From Candidatus Latescibacterota bacterium (lineage in GTDB: Bacteria; Latescibacterota; UBA2968; UBA8231): a stretch of 64,000 nt of DNA. The stretch spans positions 1,120,001-1,184,000 of the forward strand of contig OZ253462.1 of NCBI GenBank assembly GCA_965261395.1, in the 5' to 3' direction. The notes below the pieces were generated by a model. The model was not told the origin of the DNA. It did not search any database and worked only from the letters and a program-made list of their open reading frames with translations. Both the position numbers and the translations under genes were made by a program. Positions 1-64,000 of the stretch are shown here, in pieces. How positions within the stretch are numbered: position 1 is the first letter of the stretch; each line of letters begins with the position of its first letter.

Positions 1-2959
1 GCGTCTCTTGAGCAATGCGGCCGATCAGGCTCTCAAACATGTCGTAGGCCCCCCGCTTGTATTCTATGAGGGGGTTTTTCCCGCCGACGCCGACAAAGCC
101 GATCCCGTCCTTGAGTTCGTCGATTTCGTAGAGGTGTTCCTGCCAGCACGTGTCGATGGTGTGCAGGGCGATGCTCTTCTCGACTTCGCGGAAGACCTCT
201 TCGCCGACGATGTCGATGCGGCGCTGATAGGCTTCGCGAACGGTGGCGAGTAGCTGCTGGCGCAGGGCATCGACGCTGGCGTGGGCGCGCTCGTCTTCGG
301 AGACAGTACAGCCTAAAAAGAAGGTGCTGCCAAATTCGGTTTGCAGGCCCTCCCAGTCCCACTCATCTGCCGGGTCGTCTGCATTGATATGCGAGGCCAA
401 GATGCCATCGACGCTCTCGTCGATCATGTCCTCGACTTGCTCGTGTGCGCTCTCGCGCTCTAGAAGATCGCGGCGGCGATTGTAGATGACCTGGCGTTGC
501 TGGTTCATGACATCGTCGTATTCGAGCACGTGCTTGCGCATCTCGAAGTTGCGGGCCTCGACCTTTTTTTGCGCCCGCTCAATTGACCGCGTGACCATGC
601 CGGCCTCGATGACCTCGCCCTCTTCGGCCCCGAGCTTATCCATGACGGCGGAGATGCGCTCCGAGCCGAAGATCCGCATCAGATCGTCCTCAAGAGACAG
701 GTAGAAGCGCGACGAACCGGGGTCGCCTTGGCGCCCCGAGCGGCCGCGTAGCTGGCGGTCAATGCGCCGCGCTTCGTGGCGCTCGGTGCCGATGACCTGT
801 AAGCCGCTGGGGTTTTCTTGCAGGTACTGGCGCAGGCCCTGGCCGGAAGGCAGCTTGTCGTCGAGGGTGAGGGCGGACTCGACGGTCTGGCGGTCGAGGT
901 GGACGACCTTGGGGGCCAGCTTAATGTCCGTACCGCGCCCGGCCATATTGGTGGCGATTGTGGCCGCACCTACTTGGCCGGCTTCGGCGACGATTTGGGC
1001 CTCTTTGTCGTGGTGGCGGGCGTTGAGTAGCTGGTGCTTGATGCCGCGTCGGCTGAGCATCCGGCTGAGCAACTCGGAGATCTCAACCGAGATGGTGCCG
1101 ACTAGTACCGGCAGGCCGAGCTGATGCAGGCGGTCAATCTCCTCGATGATCGCGTTGTACTTCTCGCGCTTGGTGCGGAATATCTGGTCCTCTTGGTCAA
1201 AGCGGCGAATCGGGCGGTTGGTGGGGATGACGGACACGTCGAGCTTGTAGATCTCCCACAGCTCGCTGGCCTCGGTCTCGGCCGTGCCGGTCATGCCGGC
1301 CAGCTTGTGGTACATGCGGAAGAGGTTCTGGACGGTGATGGTGGCCACGGTGCGGGTTTCGTCCTGTAGCCTCACCCCCTCTTTGGCCTCTAGCGCTTGG
1401 TGGAGGCCGTCGGCAAAGCGCCGACCGGGCTGCGGGCGGCCCGTGGCTTCATCGACGATGATCACCCGCCTATCTTCGGAGACGAGGTACTGCACATCCT
1501 TCTCGAAGAGGGTATAGGCTTTCATCAGTTGGTTGATGTTGTGTACCGCTTGGCTTTTCTCGGCGTACTCGCGGTGTCCATCCTCCTCCTTGCGGGCCTT
1601 TTCCTCAGCGCTTAGGTCCGGGTCGTTGCGGATGGCATCAACCTCGAGGCTGATGTCGGGCAGCACGAAGAGGGCCTGCTCGTTGGGGGAGAGCAGGTCG
1701 CGCCCCTTCTCGGTGAGGTCGATGGTGTTGCCCTTCTCATCGACGACGAAGTAGAGGCCCTCGTCAATATCGTTGAGGCGCTTGTCGCGCATGTAGTCGG
1801 CCTCGATCCGGTTGATCAGCCGCTTGACGCCTTCCTCTTGCAGAATTTTGGCCAGCCGACGATTGGTAGGAGCGCCACGGGTGGCCCTGAGTAGAGCAAT
1901 CCCAGTGTCGTAGTCGTACTCACCCGTTTCCTTGCCCACCTGCTCGGCCCCGGCGATGACCTTGTTGACCAAGTTGGTCTGGGCCCTCATAAGCCGCTCC
2001 ACGAGGGGGCGCATCTCTTTGTATTGATTGGTGGAGTCGGGGACGGCCCCGGAGAGGATGAGCGGGGTTCGCGCTTCGTCGATGAGGATCGAGTCGGCTT
2101 CATCGACGATGGCGTAGTTGAATTCGCGCTGCATCAGGTCTTCGAGCCGCACGGCCATATTGTCGCGCAGATAATCAAAGCCGACCTGGCTGTGATTAGC
2201 GTACACAATATCGGCCTGGTACGCGGCCTTGTGGTCGGTGCGCTCCCAGCGGAATTCCTCGAGCACACCCTCGGGCACTTGGAGCAGAAATGCCTCGGCA
2301 CCAGCCTGAAACACGTCTTGGATGATGCCCACCGACAGCCCCAGAAAATTGTATATCGGCCCCATCCACATGGCGTCGCGCCGGGCGAGGTATTCGTTGT
2401 GGGTAACGAGGTGGACCCCGCGTTGGGGTATGGCGTTGAGGAAGAGGGGCATCGTAGCCACTAAGGTCTTGCCCTCGCCGGTAGTCATTTCGGCGATCTT
2501 GCCTTGGTGCAGCGAGATGCCGCCGAAGATCTGCACGTCGTAGGGCACCATGTCCCACTCCACGGGTTCGCCGGCGCGGTCCCACTTGCGGCCCAAGAGT
2601 CGGCGGCAGGTCTCGACGATCATGGCAAAGGCTGCGGGCATGATTTCTTCGAGGAAGGCCGTTTCCACGTCGCGGATGGCGCTGTCCAGCGCTCCGTACT
2701 GGTCGTTGAGCCGCTCGCGCTCTTCAGGTTCTAGATCACCGCGCAGGCGCTCTTCGACTGCTTCGAGCTGCTGGCGGCTATCCGCGTTGCGCGCCCGCAG
2801 GTCTTGGCGGAAGGTCGCGGTTTTGGCCTGGAGCTGGGCATCGCTCAGAGATTGGTACGAAGCCGCTAGCTGGCTGATCTGGTCCACTTGTGGCAGAGTG
2901 CGCTTGAACTGGCGCGTAGCCTGCGAGCCAAGGAATTTTTTTACGAGCGAGTTGAGCAT
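1..2959 (-). CDS. secA: Preprotein translocase subunit SecA (3' end runs off the window)
   Basis: Manual translation from the ATG at 2959 gives MLNSLVKKFLGS...PYDVQIFGG..LHQGKIAEMTTGEGKTL...NEYLARRDA...DEADSILIDEARTPLILSG...TNMAGRGTDI...GTERHEARRIDRQLRGRSGRQGDPG. It is missing from the ORF track because there is no stop codon in the window. Confidence 0.97.
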   Translation of the reverse strand, partial: MLNSLVKKFLGSQATRQFKRTLPQVDQISQLAASYQSLSDAQLQAKTATFRQDLRARNADSRQQLEAVEERLRGDLEPEERERLNDQYGALDSAIRDVETAFLEEIMPAAFAMIVETCRRLLGRKWDRAGEPVEWDMVPYDVQIFGGISLHQGKIAEMTTGEGKTLVATMPLFLNAIPQRGVHLVTHNEYLARRDAMWMGPIYNFLGLSVGIIQDVFQAGAEAFLLQVPEGVLEEFRWERTDHKAAYQADIVYANHSQVGFDYLRDNMAVRLEDLMQREFNYAIVDEADSILIDEARTPLILSGAVPDSTNQYKEMRPLVERLMRAQTNLVNKVIAGAEQVGKETGEYDYDTGIALLRATRGAPTNRRLAKILQEEGVKRLINRIEADYMRDKRLNDIDEGLYFVVDEKGNTIDLTEKGRDLLSPNEQALFVLPDISLEVDAIRNDPDLSAEEKARKEEDGHREYAEKSQAVHNINQLMKAYTLFEKDVQYLVSEDRRVIIVDEATGRPQPGRRFADGLHQALEAKEGVRLQDETRTVATITVQNLFRMYHKLAGMTGTAETEASELWEIYKLDVSVIPTNRPIRRFDQEDQIFRTKREKYNAIIEEIDRLHQLGLPVLVGTISVEISELLSRMLSRRGIKHQLLNARHHDKEAQIVAEAGQVGAATIATNMAGRGTDIKLAPKVVHLDRQTVESALTLDDKLPSGQGLRQYLQENPSGLQVIGTERHEARRIDRQLRGRSGRQGDPGSSRFYLSLEDDLMRIFGSERISAVMDKLGAEEGEVIEAGMVTRSIERAQKKVEARNFEMRKHVLEYDDVMNQQRQVIYNRRRDLLERESAHEQVEDMIDESVDGILASHINADDPADEWDWEGLQTEFGSTFFLGCTVSEDERAHASVDALRQQLLATVREAYQRRIDIVGEEVFREVEKSIALHTIDTCWQEHLYEIDELKDGIGFVGVGGKNPLIEYKRGAYDMFESLIGRIAQET

Positions 2960-3060
2960 ACAAAATCCTCTTAGACTAGTACCATAGGGGTAGATCGGCT
3001 GCGATATTGGTTTGTAAGCATACGTGCGGACTGACGCTATGACCTCTACGCATTTTCAAC

Positions 3061-3528
3061 TCAGACGGCGAGCCCCTTCTGGCGCACGATACCGTCGAGG
3101 ACGCCATTGACGAAGGCATAGGACCTGTCGGTGCTGTAGGACTTGGCCAATTCGACAGCTTCAGAGATGGAGACCCGGACGGGAATTTCCTCGATAAATA
3201 GCATTTCGGCCAAGGCCAAGCGCAGGATTAAGCGGTCGATGCGGGCGATGCGCTCCCAGCGCCAGTGCTGGACCCGATCCGCTGCTAGCGCGTCCAATTC
3301 GTCTGCATGTTCGGCTGCGTGCTGCAAGAGTTCGGTTGCAAAGGATTGCACCTCTTGCGCCAAGCCAAAGCGCGCACAGAGCTGATCCAGTGCGCCGAGT
3401 GAGTTGGTCGCCGCGCTCTGCTCCCAGTACAGGGCCTGTAAGGCCACTTGGCGAGCGCCGTGGCGGTTGTTGGGAGGTGCCTCGTCGGCAGAGGTCCCAT
3501 CGCCAAAAAAATCGTCGTCGCCGCTCAT
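3061..3528 (-). CDS. nusB: Transcription antitermination factor NusB
   Basis: Motifs [33 protein letters not shown] and FVNGVLD; classic position directly after ribH. Confidence 0.95.
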
Positions 3529-3992
3529 CCTAACTCGGCCATCAAACTGGCCATTTCAACCGCGTTGAGTGCGGAGTCCCAGCCGCGATTGCCGGCCTTG
3601 ACACCCGCGCGCTGCACGGCCTGTTCGACCGTGTCGGCGGTGATGACGCCAAAGATCACCGGGATGCCGCTGTCGAGGCCGACGCGGGCGATTCCCTTGG
3701 CCGATTCGCCCGCTACGTAATCGAAATGAGGAGTATCGCTGCGGACGATCGCCCCTAAGCAGATAACGACGTCAAAGCGACCCGTGCCCGCTAGCTTCTG
3801 GGCGGCAATGGGTAGTTCAAAGGCACCGGGGACCCAGGCAATTTCTATGTCGCTGCCGTCGCCACCGTGTCGCTGGATGCAGTCCAACGCGCCGTCGAGG
3901 AGCCGGGTGGTCACCAAGTCGTTGAAGCGGCTGACTGCAATGCCAAATTTGCGGCCTCGGGCGTCGAGCTGTCCTTCATGCACTTTTGGCAT
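3525..3992 (-). CDS. ribH: 6,7-dimethyl-8-ribityllumazine synthase
   Basis: Motifs [34 protein letters not shown] and GNRG. Start placed at ATG 3992 behind a GAGGA RBS; the ORF track uses 4001. Confidence 0.96.
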
Positions 3993-5226
3993 GGCTGTCA
4001 TCCTCGGCGGCGGCGCGTTTGAGCAAGAGGGCGTGGCCCATCTTGTCGCGCTTGGTTGTTAGATAGCGGATATTGTGCGGGTTGGGAGCGGCCTCAATGG
4101 GCACTTGCTCGACGACGGTTAGGCCGTGGGCCTCCAAGCCGACCCGCTTTTTGGGATTGTTGGTCAAAAAGCGCACTCGGCGCAACCCTAGATCGTAGAG
4201 CACTTGGGCACCGATGCCGTAGTCGCGCGAGTCCATGGGGTGGCCGAGGGCGTGGTTGGCCTCAATCGTGTCGAGGCCCTGCTGCTGTTGCAGTTCGTAT
4301 GCTTTGAGCTTGTGCAAGATACCGATGCCGCGTCCCTCGTGGTGCTGAATATAGACGATTACGCCGTGCCCCTCGGCGGCAATGAGCTGCATGGATTGCG
4401 CTAGCTGTTCGCCGCAGTCGCACAGCAGCGAGCCGAGCGCGTCGCCGGTCAGACAACCCGAGTGCATGCGCACCAAGATGTCGCGGCCGTCGGCAACCTC
4501 GCCGTACACGAGGGCGAGGTACGGGTTGTCGTCAACCAAGCTGCGGTACGCATAGGCTGTGAATTCGCCGTAGCGGGTCGGCATGGGCGACTGGGCCTCT
4601 AGATGAATCAGTTTCTCGGTGCGTCGGCGATGGGCAATCAGATCGTGGATGGTGGTAATCTTAAGGTCGTGTTCGCGCGCGAAGTGGAGCAGGTAGGGAG
4701 CGTCGGCTAGCGCGCCCGCTTCGTCGAGGATGGCAGCGATCAAGGCCACGGGCTGGCAATCGGCCATCTGCGCTAGATCGACCGAGGCTTCGGTGTGGCC
4801 GGCGCGGCGCAACACCCCGCCCGGTTGGGCTTGGAGCGGCGTGACGTGCCCAGGCTGGACGAAGTCTTCGGGCGCACTGTCGGGGTCGGCTAGTTTGCGA
4901 ATAGTCGCGGCGCGGTCCTGTGCCGAGACGCCAGTGCCCTCGATGGCGCGGGCATTGACCGAGACCATGATCGAGGCGTCCATCGGCTCGTGGGCCTTGG
5001 AAACCTGCATATGCAGTTCGAGGGCCTTGAGGTGCGTGCTAGCGGCGGCGACCACGGGCGGGCTGCTGGCGCAGCGCGTCATGAAGTTGACCGAGGCGGC
5101 GGTGGCCCGCTCGGCGAGCATCACCAACACGCCCTCACCCACGGCTTCGCACTCGTCGACGAGCACGACCATGCGGCCGCTTTGCAGGTCCTCGACGACT
5201 TCTTCGATGGTGTTAAAATCTAGCAT
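3976..5226 (-). CDS. ribBA: Bifunctional RibB/GTP cyclohydrolase II (RibBA); RibB domain appears degenerate
   Basis: The C-terminal GCH II motifs [24 protein letters not shown] and TNNPKK are intact. The N-terminal RibB fold ([17 protein letters not shown]) has an altered acidic loop. Confidence 0.93.
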
Positions 5227-5229
5227 TAC

Positions 5230-5859
5230 TCAGTATCCCATATCGCGCAAATCTTCAAAGCTGAGCTGGGGTTGTCCGCCGAGCAAACGCTCGACATAAC
5301 GGGCGATCACATCGACTTCGAGGTTGACAGAATCAGCGGCGCGCCGCTGGCTAAGCGTCGTATTATCAAATGTATGCGGTATGACCGCAACCGTAAAGGC
5401 ATCGCCGCCGACCTCGGCCACCGTCAGGCTGATGCCGTCGAGGGCTACCGAGCCTTTGGCGGCGATGTAGCGGGCGAGCGGCTGCGGCGGCTCGATCTCG
5501 AAGCGATGCTCCCCGTCGCGCTCCGTGCGCCGGCGAATGTGGGCGACCCCATCGACGTGCCCCAAGACGAGGTGGCCGCCGAGCCGCTGGTCGGCGCGGA
5601 GGGCGCGCTCTAGGTTGACTGCTTGCCCGATGCCGAGGGTGCCCAAGGTCGTGCGGGCGAGCGTTTCGGCGACCGTCTCGACCGCAAAGCTGCTCTCTCT
5701 TATGGCCACGGCGGTCTGGCAAGCCCCATCGATATTGACGCTGTCCCCCACCTGCAAGCCAGCGAGAACGCGCTTGGCCTCGATCTCCAACTGCTGGAAC
5801 GCGCCTCGGCGCACGCGGCCGCGCACGCTCCCGAGTTCCTCTATGAGTCCGGTGAACAA
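5230..5859 (-). CDS. ribE: Riboflavin synthase alpha chain
   Basis: MFTGLIEE N-terminus, plus GDSVNIDGACQT, VNLERA, GGHLVLGHVDG and KGSVALDGISLT. Confidence 0.96.
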   Translation of the reverse strand: MFTGLIEELGSVRGRVRRGAFQQLEIEAKRVLAGLQVGDSVNIDGACQTAVAIRESSFAVETVAETLARTTLGTLGIGQAVNLERALRADQRLGGHLVLGHVDGVAHIRRRTERDGEHRFEIEPPQPLARYIAAKGSVALDGISLTVAEVGGDAFTVAVIPHTFDNTTLSQRRAADSVNLEVDVIARYVERLLGGQPQLSFEDLRDMGY

Positions 5860-6938
5860 GTGTATTGTACCTCAGCCGTATAGAGCAGGTCGGGGCCCAG
5901 CCACTGGGTGCGGCTGGACCCTAGGCGAATGGCGTCGGCCGCGCGCTCGACTCCCAAGTCGCCAATGGCAGCGACCCCCTCGCCCATCAGCCGCGGTGCG
6001 AGGTAGAGCAGGACTTGGTCAACGACGCGGTCGCCGAGTGCGGCAGCGGCCAACTGGCCGCCGCCTTCGATGAGGACGCTGGTCATGCCCTCTCGCGCCA
6101 TGCGCCCAAGGGGCAGGCGCAGGTCGATGCGCCCGGCAGATGCCGGAAAAGTCCAAATCTCGGCCCCTTGGGCCTCGTAGGCTCGGTGCTTGTCGGTGGG
6201 CGTGTCCTCTGCGGTGACGAGCACGGCGCCGGGCCGCTGATAGACGCGAGCCTTGGGCGAGGTGCGCAAGCGCCCGTCTATGACGATGGGTCGCGGGTCG
6301 CGCCCTGGCACGTGGCGCACCGTCAAGAGGGGATCGTCGGCTTGCACCGTGCCCGCGCCCACGGCCACGGCATCGACCCAAGAGCGCCAGCGATGGACGT
6401 GTCGCCGCGCTCGGTCACCGGTGATCCAACGCGCATCACCGCTGCGCGCCGCAATGCGACCGTCGAGGGTCTGCGCCAGCTTGAGCAGGACCAAGGGCAG
6501 GTTTTGGGTGCGGTGTTTGATGTAGGCCGCGTTGAGGCGGCGCGCCTCTTCAGCGCAAAGCCCGACGTCGATGGCGACGCCCTTTTCGCGCAGCGCGGCG
6601 ATTCCCTGCCCAGCCACGCGCTCGTCGGGGTCTTCTATCGCGCAGTAGAGCCTTTTAATGCCAGCGCGAAGCACCGCTTCGGTACAGGGCGGGGTGCGGC
6701 CGTGGAAGGAGCAGGGCTCCAGCGTGACATAGAGATCGGCCCCCCGCGCCTCGTCGCCGGCCCGACGCAGGGCGTGGACCTCGGCATGGGGGCCGCCGAC
6801 CTTCAGGTGAGCCCCTTCGCCGACGATGCAGTCCCCGCGCACCACCACCGCGCCAACCATGGGATTGGGGCTTACTTTGCCCCGCCCTCGCTGCGCTAAT
6901 CGCAGGGCGCGGCGCATGTATTGCGCGGGCTGGTTCAC
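5841..6938 (-). CDS. ribD: Bifunctional diaminohydroxyphosphoribosylaminopyrimidine deaminase/reductase
   Basis: Motifs PNPMVG, HAE, TLEPCSFHGRTPPC, DDPLLTVR and IEGGG. Confidence 0.96.
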   Translation of the reverse strand: MNQPAQYMRRALRLAQRGRGKVSPNPMVGAVVVRGDCIVGEGAHLKVGGPHAEVHALRRAGDEARGADLYVTLEPCSFHGRTPPCTEAVLRAGIKRLYCAIEDPDERVAGQGIAALREKGVAIDVGLCAEEARRLNAAYIKHRTQNLPLVLLKLAQTLDGRIAARSGDARWITGDRARRHVHRWRSWVDAVAVGAGTVQADDPLLTVRHVPGRDPRPIVIDGRLRTSPKARVYQRPGAVLVTAEDTPTDKHRAYEAQGAEIWTFPASAGRIDLRLPLGRMAREGMTSVLIEGGGQLAAAALGDRVVDQVLLYLAPRLMGEGVAAIGDLGVERAADAIRLGSSRTQWLGPDLLYTAEVQYTCSPDS

Positions 6939-8965
6939 TTGACTTGGACGACGATTTGCCGCACGCCGATGTTGTCGAGGACGTCAATGGCCCGCACGAC
7001 AATGACGTGCTCGCCCGCGTCCAGCCCTTCGACGGCAAAGCGCGCCTTTTCGCCGCGGCTGTCAAAGACGCCGTCCAACGGCGCGATGGGGTGTTGTTGT
7101 TCGTCGTAGTCAATGGTGTAATAGGCTTTTTGCACCGCTGAGATACGGTCGCTAATCGCCACTTCGACGACGGCACCATCGGCGCTGGTCTGCGCGTCGA
7201 GCGCAACGGTGGGCGGGCTGTTGTCGATGGCGAAGGGCGCGCTTTCGCGCTCGTCGCGCAGGCGTTCAGTCGCTGGGTTGTCCATGCGATCGGAGGCCAC
7301 CAGTTTGAGCTGGGTCTGGCCTTCGGGCATGGATTCAGTGTCCCAGACGATTGAGGTGTGCGCGATGTTCTCTTCGACCAGCTTCCACGCTTGCTGATCC
7401 TCGCCCTTGAGATAGAGGTCGTACACCAGCTCGTCCTCGTTGGGATCTTGGGCCTGCCAGCGCACTAGACGCAGGCTTTTGGCTTGAGGGGGCCGATGGT
7501 TGCGCCGCCCTTGGCCAGCTTGAGGTGCGCCTTGGGGTTGGCCGCCGTTGCCGGATTGTTGCGGCCGGAAGGGAAAGGTTTGCAATTCGGTGATGCGGGG
7601 CTTGAGGTTGACTTGGACGCCGCGGATTTCGACCGAGCTGAGCCGGGGCGTGACCCCGTCGCGCTCAGATTCCATCTCGACCCGGTACTGGATAAAGCGA
7701 GCGGGGGGACTGGCAATGGTTTGGCCACTCTCGGTCAGGGGCTCAGACCACGCGCTCCAGGTCTTGTCCGGCTCTTCGCTGTTGCCGGTGCGCGTCTGCA
7801 CGGTGATGCGGGTATCTGCGGGTTGGGTGCCGCGCCATTCGAGCGCCCCCCACCGCGCGTGGATGGCAAAGTCCTCGACCGCTGATTCAAAGTGCCCCTT
7901 GTGACGGCCCTTCTCGGGCAGGGTAGAAACGGCGGCATTTTGCGCCCCGCCCAAGAGTAGCGCGCCGTCTTGCCCGAACAAGAGGCAGCTGGGAACGAAG
8001 CTCTCGAATTGCACGACCAACGCCCGGCGGCCATCGGCGCTGAGGCGCAAAAGCCGCGCTGGGTTGGAGGCGCTGAGCAGCAGGCGCTCGCCGGCCGCAA
8101 CGAGATTGACGACTGGGGCTTCGGTATCCTCCCAGATGGGATAGACCGCCCCTTCTGCTCCGATTCGGTACACGGCAGCCGGGACCTTGTGGGAATTTTC
8201 GCCCTTGCTTGGCGCGGGAATCGCGCTGGCGAACATCTCCCCGTTGATGCCTGCCACTAGGTTGTGAATTTCTTCTTGCTCGCTTTCAAAAAGCAGCCGC
8301 CCGCGGCCCTCGCCGTTGATCTCGTAGATGCGGCCCTTGCCGGCCGTGCCGGCGTACAAGCGGTCGCCGTGGGCAAGCAGGGTTATAACGTGGCGATCTT
8401 CTGGAGCAAAGAAGACTTCGTGCGACCCATCTTTGGCAACTTTGAGCACTCGGCCGGGTTCGCCCGTGGCTGCGTAGAGCTGGCCGTCGACTAGGGCGAA
8501 GTCCCACACGTAGTGGCTGCCGGTCTGGAGCAGGGTTTCCGCCTGCCCCTCGGCGTCGAGCGCGTAGATTAGGCCGTCGGGGGCCGAGCCAGCGTAGAGC
8601 CGCCCGTCGGGGCCAGCGATCAGGGCGTGGAGGACGAGTTCGGGCGAGTCGAACAGCAACTCGGCTTGCCCCTTGTCATCGATGGCAAAGAGCCGGCCCG
8701 AGTCACCGGTGCCCACGTAGAGACCCCCCTTGGGGTTGGGTGCCATGGACCAGACGCGCTCGGCATCTAATGATGCTAGCTCGACGAGCGCGGGCGCTAG
8801 CTCCAGTGCGCCGTCCGCGGCAATGGAAATGCCTTCGCTCTCGCCTTCGGCAAAATCGTCGTACGCGTGCTGCTGCCAAGCCTTGGCGCGCCCCGCTTCG
8901 GTTGCGCTGACCGCTGACAATACCAAGAAAAACGAAAGTAGGGCGCGGGTCGTAGTGCGTATCAT
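6935..8965 (-). CDS. Secreted beta-propeller (WD40/NHL-like) protein with C-terminal beta-sandwich domains
   Basis: Signal peptide; repeated blades (LYVGTG..G.L, LYAGSA, LYAATG, LYAGTA); QTRTG...WSAWS...SPPARFIQ module; IDNSPP Ig/Fn3-like tail. Confidence 0.75.
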   Translation of the reverse strand: MIRTTTRALLSFFLVLSAVSATEAGRAKAWQQHAYDDFAEGESEGISIAADGALELAPALVELASLDAERVWSMAPNPKGGLYVGTGDSGRLFAIDDKGQAELLFDSPELVLHALIAGPDGRLYAGSAPDGLIYALDAEGQAETLLQTGSHYVWDFALVDGQLYAATGEPGRVLKVAKDGSHEVFFAPEDRHVITLLAHGDRLYAGTAGKGRIYEINGEGRGRLLFESEQEEIHNLVAGINGEMFASAIPAPSKGENSHKVPAAVYRIGAEGAVYPIWEDTEAPVVNLVAAGERLLLSASNPARLLRLSADGRRALVVQFESFVPSCLLFGQDGALLLGGAQNAAVSTLPEKGRHKGHFESAVEDFAIHARWGALEWRGTQPADTRITVQTRTGNSEEPDKTWSAWSEPLTESGQTIASPPARFIQYRVEMESERDGVTPRLSSVEIRGVQVNLKPRITELQTFPFRPQQSGNGGQPQGAPQAGQGRRNHRPPQAKSLRLVRWQAQDPNEDELVYDLYLKGEDQQAWKLVEENIAHTSIVWDTESMPEGQTQLKLVASDRMDNPATERLRDERESAPFAIDNSPPTVALDAQTSADGAVVEVAISDRISAVQKAYYTIDYDEQQHPIAPLDGVFDSRGEKARFAVEGLDAGEHVIVVRAIDVLDNIGVRQIVVQVK

Positions 8966-8969
8966 TAGA

Positions 8970-10712
8970 TCAGGGCTTTCTCAGTGTCATGTCGAGGCTT
9001 TGCTCGCCGGAGAGAACGTAGTCGGTAGTTAGGGTGTGGCGGAGGACGACCTCGCCTTGCACCGGCCCCAGATGCCCAGCCGAGCGATCCGCGCTCAGCA
9101 CGGCCAGCGCCGAGGGAGGCAGCCCGGGCAACTCGCGCCCATCCACCGTAAAGCCAGGGTTGGCGCGAAAGATCTCGACGACCAACTCATCGGCGGCACC
9201 CGTGCGCTCGAGCAAGGCGAGCAAGTCAGAGGTATTGCGCGGCACAAACGCATCGGGCCGCCGCGCCGCTTCCCAACTCGTGCTCGCCACACCGCTGCCG
9301 ACGCGCACGACGAAGGGGCCGGGTTCGAGATGCGCGGGCAGATCCAACTCCATGCGCTCTGTAACCGGCTCGGCGCGATACGGTTGCAACGTCGCTTGCA
9401 GCGAAACCCGCTGCCCTGCCTTGGGATCGGGCGGCGACAGCCGCAGGCCCGTAATGCGAGCTTGCGCGAGGGTTTCGCCGATTTCCAACTCAAAATGCAG
9501 CGAGTCTAAGGCCAGCCCTGCAAAGGAGTTGTTGAGCAGCACACTGACCGGCTGTACTGCGTCTATTACGGCACTGATCAGCGCGACCCCACTGCTGTAC
9601 ACTTGCTCGCGCTCAACCGTGCGGCCATCGGTCAGCGCGATGTGGCTGCGCACCCGCAGCGTGGCATCGCCAAAGAGCTTTTCAGCCGTTTCGAGGGAGT
9701 TGAACAAAACCGAGCGGACGAGGGCTGCGCTCAGCTCGGGGTGGCGCAGCACCTCACAGCGGAAGGCGTGGTTGCCAGCCGCCGACCGCAGGGCGACCTG
9801 CACCGGCAGCATGTCCGGCACCGCGCCCAGCGTCCCGGCGATCGCGGGCAGGCGGTCTTGGCGCACCGCTCCCACTGCGCCGGTCGGCGTTCCCAGCTTG
9901 AAAGAGGCGGTCTGGATGGGAATGACTTGGTGGATATAGGCCCCGGTGGCAGGCAGGTTGGTGGCCCCCAACAAAAACATCGGATGCCCAAAGCCGACGA
10001 AACGTCCGTCGCCGACCCAAGTAAGGGTGCCGATTGCCGCGGCGCTGTAATCGCCGCGAATTAGCTGCACGGCCAGCGAGGCCCCGGGCGCGAAGGGCAC
10101 CTCTTGGTCGGGTAGCGCCTGCCCCGCCGGGCTGTCCAAAAGCTGGATGCCCGGCGCGTCGAGTGCGTCGCGCAACACTTGCCGCCCCTGCGGGCTGAAG
10201 CCAGCAACCGCTATGGGCATCCCCAGCGGCGCTAGGGTGCTGACGCCCTCGCCGCCGAGCAGGCGAGTGGTTTTTTCGTCTAGTTTTAAAGCTTTTCCGT
10301 ACCGGCTTGGCGTGGGATGTTCGCGGGTGGCGACTTCGAGCATGTGGGCGATGGGGGTGATGCCGCCGATGGGGTCCTTAGAAAAATACCAGCCGTAGGA
10401 GATGGCACCGATGAGCCGCCCATCGATGTACACCGGGCTGCCGCTCATGCCCCTTATGAGACCCGTGTGTTCCAAGGGGCCGCCGGAGAGCCGCGCGAGG
10501 ATCATGTCCATGCGCGGCCCCAAGGCCCCTTTTAGCACCCCCAAAATTTCGACTTGGAAGGTGTCGATCTCAGTGCCTTGGAAGGTCGTCAGTCCAAAGC
10601 CGCTCATGCCGCGGCGCAACTCGCTTGGCGCCATGGTGGGTTGTGCGCGGAGCGCGGGAGCAGCCAAGAGCAACGACGCCAATGCCACTAGTATGCGAAA
10701 TGAGGTCTGCAC
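8970..10712 (-). CDS. Secreted SpoIVB-like peptidase (S55 domain)
   Basis: Signal peptide; GMSGSPVYIDGRLIGAI serine motif; GITPI; AIGTLT...GFGHP. Confidence 0.85.
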   Translation of the reverse strand: MQTSFRILVALASLLLAAPALRAQPTMAPSELRRGMSGFGLTTFQGTEIDTFQVEILGVLKGALGPRMDMILARLSGGPLEHTGLIRGMSGSPVYIDGRLIGAISYGWYFSKDPIGGITPIAHMLEVATREHPTPSRYGKALKLDEKTTRLLGGEGVSTLAPLGMPIAVAGFSPQGRQVLRDALDAPGIQLLDSPAGQALPDQEVPFAPGASLAVQLIRGDYSAAAIGTLTWVGDGRFVGFGHPMFLLGATNLPATGAYIHQVIPIQTASFKLGTPTGAVGAVRQDRLPAIAGTLGAVPDMLPVQVALRSAAGNHAFRCEVLRHPELSAALVRSVLFNSLETAEKLFGDATLRVRSHIALTDGRTVEREQVYSSGVALISAVIDAVQPVSVLLNNSFAGLALDSLHFELEIGETLAQARITGLRLSPPDPKAGQRVSLQATLQPYRAEPVTERMELDLPAHLEPGPFVVRVGSGVASTSWEAARRPDAFVPRNTSDLLALLERTGAADELVVEIFRANPGFTVDGRELPGLPPSALAVLSADRSAGHLGPVQGEVVLRHTLTTDYVLSGEQSLDMTLRKP

Positions 10713-10753
10713 GACCTTTTGTTTGCCTTTCCCATAGAGAAAAGAATCAAAAA

Positions 10754-10782
10754 AAGCTATACTTGGGCTAGGGAAAAGTCAA
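10754..10782 (-). promoter_or_regulatory. Candidate sigma70 promoter for the S55-rib-nusB operon
   Basis: Minus-strand TTGACT-N17-TAGCTT in the AT-rich divergent intergenic region. Confidence 0.4.
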
Positions 10783-10927
10783 GGCAAGCCGAGTGTTGAG
10801 AGATGTTGTAACATTTTGTTTGACAATGAGTTGTCGCTTTTGGATGGCGGGCAATCCCTTGACAGGCGTCGCGCCAGACGCCATTACTTTGCTCTCGCAA
10901 TCACCTACGTGCCAATAGGAGAAGATC

Positions 10928-11935
10928 ATGCTGAATATCGGTTTTATCGGCTGCGGCGGCATTGCCCGCCATCACGCCAGTTGCTTATCCCGGATCCGGG
11001 GTGCGCGCATTCTCGCGGCCGCGGATGTCGTCGCCGACGCAGCCGAGGCTTTCGCCCGCGACTTCGGGGCCGAACACCACTTCGCGGACTTCCGAGCGCT
11101 GCTCGACCTGCCCGAGATCGACGCGGTGTGGGTCTGCACCCCCACCTTCCAGCACCCCGCGCCGGTCATTGCCGCCGCCAAAGCCGGTAAGCACGTGTTC
11201 TGCGAGAAGCCCATGGCGCTGAAAGTGGCTGATGCGCGGCGCATGGCGAATGCTTGTAGTCAGGCCGACGTGCGGCTGACCATCGGCTTTGTGCGCCGCT
11301 TTGACGCGCAGTGGGGCAAGCTCAAGGAGATCGTCCAATCCGGTGCCGTTGGCGCACCGGTCATCTGGCGCTTTGCTGGGGGGGGCCGCCCGGGCCGCCC
11401 GTGGTTCCGCGATGAGAACAAAGGTGGCGGTCCGCTGATGGACGGTGCCGTACACAACTACGATTTCGCCTTGCAGATTTTTGGCCCGGCCGCTTCGGCG
11501 CAAGCCTCTTCCCTGCAATTTGACCCCACCAGCGTCGGCGCTGACACCGCTAGCGTCATCGTCAACTTCGCCAGCGGCGACCAGCACTCCTTGATCTGGT
11601 CTTGGGGCGTGGCCGCTGGCGTGCCCGTGGCAAGCCTCAACGATGTGATTGGCCCGGCTGGCACCTTGCAATTCGGCATGACTGCTCAGAAAGCTCCGGC
11701 GCGCTTCAATCCGCAAAAAAGCGGTGCCTTTACGCTCAAGATGGGTGAGGGCCGCGAGCGGGTGTACTCCTATCCGCTCAAGGACATGTTCGCCGAACAG
11801 GACAAACACGTGGTCAAGTGCTTCACCGATGGCGAACAGCCTTTAGTGACTGGGGAAGATGGGATCGCCGCCTTGGAGGTTGCGACGGCTGTGTTGCGGG
11901 CTGGGAAGGGGCAGCGGACGGTGAAGATTGGGTAG
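10928..11935 (+). CDS. Gfo/Idh/MocA family oxidoreductase
   Basis: Motifs IGFIGCGGIA, CTPTFQH, HVFCEKPMA and GGGPLMDGAVH. Confidence 0.92.
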   Translation: MLNIGFIGCGGIARHHASCLSRIRGARILAAADVVADAAEAFARDFGAEHHFADFRALLDLPEIDAVWVCTPTFQHPAPVIAAAKAGKHVFCEKPMALKVADARRMANACSQADVRLTIGFVRRFDAQWGKLKEIVQSGAVGAPVIWRFAGGGRPGRPWFRDENKGGGPLMDGAVHNYDFALQIFGPAASAQASSLQFDPTSVGADTASVIVNFASGDQHSLIWSWGVAAGVPVASLNDVIGPAGTLQFGMTAQKAPARFNPQKSGAFTLKMGEGRERVYSYPLKDMFAEQDKHVVKCFTDGEQPLVTGEDGIAALEVATAVLRAGKGQRTVKIG

Positions 11936-11989
11936 GAACTGTCTCATGCCGCGTCGAGATTATTGAAGCGGCTGAGGAGGAATGACCAC

Positions 11990-12034
11990 CGGCTCGCCTT
12001 CGTCGTCAATGCGCACGAAGGCGGGCCGTTTTTT
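11990..12034 (+). terminator. Rho-independent terminator
   Basis: 14-bp stem CGGCTCGCCTTCGT/ACGAAGGCGGGCCG (one G-U pair), 11-nt loop and a T6 tail, 55 bp after the oxidoreductase stop. Confidence 0.75.
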
Positions 12035-12061
12035 AGAGAGGTTCACAATAAGCTGTCTTAA

Positions 12062-12670
12062 GTCGCGGTACTGAACCAAAAGGGCGGATCGGGAAAAACG
12101 ACCTTGGCGATAAATCTGGCCGATGCGCTCCAAAGGGATGGGGAAACGGTGCTGCTAGTGGATGCTGACCCCCAGGGATCGGCGCGGGATTGGCACGAAG
12201 CTAACGGGGGCGAAGTTTTGGACGTGGTGGGCTTGGATCGGGAAACCTTGGCGCGGGATTTGAAGGTAGTGAGGGAATACGATTGGATTTTGATCGACGG
12301 CGCTCCCCAAATTGCCAAGCTCTCGGCTGTGGCCGTGAAAGTGGCCGATCTGGTTTTGATTCCCGTCCAGCCGTCGCCTTTTGACGTGTGGGCCTGCGCC
12401 GATCTGGTCGAAATGATTGAAGCGCGGCGGGCCGTTACCGGGGACAGGCCCTTGGCCTTCTTCGTCGTGTCTCGGGCGATTAAGAATACCAAGCTGGGCG
12501 GAGAGATCGTCGCGGCCTTGGAAGATTATGGCCTGCCCGTTTTCAAGTCAGGGACGACCCAGCGCGTTGTTTATCCTACTACTGCCAGCGAGGGGCGAAC
12601 CGTCCTAGCGGATTTCCCCGGCGAAATCGAGGCGATCAAACACGAACTCAAGGAGGCTCTTCAATGCTGA
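12062..12670 (+). pseudogene. parA: ParA/ParF-type partition ATPase lacking its start codon (5'-truncated)
   Basis: The in-frame deviant Walker A VAVLNQKGGSGKTT (12062-12103) directly follows an in-frame TAA (12059-12061). The first standard start (TTG 12104) lies after Walker A. DADPQGSA, IDGAP and IPVQPSPFD are intact. Confidence 0.7.
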
Positions 12671-12864
12671 AATCTAAGCGTTCCACGCGCCCATCTGAGG
12701 GCAAGCAGGCGGCACTGGACGTATTGAGCGCGGACGAAAAGGTGCGGCTGAATCTGGATATTCCCAAACAAACGATGCGTCAGCTCAAAATGCGGGCCGT
12801 CGAGGGAGACTGCTCAGTAAGCGACATCGTACGCAAATTAGTAGATGAGTATTTGAGTAAATAA
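12664..12864 (+). CDS. Ribbon-helix-helix protein, ParG-like partition partner
   Basis: 66 aa; flexible N-terminus followed by VRLNLDIP...LKMRAV...SVSDIVRKLVDEYL; overlaps the parA stop. Confidence 0.75.
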   Translation: MLKSKRSTRPSEGKQAALDVLSADEKVRLNLDIPKQTMRQLKMRAVEGDCSVSDIVRKLVDEYLSK

Positions 12865-12878
12865 TCATCTACTTAACT

Positions 12879-13763
12879 TCACAAATTAGAAGATCTCGAT
12901 GCCGATGCACGTGTACGCAAGCATGTGCTCGCCTTGCACAACTTCTGTTTAATAACCTTATCCTTTGGCAGGCGGATGTTCTTCACTACCCAGTCAGCCA
13001 ACTCCGCCCTTTCGATATAAAGATCGGCATTAATAGACGACTTTGGCCTTTCTAAAAGCACGAAAATAAGCCTATCAAGTACTGAACTTCCCTCACTAGA
13101 AATGATCTGAGTTTTGATCTGAATTGGCTTGTTTTGCTTGTGTTCATAATCGTCTGGAGCAAAGGGGAAATTGAAATGCAGTACCGCATCATAAAACTTG
13201 TGGTTGGAATCTGTTATGATTTTGCCAAGGAGACCCTTACGCGGCTGGTACTTGGGAAGACGCACCAGCGTTTTATGTACTGTTCGTGAAGCTCCTGCGT
13301 CTAGTCGGAATGCCACACGCCTAGCAGCGAATATGAACTGATCAAGATAAAATAGGTCTCCAGGGGACAAGCAGTAACCGAATATGTTGTATCGGCTATT
13401 CGGGTCTGTATATGGTTCTATCCGTTCTAGAAATTCGACAGGAGTTTCTTCTCCATTAAAAAACCCTGTTTTAAGTTGTGGAGGCTTAGTCAAGCGTTCT
13501 GGAAACAAGTCGGAAGCATACTGATTAACAGCTTTAAACAACTTGACCAGATCGTGATTATATTCTTTCGAGGGCTTTCTATTCAACAGCAGAGATGCCT
13601 TGAGATATTTCTCGATTGCTTGGCCGGCTGCCCAAAAAAAACCATTGACTATGTCTCCATGATGGGACATCCGTGCAAGAATATAGTCTTGGTCCGCTGT
13701 GTTTACGAAAAAATGTGTAACCACTTCGTTCTTCAGCACATTGAGTTGTGATTCAGTTCCCAT
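12879..13763 (-). CDS. HEPN-domain protein
   Basis: DYILAR...FFWAAGQAIEKYLKA...HDLVKL and a later SRY motif; markedly AT-rich compared with the flanks. Confidence 0.7.
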   Translation of the reverse strand: MGTESQLNVLKNEVVTHFFVNTADQDYILARMSHHGDIVNGFFWAAGQAIEKYLKASLLLNRKPSKEYNHDLVKLFKAVNQYASDLFPERLTKPPQLKTGFFNGEETPVEFLERIEPYTDPNSRYNIFGYCLSPGDLFYLDQFIFAARRVAFRLDAGASRTVHKTLVRLPKYQPRKGLLGKIITDSNHKFYDAVLHFNFPFAPDDYEHKQNKPIQIKTQIISSEGSSVLDRLIFVLLERPKSSINADLYIERAELADWVVKNIRLPKDKVIKQKLCKASTCLRTRASASRSSNL

Positions 13764-13995
13764 AATCTGGCTCCGTGGGACTGACGGCTTTACCGTTCAG
13801 GGGAATAGGTGTTTTCACCTCCTCTGTTATAGTTCCGCCGCATGCCACTCATGCGGTCGGTCGCCCTTGAGCGCGTGTACACTGGCGCAGATTTACTTGT
13901 TCGTCAAGGTCGCGGAGATCGAGGCGAGCGGAAATTCCCGATAATCGACGTTATCTTTCATTGGGCACCGTAACGACGCAAGACCTCGACAGTCT

Positions 13996-14208
13996 CTAAG
14001 TATCTGCGACAAGTAGCTGGGCTTGTTGGTCGAGCCCCGTAATGGCGCTCTGAATTACATCGACTTCGCGCTTTTCAAAGTACGCCTCACCACATTGGGC
14101 ACAGACCCAAGCCGGGACTGTGTCGAACACCAAGTGATGGCCTTTGTGGTCAACATGGAAGGGGGCCTTCGATCGCTTCATCTGCCCATGACAATGGATG
14201 CAGTTCAT
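13996..14208 (-). CDS. YgiT-type zinc finger protein (MqsA N-terminal-like)
   Basis: CIHC...VPAWVCAQCGEAYF; ATG at 14208 (the ORF track uses TTG 14223). Confidence 0.8.
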   Translation of the reverse strand: MNCIHCHGQMKRSKAPFHVDHKGHHLVFDTVPAWVCAQCGEAYFEKREVDVIQSAITGLDQQAQLLVADT

Positions 14209-14223
14209 TGTGACCAAAGCCAA

Positions 14224-14421
14224 TCAGACTCTCTTGGTACTTCCCGCATCTTTCAGGATAGCATTTGCCGTATGGCGACTTTTCAGGTTACGCGGCACCA
14301 GCAAAATTTTGCCGGTATTCAAGCACTTCCACTTTTCGTGTGAACCTTTTGCGTTTTTCCAATACTCAAAACCGAATTTGGCAATCTCTCTGGTGACTGT
14401 TCTGTAGAATTCATCTGCCAA
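14224..14421 (-). CDS. hicA: HicA family mRNA interferase toxin
   Basis: 65 aa, basic; KGSHEKW motif with the catalytic His; VP..L.SRHTANAILKDAG. Confidence 0.8.
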   Translation of the reverse strand: MADEFYRTVTREIAKFGFEYWKNAKGSHEKWKCLNTGKILLVPRNLKSRHTANAILKDAGSTKRV

Positions 14422-14422
14422 G

Positions 14423-14674
14423 TTATGATCTCACTCCCTCTGTCTCCGATCTCTCCCACAAAATGGCCGGTATCAGATCCTTGAGAGTGTGTTCGGCAAT
14501 CTCGGACGCACTTCGATGGTTGGCCATAATCAATTCAGGTGCCGCGTCCAGCATGATTCCTTCAAATTCATCAAGACTGGCAGCCTCAATATGTAAGCCC
14601 TCAATGTCGCTTTGGGCATAGAAGACCTGCGCCTCATCGTCCCAGATAGCCTTCACGCTAAAAGTGCGCTTCAT
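14423..14674 (-). CDS. DUF1902/HicB-like antitoxin
   Basis: Acidic 83 aa; WDDEAQVFYAQSDIEGLHIEAASLDE partial RNase H-like HicB pattern; immediately upstream of hicA. Confidence 0.72.
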   Translation of the reverse strand: MKRTFSVKAIWDDEAQVFYAQSDIEGLHIEAASLDEFEGIMLDAAPELIMANHRSASEIAEHTLKDLIPAILWERSETEGVRS

Positions 14675-14710
14675 AATGTGTTCCTCCGATTGGTGTGCCT
14701 TCTCTCCAGC

Positions 14711-15835
14711 CTACCAGTCCACGACCGACCCGTCGTCGGGATCCAAGCGAGCTTGATAGGAATGCGGTTCGCCGACTTGGTCCATGAGCTTGTCTTCGTC
14801 GATGGTGATGCCGAGGCCGGGATCGGTGGGCAGGGGTCGGTGGCCGTTGGCCACTGGTGCCAAGGGTTTGGCAAGCAGATCCGCGTATTCGTTGTCGCCG
14901 CGCTCTTGGATGAGAAAGTTGGGGATGGCAGCGGCGACTTGCAGACTCGCGGCGAGCGAACAGGGACCTTGGGGGTTGTGTGGGGCCAGCGGTGAGTAGT
15001 AAGCCTCGGCCATGCCGGCGATGATCTTCAATTCGGTGATGCCGCCGGCATAGCAAACGTCCGGCTGGAGGATGTGGGCGGCGCGCTTTTCGAGAATTTC
15101 CTTGAACCCCCACTTGGTAAAGATGCGCTCGCCAGTGGCAATGGGGATGTGGGTTTTTTCGGCGAGCTCGGCCATGACGTCGATGTTGAGGGCCTGCACA
15201 ATTTCCTCGTAAAACCAAGGATGATACGGTTCGAGCGCTTTGATGAGCAGCGAGGCGGTAGGAGGCTGTACCGCGCCGTGAAAGTCAACGGCGATATCGA
15301 CGCCGGAGCCGTGTTGTTCGCGGAGCGCCTTGAAACGCTCGACAATCTCATCGACAAATTTTTGCCCCTCAATGTATTTGAAGGGGGAACGCGACGTGCC
15401 CGGACCCACCTTCATGGCGTTGACCCCGGTCTTCTCGCTCACTTCGCCGTAAACCCGAATCCGCTCGCGCGTGGGACCGCCGAGCAGCTTGTACACGGGC
15501 ACGCCATAGCATTTGCCGGTGATGTCCCAAAGGGCCATATCAATGCCGGAGGAGATGGCGGTTTTGATCGGGCCGCCGCGATAGAAGGCTCCTCGGTGAA
15601 TGGCCTGCCAGTGGAAGGTGACTGGGCGGGGATCCTTGCCCACTAGATAGTCGGCGACTTCGAGCGCGCCGGCGGCACAGGCCTTGGCGTCGTCCTTGAG
15701 CATTTCGCCCCAACCGGTGATACCCGCGTCCGTCGAGATCTTGACGAAGACCCAGGAGTTTTTGAGAACGAACGTCTCGATCTTGGTGACCTTAATCGCA
15801 TCGTTGGGACCGATGGGGGCTTCAGTGCTCGACAT
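14711..15835 (-). CDS. dgoD: Galactonate dehydratase-like enolase-superfamily enzyme
   Basis: Motifs GITGWGE, FYRGGP, SGIDMALWDI, VDFHG, EE, ATGER, QPD and PHNP. The substrate is uncertain. Confidence 0.8.
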   Translation of the reverse strand: MSSTEAPIGPNDAIKVTKIETFVLKNSWVFVKISTDAGITGWGEMLKDDAKACAAGALEVADYLVGKDPRPVTFHWQAIHRGAFYRGGPIKTAISSGIDMALWDITGKCYGVPVYKLLGGPTRERIRVYGEVSEKTGVNAMKVGPGTSRSPFKYIEGQKFVDEIVERFKALREQHGSGVDIAVDFHGAVQPPTASLLIKALEPYHPWFYEEIVQALNIDVMAELAEKTHIPIATGERIFTKWGFKEILEKRAAHILQPDVCYAGGITELKIIAGMAEAYYSPLAPHNPQGPCSLAASLQVAAAIPNFLIQERGDNEYADLLAKPLAPVANGHRPLPTDPGLGITIDEDKLMDQVGEPHSYQARLDPDDGSVVDW

Positions 15836-15902
15836 GGCGGTAATCCTTTGGTTACAGGGCGATCATTTGCGGGAAGGATGAACGGAGTTATCAGCTAGCG
15901 GG

Positions 15903-16913
15903 TCAAGGGCTGTGAGGCGCAGTAGATGCAGCCGAAGTCGCGCTGGCAATGCGCCAGCGTCCGTCGAGATCACAGGCTTCGTAGAACATGCGGAAGCGGC
16001 CGTCGGCGAGATCGATCACACACGGCTCTGAGGCCTTGGCTGCGTCCCATGATCCCCCATTGTCAATGCAGATTCCCGGATCCTTGACCCACAGCAGACC
16101 GTCCTTGGAAAATGCGCTGAAGATTCTGCCGTGATACTTTGATCCACCTAGTACCTCTGGAGCCGCCGTCCAGCCTGCGTAGTACATGCGGAAGCCGCCC
16201 TCACCTAGGCGCAAAACCTCCGGGGCATAGACGGCATAGGTTTCGAAAGCTCGGTCCTGGGGTATGCGAACGCCGGGCTCCAACTCGAACACTAGACCAT
16301 CTTCTGACACTGCGCTGACGATGTTTTTGTTGTTGCAAGCAACATCTGGATAGGGATAGGCACTGGCGTAGAGGCGAAAGTGGGGGCCGCCCTGCTCTGC
16401 GGCCGGGTCAAGGTGAAGACAGCGAGGTGCCAGATAGGAGACGCTTGCTCCGGCCAGGCGCAGGCCCGGCTCTCGTTCCCAGACCAGACCGTCGTCGGAA
16501 ACAGAACTCACAATTGCGGCCTTAACTTGGCCGTCCCCCTGCTCGGTCTTCCCCTCGTAGTACATGCGGTAGCGGCCATCCGCTAGCGGAATGACGTCCG
16601 GGCTCCAGATGTAGTGCTCGGCACCGTCCCCGCCCGCATCCATTCTGACACCCGGCTCCTTCTCCCAGCGCTCGGCATCGGTGGAGAAGGCACTGAGGAT
16701 GTAACCCTTTGAAGCCGCGTTTGGACGCTGCGGCCCGAGGCCGTGATAGTACATGCGGTACCCGTCTTCCACTTTGACCACGTTCGGAGTGAGGGTTCGG
16801 TCCGAATCGAGCGGTCCGTCGGAATTGATGGCGACGTCGGCGTCCTTGATCCACTGAGTTCCGGGATCCACGTCCTGATAGTGGACGGCTCTGAGCATGT
16901 TTGCAGATGTCAT
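15903..16913 (-). CDS. Five-bladed beta-propeller glycoside-hydrolase-like protein
   Basis: Repeated blades P.V......YRMYY...I.SA.S.DG..W.KEPG. Confidence 0.7.
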   Translation of the reverse strand: MTSANMLRAVHYQDVDPGTQWIKDADVAINSDGPLDSDRTLTPNVVKVEDGYRMYYHGLGPQRPNAASKGYILSAFSTDAERWEKEPGVRMDAGGDGAEHYIWSPDVIPLADGRYRMYYEGKTEQGDGQVKAAIVSSVSDDGLVWEREPGLRLAGASVSYLAPRCLHLDPAAEQGGPHFRLYASAYPYPDVACNNKNIVSAVSEDGLVFELEPGVRIPQDRAFETYAVYAPEVLRLGEGGFRMYYAGWTAAPEVLGGSKYHGRIFSAFSKDGLLWVKDPGICIDNGGSWDAAKASEPCVIDLADGRFRMFYEACDLDGRWRIASATSAASTAPHSP

Positions 16914-17011
16914 TTTAGTCTCTTGGTGTCGATTAACTGAGCAGCAGCACCTTTGCTCGTAGGCACCTCGTATTGAGATCGTTGGCCTGAAAGTCGCTAG
17001 GCACTGGCCTG

Positions 17012-17806
17012 CTACTTGCGCCGAGCACCTTGGCGACCAACCCGATAGCTACTTGCCGTATAGGTCAACGTCTGCCCAGGCTGCATCTCCACCACCTGCG
17101 TATTCGGCGAGAGGAATTTTACCGCTTCGCTCAATGCGCCGATGTCGGCTGGCTGATTCATAATCGGCCCGTAGTGGCAGGGAATGACGATGTCGGGACG
17201 GATTAGGCTCGCCGCCCGCGCCGCCTCGCGGATCCCCATTGTGTACTGCCCGCCCACCGGCATAATTGCAATCTGCGGTCCGTACATCTGGCCGATGAGC
17301 TGCATATCGCTGAACAGGCAGGTATCGGCCGTGTCGTATATGGAAATGCCGTTGTTGTAAGCCACGACGAAGCCATTGACCGCGCTGTCGGGATGGAAGA
17401 GCAGCCCCGCCGGCAGCTCGGCACCGATCACGTGCGTCGATAGCGACTGCGAATGATGCCCCTGCACCATGGTGATCGTGGCGTCCTTGACCTTGACCGC
17501 GCCGCCGGGGTTCATCGACAATGCCCGCGAGCCCATCTTGAGCCCATGCACGGTCTCGGCGACCGAGCAAAGCTCGTAGTTGCCGACGAACTTGGCCTTG
17601 GTGCGCTTGCAGATCTCGTAGGAGTCGCCGATGTGGTCGCTGTGGCCGTGGCTGGCGATGACGATATCGGCGGCTTTAACCTGACTGAGCTTCATCTTGG
17701 CGGTGGGATTGCTGTCGAGCCAAGCGTCGAAGTAGGTGACTGAGCCTTTGTCGGACTCAAAGCGGAAAGAAGCGTGGCCGATAAAGGTGATTTTCACGGA
17801 TGCCAT
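17012..17806 (-). CDS. MBL-fold metal-dependent hydrolase (UPF0173-like)
   Basis: Motifs GHASF, SHGHSDH, DTCLFSDM, PVGGQYTMG and IPCHY. Confidence 0.88.
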   Translation of the reverse strand: MASVKITFIGHASFRFESDKGSVTYFDAWLDSNPTAKMKLSQVKAADIVIASHGHSDHIGDSYEICKRTKAKFVGNYELCSVAETVHGLKMGSRALSMNPGGAVKVKDATITMVQGHHSQSLSTHVIGAELPAGLLFHPDSAVNGFVVAYNNGISIYDTADTCLFSDMQLIGQMYGPQIAIMPVGGQYTMGIREAARAASLIRPDIVIPCHYGPIMNQPADIGALSEAVKFLSPNTQVVEMQPGQTLTYTASSYRVGRQGARRK

Positions 17807-17823
17807 AAGGATGGTCCTTTCTG

Positions 17824-18642
17824 TTAGCGTTGGCTTAGATCGTCGCCGAGGTCCGTCGAGTCGAACTGCCCCTTCTCGGCGCAGACGGCGACGACCAGCA
17901 ATTCGAGATTTTCTTGGGTGTGGTTATAGAGGCCGTGGCTGCCCCCTAGCCGACTGGGAATCGCGTCCCACTGCGCGACCTCCTGCGTCTCATCGTCCAC
18001 CGTCATTCGCCCGCTACCTTCGATGATGATATAGACCTCTTCGACGCCTTGGTGGCGGTGGTAGCCGAGCGAAGTGTCTGGCGGCAACAGACAGTGGGCC
18101 AAACAGTAGAAATTGCTGCGGAAGTCCTCCGGCCCCCAGATGAGCCGACCGCCGACTTCGCCCTTGCCGCCGTGCGCTTGGCTGTATTTCAGCGCACCGC
18201 GGTCTAGCCGCCCCACCGGCAGGCGGTCGGTAGACTCCAATTCAGCACCGACCCGGTCGTCGCCCAGATCGGTCGATTTGGGATCGCCGCCGGGAACCAC
18301 ACAGTGGACGTTGAACCAGCGCGTCTCGCGGTCGGTGTGGTTGTAGATGGCGTGGATCTCGCCCGAGCGCAACGGTACCGCAGCCCCACCCTCAACTACG
18401 GCCGTGCGCCCGTTGTGGGTGAACTGCGAGGCGTTGTCAATGGCGATAAAAATCTCCTCGCTGTCGTCGTGGCGGTGGTAGCCAATCCCGCCGCCGGGTA
18501 GGAGAATCGCGCAGTGGACGAAGGCGAAAGGCGTCGCAAAATCGGCGCGGTCCCACAAGCTATTGAAGAGGATCGTCCCGGCCCCGCCGTGGACGTCGCT
18601 CAGCTCCTTCATATCTGCATGGTCTGCACTTGCTACGCGCAT
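17824..18642 (-). CDS. Bicupin protein
   Basis: Two repeats: GYHRH..SEE...HAIYN and GYHRH..VEE...HGLYN. Confidence 0.85.
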   Translation of the reverse strand: MRVASADHADMKELSDVHGGAGTILFNSLWDRADFATPFAFVHCAILLPGGGIGYHRHDDSEEIFIAIDNASQFTHNGRTAVVEGGAAVPLRSGEIHAIYNHTDRETRWFNVHCVVPGGDPKSTDLGDDRVGAELESTDRLPVGRLDRGALKYSQAHGGKGEVGGRLIWGPEDFRSNFYCLAHCLLPPDTSLGYHRHQGVEEVYIIIEGSGRMTVDDETQEVAQWDAIPSRLGGSHGLYNHTQENLELLVVAVCAEKGQFDSTDLGDDLSQR

Positions 18643-18649
18643 AGTGGCC

Positions 18650-19021
18650 TCATTTCTCGCGGTGAAAGAGTTGAAGGTTCAGTTGGTTCGGCCCCTCAAA
18701 AAACCCCAAGGTGATACCGGTCCCCCCACCGACGTCGAAAGGCTCTTTGGTGATGGTGACTCCCTTGTCCTCCAAGTCCTGTGCGCTGTTTTCCACGCTA
18801 TCGACCTTAAAGGAAATGTGGTGGAAGCCAGAGGCCTGCCCCATGCTCTTTTGCGGCATGAGTTCCAGCAGGATCCCGCCGGCGTCGAGGAAGACATAGT
18901 CCTCGTCGTCGTCGTTGGCAAAGCGCTCTACCACGGTCAGCCCTAGTTTCTGAGTGTAAAACGCCACCGCTCCTTCGATATCGTCGGTGATGACCGCGAT
19001 CTTGTGGATTTTGTGTACCAT
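18650..19021 (-). CDS. VOC/glyoxalase family protein
   Basis: Motifs IAVITDDIE.A..FY...LGL, LLEL and HHISFKVD. Confidence 0.85.
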   Translation of the reverse strand: MVHKIHKIAVITDDIEGAVAFYTQKLGLTVVERFANDDDEDYVFLDAGGILLELMPQKSMGQASGFHHISFKVDSVENSAQDLEDKGVTITKEPFDVGGGTGITLGFFEGPNQLNLQLFHREK

Positions 19022-19038
19022 CGAATCTCTCCTCTTCG

Positions 19039-19836
19039 TTAGCTAACCTGTTCGTGGTCGAGATGCTTGCGCAGCCGCCGTCCGACCACGCCGATTTGGT
19101 GTTTGAAGTCTTGAAAAGTATAGCTCTGGTGCGATTTCCAGTAGGAGTTCCACAGTGAGTCGTCCTTGTCCTTGACTTCGGCTAGTCGCGTCAGCGAGCG
19201 GCCCAGCTCGGTGCGGCGGAAGTTGCGGTAGGCTTGCTCGGTCAGGTAGTAGCCGTATTGGGGGTCGGCCACCTCGTAGCCGTATTTGATCATGGAGCGC
19301 GGCTTGGCGGACAAATGCGCGGCGCGGGCGTGGAGAATCGAGGCAAAGGTCACGGCGAGGGCACCGGCCTTGGCGACTACTTTTTGCTGCCCGCGGATCC
19401 AGCCGAGCTTAGCGGTCTGCGGCGGCGTGTAGAGTCGCCGGTGGCTGCCGGGCAACAGCATGGTCGGCCCCATGTCTTCCTCCACGTCCTGCGGGTAGTA
19501 CATGCACAAGATCTCGGTCAGCGGCCGGTCGGCCATATAGGTGTCGTCCACGTGCCAGCCGCCGCCGTCGCTTTGGCCGCCTTGCGTAAGGTGGTTCCAG
19601 AAGCGGAAGGGGCTGATGGCGACCTCGGGCGTCTCCAGCAGGAAGGCGATGAATTCGACGATCTTGGCATGGCAGAGCAAATCGCCGATGCTCTCGCGCT
19701 CGAAAATGTCGATAGCACCGTACTGGTGGGCGTCCTGCTTGGTTTGCTCCACCAACTCAGGCTCGACCCAGCCGTCGAGTACGACGTAGCCGGTGTCGAA
19801 GAATTCTTTTTTCAGCTCTTTCCAGTTGGCTTCCAT
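19039..19836 (-). CDS. Phytanoyl-CoA dioxygenase (PhyH) family protein
   Basis: GYVVL, WHVD (HxD), GPT.LLPGSH, distal H and R. Confidence 0.82.
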   Translation of the reverse strand: MEANWKELKKEFFDTGYVVLDGWVEPELVEQTKQDAHQYGAIDIFERESIGDLLCHAKIVEFIAFLLETPEVAISPFRFWNHLTQGGQSDGGGWHVDDTYMADRPLTEILCMYYPQDVEEDMGPTMLLPGSHRRLYTPPQTAKLGWIRGQQKVVAKAGALAVTFASILHARAAHLSAKPRSMIKYGYEVADPQYGYYLTEQAYRNFRRTELGRSLTRLAEVKDKDDSLWNSYWKSHQSYTFQDFKHQIGVVGRRLRKHLDHEQVS

Positions 19837-19848
19837 GGTCCCCTCCGT

Positions 19849-20250
19849 TTATTGACGCTGGCCGTGCGGCGTGAAATCCAGCCCCTCGCCGGGCTGGAAG
19901 TAGCGCTCTAGGATAAACTCAAACCCGAGTTGGTTGTGGGCGTTTTCCATCGGGTACTCTACGCCCGGAAAAGATACCACCCGCCATCCGTCGGCCATAG
20001 CTGCGGCCGCGTTGGCATAAGGACATTCGTTTTTGGGGTCGAAGCGGAACTCGCTATCAAAGGGGCCGAAGTAGTTCCACGCGATGACGCCCGAGTCGAT
20101 GCGGTCTTGGTCGGCCCAGATGTAGAGGAGGTGCTGCTGATCGCCGCCCTGTAGGTCGCGCAGCGCGTCTAAATCCTGCAAAGTGACGCCCGCGCCGCTT
20201 AAAATTTTCTCTTGCGACTGGCGTATCCAGCCATCTATAGCAGTGGTCAT
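19849..20250 (-). CDS. Hypothetical protein
   Basis: ATG 20250 with a GGAG RBS; first gene of the minus-strand run; PY.NA.AAMADGWRVVSFP...GFEFILER motif. Confidence 0.65.
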   Translation of the reverse strand: MTTAIDGWIRQSQEKILSGAGVTLQDLDALRDLQGGDQQHLLYIWADQDRIDSGVIAWNYFGPFDSEFRFDPKNECPYANAAAAMADGWRVVSFPGVEYPMENAHNQLGFEFILERYFQPGEGLDFTPHGQRQ

Positions 20251-20381
20251 ATTGGCTCCAGTAGGTTCAAATTTCGGCAGCAAATATAGAGCGAGCGAAC
20301 GAATCGCCGCAAGCTCGGCAGGGCTTGGCCGCTGCTAGCCGTGCCCCTATGTTCTGAGCCAAACAAAATCAGGAGGCTGTC

Positions 20382-21212
20382 ATGTCCCATCCGCTCTTCG
20401 ATCTATCCAACCGCGTCGCCTTGGTCTCTGGTGCGGCCAGCGGCCTCGGCAAAGCCATGGCCACCGGCTTTGCCGAAGCAGGGGCCGACCTCGTCTTAGC
20501 CGACATCAATGCCGACGGTTTGGCCACGACGGCCCGAGAACTGGATGCCTTGGGCAGCCGCGTCCTTCCGGCGACGTGCGATATGTCGCAACCCGATCAG
20601 ATTCGCACCATGTTCAAATTAATAGACGCAGAATACGGCCGCATCGACATCGTCGGCAATGTGGCCGGCAATGCGCGGCGCAATACTCCGCTCGACCTGA
20701 CGCCCGAGGAGGTCGAGTTTACCCTGCAAAACCTCGTGGTCGGTCGCCTAGTCTGTTGCCAAGAGGCCGGGCGGCGCATGATGGCCTCGGGCCACGGCGG
20801 CAGCATCATCAACCTCGTGTCGATCGCCGGCATCAATGCCATGGGACGCAGTCACCTCTCGTACAGCATGGGCATGGGTGCCGCCGCGCAGATGACCCGC
20901 GAGCTGAGCACGGAGTGGGCTGCCAAGGGCGTGCGCGTCAACGCCATTGTCTGCGCCCAGCTAATGAACGAGGACCTCAAGAAGCGCATCGCCGCGGATC
21001 CCGCGCTGGGCGAAACCTATTTGCGCGGCCTCCCCATGGGTCGCCTCGGCGACTCCAACGACATCAAGGGCGCGGCGATTTTCCTCGCCTCGGATGCCTC
21101 CTCTTGGATCACTGGCGCGATGCTGCCCCTAGACGGCGGCAACCTCTCCAAGAACGCCGGCGGCTCGCATCCGGGAATGCCCAACGCGCCCGCCGAGCAG
21201 ATCGGCCTCTAG
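20382..21212 (+). CDS. SDR family oxidoreductase
   Basis: SGAASGLG, NVAG and GSIINLVS; the active-site YxxxK appears as YSMGM (Lys absent). Confidence 0.88.
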   Translation: MSHPLFDLSNRVALVSGAASGLGKAMATGFAEAGADLVLADINADGLATTARELDALGSRVLPATCDMSQPDQIRTMFKLIDAEYGRIDIVGNVAGNARRNTPLDLTPEEVEFTLQNLVVGRLVCCQEAGRRMMASGHGGSIINLVSIAGINAMGRSHLSYSMGMGAAAQMTRELSTEWAAKGVRVNAIVCAQLMNEDLKKRIAADPALGETYLRGLPMGRLGDSNDIKGAAIFLASDASSWITGAMLPLDGGNLSKNAGGSHPGMPNAPAEQIGL

Positions 21213-21215
21213 GCG

Positions 21216-21947
21216 ATGAATGTTGGCATCTGGCAGACTATTCCCCAACCGGCGATTTCCCGCTACTTAGGGCTAATGGGCTGGGACTGGATCGTTCTCG
21301 ACCTCCAGCACGGCCCAATGACTTGGGAGACCGCCTATGAGTGCATCTACGCCGCCCGCCCGACCGGTGCTCGCCCCCTGATCCGCACCTCCGTTGGCAA
21401 CCCTGGCGAAGTGGAAAAGGCCCTTGATCTAGGAGCGGGCGGCGTCGTAGTGCCGATGGTCAACTCGCTCGCCGCGGCCCAGGCAGTCGCCCGCGCCGCC
21501 AAGTACCCGCCCACAGGGGCGCGCTCGCTGGGCGGCGACCACTATCTCCACTACGGCGACGACTATTTTGAAAAAGCCAACGACGAGACCTTGCTGCTGG
21601 TGCAAATGGAACACATTGACGCCGTTGAGCAAGCCGAAGAAATCATGGCTCTGCCCGGTGTCGATGGCTGCTTTGTCGGGCCGGTTGACTTGGCGCTGTC
21701 GATGGGTCTGTCGCGCCATCGTCCCGTCTATGAACAGGACCCCGCCTATCAGGCGGCGATGGAGCGGATTGTCGCCACAACCCTAGCAGCCGGCAAAAAC
21801 CCCTGCTGCAACACGTATTCTCCCGAAGACTTCGCAGCCAAAAAAGCCGCCGGCTTCGAGGCCCTCACCTTCAAGTCGGACCTCGACCTGCTAATGGACC
21901 GAGGCACTCAACTATTGGACTGTCTCAAGGGAAGCACCGGGGATTGA
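21216..21947 (+). CDS. HpcH/HpaI aldolase family protein
   Basis: Motifs DLQHG, LDLGAGGVVVPMV, YPPTGARS, QMEH and FVGPVDL. Confidence 0.9.
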   Translation: MNVGIWQTIPQPAISRYLGLMGWDWIVLDLQHGPMTWETAYECIYAARPTGARPLIRTSVGNPGEVEKALDLGAGGVVVPMVNSLAAAQAVARAAKYPPTGARSLGGDHYLHYGDDYFEKANDETLLLVQMEHIDAVEQAEEIMALPGVDGCFVGPVDLALSMGLSRHRPVYEQDPAYQAAMERIVATTLAAGKNPCCNTYSPEDFAAKKAAGFEALTFKSDLDLLMDRGTQLLDCLKGSTGD

Positions 21948-21981
21948 GTGTAGCACAAAGGCCAAACGGAAGGAGATTGCC

Positions 21982-22797
21982 ATGACTCTCACCTGCGCCG
22001 ATGTAGATTTTGACCTCAAGCTCGCCGAATTCAAAATCAACGGCTACGCCGTTTTTGAGGACATGATTCCCGAGGAAAAGATTGACCAGATCCGCGAAGC
22101 ATTCCTGCCGCTGCTGTCACATATCCAGGAACGCGAAACAGAAGTTTCCAACGTCGAGCTGGGCGACCCGCGCATCGGCCAGGGGCGTTTGCAGACGACC
22201 AACCGCTACACCCTGACCATCCCTTGGGTCGAACCCTTCGCCGACCCGGATATCTACGAGCACCCCGTCATCTTAGAATTCCTCGACCGCTGCTGGCGTC
22301 CCGACAGCTACGTCATCACCTGCTACCACTCCAATACCCCCTGCGAAGGGAGCGCCTTCCAACACTGGCACCGCGACACCGGTATCGCCCGCGAGATCCC
22401 TCACGTCGGCCTCGAAACCGTCCCCGTAGTAGGCGTCAAATTTCCCTTGGTCGAGACCTCGGAGGAAAACGGCAGCTTTGAAGTCCTCCCCTCGACCCAG
22501 TACCTAGCCGACCCGGAACTCGAAGGCCACTACGACGAAATCCTCCTCAAAGGCCACTTCCCCTCGGCTCACCGCCTCAACCTCAAAAAAGGCTCGATGT
22601 GGATCCAAGACGTGCGCACCCTTCACCGAGGCACTCCCAACAGCACCTCAGACCCGCGCCCCGAGTTCGTCGTCTGCTACTGCCGCGACTGGTATGCCAT
22701 CGCGCGAAACGTCGAGATGCCACAGGCTTCCTACGAGTCGCTCTCCGCCAAAGGCCAACAGCTACTAAGCCGTTACCGGAAGGTCGATTGGGACTGA
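21982..22797 (+). CDS. PhyH family dioxygenase
   Basis: Motifs NGYAVF, WHRD, ENGSFEVLPSTQ and LHRGTPN...R. Confidence 0.85.
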   Translation: MTLTCADVDFDLKLAEFKINGYAVFEDMIPEEKIDQIREAFLPLLSHIQERETEVSNVELGDPRIGQGRLQTTNRYTLTIPWVEPFADPDIYEHPVILEFLDRCWRPDSYVITCYHSNTPCEGSAFQHWHRDTGIAREIPHVGLETVPVVGVKFPLVETSEENGSFEVLPSTQYLADPELEGHYDEILLKGHFPSAHRLNLKKGSMWIQDVRTLHRGTPNSTSDPRPEFVVCYCRDWYAIARNVEMPQASYESLSAKGQQLLSRYRKVDWD

Positions 22798-22821
22798 CTC
22801 CCATCGCGCCAGCGCCGCCGC

Positions 22822-23739
22822 TCAGTCCGCGTTTTTAAGCTGCTCCAGAATATCCATCCCCACCCGCTGGCTCCACGCCTCCATCACCCGCCCGAATATG
22901 GGTCCGGGCTTCCCGTCGCCAATCGGCGTATTGTTGATGCGCGTACACGGCGCTAGACAATAGGGCGTGCTGGTCAACCAAGCCTCGTCGGCATTGACCG
23001 CGTCGTAGGGCTGTAAATTCTTCTCGACCCAGCCCAGCCCCAACTCAGGTGCCAATTCCCGCAGCGTCACCAAACTCACCCCTTCCAATATATTGCGGCT
23101 GGTGGGCGTAAAGATCGCATCGTTTTCTACCACGACGAAGTTGGCCCCCGAGCACTCGGTGAGGTTGCCGTCCAAATCGAGCAGCAGCGAGGTGGCGGCG
23201 GGATCGACCGCCTGCGATTGCTTATCGGCCAGCCAATAGTGCAAGCGCGAGCGGTTTTTGGTCTTGGGATCAACGCATTGGGGCGGCACGTGGCGGATGG
23301 AGGGCGTGACCGCGTGGACGCCCTGCTCAAAATAGGGCCGCCATACGGCAAAGGGCAGCGGGAAGGAGTGGATGCACAACGTGGGCGTCAGCCGCGCCGA
23401 TTTCCCAGCGCTGCCAACGTAGATCTGGTTTTCCCCAGGCGTTACAAAGTGCACGACGCCCAAATCCTGCTCGGGACCGATCAGCTTGCTATTGGTCTGG
23501 ATCAAGTCCCGCGTGCATTCGACCAGCCCCTCGTGATCCAGCGCTAGCTCAATGCCGGCGTACTTACACGACCGCAAAAGCCGCCGCACGTGCTCCTCCA
23601 GGCGGAACGGCTCGTGTCGGAACGTGCGGGTCATTTCGGTCAGGGTGGCACCCAGTACGATCCCCAAATCGTAGATATTGAGATGGGCTTGGGAAGCGGG
23701 TACAAAGCCATCGTTGAGATAGACGACCGGTTCATTCAT
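22822..23739 (-). CDS. Class IV PLP-dependent aminotransferase
   Basis: E.TRTF, H..RL.RS, catalytic Lys in KTKNRSR, ECSGANF and ILEGVS. Confidence 0.9.
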   Translation of the reverse strand: MNEPVVYLNDGFVPASQAHLNIYDLGIVLGATLTEMTRTFRHEPFRLEEHVRRLLRSCKYAGIELALDHEGLVECTRDLIQTNSKLIGPEQDLGVVHFVTPGENQIYVGSAGKSARLTPTLCIHSFPLPFAVWRPYFEQGVHAVTPSIRHVPPQCVDPKTKNRSRLHYWLADKQSQAVDPAATSLLLDLDGNLTECSGANFVVVENDAIFTPTSRNILEGVSLVTLRELAPELGLGWVEKNLQPYDAVNADEAWLTSTPYCLAPCTRINNTPIGDGKPGPIFGRVMEAWSQRVGMDILEQLKNAD

Positions 23740-24548
23740 AGTGCGTTACTCTCCTGTGAGTCCAAGGCGGTGCAGGCGGCGTAAAAATCGGCCATCGAGG
23801 TGGAAAAACCATGTACCTGCTCGACCTCACGCACGGCCAATTCCGTGGCCCACCGCGCCGTTAGCGTATCGGGGAATTCCACTCCTTCGGTGGCGTCCCG
23901 CACCAAAATGGTATTATAGCCCCGCCCGCGCATGGCGCGAATGCCGTAGTCGCGGCCCAATATACACCAGTTGGTCGCAAAGCCGGCGAAAAGCAAATGC
24001 AGAATGCCGCGCTCTTGGCACAAATCGTGCAGTTGCTGGCCCGTGCCCACGACAAAGTCCCCTGCCTCCACGGCGATATGGGGCGAAATGTCGAGTTGCC
24101 CGGTTAGGCTTTGCCAATAGGGACCAATGCCTGGCTCTTGGTCGCGCGGCCCCCGGAAACAGGCGTATTCCCCCTGCCGGCTGCGGAACTCAGCCAGCGG
24201 CCAAGCTGGCGGCGGCCCCGGTGCAGGCACGGGCGTGCAACCTTGGTACACTTCGTACTTATCCGGGAAATTGGCCAGTACTCCGGGACTGGGCGCCTGC
24301 ACGATGGTTAGGCCGCATTCCCGCGCCCGCCCGATGAGCGGCGCAATCACTTCCTTGGTCACGGCTTCAGCGCGCTCGATCCAGCTATCGATGTGATGCA
24401 CGTTCCACAGGTCGATCAACACCAGCGCCGTCTGCCCGACCGGCAGGGCGAAGTCCAACTCCCGCACGACGAAATTCTCTTCGCGGCACGGCACTTCTGC
24501 GGGTGTGCTGTCTTGGAAGTACTGCACGTTCAGTTGTAAAGTCGCCAT
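23736..24548 (-). CDS. Isochorismatase/cysteine hydrolase family protein
   Basis: TALVLIDLWN, GFATNWC and ILVRDAT. Start placed at ATG 24548 behind GAGGAG (the ORF track uses 24566). Confidence 0.8.
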   Translation of the reverse strand: MATLQLNVQYFQDSTPAEVPCREENFVVRELDFALPVGQTALVLIDLWNVHHIDSWIERAEAVTKEVIAPLIGRARECGLTIVQAPSPGVLANFPDKYEVYQGCTPVPAPGPPPAWPLAEFRSRQGEYACFRGPRDQEPGIGPYWQSLTGQLDISPHIAVEAGDFVVGTGQQLHDLCQERGILHLLFAGFATNWCILGRDYGIRAMRGRGYNTILVRDATEGVEFPDTLTARWATELAVREVEQVHGFSTSMADFYAACTALDSQESNAL

Positions 24549-24562
24549 GGTCTCTCCTCTCA

Positions 24563-25180
24563 TCACAAGTCTGCGATCATGTCGTAGTTGTTGGTGTCCC
24601 CGGCCTGGAACTCGCCCACGCGCCGAAAACCGAATTTAGTGTAAAAGTGGACGGCGCGAGGATTGTCCGCTCGCACTCCGCCCCACAACAGCAGGCGCTG
24701 CCGCCCCAGCCGTGGCAACAGCCTCAACAGATGCTGCATCATCAAACTGCCCAGCCCTTGGCTCTGGTACGCGTCGGCCACGGAGGGGGCTAGGGTGCAA
24801 TCGGTCTCGTCGTGCAGGGCCAAGCCCAATGCTTCGTAGCGCCGGCGATCCCCGGCCCGCACGCCTAGTTCGACGACGAAATACGCGACGATGCGCTCGA
24901 CTCCCTCTTCCTCGACCCAGGCCAGCATACGCAAAGTCCGGGCGCTATCCAACGCGGCGCAAAAGCCATCGGCCGTCTCTTGGTCAAAAGGATGCGGCCC
25001 GTACACCCGACGGGTGGCTTGCGACAAGCCGGTGAAGTACGCGCCTAACTCAGCGGCCTGATCGCCGCGCAAAGGACGAAAGCAAACCCGTTGGCCCGAA
25101 GTTAGCACCTCGCTAGACGAGACCAGATCGGGTTGTGCGTCTATGGCATTGGGGTCGATCTGCATGGGGACATCGTTCAT
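24563..25180 (-). CDS. GNAT family N-acetyltransferase
   Basis: VADAYQSQGLGS acetyl-CoA loop; NPRAVHFYTKFGF. Confidence 0.9.
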   Translation of the reverse strand: MNDVPMQIDPNAIDAQPDLVSSSEVLTSGQRVCFRPLRGDQAAELGAYFTGLSQATRRVYGPHPFDQETADGFCAALDSARTLRMLAWVEEEGVERIVAYFVVELGVRAGDRRRYEALGLALHDETDCTLAPSVADAYQSQGLGSLMMQHLLRLLPRLGRQRLLLWGGVRADNPRAVHFYTKFGFRRVGEFQAGDTNNYDMIADL

Positions 25181-25217
25181 AAGAGTTCGCGCGCGTTTTG
25201 CCGGGAATTAGGCTTCC

Positions 25218-26447
25218 CTACTCTCCCAGCACCTCCCGGGCAACTCTGAGGATGTTGCCGCCGAGGATTTTGCGGATGTCGTCATCGGCATAACCGCGTT
25301 GCACCATGCCGACCGTAAACAGCGGGAAGTTCGTCCACGCCGTGCTCTGGAACATGCGCTCATGGCGCCACTCGGAGCGCTGCACGGGGTCGTTGACCTC
25401 CCACAGTGCTTCCCAGCGCGGTCGGCTGCCCGGTCGCGCTGAAACCTTGGCGCTTTCCTCCTTGGCGCGACAACTAATGTAAGGTCGATCCGTGCCAATC
25501 GTCACGTGATCGACGCCGACGACCTTTGCCGCGTGGTCGATGTGGTCGAGCATGGCGTCGATACAGCCGCTGCCGCCGACAAAGGCCGGCACGTTGGTAA
25601 TGCCCACGGTCCCGCCCTTGTCGGCGATCGCCCTCATCACGTCGTCTGGCTTGCAGCGATGGTGGTGGTTCAGGGCCGCGCAGGCCGAATGGCTGGCGAC
25701 GATCGGCTTTTGCGACACCTCGGCCGCGTCTAGGCAGGTCTGCCAGCCCGAGTGGGCCACGTCGGCAATCACGCCGACTTTGTTCATCTCGGCGATCACG
25801 GCGCGGCCAAAGTCGCTCAAACCGGCGTTGGCTGGCTCGGCACAGCCATCGCCAATGGGGTTGCGGCGGTTGTAGGTCAGGTGCATCATGCGGCAGCCAA
25901 GCTCGAAGAACTGGCTGATGAAACGAAGCTCTTGCTGGACTGTAGCTTGCTCTCCTGGGAGGGGCACGCCGTTGCACGTCTGATAGATGCAGCGCCGTCC
26001 AGCGGCTTTTGCGGCGACGATGTCGCTGGGGAAGGCGGCGCGCGCCACGTGGTCGCGCAGGCGATCCGTCAGATGCGTATAGTGCGCCAGTCGCCCCAAC
26101 ATGCGCATGGGGTTGTTGCCCTCCTCGCCGGCGTTTTGCAAGGCGCAAGTCACCCCGGACGCCTCCCAGGCCCCCAAGTACTCGGCCTTTAGCTCGTCGT
26201 CGTAGGCCCAGCGCGTCATTCGCATCTGCTCCGACAGGTACTGTAGCTCGACTTCTGAGGCCCGCGCCTCCACGGCCTGCGCCATGGCCTCGCCGTCGAT
26301 TGGTGCTAGCAGCCCGAGGCCGTACGACTCGCACACGATGGCGTCGCGGTGCAAGGCCAGCCCGTGCTCCAACTGCGATGCGGACGGTTGCAGGATTTCG
26401 AGCGCCACGGCCCTCGCTTGCTGGATGTTGTCTTCCCAAGTAGTCAC
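25218..26447 (-). CDS. Peptidase M19 (membrane dipeptidase)-like amidohydrolase
   Basis: Motifs LTYNRRN.IGDG, GLSDFG, DVAH, ASHS and IGTD, ending with KILGGN.LRV. Confidence 0.82.
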   Translation of the reverse strand: MTTWEDNIQQARAVALEILQPSASQLEHGLALHRDAIVCESYGLGLLAPIDGEAMAQAVEARASEVELQYLSEQMRMTRWAYDDELKAEYLGAWEASGVTCALQNAGEEGNNPMRMLGRLAHYTHLTDRLRDHVARAAFPSDIVAAKAAGRRCIYQTCNGVPLPGEQATVQQELRFISQFFELGCRMMHLTYNRRNPIGDGCAEPANAGLSDFGRAVIAEMNKVGVIADVAHSGWQTCLDAAEVSQKPIVASHSACAALNHHHRCKPDDVMRAIADKGGTVGITNVPAFVGGSGCIDAMLDHIDHAAKVVGVDHVTIGTDRPYISCRAKEESAKVSARPGSRPRWEALWEVNDPVQRSEWRHERMFQSTAWTNFPLFTVGMVQRGYADDDIRKILGGNILRVAREVLGE

Positions 26448-27193
26448 TGCTTCTTACCTTTCTCCGGATTGGGGAACGGATGGGGATGCCCGGTGTAGGC
26501 CCGCTCGCCGCGCACGAGGATCTTTTCTGGATCGTCCTTCAACACGTCGTGCGAGTCGTGGGCGCGGTACCCCAGGGTCATGCTGCGCCGCGAGCCATTG
26601 CTGCGATTGACATCGGAGCCGTGGAAGCAGCAGTCGTTGAACAGCAGCACGCCACCCGCTGGCATGGGCACGGGTAGCGAGCGCCGGTATAGCGAGTTGC
26701 GCCGGAAGTCGCCGCCGGGGCGACGCGGCTTTGCAAAGGGCCGCAAGTGACTGCCCGGGACCAGGTACACACAGCCGTTGTCGATGGTCGATTCCTCCAG
26801 ATAGATGAGCGCTGTGATTAAGATCGGCTCGTACAACTCCTCGCCGGAATGCCACGGCACCGGGGCCGAGCCGGGCGGCCGCACCATGATGTGGTTGTGC
26901 TTGTTGGTCAGCAATTCGATGTTGTTGCCGAGTACGCCCGCGAGGGCATCGAGCACGATCGGGTGGGTCGCCGCTTTGAGATACACTGGATCTCGCGATA
27001 GGATTTTCGACAGGCGACGCACGTCCTCGGGCGTGCGTGAATTGGTGCCGGTTTCCCACTCGACGGGCTCCGCTAGAGCCACGATCTGTTCGTCCGTGAC
27101 CGCGTTCAGGCGAGCCACCAACTTTCTCGGCAGGGTCCGTGCCACCCGGTGGAAGCCGTTGTGGCGGAAGTACCAGGCTTCTTCCTGCGTCAT
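26444..27193 (-). CDS. PhyH-fold Fe(II)/2OG enzyme with HxG motif (candidate halogenase)
   Basis: PWHSG in place of WHxD; ALIYLEE...NGCVYLVPGSH; FHGS..N.S...RR. Confidence 0.8.
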   Translation of the reverse strand: MTQEEAWYFRHNGFHRVARTLPRKLVARLNAVTDEQIVALAEPVEWETGTNSRTPEDVRRLSKILSRDPVYLKAATHPIVLDALAGVLGNNIELLTNKHNHIMVRPPGSAPVPWHSGEELYEPILITALIYLEESTIDNGCVYLVPGSHLRPFAKPRRPGGDFRRNSLYRRSLPVPMPAGGVLLFNDCCFHGSDVNRSNGSRRSMTLGYRAHDSHDVLKDDPEKILVRGERAYTGHPHPFPNPEKGKKQ

Positions 27194-27388
27194 CTTTTTT
27201 CCTTTTCACGGCCCGACGATGACTGTGCCATTAGGTAGTCAACAATCTCGACCTCCCACGCTTCTGTCAAGCGTCTTTCCGATAGTCAGCTAGCACTCGT
27301 CGAGTGCCAGTTGCATAGCCTGCGATTCGTTTTATCTATACCAACCGAATTGTACGATAGCCCACAGATCTGTCCGTAACTATTTTTC

Positions 27389-27416
27389 TTGACATAACCC
27401 ATGTTGTAACAATAAT
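27389..27416 (+). promoter_or_regulatory. Candidate promoter for the Fic gene
   Basis: TTGACA-N16-AATAAT in the AT-rich intergenic region. Confidence 0.35.
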
Positions 27417-27449
27417 TCTCATTGAATAATCATTTTGGTGGAGAATTCC

Positions 27450-28985
27450 ATGGTTGAAACAGCCCAAGAGAGACCGACATCTAGGCCCGCCGGGTATGCC
27501 GCACTGATCGAGCGGTACAACCTCGATACCATCCCGAACTGGCACCAATCCAAGGTGACTACCAGCGGAATCCACCGGGTCAACGCCCGTGAAGATGTCA
27601 TCGAGGAAATCTACCCGCTCAAGTACTGGCCTGGGGAAACCTTGGGCAATCACCTTGAATTCGCGCTCAAGTACGACGGGACCAATCTCTCGATTCTCGC
27701 CAGCTTGTTCCAGAAGATAGAAGCGGATGAATTCCTCGAATACGTCCAGTCCAAACCGACTGGTAAGTATGCCCGGAGATTGTGGTTCCTCTACGAGTTC
27801 CTGACCGGCAAGACCCTGCCGCTGGACGACCTGACGCGAGGAAACTATGTCGATTTACTCGAACCGGACGCATACTACACAGTTGCGCCTGCGCGCCCAA
27901 TCCGTCGTCAACGGATCAACGACAACCTGCTCGGTGACCGCCGATTCTGCCCAACTATTCGCCGCACCGCGATTCTGCGAGACCTTGAAACAGCCGACTT
28001 GCCCGCGCGATGCCAGCGCATTGTATCTCGCTATGATCCGGCCTTGCTCAAGCGCGCTCTTGGCTACCTGTACACCAAGGAAACCAAATCGTCGTTTGCA
28101 ATCGAACAGATCAATCCCACCTCGACCCGAACTGAGCGCTTCGTGGCGCTGCTGCAACTGGCGGAGCAAGAGGACTTTTGTCGCAAAGCGCAGTTGGTCG
28201 AGGTGCAAAACCGCATTGTCGATGCACGGTTTCGCGAGGCCGACTACCGAGCGACCCAGAACTTCGTCGGGGAGACGGTCGCTTGGCAAAAAGAACACAT
28301 CTACTTTGTAAGCCCGGTACCTGCCGACTTACCCGACTTGATGGAGGGGCTGCTAGTTGCCCACGCACGCATGGAAGCAGGCCATGTGCCCGCGGTGATG
28401 CAGGCTGCGGCCATCGCCTATGGTTTCGTCTTTCTGCACCCCTTTGAGGACGGCAATGGTCGGATCCACCGCTTCCTGATCCACAACATTCTCGCTCGCC
28501 GTGGCTTTACACCCAAGGGCGTCATGTTTCCCATCTCGGCAACCATGTTGGGGAACTCTGCCGATTATGATGCTTCCTTGGAAGCATTTTCCCGCAAGCT
28601 GATGCCCCTGATAGAACACACGCTCGATGCCAATGGTCGCTTGATCGTGCACAACGATATCGCTGTATGGTACCGCTATATCGACATGACGCCGCAGGCG
28701 GAGGCGCTTTTTCGCTTCATCGAGCAGACCATCGATACGGAACTCGCCGCTGAATTGGCGTTCTTGGCCAACTACGACGAGACCAAGAAAGCGATCCAAG
28801 AAATCGTGGATATGCCCGACCGGCAGATCGATCTCTTCATTCGCTTCTGCCTGCAAAACAAGGGCCGCCTTTCCGCACGCAAACGCGCAACTCACTTCGA
28901 CTATCTATCGGCCGAAGAGATCGCTTCCATGGAACAAGCCCTGCAATCCGAGTTCGGCGGTGAGATGGTGCCGTCGGGCGATTAA
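27450..28985 (+). CDS. Fic family protein (large, N-terminally extended)
   Basis: Canonical HPFEDGNGRIHR; ETKSSFAIE (inhibitory-like SxxxE); ATG 27450 with a GGAG RBS. Confidence 0.9.
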   Translation: MVETAQERPTSRPAGYAALIERYNLDTIPNWHQSKVTTSGIHRVNAREDVIEEIYPLKYWPGETLGNHLEFALKYDGTNLSILASLFQKIEADEFLEYVQSKPTGKYARRLWFLYEFLTGKTLPLDDLTRGNYVDLLEPDAYYTVAPARPIRRQRINDNLLGDRRFCPTIRRTAILRDLETADLPARCQRIVSRYDPALLKRALGYLYTKETKSSFAIEQINPTSTRTERFVALLQLAEQEDFCRKAQLVEVQNRIVDARFREADYRATQNFVGETVAWQKEHIYFVSPVPADLPDLMEGLLVAHARMEAGHVPAVMQAAAIAYGFVFLHPFEDGNGRIHRFLIHNILARRGFTPKGVMFPISATMLGNSADYDASLEAFSRKLMPLIEHTLDANGRLIVHNDIAVWYRYIDMTPQAEALFRFIEQTIDTELAAELAFLANYDETKKAIQEIVDMPDRQIDLFIRFCLQNKGRLSARKRATHFDYLSAEEIASMEQALQSEFGGEMVPSGD

Positions 28986-29054
28986 CCACGGCCAGCGCAT
29001 CCACGACGAGTAAGCGTGGTATCTTTACTTTTTCATTGATCGGAGGAACAAGAC

Positions 29055-29447
29055 GTGACAGAGAAACTATACGAGGCCGCTTTTCCTTATGCCGAGGACA
29101 TCCTCGCCTTGCCGGTGGAAGATCTCGACCAAACTGCGAAGTGGTACGGCGCAGCCTTTGGACTGGTGGAGGTCGAAAGGCGCGACGACCCCGTGCCGAC
29201 GGTCATTCTCGAGCGCGATGATGTGCAGATCGGGTTTGCGGTCAACGGCGGCGACGCCAGCCAAGAAGGCGCGGCTATTCTGGTGAGCGACATCTACAAG
29301 GCTCGCGACGAGCTGGAGGCGAATGGCGTCGAGACGGGCAATTGGCGCGTGGACGAGCGCGATGGGAAAAAGTACCAGGTTTTCTTCGTCGTCGCTCCCG
29401 ACGGGCTTTGCTACTACTTCTACCAGCCGATTGAAAACGCCGGATAG
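29055..29447 (+). CDS. VOC family protein
   Basis: LPVEDL....WY...FG, ILVSDI....DELEANGV and FFVVAPDG; GGAGG RBS. Confidence 0.8.
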   Translation: MTEKLYEAAFPYAEDILALPVEDLDQTAKWYGAAFGLVEVERRDDPVPTVILERDDVQIGFAVNGGDASQEGAAILVSDIYKARDELEANGVETGNWRVDERDGKKYQVFFVVAPDGLCYYFYQPIENAG

Positions 29448-29459
29448 CGGTTGTTGCGA

Positions 29460-32400
29460 TTAATCCGGTCGGCTTACGTCGATCACGCAGACCGAGATTT
29501 TGCGCGCTTCGTCGAAGGACAGCGTCGCTTCCAGTCGCTTTTTCAGCTCTTCGGCGTTAGTGGGGCGGGTGCCGGAGGGCGGTGGCTGTGTGCGGTCTTT
29601 GCCGAACCAGAATACCAAGTAGATGCCGTAGCCGTCTGTGTCTGGGGCGCTCGTGTACAACTTGATCAGTTGGTTCTTACATGCGCTCCATAAATCGCGG
29701 TGCATGTTCTTCTTGATTTCCACCGGCACCTGAAAATCTCCGTATGAAACTCGTATATCGGCTCGCTTGTCATTGGCGTACTGCCCTTCGGGTTGGGCAT
29801 CGATCCCTTGTGGGAGGCGCTTTTGCAGATCCGAAAGCAGCGCATCACGGCAGCGGTCTTCATGCTTCGGAGTGGGAGGCTTCTTGTGCGGCTCGTTCCA
29901 GTACTGACTCCAGTCGTCGGTATTGCCGCGTCGTATCTGGTCGGCAAGCTCGCGCAGCCGGTCCATCACGAGGGCCGCGAGGTCGCCAGGGTTGGCGGGC
30001 GTACCGCCATTCAATGTCTGACAGACCTGCTCGATGGTGCGGTGGCGATAGCTGGCGTCGCGCCAAGCCACCCGTTGGGCATCTCGCGCTTGGGAGAGTA
30101 CGTCGTGCCAGCGGGATAGCGACGAGTCGGCAAGAAGGCGACCCAAGGCATCACTCGCGTCCTTGGTGGGAGAAGCGGCGAGACGTTGTATCAGGCCGTT
30201 GACAAGGCGAGAGGCTTGCATTGCAGGCGTCACCAATCCTTCCTCGTTCCACCACTGATCGGGTCCGGCGTAGTCTCCGATGAGGCGAATGAGGAGTTCC
30301 AATCCCGGAGTCCCCAACACATCAAACGAGAACTGCACGCGACTATCAAAGAACGCCACTAAGTACCGAATCCGGCTTTCTCGAACCTGTACGAACTCGC
30401 TTAGGGAGGCATTGTACGTCTCGGGTGAAACGATGATGCCCGCCGCCAGCCAATGCACACGTTGGGCGACATTCATGCTCGACCGAGATAGCTTTCTGCG
30501 GATCAGTTCCTCAAGCGATGCTCTGTCTGCATGCTGAATTGCGGCCCAGAGCAGATGATCCAAGCCTTCGATCTGTTTTTGTTTGCAGCGAGTTGGAAAG
30601 GCGCGGAGCAGGGGTAGGCTTGCGTATTTGGCGACTTGATCGTGGTCCGTGTCGTGCGCGAGTTCCGCGAGCTTATAGATATGCTCACGACCACTGCGAA
30701 ACTCACAAATGGCGAATTGTACCTGCACCTCGGCGACGATCTTAGGACGCGCCGTAATTAGTCGTCGATACCATCCGGGTCGATAATCCGCGTGGGACGT
30801 ACAGTAACAGAACGCAATTGCCCTACGAATCCGATCGTCGCTCCAGCGGGATGGGTCTTCTTCCGGAGCTATCCTTTCGAGTTCCGCTAAACCTGCTAGA
30901 AACGGCAGACCGAGATTGTGCCTATATCTTTTTTTTCTAAGACTGAGAATCTCCTTGACGTCCGGAACGTCCTCCCGGTCAACCGCACCACGGAAGCTCC
31001 GAAGCGTGGCATTAATCAAACCACAGTCGCCTCGAAGCATTTTCGCAACGATCTCTGGTCCATCAGTGCCGCTAAAATCATCGAAGTGTCCAAAGTACAC
31101 CTGTGCCAATTTATAAAGTAGAGCGGGCTCGGCTCGGTTTTCGCACAGTGCGTCCTTGTTGGAGCGGATATAGGCAAGCCATTGCTCCTGTTGCTGCTGC
31201 CGTTCCTGTTCCTGTTGCTGCTCTTCTTGCTGCCACTGTTCCTCGAATTCAGTTGCCTCGGCAATAGAATCAAGCAGTCGATCCAGATACACCTTCAACG
31301 TCTCGTTTCTCTGCGTGTATTCTTGTAGAACTTCGCGTGACAGGCCTTCGTTGAAAGCCCGCCCGAGCAGGTATTCGGCAATTAGCGGTTTGGTGTCCGC
31401 CAAGGCATCGGCCTGCTTCAGGCACCAGGGACCGAAGTCGGGCGGTGAACTGGCACCGTACAAACGGTTTTGGACTTTGATTGCATGCCGCCTGAATTCG
31501 TCGGATTCTGGACACCGGGACAGCCCCTCCATGAAGATGGCCTTATGGATCTTGGGACGTCGTTCCAGCCACGAGCGTATCTCCTGAATGGCCTGGTCAT
31601 TGAGGCTGTTTCTCATCCTCTCAGACCGCACGCTGAGCCAATCGTACAGATGCTCCGTGTCCAGTTGGTCTCCATGCGCTTTCAGGCCATGGGCTAAGAG
31701 TTTGAGAGGAAGTTTGTTCAAATGACGGACATCCAGAGCAGACTCCAAGCAGGGAAGCCGCTGCTGCAGATTGTCGAGGAGTTCGACTACCTGTTCGTCC
31801 GAGGACTTCTTGAGAAGTTCGGTATCCCAGAATCGCCAGTAACTTCCGAAGAATTCCGTATTCCCTTTTTCGGAAAGGCAATCCCACACCTCCGACGGCG
31901 GCAGCTCTTGGGGGTAAAGCTGGGCCAGCAGGGTTCCGAGAAGCTCGTTATCGGCATCGGAAAGGCTTCCAGAGTGAATGTCAGCTAGCAGTGCTTTGAG
32001 CTTGCTCGTTTTGTCTTCGATGTTCGAGCAGTTGTGGATGAAGGCATCAAGGGCGGCATAATTGACGCGCGGCCACCACGTGTCGTCGCGGACGATTTCG
32101 AGCAGAAGCTCTGAAAGATCCGGCAGGGGTCCGCCTTCCCGCAGGGGTCCGCCTTCCCTCAGAACGCGTAGTACGAAATCGGTAAACATCTGGTGGTCCC
32201 GGTCGCGATTACTGTCGCTCAGGATCGACTCGAGCACGGGTTCCATATAGGGCGTGGCAAGCGCACTAAAAGCCGCAGTCATATTCCACACGGAATCGAG
32301 CCGAACCCCCTCGTTGTTCAAGGATTCCAGCAGCGCATGTTTCTCGTCGGTGGAGAACTCGCGGATGTCGCCATATAGACCGACGCCGATAGGACCGCGT

Positions 32401-33509
32401 TCGATAAGGTCCGTCCGGACGTCTTCGCAATGGGCCGCGAGCCAAGCGGACAAGCCCCTCATCTCCGTAACTACGGTGCCGTCCTCTCCCTCAATCAGGG
32501 CGATCACGCGCCGAGCGGGGAGCCCGCTTTTGATGACTCTGGCGAGGTGCCGAGCGCCGAGGAATTCGGCGATGTGGCGATGAACCGGGGTGAAGCGGTC
32601 ATTAGATACGCCCTTGAACAACTTCGTGGCGAGTGCAGACCGGAGCGCTTCGGGGCTATCGTAGTCGCATTGGTCCAGAGTGGGATACTCTTCATCCGGC
32701 TGCCCGCGCAACGTGTGTCCGGCGGTACCCGAAATCAATTGAATGTCACAGAGGCGTCCGGCGGCGTCGAGAAGTTGGTCGGGTGTAGGTGGACTGTTTG
32801 ACTCCTGCGCCGCTTGATGTTCCTCGTTGTGCTCGCGAATCATTTGACCGCAAGCCATCTCAAAAGTCTCTTTGCGACTTTTCGGCCACCCGCCGCCTTG
32901 GGCCACAACATCGGCCAACATCTTGAGGGTCTGTGGATTTGCAAGCAGTCCCTCGACACCCCGCTCCTCGGCTGCCGCGATGAATGCATCGGCGTCGTTA
33001 ATGTCTGGTCGGGCATTCAGGATGTCGGCGATGTCCGAATTCGTCAGGGGATTGAGCCGCAGAACTGTCACCTTGGAGTCCGATGAGACAGATTCCAAGC
33101 GCCTCCGATCATTGGCCCCCAGCCAGTCCGCTTCCCGACACGAGAGGCGAAAGCGCGGCCTCCCCAACTCGTCGAGACGCCCGCGTATCTGGTTAAATGG
33201 TGTGCGAGCATCGTCCGCACCGACGCGGATTTCATCAAGTCCGTCGATAAAGAGCGTCTTGTCGTGCCATTCAGGATGGCTCTGCGGATTGAAGGTTAAG
33301 AAGTCACGGGCTGTAATCAGACAGGCATTCTCCCCAAGTGCCGCGCACTCGACCTCAAACGCAGTCGTCTTGCCTGCCCCAGGATCACCGAGCAACACAT
33401 AGGCCGGCACATCCCGGAACGATTCAAGAAGCCGAGACTCCTTCTCCCGAGGCTGATTCGCATTCCCTGCTGAGATTTCGGTGCAGGTGCGGGGAACGAT
33501 CATGTTCAC
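29460..33509 (-). CDS. NACHT/STAND NTPase with C-terminal PD-(D/E)xK-like nuclease domain (NLR/Avs-like)
   Basis: Walker A LLGDPGAGKTT, Walker B LFIDGLDE, LSCR and NPQTL; long helical middle region; C-terminal RADIRV...VPVEIK...QLIKLY...GIYLVFWFG. Confidence 0.8.
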   Translation of the reverse strand: MNMIVPRTCTEISAGNANQPREKESRLLESFRDVPAYVLLGDPGAGKTTAFEVECAALGENACLITARDFLTFNPQSHPEWHDKTLFIDGLDEIRVGADDARTPFNQIRGRLDELGRPRFRLSCREADWLGANDRRRLESVSSDSKVTVLRLNPLTNSDIADILNARPDINDADAFIAAAEERGVEGLLANPQTLKMLADVVAQGGGWPKSRKETFEMACGQMIREHNEEHQAAQESNSPPTPDQLLDAAGRLCDIQLISGTAGHTLRGQPDEEYPTLDQCDYDSPEALRSALATKLFKGVSNDRFTPVHRHIAEFLGARHLARVIKSGLPARRVIALIEGEDGTVVTEMRGLSAWLAAHCEDVRTDLIERGPIGVGLYGDIREFSTDEKHALLESLNNEGVRLDSVWNMTAAFSALATPYMEPVLESILSDSNRDRDHQMFTDFVLRVLREGGPLREGGPLPDLSELLLEIVRDDTWWPRVNYAALDAFIHNCSNIEDKTSKLKALLADIHSGSLSDADNELLGTLLAQLYPQELPPSEVWDCLSEKGNTEFFGSYWRFWDTELLKKSSDEQVVELLDNLQQRLPCLESALDVRHLNKLPLKLLAHGLKAHGDQLDTEHLYDWLSVRSERMRNSLNDQAIQEIRSWLERRPKIHKAIFMEGLSRCPESDEFRRHAIKVQNRLYGASSPPDFGPWCLKQADALADTKPLIAEYLLGRAFNEGLSREVLQEYTQRNETLKVYLDRLLDSIAEATEFEEQWQQEEQQQEQERQQQQEQWLAYIRSNKDALCENRAEPALLYKLAQVYFGHFDDFSGTDGPEIVAKMLRGDCGLINATLRSFRGAVDREDVPDVKEILSLRKKRYRHNLGLPFLAGLAELERIAPEEDPSRWSDDRIRRAIAFCYCTSHADYRPGWYRRLITARPKIVAEVQVQFAICEFRSGREHIYKLAELAHDTDHDQVAKYASLPLLRAFPTRCKQKQIEGLDHLLWAAIQHADRASLEELIRRKLSRSSMNVAQRVHWLAAGIIVSPETYNASLSEFVQVRESRIRYLVAFFDSRVQFSFDVLGTPGLELLIRLIGDYAGPDQWWNEEGLVTPAMQASRLVNGLIQRLAASPTKDASDALGRLLADSSLSRWHDVLSQARDAQRVAWRDASYRHRTIEQVCQTLNGGTPANPGDLAALVMDRLRELADQIRRGNTDDWSQYWNEPHKKPPTPKHEDRCRDALLSDLQKRLPQGIDAQPEGQYANDKRADIRVSYGDFQVPVEIKKNMHRDLWSACKNQLIKLYTSAPDTDGYGIYLVFWFGKDRTQPPPSGTRPTNAEELKKRLEATLSFDEARKISVCVIDVSRPD
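32123..32158. repeat. Perfect 18-bp tandem duplication inside the NACHT gene
   Basis: GCAGGGGTCCGCCTTCCC occurs twice in tandem, producing LREGGPLREGGPL. Confidence 0.9.
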
Positions 33510-34756
33510 GCTTCCTCGAACCAGTAATGGGCGGGCACCGTGAGAAACTCATTGAGTGGTATCCCACCTTCCCCAACGAGCAGCAAACGACGCGGACTAA
33601 AGCACCGTTCAAACTCGTCCATGCCTCCCAAGGGCATCCTCTTCGCGCCGCTCTTCACTTCGATGGCGACGATCCGAGTGCCCCGTTGCAGGACGAAATC
33701 GACTTCGTGCGACCCGTCTCGCCAGTAGTGAAGACGGATGTCGGATGTTGCGGTGTTGAACAAGTGCGCGCCGACCGCGCTCTCGACTATGCGCCCCCAG
33801 AAGCTGCGGTCCGCCTGCGCCTCAGCGAAGGAATACCCCGAACCGGCGGTCATCAAAGCCGTGTTGAGCACATTGAGCTTGGGGCTTGAGGCGCGAACCC
33901 GATGCACTCGGCCCGCGTATTTCGGCACCCCGGCAAGTAAACCGGCGCTCGCGAGCAAATCGAGATAGCGCGCCAAGGTGGTCGTGTTGCCAGCGTCCTG
34001 GAGTTGCCCCAGCATCTTGGTGTACGACAGGATCTGCCCGGAATAGACGGCGCCCAATTCAAAGAGCCGCTTCAGCAGCGCCGGTTTGTCCACTCGGGTC
34101 ATGGCGAGGAGGTCTCGCTCAATGTTCGGCTCAATGAGTGCGCCGAGGATATAGTCGCGCCACCGATCTGGGTCACGAACGAATGGAACCGCGCCTGGAT
34201 AGCCGCCGAAGTAGAAGTAGTGCGGCAGGTCGAAGTCGAAGGCCGCGGACATTTCGTCGAAAGACCAGTGCGTGACGCGGATAGATTCAAAGCGGCCGGC
34301 GAGGCTCTCGCTCAATCCCGACTGCATGAGCAGCGGGGCCGAGCCGAGGATGACCACGTGCAAGGGACAACCTCTGGCGCGGTCGGCGTCCCACAGCCCC
34401 TTTATGGTCTCCGACCACTGAGGAATCTTCTGAATCTCGTCGAACACCAGCACGAATCCCCCTAATTGTTCCGCCTCGCGCCGGGCTTCTTCCCAGTGGA
34501 GAACCAGCCATTCCGCATCTCGCACCTGTGGCGCAAGGAAGGTCGTCTCCGTGGCAGCGGATGGGACGCGGAATTCGCTAGAGTCGGGTTCATCAATAGC
34601 TAAGTAGCGGCTTTCGAGGTCAATCTGCCGCAGTGCTTGGCGCACAATCGTGGTCTTGCCGGTTTGACGCGGCCCGAATAGGGCGATGAGCTGCCGGGGC
34701 GGCTCGGCGAACCGACGATAGAGCGTGGTGACTTGAGGACGTTGAAAGGATGCCAT
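33506..34756 (-). CDS. AAA_14 ATPase with C-terminal DUF4143 (PD-(D/E)xK-like) domain
   Basis: Motifs GPRQTGKTT, FDEIQK, LGSA, ESLAGR, GGYP and EVDFV...IEVKSG. Confidence 0.9.
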   Translation of the reverse strand: MASFQRPQVTTLYRRFAEPPRQLIALFGPRQTGKTTIVRQALRQIDLESRYLAIDEPDSSEFRVPSAATETTFLAPQVRDAEWLVLHWEEARREAEQLGGFVLVFDEIQKIPQWSETIKGLWDADRARGCPLHVVILGSAPLLMQSGLSESLAGRFESIRVTHWSFDEMSAAFDFDLPHYFYFGGYPGAVPFVRDPDRWRDYILGALIEPNIERDLLAMTRVDKPALLKRLFELGAVYSGQILSYTKMLGQLQDAGNTTTLARYLDLLASAGLLAGVPKYAGRVHRVRASSPKLNVLNTALMTAGSGYSFAEAQADRSFWGRIVESAVGAHLFNTATSDIRLHYWRDGSHEVDFVLQRGTRIVAIEVKSGAKRMPLGGMDEFERCFSPRRLLLVGEGGIPLNEFLTVPAHYWFEEA

Positions 34757-34764
34757 AGAGATTA

Positions 34765-34802
34765 AATTACGCTACTGAGTAATTTTACTCAATAGCGTAA
34801 TT
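34765..34802. promoter_or_regulatory. 38-bp near-perfect palindrome, candidate operator
   Basis: AATTACGCTACTGAGTAA-TT-TTACTCAATAGCGTAATT: 18-bp arms with 1 mismatch, ending 8 bp upstream of the ATG at 34756. Confidence 0.7.
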
Positions 34803-34859
34803 AGGCACAAAACTGGTCGGTGTGAATTTGGATCGAAAATCGCAACTCAGGCCTCCCCT

Positions 34860-34886
34860 CTGGATTCCGGCTTTCACCGGGATGGC
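34860..34886 (-). repeat. REP-like small palindromic element (single copy)
   Basis: Minus strand reads GCCATCCCGGTGAAAGCCGGAATCCAG, resembling the GTCATTCCCGCGAAAGCGGGAATCCAG class of intergenic repeats. Confidence 0.45.
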
Positions 34887-34962
34887 TTTTTGAAAGTGTT
34901 GGCGAATCAACCCATGCTTATCATTTATAAATGACTGCGGATCGCTATACAAAGGACCGCCC

Positions 34963-37476
34963 GTGAGCAAAACTCCCTTGGCTCTGCTGATCCTGTTCTT
35001 TTTTTCCGGGGCCTGTTCCCTCGTCTATCAGGTCGTCTGGGTGCGTATGTTGATGCCCGTATTCGGCGTCAGCACCTTTGCCGTCAGCATTGTCCTAGCC
35101 GCCTTTATGGCCGGTCTCGCCTTGGGCAGCTATTGGTGCGGACGGGTGGCTGACCGTCGAGGCAACGGCCTGCGGCTCTACGCGCTGTTGGAGCTGGGCA
35201 TAGGCGTCTTCGCTCTGATATTTCCGCTTCTGCTTGCGGGTTTAGACGAGGTGTACACGGCGCTATATGGCTCTTTGCAAGGTATAGACGGGGCCTTTGT
35301 GCTCGTCCGCTTGGTGCTCGCATTCGCGCTGCTTTTGGTGCCGACCACCCTCATGGGCGCCACCCTGCCAACGCTGAGCAAGGCCGTGGCGCACCGCTTG
35401 GAGCGAGTCGGCGGAGACATGGGACGCCTGTATGCGGCCAATACGCTAGGCGCGGCCACCGGATGCGCGGTGGCGGCTTTTTTCGCGCTCGAACACTTGG
35501 GGGTTAGCGGCACTACTTACGCGGCGGCGGCGGGCAACCTGCTCATCGCCTTGGTCGCCTATTGCTGGAGCCGCGATGGCCAACAGGAGCAGACGGATGT
35601 AGGACGAGATGTAGCGCCCACCACCTTAGAGAGCCGGCTGGTCCTGGGGGGATTTGCGCTTTCGGGGTTTGTAGCCCTCGGATACGAGGTGCTGTGGACG
35701 CGGCTGTTGGCGATGCTCCTACAAAGTGCCACCGCCCAAAGCCTGAGCACGATCCTCGTCGCCTTCCTACTGGGGTTGGCCGGTGGGGCCGCGCTCGGGG
35801 CGCGCTTGATCGATCGCTGGCGCACGCCGCTTGCTGCCTTTGGCGCGGCGGAACTGCTCATCGGGCTGTGTGGCCTAAGCTCGATTGCCGCCTTTGGCAG
35901 CATACCCTATATCGTCGAGGCGTGGGGCGGCGCGCTCTCGTGGGAGGGCCATCTGTCCAAGCTGTTCGTCGCCGCCTTCGTGGTAATGCTCCCGGCGACG
36001 CTGCTGATGGGGCTACTCTTTCCGATTGCGGCCAAGGTGTGCATCCCGCGCATTGAGCAGCTAGGGCGCGGCGTCGGCACCGTGTACGCCGCCAATACGC
36101 TGGGGGCCATTGGCGGCGCACTAGTCGCCGGGTTTGTGCTGCTGCCGCTGCTGGGTACCTATCGGAGCATTCAGGTGTTGGCGTGGGTCAATATCGCCAT
36201 CGGTGCGGTGATCTTGGCGCTGGACCCGGCGGCGCAGCCGCGTACAAAGGCCGTGCGCACGGTCGGCGGCTTGGCGTTGGGGTTGGTCCTGACGCTGCTT
36301 TTGCCGGCCGGCCTTTTCGTCGAGCTGTTCCACTGGTCCGAGCCAAACAGCCGCTTGCTCTACTGGGATGAGGGCGCTGGTGCCACGGTCTCGGTCCACC
36401 AGAAACAGGACGGCGTGCGGATCCTCAAGGTCAACGGCGGCGGCGAGGTCCCCACTGACTACGCCTCGCTGCAGACCTTCCGCTTGCTGGGGCACTTGCC
36501 GCTAGTCTTGCACCCCGATCCAGCCGAAGTGCTGGTCATTGCTTTTGGCGGCGGCATCACCCTGTCCGCAGCCGAATTGCATCGGCCAGAGCGCCTCGAC
36601 TGTGCCGAACTGGTGCCGGGCGTCCCGCGAGCTGCGCCCTATTTTGCCCGCCACAATCGCCAGATCGCCACGCGCCTCGACCAAGCGCCCATCGAACTGG
36701 TCACCGAAGATGGCCGCAACCACGTGCTGCGCACGCAGCGGCAATACGACGCCATCATCTGCGACGCCACGCATCCGGGCACGGCCGATAGCTGGGTGCT
36801 CTATACGGAGGAGTTCTACCGGCTCTGCCGCCGCCGCGTCGGCACGGCCGGGCTGGTAGCGCAGTGGCTGCCGCTGCACGGGCTGTCGGTGGAGGACTAC
36901 AAGATGATCCTGCGGACCTTCCGGGCCGTGTATCCGCACGCTTCGCTGTGGCTGACCCATCAGTATTCGATCCTGCTGGGCACGCCGGGCGCACTGCACA
37001 TAGACTACGCTGCGCTCGAGCGCAAGCTAGGGCAGCCGGCGGTGCGAGCGAATTTGCGCTCGGTGGATCTGGGCGATCCGCCCTCTTTTTTGAGCGCCTT
37101 AGTCTTGGGCGAAAAGGAGCTAGCGGCCTACGCGGGTAGCGGGCCGATCAATACGGACGACCGCCCTTACATCAGCTTTACCGACCGCCGCCGCCGTGGC
37201 ACCAGCGGTGGCCTACCCGTACTTAGGAGCTTAGTCGATCACATAGTCGTCAATCCGCGACCGTACCTCTCGGCAGACACGCCCACGGAGGTGGTCGAAG
37301 CACTCGAACGGCGCTTGGCTGCCCGGCGGCACACCGTACTCGGGACGATTGCCCTGCTAGAAAAAGATGAGGAGCAAGCGGCGGCGGATTTTGCGCGGGC
37401 GCGGGAAATAGACCCCGGAGAGCGAGGCGCGCTGCGCGGACTCAAACAACGGAGCGGACGCCCTACGGCTCCCTGA
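34963..37476 (+). CDS. Fused multi-pass membrane / spermidine synthase-like SAM-fold protein
   Basis: About 13 hydrophobic segments with a duplicated SG...L.Y(Q/E)V.W.R and YAANTLG, followed by VLVIAFGGG, EDGRN and DAIICDATHP..LYTEEFY. Confidence 0.85.
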   Translation: MSKTPLALLILFFFSGACSLVYQVVWVRMLMPVFGVSTFAVSIVLAAFMAGLALGSYWCGRVADRRGNGLRLYALLELGIGVFALIFPLLLAGLDEVYTALYGSLQGIDGAFVLVRLVLAFALLLVPTTLMGATLPTLSKAVAHRLERVGGDMGRLYAANTLGAATGCAVAAFFALEHLGVSGTTYAAAAGNLLIALVAYCWSRDGQQEQTDVGRDVAPTTLESRLVLGGFALSGFVALGYEVLWTRLLAMLLQSATAQSLSTILVAFLLGLAGGAALGARLIDRWRTPLAAFGAAELLIGLCGLSSIAAFGSIPYIVEAWGGALSWEGHLSKLFVAAFVVMLPATLLMGLLFPIAAKVCIPRIEQLGRGVGTVYAANTLGAIGGALVAGFVLLPLLGTYRSIQVLAWVNIAIGAVILALDPAAQPRTKAVRTVGGLALGLVLTLLLPAGLFVELFHWSEPNSRLLYWDEGAGATVSVHQKQDGVRILKVNGGGEVPTDYASLQTFRLLGHLPLVLHPDPAEVLVIAFGGGITLSAAELHRPERLDCAELVPGVPRAAPYFARHNRQIATRLDQAPIELVTEDGRNHVLRTQRQYDAIICDATHPGTADSWVLYTEEFYRLCRRRVGTAGLVAQWLPLHGLSVEDYKMILRTFRAVYPHASLWLTHQYSILLGTPGALHIDYAALERKLGQPAVRANLRSVDLGDPPSFLSALVLGEKELAAYAGSGPINTDDRPYISFTDRRRRGTSGGLPVLRSLVDHIVVNPRPYLSADTPTEVVEALERRLAARRHTVLGTIALLEKDEEQAAADFARAREIDPGERGALRGLKQRSGRPTAP

Positions 37477-39382
37477 TCTCGACGAGTTGGTTGCTCTCTA
37501 TGGGTCCAGCGACGGTCTGCGCAGTGCCAGAGGGCCATTGCACTTGGATGCGCTCGACGGTGCTGACCGGCCCGAGTCCGAAGTAGAGCGGCAAGAGGCT
37601 TTGCGAGAGATAGCCGGACTTGCCGTCGTGTACCCGGGTGTAGGTCTGGGTACGGGTATGGACGCTGACCACCGCACCCAAACCATCGCGGTTGGAGAGG
37701 GTGCCTATCAGGCGGACCTTGAGGAAGTTGAGGTCCGCCTTTTGGTCGCTCAGATCGCTGATCAGCAGCAGCGGCGGTGCATTGAACTCGTTAGTGACAA
37801 TGTCTAAGTCCCCATCGTCGTCTAGATCGGCGAGGGCCGACGCGCGCGATCCTAATGCCCCCCAGAAGACGTGGGGGCCGCTGCGCCCCTCGCAGTCGGG
37901 ATGGGCTGCGTACTCTCCAGCGCAATCTAAGACAAACCACGGCATGGCCGTGCGTCCCTCGCGTCGCGGCTCGACCTCAAGAGCAAATTCAGCGTCGAGG
38001 AAGCCCTTGCCGCGGTCGTTGAGCAATAGGGAGTTGACCGCGTAGCGGAAGGCGTAGTTCATGCTAGCGGTGATAAAGACATCTTCGTACCCGTCGGCGT
38101 TGAGGTCGCCCGCGCTCAGCCCCCAAGGCCAGTAATTTTCCGCGCCGATGGAGTCGGAAATCTCGGCGTAAGTGCCGTCGGCTTGGCGGTGGTAAAAGGC
38201 GTTGCCGTAGATGCTGCGCCCGCCCGAGCGGAGAAAGCTCTCGGTCCACTGCATGCGCGACTTGAGCTTTTCGCGCTCCGGCCCAATGTCCTCGCTCATG
38301 TCCGAGTGCATGTCGGTGATGTAGAGGTCTTGGTGGCTGTCGTTGTCAAAGTCGAGGATCTGGGCCGACATGGCCCCCCACGGCGTGCGCGGGAAGACTG
38401 CTAGGCTCTTGTCGATAAAGTGCTGGCCTTGGTCGTTTTCGTAGTATTGGTCGTGCCCCTGCATGTTGAGCACGTACAGGTCGGGCCAGCCGTCCTCGTT
38501 GGCGTCTAGCGGCACCGCGTCGCCAGACCAACCATCGGCCTTGATCCCAACCTCCTCGGTCACATCGACAAAGCGGTTTTCGCCCACATTGCGGAAGAGC
38601 AGGCTCGGCTCGGTGCGCTCGGGCTTGAGGTGCCCGGCAAAGGCGTCCTTGAAGCCGACATAGTAGTGGTACTGCTCGGGTTGCTCCTCGGGCGCAAAGC
38701 CAATAACCGCGACCGGATCGCCGCGCTCGGTGTACTGCCCAACATTGGTCAGAAAGAGGTCGAGCTGTCCGTCGCGGTCGTAGTCGAAGAAAAGGGCCGC
38801 CGAAGAGTGCCCTTGGTGATTGAGGCCAGACTCTTGGGAAATATCCGCAAAGCGCCCGTCGCCTTGGTTGCGAAAGAGAACATTGCCCATGCGCACGTTG
38901 GTGACGTATAGGTCGGGTGCCCCGTCGTTGTCTAGGTCGGCGAAGGAAGCGGTCACGCCGATGCGGCCGGCGAGCGCCACGCCGCCCCGCTCGGTGATGT
39001 CGGCGAATTGGCCGTCGCCCATGTTGCGCCACAGTCCGTTCGGCCCGGCTTGGTTGACGAAGTAGAGGTCCGTGCGCCCGTCGCCATCGACATCCGCCAA
39101 GGCAATCCCATTGCCGTGGTCGTAGTGATTGGGCCGGTAGTGCCGCCCCGAGTCATCGACGATGCGGTGGTGGAAGGCAATGCCGCTGGCGGGCTGGCGG
39201 TCGGTGAAGCTGAAATCACAGAAGACTCCATAGCCTGCGGCCGCGGCCACTTGGGCTTGGCGGCGGCTCTCCAGCCAAGGGGGATCTAGCACTTCCGGGG
39301 GGACGCCGACAGCAACGGACGAATCGGCTGCTCCGACTCGGATCGCCGCGGACAAAGACAAGAAAATTAGAGTTAAAGACAT
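37463..39382 (-). CDS. CRTAC1 family protein (FG-GAP repeats + ASPIC/UnbV)
   Basis: Signal peptide; many DxDxDG.DL repeats; C-terminal GAVV...SGYLSQS..LYFGLG...VQWPSG. Confidence 0.9.
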   Translation of the reverse strand: MSLTLIFLSLSAAIRVGAADSSVAVGVPPEVLDPPWLESRRQAQVAAAAGYGVFCDFSFTDRQPASGIAFHHRIVDDSGRHYRPNHYDHGNGIALADVDGDGRTDLYFVNQAGPNGLWRNMGDGQFADITERGGVALAGRIGVTASFADLDNDGAPDLYVTNVRMGNVLFRNQGDGRFADISQESGLNHQGHSSAALFFDYDRDGQLDLFLTNVGQYTERGDPVAVIGFAPEEQPEQYHYYVGFKDAFAGHLKPERTEPSLLFRNVGENRFVDVTEEVGIKADGWSGDAVPLDANEDGWPDLYVLNMQGHDQYYENDQGQHFIDKSLAVFPRTPWGAMSAQILDFDNDSHQDLYITDMHSDMSEDIGPEREKLKSRMQWTESFLRSGGRSIYGNAFYHRQADGTYAEISDSIGAENYWPWGLSAGDLNADGYEDVFITASMNYAFRYAVNSLLLNDRGKGFLDAEFALEVEPRREGRTAMPWFVLDCAGEYAAHPDCEGRSGPHVFWGALGSRASALADLDDDGDLDIVTNEFNAPPLLLISDLSDQKADLNFLKVRLIGTLSNRDGLGAVVSVHTRTQTYTRVHDGKSGYLSQSLLPLYFGLGPVSTVERIQVQWPSGTAQTVAGPIESNQLVEIREP

Positions 39383-39385
39383 GTT

Positions 39386-41272
39386 CTACCTACTAACTGT
39401 AAGCTCGATGACTCCGCCGATTTCCACCGCGAGGTCTAGGATGACGGCACGGTCTTTCACCGGCAATTTGAGGGCCGCGGATTTTTCCAAGCTCCGGTCG
39501 TAAACCTGGGCTTGGAGGCGTTCGCCTTCGACGCCTTCTAAACGAGTATAGAGGCGCTCTTGGGCACCGCCGTTGAGGATCCACATTCGGCGGATATTCT
39601 CCGATGGCACTGCGAGTACGCCGGGGAAGGTGGGGGTGAAGACACCCCAGAGTGCTTCGTCGCCGAGGTGTAGGGAAAAGAGCGAGTGGTGAGGATCGGC
39701 GCTGAGGAGCTGCTGGCGGCCGAAGAGCAACAAGTCGCGGTGCTGGCGATAAAAGGCGAGCCAAGCGCGGGTGATGCGCTGGTGCTCGGTGGGCAAAGCG
39801 CGCAAATCCATCGAGAGCATGGGCACGGCACTTGTGACGAGGCTGGCCATAAAGCGGGCGACGTTTGCGGGGCTTTCCTCGGGTAGCCAATAGGCCGGGT
39901 CCGTGTGTACGGCCACGTTGCCCTCACGGCCAGCTTCCGGGTTGAGAATATAGCTTTTGAGCCGAGTACACATGCGGCGGATGTGATCGGGGTCGAAGGG
40001 TGCGTCTTGGGCGCGGTGGCTGGTGGCAAAGGGACGAGTGACGAGGGTCGAGTAGTTCATGCGGTATTCGAGCAGGGCGTCGGCGCGCACTTGTGTGGCG
40101 GCCCGGTAGATGCCTTGGAGCAGGTCGTGGACGGCCTCGCCGTAGTCGGCGATATCGTGCTCGTGGTCGGTGGTGCAGGGCAAGCTGGCGCGGTCTTGCA
40201 GTGGGTCGATGAAGTCGATCTTGAGGCCGTTGCAGCCGTAGGTCTGCATCAGGTGTTTGACCGTGCGCCAGGCGTATTGGCGCACCGCAGGGCAGCGGGG
40301 ACAGAGGAAGTTGTTCGCTTCGTCGGAGTCTGCGGCGCGGAAGCGGTGCTTTTGTATGAAGGGGACGTCGGCCAGATCGCTGATATTGAACAGCGGCGCG
40401 CACCACAGCAGGATGGTCAAGCCCTGGGACTGAACCTCTTCGACGAGGCCCTTGAGGTCGGGGAATTTGCTTGCGTCGGGAATGTAGTGGCCGGTGTCGG
40501 GGTCGAAGCCGTCGCCTTTGAACCAGCCCGCATCGACGATGATATTGCCGATGCCCCATCCTTTGAGCAGGGGCACCATAGAGCGGATGTAGTCGGCATC
40601 GACATCGTTTTTGATGCCGTACCAGGAGCACCAGACCGGTTCCCACACCGAGGGCGGCGCTGGCGGCAGGGCGACCTGGTGCAGCTCGTCGTAGGCGCGC
40701 GAGAAGGCGCGTACCTCGTCGAAGACGGGGCGGTCCTCGCAGGACAAGTAGAGCGTCTCTTCCCAGACGCTCGTCTCGCGGGGAGCGGGATCGAAGAGGC
40801 GCTGCAAGGACATGTTGGCGTCTTCGTCGTAGCAGCTATGACGGGTCTCCGCCGCATGGACGTGGTCCATAAAGCCCATGCAGAAGCGGTTCTGGTCAAA
40901 GCGGTTTAGCGCGGCGACGAAGGGGAAAGACCAAGAGGTGAAGGTGCGCTCCTCGACGCCCCAGGGCAGGCTGATCAGATCGCGCTTGCCGATGGCCTCG
41001 TGTAGCACGGGCACGAAGACGCGGTGCAGGTCTAGGCCGGGTACTGCGGCTTCCACTTTGAACGCGGTGACCTTGAATGGGCTGCCATCCACCCGGCGCA
41101 ATTGCCATGTCAGCAGCAGACTTTTGGGGCCGAGCGGCGTTTCAATGCAGGAGTACTCGTAGCGGTCATCCGCATAGGTGCCGGGGGCGTCGATTGGCCG
41201 GTCATCCAACGCCGGGTCCGCCGCGAGGGAGACGGCCAAGGGGATGCCGTTGAAGCGGATAGCGTAGCGCAT
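39386..41272 (-). CDS. Glycoside hydrolase family 36 (alpha-galactosidase-like)
   Basis: WCSWY, DAGW, SKFPDL, LW.AP, nucleophile motif KIDF and RAQD. Confidence 0.8.
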   Translation of the reverse strand: MRYAIRFNGIPLAVSLAADPALDDRPIDAPGTYADDRYEYSCIETPLGPKSLLLTWQLRRVDGSPFKVTAFKVEAAVPGLDLHRVFVPVLHEAIGKRDLISLPWGVEERTFTSWSFPFVAALNRFDQNRFCMGFMDHVHAAETRHSCYDEDANMSLQRLFDPAPRETSVWEETLYLSCEDRPVFDEVRAFSRAYDELHQVALPPAPPSVWEPVWCSWYGIKNDVDADYIRSMVPLLKGWGIGNIIVDAGWFKGDGFDPDTGHYIPDASKFPDLKGLVEEVQSQGLTILLWCAPLFNISDLADVPFIQKHRFRAADSDEANNFLCPRCPAVRQYAWRTVKHLMQTYGCNGLKIDFIDPLQDRASLPCTTDHEHDIADYGEAVHDLLQGIYRAATQVRADALLEYRMNYSTLVTRPFATSHRAQDAPFDPDHIRRMCTRLKSYILNPEAGREGNVAVHTDPAYWLPEESPANVARFMASLVTSAVPMLSMDLRALPTEHQRITRAWLAFYRQHRDLLLFGRQQLLSADPHHSLFSLHLGDEALWGVFTPTFPGVLAVPSENIRRMWILNGGAQERLYTRLEGVEGERLQAQVYDRSLEKSAALKLPVKDRAVILDLAVEIGGVIELTVSR

Positions 41273-41276
41273 GCCT

Positions 41277-43484
41277 TCAGGGCGTCAGTTCGTGGTAGCG
41301 GTTGATTTGCGGGGTAGATAGAGTGGTGACCTTGCCACCGGGCCACTGCACTTCGACGGCTTCGACCTGCTCGCCGCGGCCCAAGCCGAAATGGCGGGTG
41401 GGCGAGCGCTGGGCGTCGAAGGACTCTCCAGTATAGACCCACTGCGTTTTGGTGCCTTGAGGCGAGCGCAGGATGATGCGCGCGCCGATGGGAGAGATGC
41501 CGGCCGCGCCCTGGAGGCGCACGCCGAGCCAGTTGTTGTCGCCGGGCCAGACATTGCGCAAGACGTGGACCCGCTCGCGGCGCGGAGTGCCGGACCACTC
41601 GCTGACCAATAGGTCCACGCGGCCGTCGGCGTCGATGTCCATGTCGAGCACGGTGCGCGCATCGAATTCAAAAGCCACGCCCATCAGATAGCCGATCTCG
41701 ACAAAGGAACGGCCCCCTCCGCTCAGGTAGAGCTTGTTGTGTTCGAAGCCGTTCCACGAAATACCCGAGCTGTTCCAGTCCGCAATCATCTCGTCAAAAA
41801 AACCAGCTAGTTGCGGGTCGGGCGCGGAGTCTCCGGTGTAGATGTCGTGGGTCCAGAACACAGTGCAGTAGTCTTGGGCGGTCTCGCCGCTGAGGTGGCC
41901 GTTGGCCACGTAGATTTCGTCGTCGCCGTCGTTGTCGAAGTCCGCGGAGGCCACGCCCCAAGACCACCCGGTGCGCGCCACTTGCTCCGTTCCTGGGGCG
42001 ATGCTAAACCGGGCGTCCTCACGTCCGAGGTAAAGCCGATTGCCAAAGCCCATGGCCCGGCGCTGCTGGTGGTGCTCGGGGTACTCCTCGCGCCCGAGGC
42101 CGAGGTAGTCGAGGCGGCGCGCCGTGGTCGAACTCATGCCCACTACGTACATGTCGAGGCGGCCGTCGGCATTGTAGTCGCCAAAGACGTGGGACATGCC
42201 AAAGGTCGAGGTCTCGCTGACGGTGCGGGAGGTGACATCGGCAAAGGTGCCGGTGCCGTCATTGTAGTACAGGTCGATGCCGGCGAAGTCGCTGACGACC
42301 AGCAGGTCGAGGTCGTCGTCGCCATCGAGATCGGCCAAGGATCCGCTATACGTGCGCCGCTTGCGCTTGGTTTCGAGGCCCGCACGGGCCGTGATGTCGG
42401 TGAAGCGGGCGCGCCCGTCGTTGCTCAGCAGGTACGCGGGATAGCCGTCGTTGGCGTCGTAGTACGGCGTGGGCATCTGCCCCCCGCGGTAGGGCAACCG
42501 GTACTGGCCAACCCACAGGTCGAGGTCGCCGTCGCCGTCTATGTCGCCCGCGCTCATGGCTTCGGGGTATTGCAGGGGACGAGTCGCAATGGCCAAGCCG
42601 GGTTGGTCGAAGCTCTTGCCGCCCTCGTAGAGACCCAGCAACTGACCGGGGCCGCCGACGATTAGGTCGGGCGCGCCATCGCCGGTAAAATCGGCCAAGA
42701 GTGCCACTTCGATGCGACCGCCCGGAGGTGGATACGCCAAAAGCGGCTCAGGCGCAAAGCGTCCGCCCTGGTTGCGGTAGAGCAAGTTGGCACCCAGCGC
42801 GAGCAAGTCGTCGAGACCATCGCCGTCGAGGTCGGCGGCGATGAGGGGCGAGAGCGCGGTGTCGTCCGCCAAGACGGCTGAAGAGGTAAAAGCGGGTGCG
42901 CCTCGGCGTTCGGTCAGCGTCAGCTTCGAGGCGTCGATGGTGGCGGGGATATAGTGCCCGGCCTCGTCTTGCTGCTCGCTCCAGGTGACGGACAGGTCGC
43001 CGCTGACGATTAGACGCCTAGCGCGGTTTTTGACGTGCAGTTTCAGATCTATTAAAGAGCGGGCTGGCCCGTCCTCTGCCGGGGTGAACTGCTTGTGGTG
43101 CCATTCGGATTGTTCGAGAACGAGGCCCTCATCTTCCCATTGTTCGAGTAGGGCCGACCACTGCCCTTGGTCGAGTGTGCGCGGCGGGCCGCCATAGTGC
43201 GTTTCGACGATGTCCCAGTCGTGCCCAACGCTATCCTGCCGGGTGCCGAGCAGCAGTTGGTCAAAGGGGAAGGCGGCCAGCACCGGCCGCGCCTCTTGGG
43301 CAGTGCGCAGTCGATCCCATAAGGCGACGAAGACGGCCTCGTACTGCTGGGCGCGACGCTCGTCGGACCAGACCGTGCGGTCCAGTTCGAGCCGTTGTTG
43401 GCGGATAGCAGCGGCACCCTGTGCCTCGGTGTGGTGCGGTGCCGCCAGAGAAAAGACGGCGAGTGTCGAGAGCAGTTTCAGCAT
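41277..43484 (-). CDS. CRTAC1 family protein (FG-GAP repeats + ASPIC/UnbV) with N-terminal extension
   Basis: Signal peptide; DLDGDG repeats; GWSWG; ANGH; C-terminal GARI...Q....HFGLG...QWPGG. Confidence 0.88.
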   Translation of the reverse strand: MLKLLSTLAVFSLAAPHHTEAQGAAAIRQQRLELDRTVWSDERRAQQYEAVFVALWDRLRTAQEARPVLAAFPFDQLLLGTRQDSVGHDWDIVETHYGGPPRTLDQGQWSALLEQWEDEGLVLEQSEWHHKQFTPAEDGPARSLIDLKLHVKNRARRLIVSGDLSVTWSEQQDEAGHYIPATIDASKLTLTERRGAPAFTSSAVLADDTALSPLIAADLDGDGLDDLLALGANLLYRNQGGRFAPEPLLAYPPPGGRIEVALLADFTGDGAPDLIVGGPGQLLGLYEGGKSFDQPGLAIATRPLQYPEAMSAGDIDGDGDLDLWVGQYRLPYRGGQMPTPYYDANDGYPAYLLSNDGRARFTDITARAGLETKRKRRTYSGSLADLDGDDDLDLLVVSDFAGIDLYYNDGTGTFADVTSRTVSETSTFGMSHVFGDYNADGRLDMYVVGMSSTTARRLDYLGLGREEYPEHHQQRRAMGFGNRLYLGREDARFSIAPGTEQVARTGWSWGVASADFDNDGDDEIYVANGHLSGETAQDYCTVFWTHDIYTGDSAPDPQLAGFFDEMIADWNSSGISWNGFEHNKLYLSGGGRSFVEIGYLMGVAFEFDARTVLDMDIDADGRVDLLVSEWSGTPRRERVHVLRNVWPGDNNWLGVRLQGAAGISPIGARIILRSPQGTKTQWVYTGESFDAQRSPTRHFGLGRGEQVEAVEVQWPGGKVTTLSTPQINRYHELTP

Positions 43485-43607
43485 AATGTGGAACGATCAT
43501 GGAGGATATGGTGAAGAAAGGCCGACACCGGATAGGCAGACAGTATAGGCATCGCCGGTTTTTTTTCAAAGCGAGCGCTTGTCGCCCGAGTCCAAGCGGC
43601 GATGGTG

Positions 43608-44783
43608 CTATTCCTTGGACGGTCGGTAGCCCGCTCCGGCGTAAGTAGGAGCTTGGGGCCGGTAGTGCTCGTCGAATTGTGGATCCGGTGCTTGGAGCAC
43701 ATTGCGCTCCGGGTCCAAGGTGCCGCTCAGGTCGTCGATCTGGCCGCGGATGAAGCAGCCGCTAAAGCGGCGGCTGTCGAGTAAATCAACTTCGTAGCGG
43801 CTGCCGGGGGCGATGCCACCTTCGCGTACGTTCATCCAGAAAATAGTATTGCTGTACGCGCTGCCGCGACCCTTGTCGTCAACGCCATTCCAGTTGTCCG
43901 TGAAGGTGCAGTTGCGCACTTCGACGCGTGCCCCGGGAAAGACTGTCAACGCACCAGAGCCGTGCGCCTTGTTGTATTCGCCGCCGCCGCGACGACCCAC
44001 GTAGTCGGGGCCGGTATTGGCGACATTGCCGACGAAGAGGCAGTTGTCGAGCACGGCCGCGCTACCGGGAAGCACATCGACGGCTGCGCCGGTGATTTGG
44101 CAGCTATTGTTGCGGAAGACGGAGTTTTTGATCAGCACGGCCTCGGCGTCGAATCCCCGATGCTCAATGGAGATGCCGCCGCCGCAGGGGCTGGCGTAGT
44201 TGTCGTGGATTGCTAGCCCTTCGAGGGTTGGATAAGAACGGCCAAATACCTTGATGCCGCCGCCGTCGGCGTAAAAGAACAACCCCTTTTCCCAGCGCAC
44301 GCCGTTGGAGGAGTCCGGCTGAATTGGTTCAGGGCCTTCGCTGCGGCTGGCAAAGTTGTTGGCACCGGTGATGGTGAAACCGCGCAAGATGGTGCTCCGG
44401 GAGATGCCATCGCCAAAAAAGACCACGTGGTTGACGATGGCCGGGTAACTCGCCGCGTCGGGATCGGCTCGCTCGGCATGGGCGGCTGTCAGCACCACGC
44501 GCCCCACTGCTTCGAGCGCGATGCCATCGTGGCGGGCCGCGAAGAAGAGCATCGCTTGGCCGGCCTGCTGCGGCCGATAGGTCCCCGCATGAACCTTGAC
44601 GGTCTTGTGGATTGGGTCGCGGGCTGCCGCTTCGAGGGCCGCTTGGATGTCGTCTCCCGGATAGACGTGGTACGCGGCGTCTGCTTGGGGTTGTGGGGGC
44701 GGAGGATCGCAGCCTACATAGATAAAGAAAAACGCGAAAAAACGAGCTGCCGCCCGGCCGAAAAATGCCAAATTGCGAGACAC
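43608..44783 (-). CDS. Right-handed parallel beta-helix (pectin-lyase-like) lipoprotein
   Basis: PGDDIQAAL, HAGTY, GFTITG, GGGI repeats, NCLF and NCTF; lipobox-like YVGC. The start is uncertain: GTG 44783 chosen, the ORF track uses 44849. Confidence 0.75.
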   Translation of the reverse strand: MSRNLAFFGRAAARFFAFFFIYVGCDPPPPQPQADAAYHVYPGDDIQAALEAAARDPIHKTVKVHAGTYRPQQAGQAMLFFAARHDGIALEAVGRVVLTAAHAERADPDAASYPAIVNHVVFFGDGISRSTILRGFTITGANNFASRSEGPEPIQPDSSNGVRWEKGLFFYADGGGIKVFGRSYPTLEGLAIHDNYASPCGGGISIEHRGFDAEAVLIKNSVFRNNSCQITGAAVDVLPGSAAVLDNCLFVGNVANTGPDYVGRRGGGEYNKAHGSGALTVFPGARVEVRNCTFTDNWNGVDDKGRGSAYSNTIFWMNVREGGIAPGSRYEVDLLDSRRFSGCFIRGQIDDLSGTLDPERNVLQAPDPQFDEHYRPQAPTYAGAGYRPSKE

Positions 44784-44791
44784 TTTCTTTC

Positions 44792-44820
44792 TTGACTTAA
44801 GTTTTAGATGCATATATAAT
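44792..44820 (+). promoter_or_regulatory. Sigma70-type promoter for the TPR gene / envelope cluster
   Basis: TTGACT-N17-TATAAT, 80 bp upstream of ATG 44901. Confidence 0.7.
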
Positions 44821-44900
44821 ATCCGAATCTTAAATAATATATAAGACAAGCACTTGCAACGTTTTTAGCTACCACTCTGGTTCCGGAGAGAATCTACGAC

Positions 44901-46424
44901 ATGTCCTATTCGCCCGTGGATCGCATCGCCTTCCTCGCCCTCCTCTCAATCGGGGGATGCGGCGAAGTGCGGCAGGAGTCGCCAACGGGCGATCCACTGC
45001 TCGTGGTGGGGAGGGCCTATTTGGATCAGGGCCAGTACGACCAAGCGGTGGCCGTGTACCAAGAGGCCGTCCGCCGCGATTCGCTGTCCCGTGACGCGCA
45101 CTTTTACTTAGGCTTGGCGCATTTGCAGCGCAAGAGCACGGCTGCGGCCGCGCACTTTGCACGGGCCATTGCGCTGGATTCGACGTATATTCCCTCCTAC
45201 CACAATTTGGCCATCGCCCACCTCGAAGCAGGCCGCTATCCGCAGGCCGTAGAGGCGGCGGAAGTCGCGCTGCGCTTCGATCCCCAATCGCCTAGCTCCT
45301 ATCGCTTGTTGGCCTTCTTGCACAAGGAGCAGGGGCAATACGAGCGCGCCGAAGAGGCCCTGCTTAAGGCGCTTTACATCGCTCCAAAAGACGTGGAAGC
45401 GCGGCAGGCCCTGGCTTTGCTCTACAGCCAGCAGGGCCGCAGTGAGCGCGCGGAAGAGGTTTTAGTGGAAGCAGTCGAGTTGGCACCAAAGCGCAAAGAA
45501 ATCTGGCGGGACATGGGACGGCTCTACTTGAACGAGAAGCGGTACGACGAAGCAGCGCAGGCGCTCAACCGGGCCGTAGCGCTCGACGCCAACTACGGCG
45601 AGGCGTACCACGACTTGGCGAATTTGTACTCGGCCCAAGGCCGCTACGACGAAGCCGAAGCCATGCTCGCACGCTTAGAGGGGTTGCTCGACTTGGCGGA
45701 TCGGGAGGAGACCTTGGAAAAGGTGCTGGAGAAGGACCCCGACAATGTGGAGGCGCGGTTGGCGCTGGGCCGAGCGCAGACGCGCTTGGGGCGCTACGCA
45801 GACGCGCTAAGTACGTACAAGGAAGTGCTCAGCCGCGCGCCCGAGCACGTTGAGGCGCTGGCCGCGGTAGTCCAGCTCCACCTGCGGCAGGGCGATGTCG
45901 AGCGCGCCGCGCACTTGGCTGGCAAAATCGCGGCGCACGAGCCTCGGGGCCGGCGCGCGCCCGAAGCGCATTTTACCATGGGCTTTGCCCACGCGCAAAA
46001 GCAGCGTTGGGCCGAGGCCGAGGCCGCGTTTTTCCGCGCCTTGGATATCGACGCCTGCTACGCCAAGGCGCACAATGCCTTGGGCAATGTCTATGCCCTG
46101 CAGGGCGCCTTGGGAAAAGCCATCAGCGCCTATCGGGCCGCCCTCTCCTGCGATGCTGAGTTGCGCGATGCGTACTACGGATTGGGCATGGCCTTGGCCC
46201 GGCGCGAGTCCTTGACGGAGGCCATCGCCCAGTTCGAGGAGGTCGTGCGGCGCGATTCCACTCATGCGCGCTCCCACTACGCGCTGGGCCAAGCCTACGA
46301 GCAACAGGGTGAAGCCGCGGCAGCGCGACTCGCCTACGGGGCCTTTGTCCGGCACTGGCGCGGCGACGAGAAGGTGCTGGCGGCGGCTCAGAGCCGCATT
46401 GAGCATTTGCGAACACTTCAGTAG
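44901..46424 (+). CDS. Tetratricopeptide-repeat lipoprotein
   Basis: Lipobox-like SIGGC; about 12 TPR units (A.Y.LG..Y..QG.Y..A...Y..AL..DP). Confidence 0.9.
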   Translation: MSYSPVDRIAFLALLSIGGCGEVRQESPTGDPLLVVGRAYLDQGQYDQAVAVYQEAVRRDSLSRDAHFYLGLAHLQRKSTAAAAHFARAIALDSTYIPSYHNLAIAHLEAGRYPQAVEAAEVALRFDPQSPSSYRLLAFLHKEQGQYERAEEALLKALYIAPKDVEARQALALLYSQQGRSERAEEVLVEAVELAPKRKEIWRDMGRLYLNEKRYDEAAQALNRAVALDANYGEAYHDLANLYSAQGRYDEAEAMLARLEGLLDLADREETLEKVLEKDPDNVEARLALGRAQTRLGRYADALSTYKEVLSRAPEHVEALAAVVQLHLRQGDVERAAHLAGKIAAHEPRGRRAPEAHFTMGFAHAQKQRWAEAEAAFFRALDIDACYAKAHNALGNVYALQGALGKAISAYRAALSCDAELRDAYYGLGMALARRESLTEAIAQFEEVVRRDSTHARSHYALGQAYEQQGEAAAARLAYGAFVRHWRGDEKVLAAAQSRIEHLRTLQ

Positions 46425-46547
46425 ATTACAACCTCACAAGAGAAAGGAGGTCGTTACCAAAGTAAGTGCAGTGCAACGAAAGCATTTTAATTATAATACT
46501 ATGCCCCATTGTGGCGGGCGTTTTAACTAAAACCAAGGAGGATGATT

Positions 46548-47492
46548 TTGAAAAAAATCACTGTTTTGCTCGCACTGGCTCTGTGCGTGGGCGTCGTCGC
46601 TCCGGCTACGGCGCACGTGCCCGAGGGCGCGGTGCGCACAGCTTTCCAGTGGCCGGCGGGCCTTGAGCCAACGCTGGACGGCGATCTGTCCGAATGGTCG
46701 ATCGTGCCCGATGACTACTCGATTGCCTTTGCCGAGCACACCGAGTTCAACGGCGAAAGGCCGGCCGATTTCGGCGACTTGAACTTCCGCACCATCGTTG
46801 GCTGGAGCGAGTCCACCAATAGCATCTACTTGATGATGGAGCGCTTTGACGACTTCTACGATCGCGACGCCCAAGGCGGCGTGGCCGGCGGCGACGATAG
46901 CTGGGAAATGCACGTCGATGGCGACCACAGCGGCGATCAGATGCGCTTCGGCACCGCCGACATAGAGAACGAGGAAGAGCGCGCCTTGGCCCAAGGCCGC
47001 TGGTCGCAGTCCTATCACACCCGCTTCCCGAACCTCGGCCCCGATGGCCAGGAAAGCTGGTCGTGGTTTTGGATGACCCAAGCGCAGTGGCACGACGAAC
47101 TGCCCTACGCCGACCACGGCTTCCGCTTGGACGGCCAAATCGGCGGCGGCGAGGCCACGGCCTTTATCGAGGTGCGGCGCCAATCCTGGGATGACTTTCT
47201 CTTCAACGACCCGGACGGCAGCGTCATCCACGACTACAACGAGGGCGAGATCACCGGCTTGGGCTGGGCGGTCTTCGACAGCGATGTAGCCGGTGCCGAC
47301 GGCGGCGTTGGCCAGGATGCCGAGCACTCCGGTCAGTGGTCTCTTTCGGGCGCCACCGATGTGTGGAAAACCACGGCTTCGGCCACGGATTTCCTGCTGG
47401 CACCCGTTGATCCGCGCGTCGATTTCAGCGCGATTGAGAGCGCGGTCGAGGAGAATAGCTGGGGTCGCATCAAGTCCGCTTTCGTCCAGTAA
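46548..47492 (+). CDS. Secreted CBM9/DOMON-like acidic protein with C-terminal SWGRIK motif
   Basis: AGGAGG RBS with TTG 46548; signal peptide; PTLDGDLSEW, DSWEMHVDGD and G.AVFDSD; tail SAVEENSWGRIKSAF. Confidence 0.72.
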   Translation: MKKITVLLALALCVGVVAPATAHVPEGAVRTAFQWPAGLEPTLDGDLSEWSIVPDDYSIAFAEHTEFNGERPADFGDLNFRTIVGWSESTNSIYLMMERFDDFYDRDAQGGVAGGDDSWEMHVDGDHSGDQMRFGTADIENEEERALAQGRWSQSYHTRFPNLGPDGQESWSWFWMTQAQWHDELPYADHGFRLDGQIGGGEATAFIEVRRQSWDDFLFNDPDGSVIHDYNEGEITGLGWAVFDSDVAGADGGVGQDAEHSGQWSLSGATDVWKTTASATDFLLAPVDPRVDFSAIESAVEENSWGRIKSAFVQ

Positions 47493-47512
47493 GCGGGCAG
47501 TATTTAGGATGC

Positions 47513-47555
47513 AAGAACGAGGGGGGATGGGCTAGTTCCATCCCCTCTTCTTCTT
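47513..47555 (+). terminator. Stem-loop (partial terminator or mRNA-stabilising hairpin) after the CBM9-like gene
   Basis: AAGAACGAGGGGGGATGG-GCTAGTT-CCATCCCCTCTTCTTCTT, directly before the GGAGG RBS of the next gene. Confidence 0.55.
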
Positions 47556-47567
47556 GGAGGTGCCATT

Positions 47568-49550
47568 GTGAATGTGAACACGAAGGGGCGACCGGCCGGT
47601 CGCCCGTACTTACAGCGCACGACGCGGCTTATCGCGGCCCTGTTGGCTTTGTTCGGCAGCCAGCCAAGCACGGCCTTGGTCGTCTATCGCATCGGCGGCG
47701 AGAGCCTGCCGCCTCCGGCCGAGGTGGAGGCTGGTGCTGAGTTCCGCCAGTTGAGCTGGGCCGACTTAGACAAGAATCTCGGCGGCCAGAGCTTTGGGCT
47801 CGCGCTCAGTGAGCAGATCACGCCGTTTTTCTACAACGAGGGCGATAATATGGCGACGACCTTGAGCGGGGTCAGCGGCAATTTTCAGCACGGCGCGTAC
47901 AATGGTTTTGAAAATGTCGGCGACGAGTTGCGGTTGGTGATCGACGGGGACCCGACGACGTTTTTCTTAGAGACTCGTCCTAGGGAACACGCTCATAACT
48001 TCCACGGCACGGCTTTGTTCTTTGACCTCGGCGGCGACTTTGCGACGCGGTTGGTCCGCTTTATCCCGCAGGCAGGCAGCGAGCGCTCGGTCGCCCACGT
48101 CATCGTCGCCGCGCAGACCGAGGCCGGGGGTGGCGTTGATGAGATTGAATTCGTCGGAACGAGTGCGCTCAATCGGTCGCTGAGGGATCCCAAGCAAAAA
48201 AAGGGCATTGAGCTAAAGGTGGTCGCGGAAATCCTGGAAAACAAAGATCCGCAGCTCGACATTGAGCTAGACGGGACGCCCATCCGCTATTTGATGATTC
48301 ACGTGATGCCCCAAAATGAGATATGGGACTTGGCTGAGTTGGAGGTGTACGGCGGCGGTTTCCAAGGCTCGGCCTCGCACCAGTCCAACGTTCTCGACCT
48401 AGGCGAATTCGCCAATTTGGGCTGGGTGCGCTGGGGAGGGCGGCGGGACGAAGGGGCGCAAGTGGAGATCCGCTCTCGCGCCGGTGGTGACGAGACGCCG
48501 CTGGTGTACTGGCGCAAGACCTTCCGCGGCGACGAGCAGGTACCCTTTGGCGAGGACGGCAAGCTGCTGACCCGCAAAACCTATGGCCGCTTGGGGCCGA
48601 TTGTGCGCGGGGCCATCACCGACGACACCGCCCAATGGGAGCTGTGGTCGTCGCCGTACGAATTCGCCGACAGCGCGGGCGTAGCCCTGCGGGCGACGCG
48701 CTCCCATCGCTACATGCAGTTCGGGATAGCATTCAAATCCTTCGGCCAAGCCGGCGGCCAACTCGACTATCTCGAATTCGCCGTTTCCCCGCGCTTGGTG
48801 ACCGGCTTAGTCGGCGAGGTCAATCCTTGGCAAGCGGCAGTGGCTGAGGAACGCACGTTCACCTATGCATTGCGCCCGACGATTGAACCCGGCGACCAAG
48901 GATTTGACGGTTTGGACCTGCGCTTGGTCGGCGGCCGGATCGTCGGCGTGGAGGCCGTGCGCCTCAGCGGCGCACCCGTGGCGGATTTCAGCGCCGTGGC
49001 CGAGGATGCCGGCGTAATGTTGGGTTTCCCGCGGCTGGATGTCGCGCGTAGCGGCGAGCTGCTTGAAGTGGATTTACGCGCCGAAATTTTCCGCTTTGGC
49101 GCAATTTTTGAAGGTCGGGTGATCGACAGCACAGCGCCGGGGGAAATCGGGCAACTCGTGGCCGCTGGCGAGGCCAGCGAGCTAGTGGACGGCAACCAAC
49201 TTTCGGTGCAGGCGATGACCCTAAACGATAGGGTCTTAGGGGCGGTGTCGCTGAGCGCTGCGGCGTTTACGCCCAACGGCGATCAGATCAACGACCAAGT
49301 GGAGATTGCCTACGAACTGCTCAAAGTGACCGAGCCGGTGTCGGTGGAGGTGCTGGTGCGGGATTTGAGTGGCCGCTTGGTGCGGCGCGTGTACTCAGAC
49401 GCCGATGGCGCAGGTCGGCATCCGCGCCAATGGGACGGGCGCGACGAGGCTGGCCAGCAGGTGGCACCCGGTCTGTACATCTGCCAAGTCGAGGTCGAGA
49501 GTGGTGGGCAGCGCCAAGTGCAAATGCGGCCCATTGCCGTCGCCTATTGA
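47568..49550 (+). CDS. Secreted discoidin-like + FlgD Ig/T9SS-type-B-CTD-like protein (paralog 1)
   Basis: Signal peptide; IDGD...FFDLG; AELEVYG.GF; WELWSSPY; FTPNGDQIND...DLSGRLVR...WDGRD..G..VAPGLY. Confidence 0.78.
   Translation: MNVNTKGRPAGRPYLQRTTRLIAALLALFGSQPSTALVVYRIGGESLPPPAEVEAGAEFRQLSWADLDKNLGGQSFGLALSEQITPFFYNEGDNMATTLSGVSGNFQHGAYNGFENVGDELRLVIDGDPTTFFLETRPREHAHNFHGTALFFDLGGDFATRLVRFIPQAGSERSVAHVIVAAQTEAGGGVDEIEFVGTSALNRSLRDPKQKKGIELKVVAEILENKDPQLDIELDGTPIRYLMIHVMPQNEIWDLAELEVYGGGFQGSASHQSNVLDLGEFANLGWVRWGGRRDEGAQVEIRSRAGGDETPLVYWRKTFRGDEQVPFGEDGKLLTRKTYGRLGPIVRGAITDDTAQWELWSSPYEFADSAGVALRATRSHRYMQFGIAFKSFGQAGGQLDYLEFAVSPRLVTGLVGEVNPWQAAVAEERTFTYALRPTIEPGDQGFDGLDLRLVGGRIVGVEAVRLSGAPVADFSAVAEDAGVMLGFPRLDVARSGELLEVDLRAEIFRFGAIFEGRVIDSTAPGEIGQLVAAGEASELVDGNQLSVQAMTLNDRVLGAVSLSAAAFTPNGDQINDQVEIAYELLKVTEPVSVEVLVRDLSGRLVRRVYSDADGAGRHPRQWDGRDEAGQQVAPGLYICQVEVESGGQRQVQMRPIAVAY
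47586..47605. repeat. Perfect 20-bp palindrome (REP-like) in the 5' end of the CDS
   Basis: GGGCGACCGGCCGGTCGCCC followed by GTAC. Confidence 0.6.
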
Positions 49551-49562
49551 GGAGCAGGGGCC

Positions 49563-52055
49563 ATGTTGAATGCTGCGTTGTTGCTGAGCATATTGGGCGT
49601 TGTCGCCGCCTGGGGACAGGGCCATACCATCGCTGGGAATAAGGTCGTCGTCGATCGGCAGGCGCACTGGCAGCAGTGGACTTTTCCCGCCGGCACGCTC
49701 GACATCGACGAAACCGGGGCCGTGCGTCCTCACTTCGTGTCCAAGAACATACTGGCAACCTCAGACATCGCGGCGTTTATCAAGCGCGGCAAGGACTCGG
49801 AGGACGCGACCCTGCGCGACGCCCTCAACGCGGGCACTCGGGCCGCAGATCTGGTCCACCTTTTCGACGGAGACTTGAGCACCTATTGGGAACCTGATCC
49901 GGCAAGCCCGCTGCGCCAATGGTGGTTCGAGGTCGATTTGGGGCGGCTGGTGGCAGCCACCCACATCCGGCTCAAATTCGTCGGCGAGGAGCTAGGCGAC
50001 CCCTTCCTGCAATTCGTGGTCTTGACCTCGGACGGAGACGAGGTGACGAAAGGCCAGCGCAAATTCAACCAAGTCTTTCGCACTTTGCAGTCGAACAAGG
50101 ATCAACGAGAATTTGCAATCGAGCTGGGCCCCACGCGCTTTGACATAGACGGGCGCATGGCGAGCGACTACATCCGCTTCGTGCGCATGACGATCACCGA
50201 CACGGATAGCACGCGAGCCGCCGAGGTGTCGGCTGAACAATACGACCAGCTAGCGGCTGCGGATCAAGGCGCGGTGGATTTTTACAAAAAGGCCGGTGCG
50301 GGCCAAGTGCAGGTGAGCGAGGCCACGTACGAGGTGGTTGACTCCGCGTTGCGCGGTGAGATCCGCCGCTATCGCCGCGAGCGGCCGCGGCTGGCCGAGC
50401 TGGAGGTCGAGACGCTCGGGGAAAACATCTCGCTGGGATTGGTGGAGCGCAGAGGCGTCGCGCTGCTCACCTTCTTGGACAACGCGCCCGCGACGGCCTT
50501 CTTCGACGGCATCTTCGAGACGTCCTTGGCCTTTACCAGCACCGACGAGATACGGGAGTTATTCTTCGACTTAGGCTCTTCCTTCTGGATCGACCGGCAC
50601 CAGATTTACTACGACCGTCAGCGCAGCCGCTTTCCCAATTACGACTTGCAGACTTCAGACGGCTCGCTGGCTGCGGACGGCTCGCTGGTGTGGACGACGC
50701 AGGCCTCGCATCGCAATCGCGCCACTTCCGCCCACACGACCGAAGATGTGTACGACGTGGATACGTTCGCGCCGGCGCGAACGCGCTTTGCGCGAATTTT
50801 GTTCTGGGGAGGCGGTCAGTTCAAGCCGCGCGAGGTGCAGTTCTACGGAGAGGGCTTCCAGCCGGAGGTCGAGTTGGTTCCGCCGCTCATTCGCTTGGGC
50901 GGCTCGAAAAACTTGGTCTCGATTGAGTGGGATGGAGACGCCGGCTTGGGGACCTTTATCGAAATCCAGACGCGCACGGGCAGCGAGCTGGTCGAAGAGT
51001 ATAGCTACTTCAACAGCGGCGGCGGCGAAGTTTCGGCCGACGCATACGCCGGCTTGGGCTTTTTCAGCAAGGGGCGGATCGACACGACGGAAGCTCCCGG
51101 AGCCGACTGGAGCGCGTGGAGCTTGCCCTACGAGGCGTCGGGCGCGGCGATCACTTCTCCAAGCCCGCGCCAATTTCTGCTGCTCAAGGCCCGCTTGCTC
51201 TCGGACGACCCACACCGCGCGGCCGAGCTGCGCTCCATTCGGCTCAACTTCGTCGAGCCGCTGGCCAGCCAGCTTTTGGGCGAGATCGAACCCAGCGTCG
51301 TGGGCGCGTTGGGCAAGGAGCAGGAGCTTTCGCTTTTCATCAAACCAAGTTTCGCTCCCCAGAGCGCGGGGTTTGACGAGGTGCAGATAAGGGCACCGGA
51401 CAACATGGCACTGGAGTTCCGCGGCCTGCGGCTAGGGCGCGAGGCCCAATGGGAGAGCGCGGAACTAGCGGCCTCAGCAGAAGTAGTGGCGACCGCCCCA
51501 GACTCTTTGTGGGTGCGGTTAAGCGAGGTCGTCGGCCCGTCCGCAGCCGATCTGATTGAGGTGCAATTCGCCACCGCCCTCTATTTACCCGGTGCTGTGT
51601 TCAAGGCGTCGTTGGGGTATTCGGCCCTTGAGAACTCTTGGCAGCGGGTTGATCCAGCGGATGCAACGGAATTGGCGACTGGGCAGGGGATGCTGTTGGT
51701 CGGCCCAGAAGGTGGCCGACACGTGCTGGGCGATCTGAGCATTGGCAGTGGGATCGCGACACCGAATGGGGATGGGATCAACGACGAGTTGGCGTTCTCA
51801 TTCGCGGTCACCAAGCTGACCGGCACCCAGCCGCTCCACGTGCGGATTTACGACCTAGCTGGTCGGCTGGTGCGGCACTGGCGAGAGACGCGGCCCTTGG
51901 TCAGCGGCGAGTACGCCCTGCGCTGGTCGTGCGAGGATCAATCCGGCGCACTGGTCGCCCCCGGACTGTATCTGCTAGAGGTAGAAGTGGTGCCCAACGA
52001 CGACTCGCGCGTGGAGCGCACCGCGCGGCACCGCCTCGTTCACGTGGTGTATTGA
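49563..52055 (+). CDS. Secreted discoidin-like + FlgD Ig/T9SS-type-B-CTD-like protein (paralog 2)
   Basis: Signal peptide; LFDGDLSTYW..WFEVDLG (F5/8C-like) plus a second copy; QTRTG; WSAWS; TPNGDGINDE...YDLAGRLVR...VAPGLY. Confidence 0.78.
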   Translation: MLNAALLLSILGVVAAWGQGHTIAGNKVVVDRQAHWQQWTFPAGTLDIDETGAVRPHFVSKNILATSDIAAFIKRGKDSEDATLRDALNAGTRAADLVHLFDGDLSTYWEPDPASPLRQWWFEVDLGRLVAATHIRLKFVGEELGDPFLQFVVLTSDGDEVTKGQRKFNQVFRTLQSNKDQREFAIELGPTRFDIDGRMASDYIRFVRMTITDTDSTRAAEVSAEQYDQLAAADQGAVDFYKKAGAGQVQVSEATYEVVDSALRGEIRRYRRERPRLAELEVETLGENISLGLVERRGVALLTFLDNAPATAFFDGIFETSLAFTSTDEIRELFFDLGSSFWIDRHQIYYDRQRSRFPNYDLQTSDGSLAADGSLVWTTQASHRNRATSAHTTEDVYDVDTFAPARTRFARILFWGGGQFKPREVQFYGEGFQPEVELVPPLIRLGGSKNLVSIEWDGDAGLGTFIEIQTRTGSELVEEYSYFNSGGGEVSADAYAGLGFFSKGRIDTTEAPGADWSAWSLPYEASGAAITSPSPRQFLLLKARLLSDDPHRAAELRSIRLNFVEPLASQLLGEIEPSVVGALGKEQELSLFIKPSFAPQSAGFDEVQIRAPDNMALEFRGLRLGREAQWESAELAASAEVVATAPDSLWVRLSEVVGPSAADLIEVQFATALYLPGAVFKASLGYSALENSWQRVDPADATELATGQGMLLVGPEGGRHVLGDLSIGSGIATPNGDGINDELAFSFAVTKLTGTQPLHVRIYDLAGRLVRHWRETRPLVSGEYALRWSCEDQSGALVAPGLYLLEVEVVPNDDSRVERTARHRLVHVVY

Positions 52056-52066
52056 GGGGGGTTGCG

Positions 52067-54232
52067 ATGTACTGGTTGCCGATCGCGCTGCTGTTGCTAG
52101 CGGCACTGCAAGGCACCGCCGAGACGCGGAGCATTGCCATCGGCGGCGCGAGCGGATCGTCTTGGCAAGACGGCGGCGGCCAGATACAGGCGGTTTTCCC
52201 GACCGGAGCCAGAGCTGTCGAGAGCGGCAACACCCCGGGCGGCGTGATCGATTTCGATCCCGAGGACCGGGTGGGTTGGATTTTTCCGCAGAACGTCGTC
52301 GAGGGCACTAATCTAGCCTTAGGAATACTCGGGCGCGGCGGCTCGGTCATTTCGCCGACGGTCCTCGAAGCGGGCATTGAGTCGCAGCTAGAGACGATGA
52401 TCGACGGCGACGGCAAAACGGCATTGGAGCGCAAGAACGTGGCCGTCATTCGCGGCATGGCCATGGACTTTGACCTAGGCGCTCGCTTTGGGGTCAATCG
52501 CGTCCAATTCTTCCCGCGCAATGGCCACCCGGATTTTCCCGCAGCGCCTTTCCAAGAAGACTTCATCCGCGGATACGAGTTGTTTTTCAACGACGGCAGC
52601 GAGGAGACGCAAGGTGCGGGCGGTCCGGAATGGCGCTCGTTTCGGTTGAATGCTGCCAATCAAGACGCGCTAGTCGATCTGAGCATTCCCCCGCAATTTG
52701 TGCGTTTCATCCGCTTGCAGTCGCGCACCAGCAACGGTTTTGAGATCGCCGAGTTCCGCGTCTTTGGCACCGGCTTCGTGCCCACGGCCGAATACGTATC
52801 CAACATATTCGATCTCGGCCCAGATTTGGGCCTGTGGGGGACCATTCGCTGGGTGGAGGAAAGCGTCGGCCCGGCTGGTTTCGCCAACGCACGCGTGCGC
52901 ACCCGCACCGGCTTGGACGACACCCCCTTGGTCTATACCCGGCGCTTCTTCTTTGAGGGGGTCCAAGTCGAGGTGCCGTGGAAAAAGAATGCCACAGTTG
53001 AAGCCGAGGGCGGCGAGGTCAATCTCGATCAAGCCCATCTGGAGAGGGCGCGCGCACTCTTTGGCGCGCTGCCGCTGGAGGAGCGCAACGCCATCTCGCT
53101 GTCGCTGGATGATTACAATGGCTTGGGTGCCGAACGGGGCAATGTGGTGGCCGACCTAGACGCTTGGAGCCCGTGGTCCTCGCCCTACGATTTAGGGGCC
53201 CTATTGACCGAGGCAGAGATCGAGGATAGCCAATTGGGCGTGCCGATTGTCTCGCCTGGGCCGAGGCGGTACATACAGTTTCGCATCGACTTTCTCAGCG
53301 AGGACTTGGAGGCGGCCACGGGTATCGGCCCGCTGGCCTTTACCGTGGCTACACCGCCGCCGGCCGCGCAGATTCTCGGAGAGATCTTCCCGCGTCAGGT
53401 CGATTTGGGCAAGCCGGTGGATTTCGTCTATGCGGTGATGCCGACGTCCATTCGGCCAGGTGTAGATACGGGCTTTGACGGGTTTGAGATTGCCACGCCG
53501 GTGCGGATAGAGATCATTGAGTCCATCGAAGTCGTCGATGCCGATGGCCAGGTAGAGGCAGCGGACTTTTCAATGGCCGATCTTGCCGCGCTGCCGGCTA
53601 CCGACGAGACCGGACGCTTTGCCATTGAGTCGGTCAGTGCGCGCCGCTTTCGCGTGCGCTTCCCCCTCATTGCCGAAAGCGAACTGGCGACCGGACGGAC
53701 GGCCCAGCTCAAAATTCGCTTTCGCAGCCGCGTGTTGCGCTACGGCACTAAGTTTGCCGGTTTTGCCTTCAGCAGTGCCGAGGGGGACGTGGGGCAGGAG
53801 GTAGTCGCCGGCAACGTGGCCGCGTTGGCCCCTGGCGACGACGATATTGTGGCTGTTGGCACGGAGACGAACCGGGGCCTTTCGGTGGATGTGCCGCTAG
53901 CCGGTAGCAGCGCCCTGCTGATCAACGTGCGCACCGAACCCCGGCCCTTCAGCCCCAACGGCGATGGAATCAACGACGCGACGCACGTGTACTACGATCT
54001 GAGCCGTTTGGTCAGCCCGGCACCAGTCGAGGTGGAAATCGTCGATTTGGCTGGACGCCGGGTGCGCCGGCTGTTCTCTGGCCTCCAGGGCGGGGGTTCG
54101 TACGCCATGCCTTGGGACGGCGCAGATGCGAACGGAGCCGCGCTGCCGCCGGGCATCTACTTGGTGCGCGTAACGCTGGTCAGCGATGCGGGCGGCGAAA
54201 GCGCGGTTAGAGTTGTCGAATTAGTGTACTAA
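52067..54232 (+). CDS. Secreted discoidin-like + FlgD Ig/T9SS-type-B-CTD-like protein (paralog 3)
   Basis: ATG 52067 with a signal peptide (the ORF-track start at 51929 overlaps the previous gene); IDGD...DFDLG; RTRTG; WSPWSSPY; FSPNGDGIND...DLAGRRVR...LPPGIY. Confidence 0.78.
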   Translation: MYWLPIALLLLAALQGTAETRSIAIGGASGSSWQDGGGQIQAVFPTGARAVESGNTPGGVIDFDPEDRVGWIFPQNVVEGTNLALGILGRGGSVISPTVLEAGIESQLETMIDGDGKTALERKNVAVIRGMAMDFDLGARFGVNRVQFFPRNGHPDFPAAPFQEDFIRGYELFFNDGSEETQGAGGPEWRSFRLNAANQDALVDLSIPPQFVRFIRLQSRTSNGFEIAEFRVFGTGFVPTAEYVSNIFDLGPDLGLWGTIRWVEESVGPAGFANARVRTRTGLDDTPLVYTRRFFFEGVQVEVPWKKNATVEAEGGEVNLDQAHLERARALFGALPLEERNAISLSLDDYNGLGAERGNVVADLDAWSPWSSPYDLGALLTEAEIEDSQLGVPIVSPGPRRYIQFRIDFLSEDLEAATGIGPLAFTVATPPPAAQILGEIFPRQVDLGKPVDFVYAVMPTSIRPGVDTGFDGFEIATPVRIEIIESIEVVDADGQVEAADFSMADLAALPATDETGRFAIESVSARRFRVRFPLIAESELATGRTAQLKIRFRSRVLRYGTKFAGFAFSSAEGDVGQEVVAGNVAALAPGDDDIVAVGTETNRGLSVDVPLAGSSALLINVRTEPRPFSPNGDGINDATHVYYDLSRLVSPAPVEVEIVDLAGRRVRRLFSGLQGGGSYAMPWDGADANGAALPPGIYLVRVTLVSDAGGESAVRVVELVY

Positions 54233-54246
54233 TTAGGGAGGGTCTA

Positions 54247-57003
54247 ATGAGAGACCTGCGGAGGATACTCGTCGCCTTGCTCGTCGCGGCGATAAGCGCC
54301 CATGCCCAAGGCCGGCGCTGGGGCGCGGAAATCACCTATGAGCCTCGGGGGCCGGGCGTGCTCTTCGACGCCTTGGATCCAACGGTCAAGCGCTGGTACG
54401 TGCCACAGGAGCTGTTTGCCGACTACGGTTGGCAGCAGTGGCAGTACACCAACTACGCGCGCGATGCGTACGAGCGCTACGTCAGCACCACGATTGAAGG
54501 CTCTCCGTTCTACGATCTGTACGGCAACTACTTGACGCGCGGCTGGCTCATCTACGACTGGAGCCAGAACCAGCCCGTGCAGTTTGGTTCGTCCATCTTC
54601 AAGGATCAGCGCTTTAACAATTGGTTCAACGCGGTCACCATTAGCTCGGACTCGCAGGGGCAGTTCTACTATGCAATCACGGTGGGCGATCGAATCCGCA
54701 CCACCCTGACCCCGCTCACCTTCTCCAAGCCCGCCTTCAGCGGCGTGCAGATGGACTTTGCTGCGGACAAATACGAAGGCACTCTGCTTTTTTCGCGGGT
54801 GAGTCGCCCGGTCATCGGCAGCACGCCCAGCGACCCCAGTTCCGTCTCCAATGCTACCAACCTGATGGCTGGCCGCGCCGTGGTCCAGCTCGGCGATTTC
54901 GTGGCTGTGGGGGCCAATTTAGTCAATGCGCGCAACTCCACCACGGTGGCCGATGCGTTTGAGCGCAACCCCTTCGTCGGCACCCTCGCTGCCAATCAGG
55001 GCAGCCTACCAATATCGGGCATTGCCCTAGTTCTCAGCGACGACTCGCCCGAGGACGGTCGGGGCGGGGCAACCCTGTTTTCGCACGACATCGTCTTGAC
55101 GAGCGAGGATCCAGATACGGGAGCGCGCGAGCAGTTTAGGCTCCGCGACGTGGTCTCCGACCCAGCGCGGTGGCCCGTGGTCTCGGGCGGGGCACCCAAG
55201 GAAGGGGCCTTGGCGGCCGACGGCGACGAGAAGATCGTCATCAACTACGACTTCGCGGATATCGCCTATACTGGCCCGCGTCCCTCGGAGATCGTCGCCG
55301 TACAATTCGACTTAGTCTTGGCCAATGACTACAAGGTACAGATTTGGTCCGACCGGCAGACGGGCAGCCGCGCGCTGCCCGTCTTGCCGCTGACGGGCCA
55401 AGACATTGAGGATCAGTCCCCGGCGTTGTTCGACATCCTCAGTGCCGAGGGCAATGTGCAGGACAATTCCAACCAGCAGCGAGTCGTCTTCGACTACGGA
55501 TTGCCGTCGTCCCGCTTGATCTACGGCTTCACCTTGGACGCCACGGACATCAAGGGCGTGGACCTATACGCGGAATTCGATGTCAGCCGCGCGTACAGCC
55601 AATACCCCAACCCGGCGCGCCAAGCAGCCCAGCGCTCGCTAGCCACGCACGCCCGCGACGCCGAGGCTTGGATGGTCAACGCCTCGAAGATGGCCTCCCC
55701 GTTTTACTTTTTCGGCGAGGCGTACAGCATGGACCCGGAGTACTCGACGAGTTCGTTTATCGTGGACGACGGCGGGGACATCACCTACGACAATCCGCGC
55801 ATGTCCCTGTACGAGTTGGTTGACGACAACGACGACCAAGACCGCTCGGCCGATTGGTTCCGCTTCTCGCAGGGCGGCGGCGATGTGGCCGTCTTCCCGG
55901 GGTGGGACGAGAACAACGACTTTGTCTCCGACTTCAACCAAAACGACAATCGCATCCTCAACAACCGCATCCCGGATTACGAAGAGCCTTTCTTTCGCTA
56001 TGCGGCCGATCGCCCGGAGTTTTTGTTTGGCATCGACCTGAACAACAATGGTTGGATCGACCGCTTTGAAAACGACGACTTGCCCGACTATCCCTACAAG
56101 GTCGATCGCCGAGGCTATAACCTGTACGCCGGCGTCTTTCTCGACCCGCATACTCGGCTGACGCTGGGAAGGCTGAGCGAAGAGAGCATGGCCTCTGACG
56201 GGCGCAACCGCGCCGCGTATGGCCTGCTGACCTACGACCGCGACTTTACTTGGGGCCGACTGCGGGCCTTTGAGATGCTGCGGCGCGTCGAAGACGATAT
56301 CGCCGATGACCGGCGCGAGATGACGCCGCACCTCGAAGTCAACTCGCTCGCGCTGGTGCGCGACATTCTGCCGGCGCGGGACACGTGGATCAACACGACC
56401 TATTTACAGCTCGATTACCAACCGCTCGACAATCTAAACGCGAACAACAAGTTCAAGTACGAGCGTTTTTGGCAGCAGGGTAGCGCGTTCAAAAGCCGCG
56501 TCAAAGGCCCGGTGCTCAACCAAGGCAGCCACTTGATTGGGTTGATCAACAAAGCGGATTACACCTTCGGCTTGGCTGGCTTCCGGTTGCAGCCCAAGGT
56601 CAAGAGCGAGTATCTCAACCAGACCGCGCTCGAAGCGCGCGCCGAGGATCGCGAGGAATGGGTCGGCACGGGCATCGTGCTGCTGAGCCACCCGCTGTTG
56701 AGCCAGTCGCTGGTGGAAGGGGGCGTCGAGTTTTCCCTGTTCCGGGACTTGGCTCTCGACGAGGACGAGCAGCTCACCAACGGCCCGGCCGGGCCTACGG
56801 GCGACTTCCGCAACTTGGTGCTGGCCCTGCAATGGTCCAGCGCCGGCTCCTACTTGGGCTACCAGCTCACGACTCAATTTGGCTTTAGTTACACGCGCCT
56901 GTGGGAGGAGCGGGTGATTATCGGCAGCGAAGGCTTGGAGCAGGTGAATGAAATCAGCGCCTTTAGCACCAGCTTCATAACCGTGTACGCGGGGCTGGAG
57001 TAG
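54247..57003 (+). CDS. Large exported hypothetical protein, putative outer-membrane beta-barrel (paralog A)
   Basis: Signal peptide; aromatic-rich amphipathic strands; acidic DxDxN motifs; extensive motif identity with the next gene. Confidence 0.65.
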   Translation: MRDLRRILVALLVAAISAHAQGRRWGAEITYEPRGPGVLFDALDPTVKRWYVPQELFADYGWQQWQYTNYARDAYERYVSTTIEGSPFYDLYGNYLTRGWLIYDWSQNQPVQFGSSIFKDQRFNNWFNAVTISSDSQGQFYYAITVGDRIRTTLTPLTFSKPAFSGVQMDFAADKYEGTLLFSRVSRPVIGSTPSDPSSVSNATNLMAGRAVVQLGDFVAVGANLVNARNSTTVADAFERNPFVGTLAANQGSLPISGIALVLSDDSPEDGRGGATLFSHDIVLTSEDPDTGAREQFRLRDVVSDPARWPVVSGGAPKEGALAADGDEKIVINYDFADIAYTGPRPSEIVAVQFDLVLANDYKVQIWSDRQTGSRALPVLPLTGQDIEDQSPALFDILSAEGNVQDNSNQQRVVFDYGLPSSRLIYGFTLDATDIKGVDLYAEFDVSRAYSQYPNPARQAAQRSLATHARDAEAWMVNASKMASPFYFFGEAYSMDPEYSTSSFIVDDGGDITYDNPRMSLYELVDDNDDQDRSADWFRFSQGGGDVAVFPGWDENNDFVSDFNQNDNRILNNRIPDYEEPFFRYAADRPEFLFGIDLNNNGWIDRFENDDLPDYPYKVDRRGYNLYAGVFLDPHTRLTLGRLSEESMASDGRNRAAYGLLTYDRDFTWGRLRAFEMLRRVEDDIADDRREMTPHLEVNSLALVRDILPARDTWINTTYLQLDYQPLDNLNANNKFKYERFWQQGSAFKSRVKGPVLNQGSHLIGLINKADYTFGLAGFRLQPKVKSEYLNQTALEARAEDREEWVGTGIVLLSHPLLSQSLVEGGVEFSLFRDLALDEDEQLTNGPAGPTGDFRNLVLALQWSSAGSYLGYQLTTQFGFSYTRLWEERVIIGSEGLEQVNEISAFSTSFITVYAGLE

Positions 57004-57007
57004 CGGC

Positions 57008-59866
57008 ATGAATGCCCGCTTGCGCCGCGTCGGCGCTCTCTGCTGGGTCGCGCTGCTTTGGGCTGTGCCGCTCAAGGCCCAGCGCGAGGATTACGGTAGC
57101 CGCTTGGGCCGCATCGAAGCGGGCCAGCCGATCTACTATTCGTCCGGTACGGGGCTGCGCATGGAGGCCGTCTATCCCTCGTTGCAGAAGTGGTATCTGC
57201 CGCAGGAGATCGCCGGTGAGTACCGCCGACAGTGGAGCTACACCAATTACGCGCGGGACCCATACCGGCGCTACCTCGATCCGGGGTTGGAGGGCGGGTA
57301 CTTCTACGACCTCTACGGGCGCTTCTTGAACAAGGGGTGGTTGGTCTACGACTGGCGTCAGATCCAGCCGACCGGCTCGGGCGGCTCGGGCATTTTGCAG
57401 GCCGGCCAATACGGCTCGTGGTTCAGCAACTTGGTCCTTGCCGGCGACACTAAGGGCCAGCACTACTTCTCGGTGCTCATCGGCGACGAGATCTTCGCCA
57501 TGCTGACGCCCATGACCTTTCGCAAGACCGCGTACAATGGGGTTATGTTCAACTACGCGGCTGATCGCCTGACGGCCACCGTGCTCATGTCGCGGATCAA
57601 CCTGCCGCTCTTCCGCACGGACCCCTTTCCCGTGACAGAGAACAATTTTACCAACCTCATCGGCGGGCGCGTGGTCTGGGACCTTGGCAATACGACGCGG
57701 ATCGGCGGCACCTTCCTCAACGCGCACAACGGCCGCACGGCTTCCGACCGCTTTGAGGGACACCCGCTCAAGGGCAAGCTGACGAGCGGCCAGCTAGACG
57801 GACGCATCGACCGCATCGTGGTGCGGCTGACCGACGATTCGCCCGAAGACGAGGGTGGCGGGGCCGTGCTTTTTAGCAGCGACATTGAGATTGAGACGCG
57901 GATCGGCGAGCGGGATACCCTGCTAATTGGCAGTCAAATTGGCTTTGCGCCGCGCATCATCGGTGGGGTCGAGCGGGGTGGTTTTCTGACGGCCGAGGGC
58001 CGGGGCGAGGCGAGCCAGATCTTGCTCGAATACGTGTTTTCTGACGACGATCCAGCGGTCTCGGACCTAGAGGCCGTAGTGCCGAGCGCGGACTTGGTCA
58101 ACCAAATCAGCCGGGTGCGCTTCCGCTTGGTGTTGGGCAACGACTACAAGGTAGAGGTCACGTCCAACCGCCAGACCGACAACAACGCCAGCGGCGAGCA
58201 GCCGCAGTTTCGCACGGTCGCCCGGGCCGAGGGCAACGTCTGGGACAACTCCAACCAGCGCACGGTCGTCTTCGACTACGGGCTGCCGACGGCGACGCAG
58301 GTGGCCGGGCTGACGCTACAGGGCGACGATTGGGCTGGCTTCCGCGCGTACGGCGAATTCAACGTCAATCACCAATTCACCCAGTACCCGACGCGGACGC
58401 GGGATACGCACAAGGCGTCCTCGGGCATTGGCGGGGATCGCGCGGCCCTCGGCTGGATGTTCAATATCTCGCGCCGCTTCGCACCGTTTTTCTTTTTTGG
58501 CGAGGCATTCGGCCTAGACGCCGAGTACTACACGAGCCCGCGCTTTGTCGATAGCAGCGGCCGGGTGGATTGGTCAGACGACGACGAAGCACGGGCACGG
58601 CACGTGTACGACTTTGTCGATGACAATGACGACAACGACCGCATCAACGACCAAAAGCGCCGCTTTGACGACGGCCGCACCGGTGACCAGCGCGGAGTCC
58701 GCGCGCGCACCTTTGAGGGCTTTGCCGACGACGCGGTCTTTCCGGGCCTCGACGAGAACAACGACTTCATTTCCGACTTCAATCAGAACGATCTGCGCCA
58801 GCGTCCCAATTTCTTGCCCGACTACGAAGAGCCGTTTCTCCGCTACAATGTCGATCGGCCCGAGTATCTCTTCGCCCTCGACTTGAACAACAACGGCTGG
58901 GGCGACCGCTTTGAAAACGACGAAGAGCCCGACTATCCCTACCGGCGCGACCGGCGCGGGTACAACGCCTATCTAAGCGCGGAGCTCCGGCCCGAGCTCA
59001 GGCTGACGACTGGACAGGTGTGGGAGCGCAAGCCGACGACGGGTGCGCGCAACCGCACGTATTATGCCCTGCTCGCGTACGAACAGAGCTTTGCCGGATT
59101 GGGCACGCTGACGGCGTATAATTCGTTCAAGTGGGTTGCCGACGCGATCGCCGAAGACTTGGTGCAGTGGATTCAACTGCGCCCCGTGCTCGGCCGCCCG
59201 AGCAACTCCCCGGGCAGCATGATCGCGATCCGCGATCCGCTGGGCATGGGCGACGCCTTGGTCAACAAGCTGTGGATAGGAGCTGAGCGCCGCGGCCGCG
59301 ATGGCTTCCAAAGCGAGAACAAGCTGCTGTATGAATTCATTCAGCAGCGGCGAGAAGATGCCGTTGACCGCGATGGCCGCCGCTTGCAACGCAATGCGCG
59401 GCGCTTGGGGCTGATCAACAAGGCCGAGTACCCGGTGCATTTGGGCCGCATAACCGCGCTACCGCGCCTCAAGCAAGAGCTATTCATGGACGATACCCCG
59501 TTCAATATCGAGCGGCAGCTGGGCACCCCCACAGCCGAGCGCCGCGACTGGAGCACGATGGCCTCGGTATTGGTAAAGGTGCCCTTTATGAAACGCTCGG
59601 TCGTACAACTCGGCGTGGAGCACTTGCGCTTCCGCGACATGGTCGTGGACGAGACCGCAGTAACCCCAAGCGACCCCACCGGGGACTACGACGAGACGTC
59701 CTTTGCCGTGCAATTGTCCAATACGACATCGTACTTGGGCTATAAGCTCATGTCCCAAGTGGGGCTGCGCATTGACAAGCGGCAGATAGAGCGCGCGGCG
59801 CAGCAGGCCCGCACCGAGACCAGCGGTTTGACTTTCGTCACAGTACAAGCAGGGCTTAGTGATTAG
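57008..59866 (+). CDS. Large exported hypothetical protein, putative outer-membrane beta-barrel (paralog B)
   Basis: Signal peptide; shares WY.PQE, YTNYARD, DDSPED, DNSNQ..VVFDYGLP, DENNDF.SDFNQND, DLNNNGW.DRFEND and TV.AGL with paralog A. Confidence 0.65.
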   Translation: MNARLRRVGALCWVALLWAVPLKAQREDYGSRLGRIEAGQPIYYSSGTGLRMEAVYPSLQKWYLPQEIAGEYRRQWSYTNYARDPYRRYLDPGLEGGYFYDLYGRFLNKGWLVYDWRQIQPTGSGGSGILQAGQYGSWFSNLVLAGDTKGQHYFSVLIGDEIFAMLTPMTFRKTAYNGVMFNYAADRLTATVLMSRINLPLFRTDPFPVTENNFTNLIGGRVVWDLGNTTRIGGTFLNAHNGRTASDRFEGHPLKGKLTSGQLDGRIDRIVVRLTDDSPEDEGGGAVLFSSDIEIETRIGERDTLLIGSQIGFAPRIIGGVERGGFLTAEGRGEASQILLEYVFSDDDPAVSDLEAVVPSADLVNQISRVRFRLVLGNDYKVEVTSNRQTDNNASGEQPQFRTVARAEGNVWDNSNQRTVVFDYGLPTATQVAGLTLQGDDWAGFRAYGEFNVNHQFTQYPTRTRDTHKASSGIGGDRAALGWMFNISRRFAPFFFFGEAFGLDAEYYTSPRFVDSSGRVDWSDDDEARARHVYDFVDDNDDNDRINDQKRRFDDGRTGDQRGVRARTFEGFADDAVFPGLDENNDFISDFNQNDLRQRPNFLPDYEEPFLRYNVDRPEYLFALDLNNNGWGDRFENDEEPDYPYRRDRRGYNAYLSAELRPELRLTTGQVWERKPTTGARNRTYYALLAYEQSFAGLGTLTAYNSFKWVADAIAEDLVQWIQLRPVLGRPSNSPGSMIAIRDPLGMGDALVNKLWIGAERRGRDGFQSENKLLYEFIQQRREDAVDRDGRRLQRNARRLGLINKAEYPVHLGRITALPRLKQELFMDDTPFNIERQLGTPTAERRDWSTMASVLVKVPFMKRSVVQLGVEHLRFRDMVVDETAVTPSDPTGDYDETSFAVQLSNTTSYLGYKLMSQVGLRIDKRQIERAAQQARTETSGLTFVTVQAGLSD

Positions 59867-61538
59867 ATCGAAGTACGCGGTATATTGGTTGTGGCTCCTC
59901 TTTTTCTGGAGCTGCGGTACACCCACCGAGGACTTGGTGGTGGCCCGAGTCGGCGAGGTGGAAATCGACGCCCCCCAATTGCTGGAATTTGAAGAAAGGC
60001 TACACCCCGATCTGCGGAGCAAAAAGACGGGTGCTGACGCCTATTTCGACTACCTGCAAACTATGATCGATAAGGAGCTCATGGTCCTAGAGGCCAAAAA
60101 GCGGGGCCTCGATCAGCGTGCCGACTTCCGCCGCAGGATGGACAAATTGCATAGCGACCGCGTCTTGCGCCGCTTTTTGCAGCTAGAGGTGTACGACAAG
60201 ATCGTCCACACGCAAGAAGAACTGCTGGCCCATCAACGAGAGACGGGCCGCGACCGCGCCGTGCAGGTGCGGCGCATCGTAGTTGCCACAATACAAGGGG
60301 CGCGAGAAGTCAAGGCGGCCTTGGAGGGCGGTGACTACTTCGATACATGGGCCAGCCGCAACCTGCTCGACGCGACTCAGCTAGAGGGAGGTCGCTACCT
60401 GATCAAGGACGAGCTGTACCCACGCATCTTGCAGGAGAAGGTCTTTCCGCTGGCACCGGGCCAGTTTTCGGAGCCGGTGCTCTTCAACGACCAATTCGGC
60501 GTGTACGAGGTAACAGCCGAAGTGCCGGTCAAGCTCTCGGTCGTGCAGTCGGTAATCGAGGCCGAACTGCTCAAGGAGAAGCTGCCGCCGGCCGTGCAGG
60601 CGCTGTCGGCCCGCTTGCGGCAGGAACTCGACTTTGTGGTTCACGCCGAGGCCTTGGAGCGCGTGCGCGGCCGCATCGGGCAGGGTGCCAAAGCGTTTTC
60701 TGCGGAGGAGCTTGAGCAGCCTATCTACGAGCACGAGAGCGGCGTCTTTACCATCGGCGATTTGCTCGATTTCGCCCGCGAGCTAGGCGTCGGCTTCCCA
60801 GAGGACGCGCCCGAGCAGTTCGACTGGTTCGTCCATGACATCGTCGAGCCGCGCGCGCTGCTTTTGGCCGGCGCGTATACGGCGGGCGTTGACCGCGAAG
60901 AGGGCGTGGTCGCTTGGTTCCAAAAGCGGCAGCTATCAAACCTGCTGGTGGCCATGCGCCGGGACGTGGTTGATGGTGTCTTCGCTAGCCGCGAAGAAGC
61001 TCGCGCGTTCTACGACCGCCACTTAGACCTCTTCCGCCCCCTCGAATCGATCGGTGTGCAGGAAGTTTTGCTCCGCACCGAGGAGGAGGCACTGGCGCTG
61101 CGCGAGGAAGTGGAGCGCGGCGGCGACTTAGGCGCGCTGGCTGCCGAGCACACCCTGCGCCGGCGCGGCAAAGCCCAGCAGGGCGAGTTCCACTTGCATC
61201 CTTGGGAGAAGCAACAGTTCGTCCCCCTCTTTGAGGCGGCACAAGGGCAAAAAATCGGCGCACTCATCGGCCCTATCGCCGTGGAGGTCACTGCTGCCGA
61301 AGTGCTAAGCCCTGAGCCGGTCAGCGGCCCGTATTACGCCATTTTCCGATTGCTTGATTCGACGATCAACGCCGCACCGAGGCCCTTCGAGCAGGCCGAG
61401 CGCCGCGCTCGGGCGCTGGTGCGCCGCCAAAAGCAGGAGCGGCTCTTTGGGCAATTCATCATCCAATTGCGCCACCAATACGCAGCGCAAATCGAGGTCT
61501 TCCGCGCGCAGGTGGAGGCCCTCGTCCGCAACACATGA
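59859..61538 (+). CDS. SurA/PrsA-like lipoprotein with two parvulin (PpiC)-like domains
   Basis: Lipobox-like FWSC; VVARVG..EI; L..MIDKEL...EA...GLD; L..GQFSEPV; GGDLGALAAEHT; PFEQA. Confidence 0.75.
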   Translation: MIRSKYAVYWLWLLFFWSCGTPTEDLVVARVGEVEIDAPQLLEFEERLHPDLRSKKTGADAYFDYLQTMIDKELMVLEAKKRGLDQRADFRRRMDKLHSDRVLRRFLQLEVYDKIVHTQEELLAHQRETGRDRAVQVRRIVVATIQGAREVKAALEGGDYFDTWASRNLLDATQLEGGRYLIKDELYPRILQEKVFPLAPGQFSEPVLFNDQFGVYEVTAEVPVKLSVVQSVIEAELLKEKLPPAVQALSARLRQELDFVVHAEALERVRGRIGQGAKAFSAEELEQPIYEHESGVFTIGDLLDFARELGVGFPEDAPEQFDWFVHDIVEPRALLLAGAYTAGVDREEGVVAWFQKRQLSNLLVAMRRDVVDGVFASREEARAFYDRHLDLFRPLESIGVQEVLLRTEEEALALREEVERGGDLGALAAEHTLRRRGKAQQGEFHLHPWEKQQFVPLFEAAQGQKIGALIGPIAVEVTAAEVLSPEPVSGPYYAIFRLLDSTINAAPRPFEQAERRARALVRRQKQERLFGQFIIQLRHQYAAQIEVFRAQVEALVRNT

Positions 61539-61548
61539 GGAGGCTAAA

Positions 61549-63447
61549 ATGGTAAGAGTCGAAGGGAACATACCGTTTGTCGAGCCGCCCCAATGGGCCG
61601 TTCTCGAGCGCAGCCTAATCGACCTGATGAACGCCTCTGTCCATCCGCTCATGGAGCGCTACGTGCGCCCAGACGGCTCGGTGCTGTGGCCGACCACAGA
61701 GGACTTTAGCAGCATCGACGGTCTGGACGACGCGTACGAGAGCTTCCACAATTGGCCGCTTTTTTACTTGATGGGCGGCGGCGAGCACATGCTCGAATAT
61801 TCCCACCGCACTTGGGAGGGCATCACCCGGCAGTTCACCCGCTACGACAGCGGCCACGGCCATCCCATGGTCGTCAAAGAATACGAGCAAGGGTACGATT
61901 GGATGCACCAAGGCGAGGGGTACTTGTTTTTCTATTTGCTATGCCTCGCCGACCCAACGCACAGAAAAAACGTCGAGCGCGCCAAGCGCTATGCGGGCTT
62001 TTATCTCAACGAAGATCCAGAGGCCCCCAATTACGACGCGGAGAAGAGGCTCATCCGCTGCGCCCACAACGGCAGTATGGGGCCGGCACACCGCAACTTT
62101 GAAAAGCACTACACGGCCTATCGCTACGCTGGGTGGAAACCTTGGCCCTTGCCCTTTCACGACGTTCCCGGCATTGAGACGGTCGAGGATTTGCAAAAGC
62201 CGGGCATGGAAGAGAAGATGGGCCAAACCCTCGTCGAGCGGATGAGTCGCGGCGATGTGGCCTGCAACCTCGCGGTGACCAGCATGGTGACCAACGCCTA
62301 TCTGTGCAGCGGCGACGACAAATACCGATCTTGGGTCGAGGAATACACCAACGCTTGGATCGAGCGCACTCGGCAAAACAACGGCATCCTGCCCGACAAC
62401 ATTGGCCTTTCGGGGCAGATCGGCGAATACATCGACGGCAAGTGGTACGGCGGCTATTACGGCTGGACTTGGCCGCACGGCTGGCACCACCTGAGCGACG
62501 CCTGCATTGCGGCCGCGGAAAACGCGACCTTGCTCTCCGGCGACTTGCGCTACATGGACTTTCCGCGCTCGCAAATCGACGTGCTGATGCAGCAGGGGGA
62601 AGTGAGGGGACAAACGCTACACGCGCCGCACTTCTACCACGACAAAGGCTGGGACGGCTACAGCCCCATGCAGGCCCATCCCACGACGCACCTCTGGTGC
62701 ATGAGCATGCAGCAAGAGGACCTAGCGCGGCTCAAACAGCAGCGCAACCACGACAGCGATAACTGGCGGCAGGTAGGGTCGCACTCTTCCAAGCACGGCG
62801 GCGGTCACGAAGCCGCTTGGACTGCATATCTCGAAGGCGAATACCCGGAGTACCCGGTGGACATCCTGCGGCACAACCACGCGCAAGTATATCAGCGCTT
62901 GGCCTTTATGCGCGACGACCAGCAAGATCCTGCCACCTACAGCGACGCGTATCTACAGGTGCGCAACCCCATCACCGTTGAGGGCTTGGTGCAACTGACG
63001 ATGGGTGCCCCGCTCTTCATGTACAACGGCGGCCTGCTCATGGCCCGCCTGCGCTATTTCGACCCGCAGCGCCGCCGGCCGGGCTTGCCGTCAGACGTGG
63101 CCGCCTTGGTGGAATCGCTCGCAGACGAGCGGGCCGTCCTGCACTTGGTCAACCTGCACCCGACGCAAGAGCGCGAGGTCTTGATACAGGCTGGCGCTTT
63201 TGGCGAGCATAGCTTCACCCGCGTTGCCTACCAGCAGCGCCGACCCATCTCGGCTGAAGAAGCCGGCGCTGGACACTCGCACGCCACCCAATATCAGCAG
63301 ACCGTTCAGGGGCAGCTAGAGGACAAAACAGCCGCCGTACAGGGCCGCCACTTCACCGTCTGCCTCCAAGCTGGCGCGGCGATTCGGCTCGACTTGGGGA
63401 TGGAGCGCTTCGTCAATAAGCCCTCGTACGCCCTGCCGTGGAATTAG
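61549..63447 (+). CDS. Hypothetical cytoplasmic protein (Trp/Tyr/His-rich, enzyme-like)
   Basis: GAGGAGG RBS with ATG 61549 (the ORF-track start at 61354 is too early); motifs DDAYESFHNWP, YDWMHQGE, PDNIG and WYGGYYGWTWPHG. Confidence 0.7.
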   Translation: MVRVEGNIPFVEPPQWAVLERSLIDLMNASVHPLMERYVRPDGSVLWPTTEDFSSIDGLDDAYESFHNWPLFYLMGGGEHMLEYSHRTWEGITRQFTRYDSGHGHPMVVKEYEQGYDWMHQGEGYLFFYLLCLADPTHRKNVERAKRYAGFYLNEDPEAPNYDAEKRLIRCAHNGSMGPAHRNFEKHYTAYRYAGWKPWPLPFHDVPGIETVEDLQKPGMEEKMGQTLVERMSRGDVACNLAVTSMVTNAYLCSGDDKYRSWVEEYTNAWIERTRQNNGILPDNIGLSGQIGEYIDGKWYGGYYGWTWPHGWHHLSDACIAAAENATLLSGDLRYMDFPRSQIDVLMQQGEVRGQTLHAPHFYHDKGWDGYSPMQAHPTTHLWCMSMQQEDLARLKQQRNHDSDNWRQVGSHSSKHGGGHEAAWTAYLEGEYPEYPVDILRHNHAQVYQRLAFMRDDQQDPATYSDAYLQVRNPITVEGLVQLTMGAPLFMYNGGLLMARLRYFDPQRRRPGLPSDVAALVESLADERAVLHLVNLHPTQEREVLIQAGAFGEHSFTRVAYQQRRPISAEEAGAGHSHATQYQQTVQGQLEDKTAAVQGRHFTVCLQAGAAIRLDLGMERFVNKPSYALPWN

Positions 63448-63455
63448 GAGGCGAC

Positions 63456-64000
63456 ATGCACAACCGCATTAAGGACCAATTCGCCGCTGGCAAGCCCGCT
63501 TTCGGTACCCAACTCCGCTTTGGCTCTCCGGCCATTGCCGAACTCTTCGGCCACTCGGGCTTTGACTTTCTCGTCATCGACTCGGAACACGCGCCGCAAA
63601 CCCCCACCGGCATCCAGGCGCAATTGCAGGCCATTGGCAATACCCCGGCCACGCCCATCGTCCGCCTGCCACGCATCGACGAGGAGCAGATCCGCCTCTA
63701 CCTCGACATGGGTGCGCTGGGCATCCTCGCCCCGTTTGTAAACACCGCCGCTCAAGCCGCAGAAGGCGCTCGCGCCTGCCGCTATCCTCCGACTGGCATT
63801 CGCGGTTTCGGACCGCATCGGGCCGCTCAGTACGGATTGCGCACCGACGAGTACTTTGCGGAGATAAATGACTTGGTGGTATTCATCGCGCTGATTGAGA
63901 CAGCCGAAGCGGTCGCCAATATCGACGAGATTCTCGCCGTCGATGGCGTCGATACGTTTGTCATCGGCCCGGTCGATCTGTCCATTTCGCTGGGGGTGCC
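63456..64000 (+). CDS. HpcH/HpaI aldolase family protein (3' end runs off the window)
   Basis: AGGAGG RBS; manual translation MHNRIKDQFAAGKPAFG...GFDFLVIDSEH...LDMGALG...YPPTGIRG...IET...FVIGPVDL. Confidence 0.9.
   Translation, partial: MHNRIKDQFAAGKPAFGTQLRFGSPAIAELFGHSGFDFLVIDSEHAPQTPTGIQAQLQAIGNTPATPIVRLPRIDEEQIRLYLDMGALGILAPFVNTAAQAAEGARACRYPPTGIRGFGPHRAAQYGLRTDEYFAEINDLVVFIALIETAEAVANIDEILAVDGVDTFVIGPVDLSISLGV

Follow-up and report, generated by a model that had tools for sequence, protein, structure and literature searches.

Eight consecutive genes of a Latescibacterota chromosome, at positions 44901-61538 of the window (the whole 64,000-nucleotide stretch of DNA that was analysed), lie in the same orientation (+) and were listed as coding for envelope proteins. 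An earlier note, made from the letters of the window, had proposed that their products form one undescribed system of the cell surface. The questions raised by this locus are whether the genes really belong together and, if so, what their products may do. Latescibacterota are widespread, uncultured bacteria that are common in sponges and sediments; to our knowledge, their way of feeding has been inferred only from enzyme inventories.

A modular cassette repeated in the genome

The genes of the locus, all on the + strand, are here numbered g1 to g9, and their families are indicated by letters: T (g1), C (g2), D (g3, g4 and g5), B (g6), B' (g7), P (g8) and X (g9). The ORF of g5 is listed as 51929-54232, and its true start is most likely the ATG at 52067, which gives a protein of 721 aa. 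With this start, the intergenic gaps from g3 through g7 measure 12, 11, 14 and 4 bp, and g7 and g8 overlap by 8 bp, in agreement with the claim of the earlier note that the eight genes are co-oriented and that the last six are at most 14 bp apart or overlap. The gaps between g1 and g2 and between g2 and g3 are longer (117 and 75 bp, respectively). The sigma-70 consensus promoter reported ahead of g1 was also found, as a promoter-like site (TTGACT-17-TATAAT, 44792..44820, +) that is a consensus match only. It matches the consensus at 11 of 12 positions, lies in the AT-rich gap 5' of g1 and is individually near-perfect; two sigma-70-like sites were observed between 44500 and 63900 as compared to 4.3 expected, so that the number of sites is not above chance. 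The terminator scan gave 16 sites with respect to 18.4 expected, and was uninformative.

The cluster in the window represents a modular cassette that is present in further copies. In the host chromosome (6.55 Mb) we counted 32 such cassettes with about 46 barrel (B) genes, for a total of 432 kb or 6.6% of the chromosome, and families B, C, D and P were all present in 18 of them. PpiC-type genes were found at 29 places of the genome and TPR genes at 52. The same families co-occur in all 80 related loci from other Latescibacterota genomes, where B is present in 80, D in 79, P in 64, C in 59 and T in 48, a count that takes in loci cut by contig ends. Since the families recur jointly at 32 places of the genome and in 80/80 related loci, their grouping is far beyond chance. 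Diverged copies (25-50% identity) keep the families together, in several gene orders and orientations, across the families of the phylum. The synteny and paralog counts that had been suggested as checks thus speak for one conserved module, with gene order kept in relatives and abundant paralogous copies. In the portions available of the literature on the Latescibacterota outer membrane, polysaccharide utilization, type IX secretion and sponge association, no description of the cassette was found.

The gene that follows g8 on the same strand, g9 (61549..63447, 632 aa, without visible signal peptide), is probably not a core part of the cassette. Its family occurs at 8 places in the genome and in only 10 of the 80 related loci, and searches against Pfam and PDB sequences gave no match.

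Products of the cassette genes

The products had been described as three mutually homologous discoidin/FlgD proteins with C-terminal domains (CTDs), two homologous barrel-like proteins of about 930 aa, a PpiC-like and a TPR lipoprotein, and a small carbohydrate-binding-like protein. These assignments were on the whole upheld by the analyses below, in which signal peptides were called by reading the sequence.

The three secreted D proteins represent different subtypes: g3 (47568..49550, 660 aa) belongs to that of about 640 aa, g4 (49563..52055, 830 aa) to that of about 850 aa, and g5 (52067..54232, 721 aa) to that of about 740 aa. They share 26-28% identity in pairwise alignments of 423-668 columns (E 1e-30 to 6e-49), and each probably ends with a FlgD_ig/T9SS-like CTD. 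The FlgD_ig score is above the cut-off of 27 bits in g3 and g5 (42.2 and 40.8) and below it in g4 (23.1), whereas CHU_C (PF13585) is below its cut-off, also 27, in all three (24.1, 17.5 and 21.1 bits in g3, g4 and g5, respectively). The type A model TIGR04183 was matched by g5 only, with 18.6 bits (cut-off 23), and the type B model TIGR04131 by none of the three at E <= 0.01. A discoidin match was listed for g4 (F5_F8_type_C_2, 34.1 bits; F5_F8_type_C, 29.4 bits). The CTD of g3 contains the motif FTPNGDQIND, and those of the g5 type carry F[ST]PNGDGxND; both FlgD_ig and CHU_C were matched in 28 of 28 members of the g5 subtype at E <= 0.1, with a best CHU_C value of 3.2e-11. The genome encodes SprA (473.7 bits) and PorU (618.4 bits), both above cut-off, and PorU adjoins a PorV-like ORF (150 bits, below the cut-off of 250). 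The GldL and GldM models gave no match in the genome and were silent in the controls too. The C-terminal tag is found on 211 ORFs of the genome, 118 of which lie outside the cassettes; the barrels are therefore not needed to explain the export of g3, g4 and g5.

The two lipoproteins are encoded at the ends of the cluster. The TPR-repeat protein g1 (44901..46424, 507 aa) matched TPR_2 with an E value of 7.5e-55 and contains the lipobox-like motif LSIGGC. The periplasmic lipoprotein g8 (59859..61538, 559 aa) is of the PpiC/parvulin type, with Rotamase_2 at residues 377-514 (52.3 bits, cut-off 27) and the motif FFWSCG; no SurA_N family was among its Pfam matches, and its best NCBIfam matches were far below cut-offs. 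A crude regular expression found lipobox-like Cys motifs in 12 of 15 TPR homologues and in 40 of 62 PpiC-type homologues.

The largest proteins are g6 (54247..57003, 918 aa) and its paralog g7 (57008..59866, 952 aa), which are 37% identical over 976 columns (E 0.0). Neither gave a Pfam (E <= 0.01), NCBIfam or PDB sequence match, and 33 members of the B family, searched against Pfam at E <= 5, found no family. The AF2 model of g6 shows long antiparallel strands at a mean pLDDT of 64.7; 300 residues are below 50, including both of the best-conserved parts, namely the N-terminal region (residues 22-167) and an invariant acidic Asp/Asn block (524-620). All Foldseek matches of this model at E <= 1e-4 were outer-membrane barrels (SlpA, LptD, MtrB, TonB-dependent receptors and ushers), and structure comparison with VIA gave Z scores of 10-13 to porins and sugar channels. 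The TM-scores to all barrels were low (0.13-0.33), so that no particular barrel class is favoured. On the basis of the model, g6 and g7 are probably large outer-membrane-type beta-barrels of a family without a name. A relationship to SprA was discarded, considering that hhalign gave a probability of 0.7% over 30 columns, which is not significant, and that only an acidic motif of the DLNNNG type is shared. DUF6029, the nearest named Atlas cluster, was set aside as well, its score (0.89) being below the level at which it would be more than a lead and a Pfam match being absent. The complex prediction of g6 (22-918) with the CTD of g5 (625-721), with a score of 0.02 and a mark of 0.32, counts neither way.

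The small secreted protein g2 (46542..47492, 316 aa) was modelled with a pLDDT of 79 and a pTM of 0.83, and the model has the CBM9 beta-sandwich fold. In the VIA comparison, the closest structure was the CBM9 of Thermotoga maritima Xyn10A (1i82_A; Z 20.1, rmsd 2.4 Å, 188 of 189 residues aligned), followed by 4jpq_B (16.5), 2ivf_C (11.8) and 7b04_C (11.2), the remainder of the list being below 8; Foldseek matched 7nwn (E 1.7e-8). With respect to the Xyn10A module and the wider CBM9/DOMON-like fold, g2 stands alone as a secreted protein of about 290 aa; it has extra loops and its own C-terminal tail, and gave no sequence-level match in Pfam or PDB. In fact, 35 members of its family found no Pfam family at E <= 5, and a search of the PDB with the family profile (E <= 10) did not return any CBM9 chain. 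The protein has a signal peptide, and neither an anchor nor a CTD. A His at the predicted mature N-terminus (46614) is invariant in 35 of 35 members, a DxDH motif is likewise invariant, and the conserved tail TAVExxSWGxIK is found on 37 ORFs of the genome. The N-terminal His, together with a weak AA10 profile match (E 0.13), had suggested the histidine brace of a lytic polysaccharide monooxygenase (LPMO). This was dropped, considering that the fold search gave CBM9 and not LPMO and that the aligned second His does not coincide. On a bolder side reading, the N-terminal His and DxDH might bind a metal or haem, and g2 would then be a redox or metal-dependent partner and not a plain lectin.

Known systems and genomic neighbourhood

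None of the components maps by sequence onto SusC, SusD, PorP/SprF or ushers in Pfam and genome-wide profile searches; the earlier note had likewise seen no SusC/TonB-box, PorP or SprA signatures. That note had named three outcomes as contrary to its proposal (no conserved gene order, soluble large proteins, clean mapping onto a described system); what we observed is a gene order kept in relatives, large proteins modelled as barrels, and a set of components that differs from each system compared.

SusC/SusD loci resemble the cassette in several respects. They occur in many diverged copies per genome, combine an outer-membrane barrel of about 1000 aa with surface binding proteins, include a carbohydrate-binding fold, and lie beside catabolic and transport genes. 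However, B has no match to Plug (PF07715) or to the TonB-dependent receptor (PF00593), although the Plug model, positive in its controls, finds 22 matches elsewhere in the genome (21 above the model cut-off). SusD/RagB (PF07980) has no match in the genome, which is 95% complete, while its control in B. thetaiotaomicron was positive. With about 46 genes, as compared to 22 Plug and no SusD matches, B is therefore the most numerous large barrel family among those counted. Furthermore, the surface proteins of the cassette carry putative T9SS-type tags in place of lipoprotein export signals, the set also comprises a TPR lipoprotein and a PpiC chaperone, and few glycoside hydrolases are nearby.

In Foldseek, the B model was matched best by LptD-LptE, MtrB-MtrA and Deinococcus SlpA, whose barrels have 26-30 strands and require an occupied lumen. 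The likeness does not go beyond fold class (TM 0.15-0.33, identity 6-10%), and the cassette has no LptE, cytochrome or SLH partner. The accessory proteins of the BAM machinery include a TPR lipoprotein (BamD) and a parvulin chaperone (SurA), and in the cassette, too, the barrel is encoded together with a TPR lipoprotein and with a periplasmic protein that has a PpiC domain. In contrast to BamD and SurA, T and P are private to each cassette, and no SurA N-terminal domain was detected in g8.

Polytopic membrane proteins of the DUF6785/DUF6784 type gave 56 matches in the genome and lie within 10 kb of 18 of the 32 cassettes, whereas 2000 random placements gave 8.3 on average and 17 at most; seven cassettes have one within 1 kb. 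DUF6785 gave no PDB or Pfam OPT sequence match at E <= 10, and no literature on it was found. A plain listing of the 84 ORFs that flank 10 cassettes contains sulfatase and FGE-sulfatase genes, enolase-type dehydratases, aldo-keto reductases, solute-binding proteins, an acetylesterase and many FG-GAP/ASPIC proteins. Classical glycoside hydrolase families are scarce in this sample. In the window, the upstream genes comprise a weak GH31/melibiase-like match and FG-GAP/ASPIC and beta-helix genes, and an HpcH aldolase is found downstream.

Possible functions of the cassette

Our preferred reading, to which we give a probability of only about 0.4, is that the cassette is a module for nutrient capture at the surface and uptake through the outer membrane, analogous to SusCD in its working and made of unrelated parts. 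In this scheme, the physical assembly, the direction of transport and the substrate are points that we infer. The very large barrels g6 and g7 would be the channel, gated or stabilised by their conserved N-terminal region and by the invariant acidic loop, which probably binds calcium. The proteins g3, g4 and g5 would be exported by a T9SS-like system through their CTDs and, with their discoidin-type domains, act as binding proteins that stay at the surface, while g2 would bind a sugar-type ligand and dock via its conserved tail. g8 and g1 may assist the folding and assembly of the set in the periplasm, and an inner-membrane carrier, often the DUF6785 protein encoded nearby, would complete the import of the substrate. 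Different substrates would be served by the diverged copies, of which there are about 32. The outer-membrane-barrel model of B, with its matches to porins and sugar channels, the carbohydrate-binding-module fold of C, the discoidin domain of g4, the recurrence of the cassette in 32 copies and 80 loci, the above-chance linkage to DUF6785 and the catabolic and transport-type flanks all point in this direction. Against it, no Plug domain was detected in B, so that there is no known energy coupling, the model of B is of middling confidence, and the sampled flanks are poor in classical glycoside hydrolases, unlike those of true PULs. Moreover, no more than 18 of 32 cassettes have DUF6785 nearby, the distance being 11.2 kb for that of the window, and a dedicated PpiC chaperone has no counterpart in SusCD loci. 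We consider unlikely, when taken in full detail, the further proposal of an independent, non-SusCD uptake machine of Latescibacterota. Its barrel, of about 30 strands and belonging to a new family, would be gated by an acidic loop that binds calcium, and fed by T9SS-delivered binders and by a CBM9-fold subunit lodged in it or at it. A chaperone and a TPR lipoprotein of its own would assemble the machine, DUF6785 importers of the inner membrane would take over the substrate, and each genome would have dozens of substrate-specific copies.

The main rival, possible though in our opinion doubtful, is a surface-anchoring platform. B would be the cognate partner of the three CTD proteins and, in a PorP/SprF-like role, would take this cargo from the T9SS translocon and keep it at the cell surface, so as to form a variable adhesin coat for attachment to host or particles, and not a channel. 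The gene arrangement is consistent with such a role. In Bacteroidota, type B cargo genes are reported to adjoin their PorP/SprF genes, and the cargo to bind PorP/SprF (PMC9143113; PMC12618676). Likewise, many pairs per genome of CHU_C-like cargo gene and barrel gene are found here, with a g5-type D gene directly upstream of B in related loci, and CHU_C, the type B signal family, is matched throughout the g5-type members. PorP/SprF itself (PF11751) gave no match genome-wide, with a model that is silent in control genomes and does not establish absence. On the other hand, PorP/SprF proteins (about 300 aa) have only a third of the length of B, and PF11751 was matched neither by g6 and g7 nor by the 33 family members at E <= 5. 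The 118 tagged ORFs outside the cassettes have no adjoining B gene, so the tag behaves as a general one; PorU and the PorV-like gene, which stand for the type A route, are present, and the D proteins of the window score below cut-off for CHU_C and do not match TIGR04131 at E <= 0.01. Each module also contains three cargo types together with C, P and T, and anchoring leaves C, the linked membrane carriers and the chaperone unexplained.

Quite improbable, in our view, is a self-contained machine for assembly or secretion of a surface polymer or layer, with B as an usher- or plug-and-barrel-like protein (of the FimD/PapC, MtrB, LptD or SlpA types), P as its dedicated chaperone, and D or C as subunits threaded through the barrel or lodged in it. 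A chaperone, a large barrel and several homologous secreted proteins do recall chaperone-usher loci, ushers are among the fold matches of g6 together with MtrB, LptD and SlpA, and docking to a barrel would suit an unanchored C protein with a conserved tail. However, no usher (PF00577), pilin or PapD-like family was matched by the eight proteins, the TM-scores to ushers are as low (0.19-0.27) as those to the other barrels, the D proteins already have a probable T9SS-type export tag, and 32 different fibres or layers per cell are hard to motivate. That the genes have no joint function, each product acting alone and the neighbourhood being due to shared regulation or to repeated duplication of the region, seems to us very improbable indeed. 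Block duplication would hold neighbours together for a time; yet the families stay together at 25-50% identity, in several orders and orientations, across the families of the phylum.

With 6.6% of the genome and a ratio of about 2:1 over TonB-dependent transporters, the cassette is likely to be central to the dealings of these cells with their surroundings. If it serves for uptake, the problem for which Bacteroidota have SusCD would have been solved a second time, independently, and the cassette would be a marker by which substrate range could be read from genomes, as is done by counting PULs. Under any reading, at least three unnamed protein families are defined (those of the B barrel, of the C subunit and of the D body), and putative T9SS-type cargo is linked to a new barrel outside Bacteroidota.

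Contigs of RNA libraries from two studies match the cassette at 95-99% identity, which as contigs is no proof of transcription. A ranking of the genes by RNA depth was abandoned, considering that contig depth cannot rank genes and that loose ends mean that other loci contribute. The contig covering g2 was almost uncovered in the second study; in three runs of the first it had a word depth of 127-228, where the others had 9-17.

Organization of the cassette and its surroundings

The window spans 1,120,001-1,184,000 of a genome that is a single contig of 6.55 Mb with an estimated completeness of 95%, and its closest records are MAGs labelled Latescibacterota or, in older entries, Gemmatimonadetes (95% protein identity). 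The ORF listing shows eight genes on the forward strand, g1 to g8, at 44901-61538. The first encodes a TPR lipoprotein (family T) and the second a small protein, described below (family C). The products of g3, g4 and g5 (family D) are homologous to one another (26-28% identity, E 1e-30 to 6e-49), and each is closed by a FlgD_ig-type domain, with an additional discoidin domain in g4. The paralogous g6 and g7 (families B and B′) share 37% identity, and g8 (family P) combines a parvulin (Rotamase_2) domain with a lipobox-like Cys. The most likely start of g5 is the ATG at 52067, in which case the gaps between the last six genes measure 12, 11, 14 and 4 bp and the final pair overlaps by 8 bp. A TTGACT-17-TATAAT sequence at 44792-44820, which matches the consensus at 11 of 12 positions and lies inside an AT-rich gap, is a plausible promoter; it is graded as plausible rather than demonstrated because the number of such sites across the region (2 observed vs. 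4.3 expected) is not above chance.

Downstream lies g9 (61549-63447, forward strand; family X), whose 632-residue product has no visible signal peptide and matches neither a Pfam family nor any PDB sequence; after it comes a HpcH/HpaI-type aldolase gene. The genome has 8 places with a member of the g9 family, and in the 10 closest orthologous loci g9 likewise comes after the cassette. The divergently transcribed genes upstream encode a beta-helix protein, two FG-GAP/ASPIC proteins and a weak GH31/melibiase-like protein. FG-GAP/ASPIC (UnbV) repeat proteins, found in the window at 37463-39382 and 41277-43484 (both reverse strand), recur beside many cassettes, also at L099, L100, L106, L110, L111 and L118, and some are fused to TPR arrays. 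Farther away we observed a 1349-residue ORF with no Pfam family (29460-33509, reverse strand) directly downstream of a DUF4143/AAA_14 ATPase gene (33506-34756, reverse strand), a Fic-domain protein (27435-28985) and a stretch at 12001-14000 whose G+C content is 0.50 vs. about 0.60-0.65 in the remaining window, and which may be foreign or RNA-coding DNA.

Contigs from RNA libraries of two studies covered 27 to 30 of the 30 bins of 44500-63900 at 95-99% identity, and single contigs spanned g4-g5-g6, which proves neither transcription nor the existence of one transcript. In three libraries of one study, a contig over g2 (46070-47465) had a word depth of 127-228 vs. 9-17 elsewhere in the cassette, a measure that offers no basis for ranking genes; the same region was hardly covered in the second study, and loose contig ends at 46385, 46614 and 47159 indicate that other loci or strains contribute to this depth. 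Contigs from a related strain carried two insertions: one of 14 bases behind 63444, in the interval that separates g9 from the aldolase gene (three runs), and an in-frame one of 27 bases behind 48988, inside g3 (one run).

A conserved and heavily duplicated envelope module

When the genome was searched with g6, 56 matching pieces were obtained, which after merging gave barrel genes at 32 loci, with tandem pairs at 8 of them and three barrels at one. Families B, C, D and P are all present at 18 of the 32 loci and all three D subtypes at 19, the latter count deriving from a crude best-hit assignment. Together the cassettes occupy 432 kb, corresponding to 6.6% of the chromosome. Scanning a single genome of each species for the pattern yielded at least 646 relatives, and the best 80 loci were kept; several of these are cut by contig ends. 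B was present at all 80 loci, D at 79, P at 64, C at 59, T at 48 and g9 at 10. The gene order differs among cassette types, with the g5-type gene (the D subtype of about 740 residues) constantly directly upstream of B. The barrel was present in 93 of 151 sampled genomes of the phylum, own genome counted: in 63/63 other genomes of the same family and in 29/31 across nine other families, while it was not found in three families of the sample (0/30 in f2, 0/19 in f3 and 0/5 in the third). Taken together, these data show an envelope module that is conserved, has been duplicated many times and contains families that diverge in step.

Predicted folds of the B and C proteins

Searches with g6 and g7, individually or through a profile of 33 sequences, gave no match in Pfam, NCBIfam or PDB sequences. 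In the AlphaFold2 model built for g6 from an alignment with 33 homologues (mean pLDDT 64.7, pTM 0.63), residues 142-523 and 621-918 form long antiparallel strands almost throughout. Every match that Foldseek listed at E ≤ 1e-4 was an outer-membrane barrel (Deinococcus SlpA/SDBC, LptD, MtrB, TonB-dependent receptors and ushers), with TM-scores of only 0.13-0.33, and an exhaustive VIA search gave membrane beta-barrels only, mostly of the outer membrane (Z 10-13). The model therefore supports the assignment of B to the large outer-membrane barrels as a fold class and favours no particular known family. The model fails to place the two best-conserved parts, namely residues 22-167, where column identity averages 0.76 and 27 positions are invariant, and an acidic block at 524-620, where column identity averages 0.82, 46 of 97 positions do not vary and 37% are Asp, Asn or Glu. 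Counting strands back from a periplasmic C-terminus in the DSSP string of the model, the acidic block would sit in an extracellular loop. A short DRPD..DLNNNGVLDR stretch resembling this block was noticed in the SprA homologue of the genome (2156 residues, L015:274-6744, chromosome 2064938-2071408); hhalign gave a probability of 0.7%, so that the stretch is a shared motif and homology between SprA and B is not shown. Among 8000 candidates scored in one database, B had 1092 matches at E ≤ 0.001, none with a Pfam domain and all source-given names shown being "hypothetical protein"; another database holds 719 representative clusters of the family.

No sequence family was found for g2. The model of the mature protein (pLDDT 79, pTM 0.83) superposes on the family 9 carbohydrate-binding module of Thermotoga Xyn10A with Z 20.1 and an rmsd of 2.4 Å over 188 of 189 residues, and the next match is a Bacteroides "putative carbohydrate-binding protein" (Z 16.5). 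The earlier note had called this protein CBM9-like, and these structural matches of the model bear the description out at the level of the predicted fold. The fold leaves three features unexplained: a His directly after the predicted signal-peptide cleavage site in 35/35 homologues of 27-92% identity (codon at 46614), an invariant DxDH (46917-46928) and a conserved C-terminal tail, TAVExxSWGxIK (47430-47480). Among genomic ORFs of at least 150 residues, 37 carry this tail, and nearly all of them are about 290-350 residues long. Further fold matches, at Z 11-12, are the haem-binding DOMON-like subunits of ethylbenzene dehydrogenase (2ivf_C) and nitrite oxidoreductase (7b04_C), and these relatives raise the question of whether g2 might carry a metal or haem ligand.

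Possible function of the cassette

We tentatively read the cassette as a capture-and-uptake module, with a probability of roughly 0.4. This reading is favoured by the channel-type barrel, the carbohydrate-binding folds, a multiplicity like that of PULs and the lack of SusD, as well as by neighbouring catabolic genes and the statistical association with membrane carriers. SusD had 0 matches in the genome (estimated 95% complete), and there were 22 Plug-domain matches, 21 of them above the cut-off. In the 84 ORFs that flank 10 cassettes, the families seen repeatedly are DUF6785/DUF6784 (5), FG-GAP/ASPIC, TPR, sulfatase and FGE-sulfatase, enolase-type dehydratases, aldo-keto reductases, PhyH, solute-binding proteins and a sialate-type acetylesterase, with few glycoside hydrolases of the classical families. 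The DUF6785/DUF6784 proteins, which are polytopic and membrane-embedded, match the genome 56 times, and 18 of the 32 cassettes have one within 10 kb. In 2000 random placements this number averaged 8.3 and never exceeded 17. Seven cassettes have a copy within 1 kb, in one case inside the cassette beside B. Sequence searches of Pfam and the PDB (E ≤ 10) gave no match of this family to OPT transporters. The copy closest to the window cassette is 11.2 kb downstream (chromosome 1192743-1194230); a further example is L099:510-2447.

In the main rival reading, which we consider somewhat less probable, B would anchor or shuttle the D proteins, by analogy with PorP/SprF proteins, which do so for type B cargo (PMC9143113; PMC12618676). 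In 28/28 g5-type proteins the C-terminal domain has matches to FlgD_ig and also to the type B family CHU_C, while in g3, g4 and g5 of the window CHU_C scores are below the cut-off and TIGR04131 is without match. SprA (474 bits) and PorU (618 bits) are above their cut-offs in the genome, and a PorV-like ORF adjoining PorU is below (150 bits). The GldM, GldL and PorP/SprF models were silent here but also in the control genomes, and for this reason absence of these proteins is not established. Against the anchoring role, B is much larger than PorP/SprF proteins and shows no homology to them, and the tag is widely used outside the cassettes. A profile of the domain found it at the C-terminus of 211 ORFs, 93 in cassettes or within 3 kb of them and 118 elsewhere; since the latter lie away from cassettes, it is best described as the predicted general export tag of the organism. 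Uptake and anchoring are not mutually exclusive. An usher- or sheath-like assembly role for B would accord with a chaperone and homologous subunits, but has no sequence support and is improbable.

B, C and the body of D are covered by no Pfam or NCBIfam model. In the literature, where the Latescibacteria genome papers were represented by listings and abstract openings, we found no account of the cassette and no mention of DUF6785. The DUF6785 linkage, the CBM9 fold and invariant residues of C, the cassette census, the tag count, the phylum distribution and the absence of SusD are contributed by the present analysis. Beside one cassette, small tandem proteins match Recep_L_domain (leucine-rich, receptor L-type; L100:213-1915 and L099:5916-6947).
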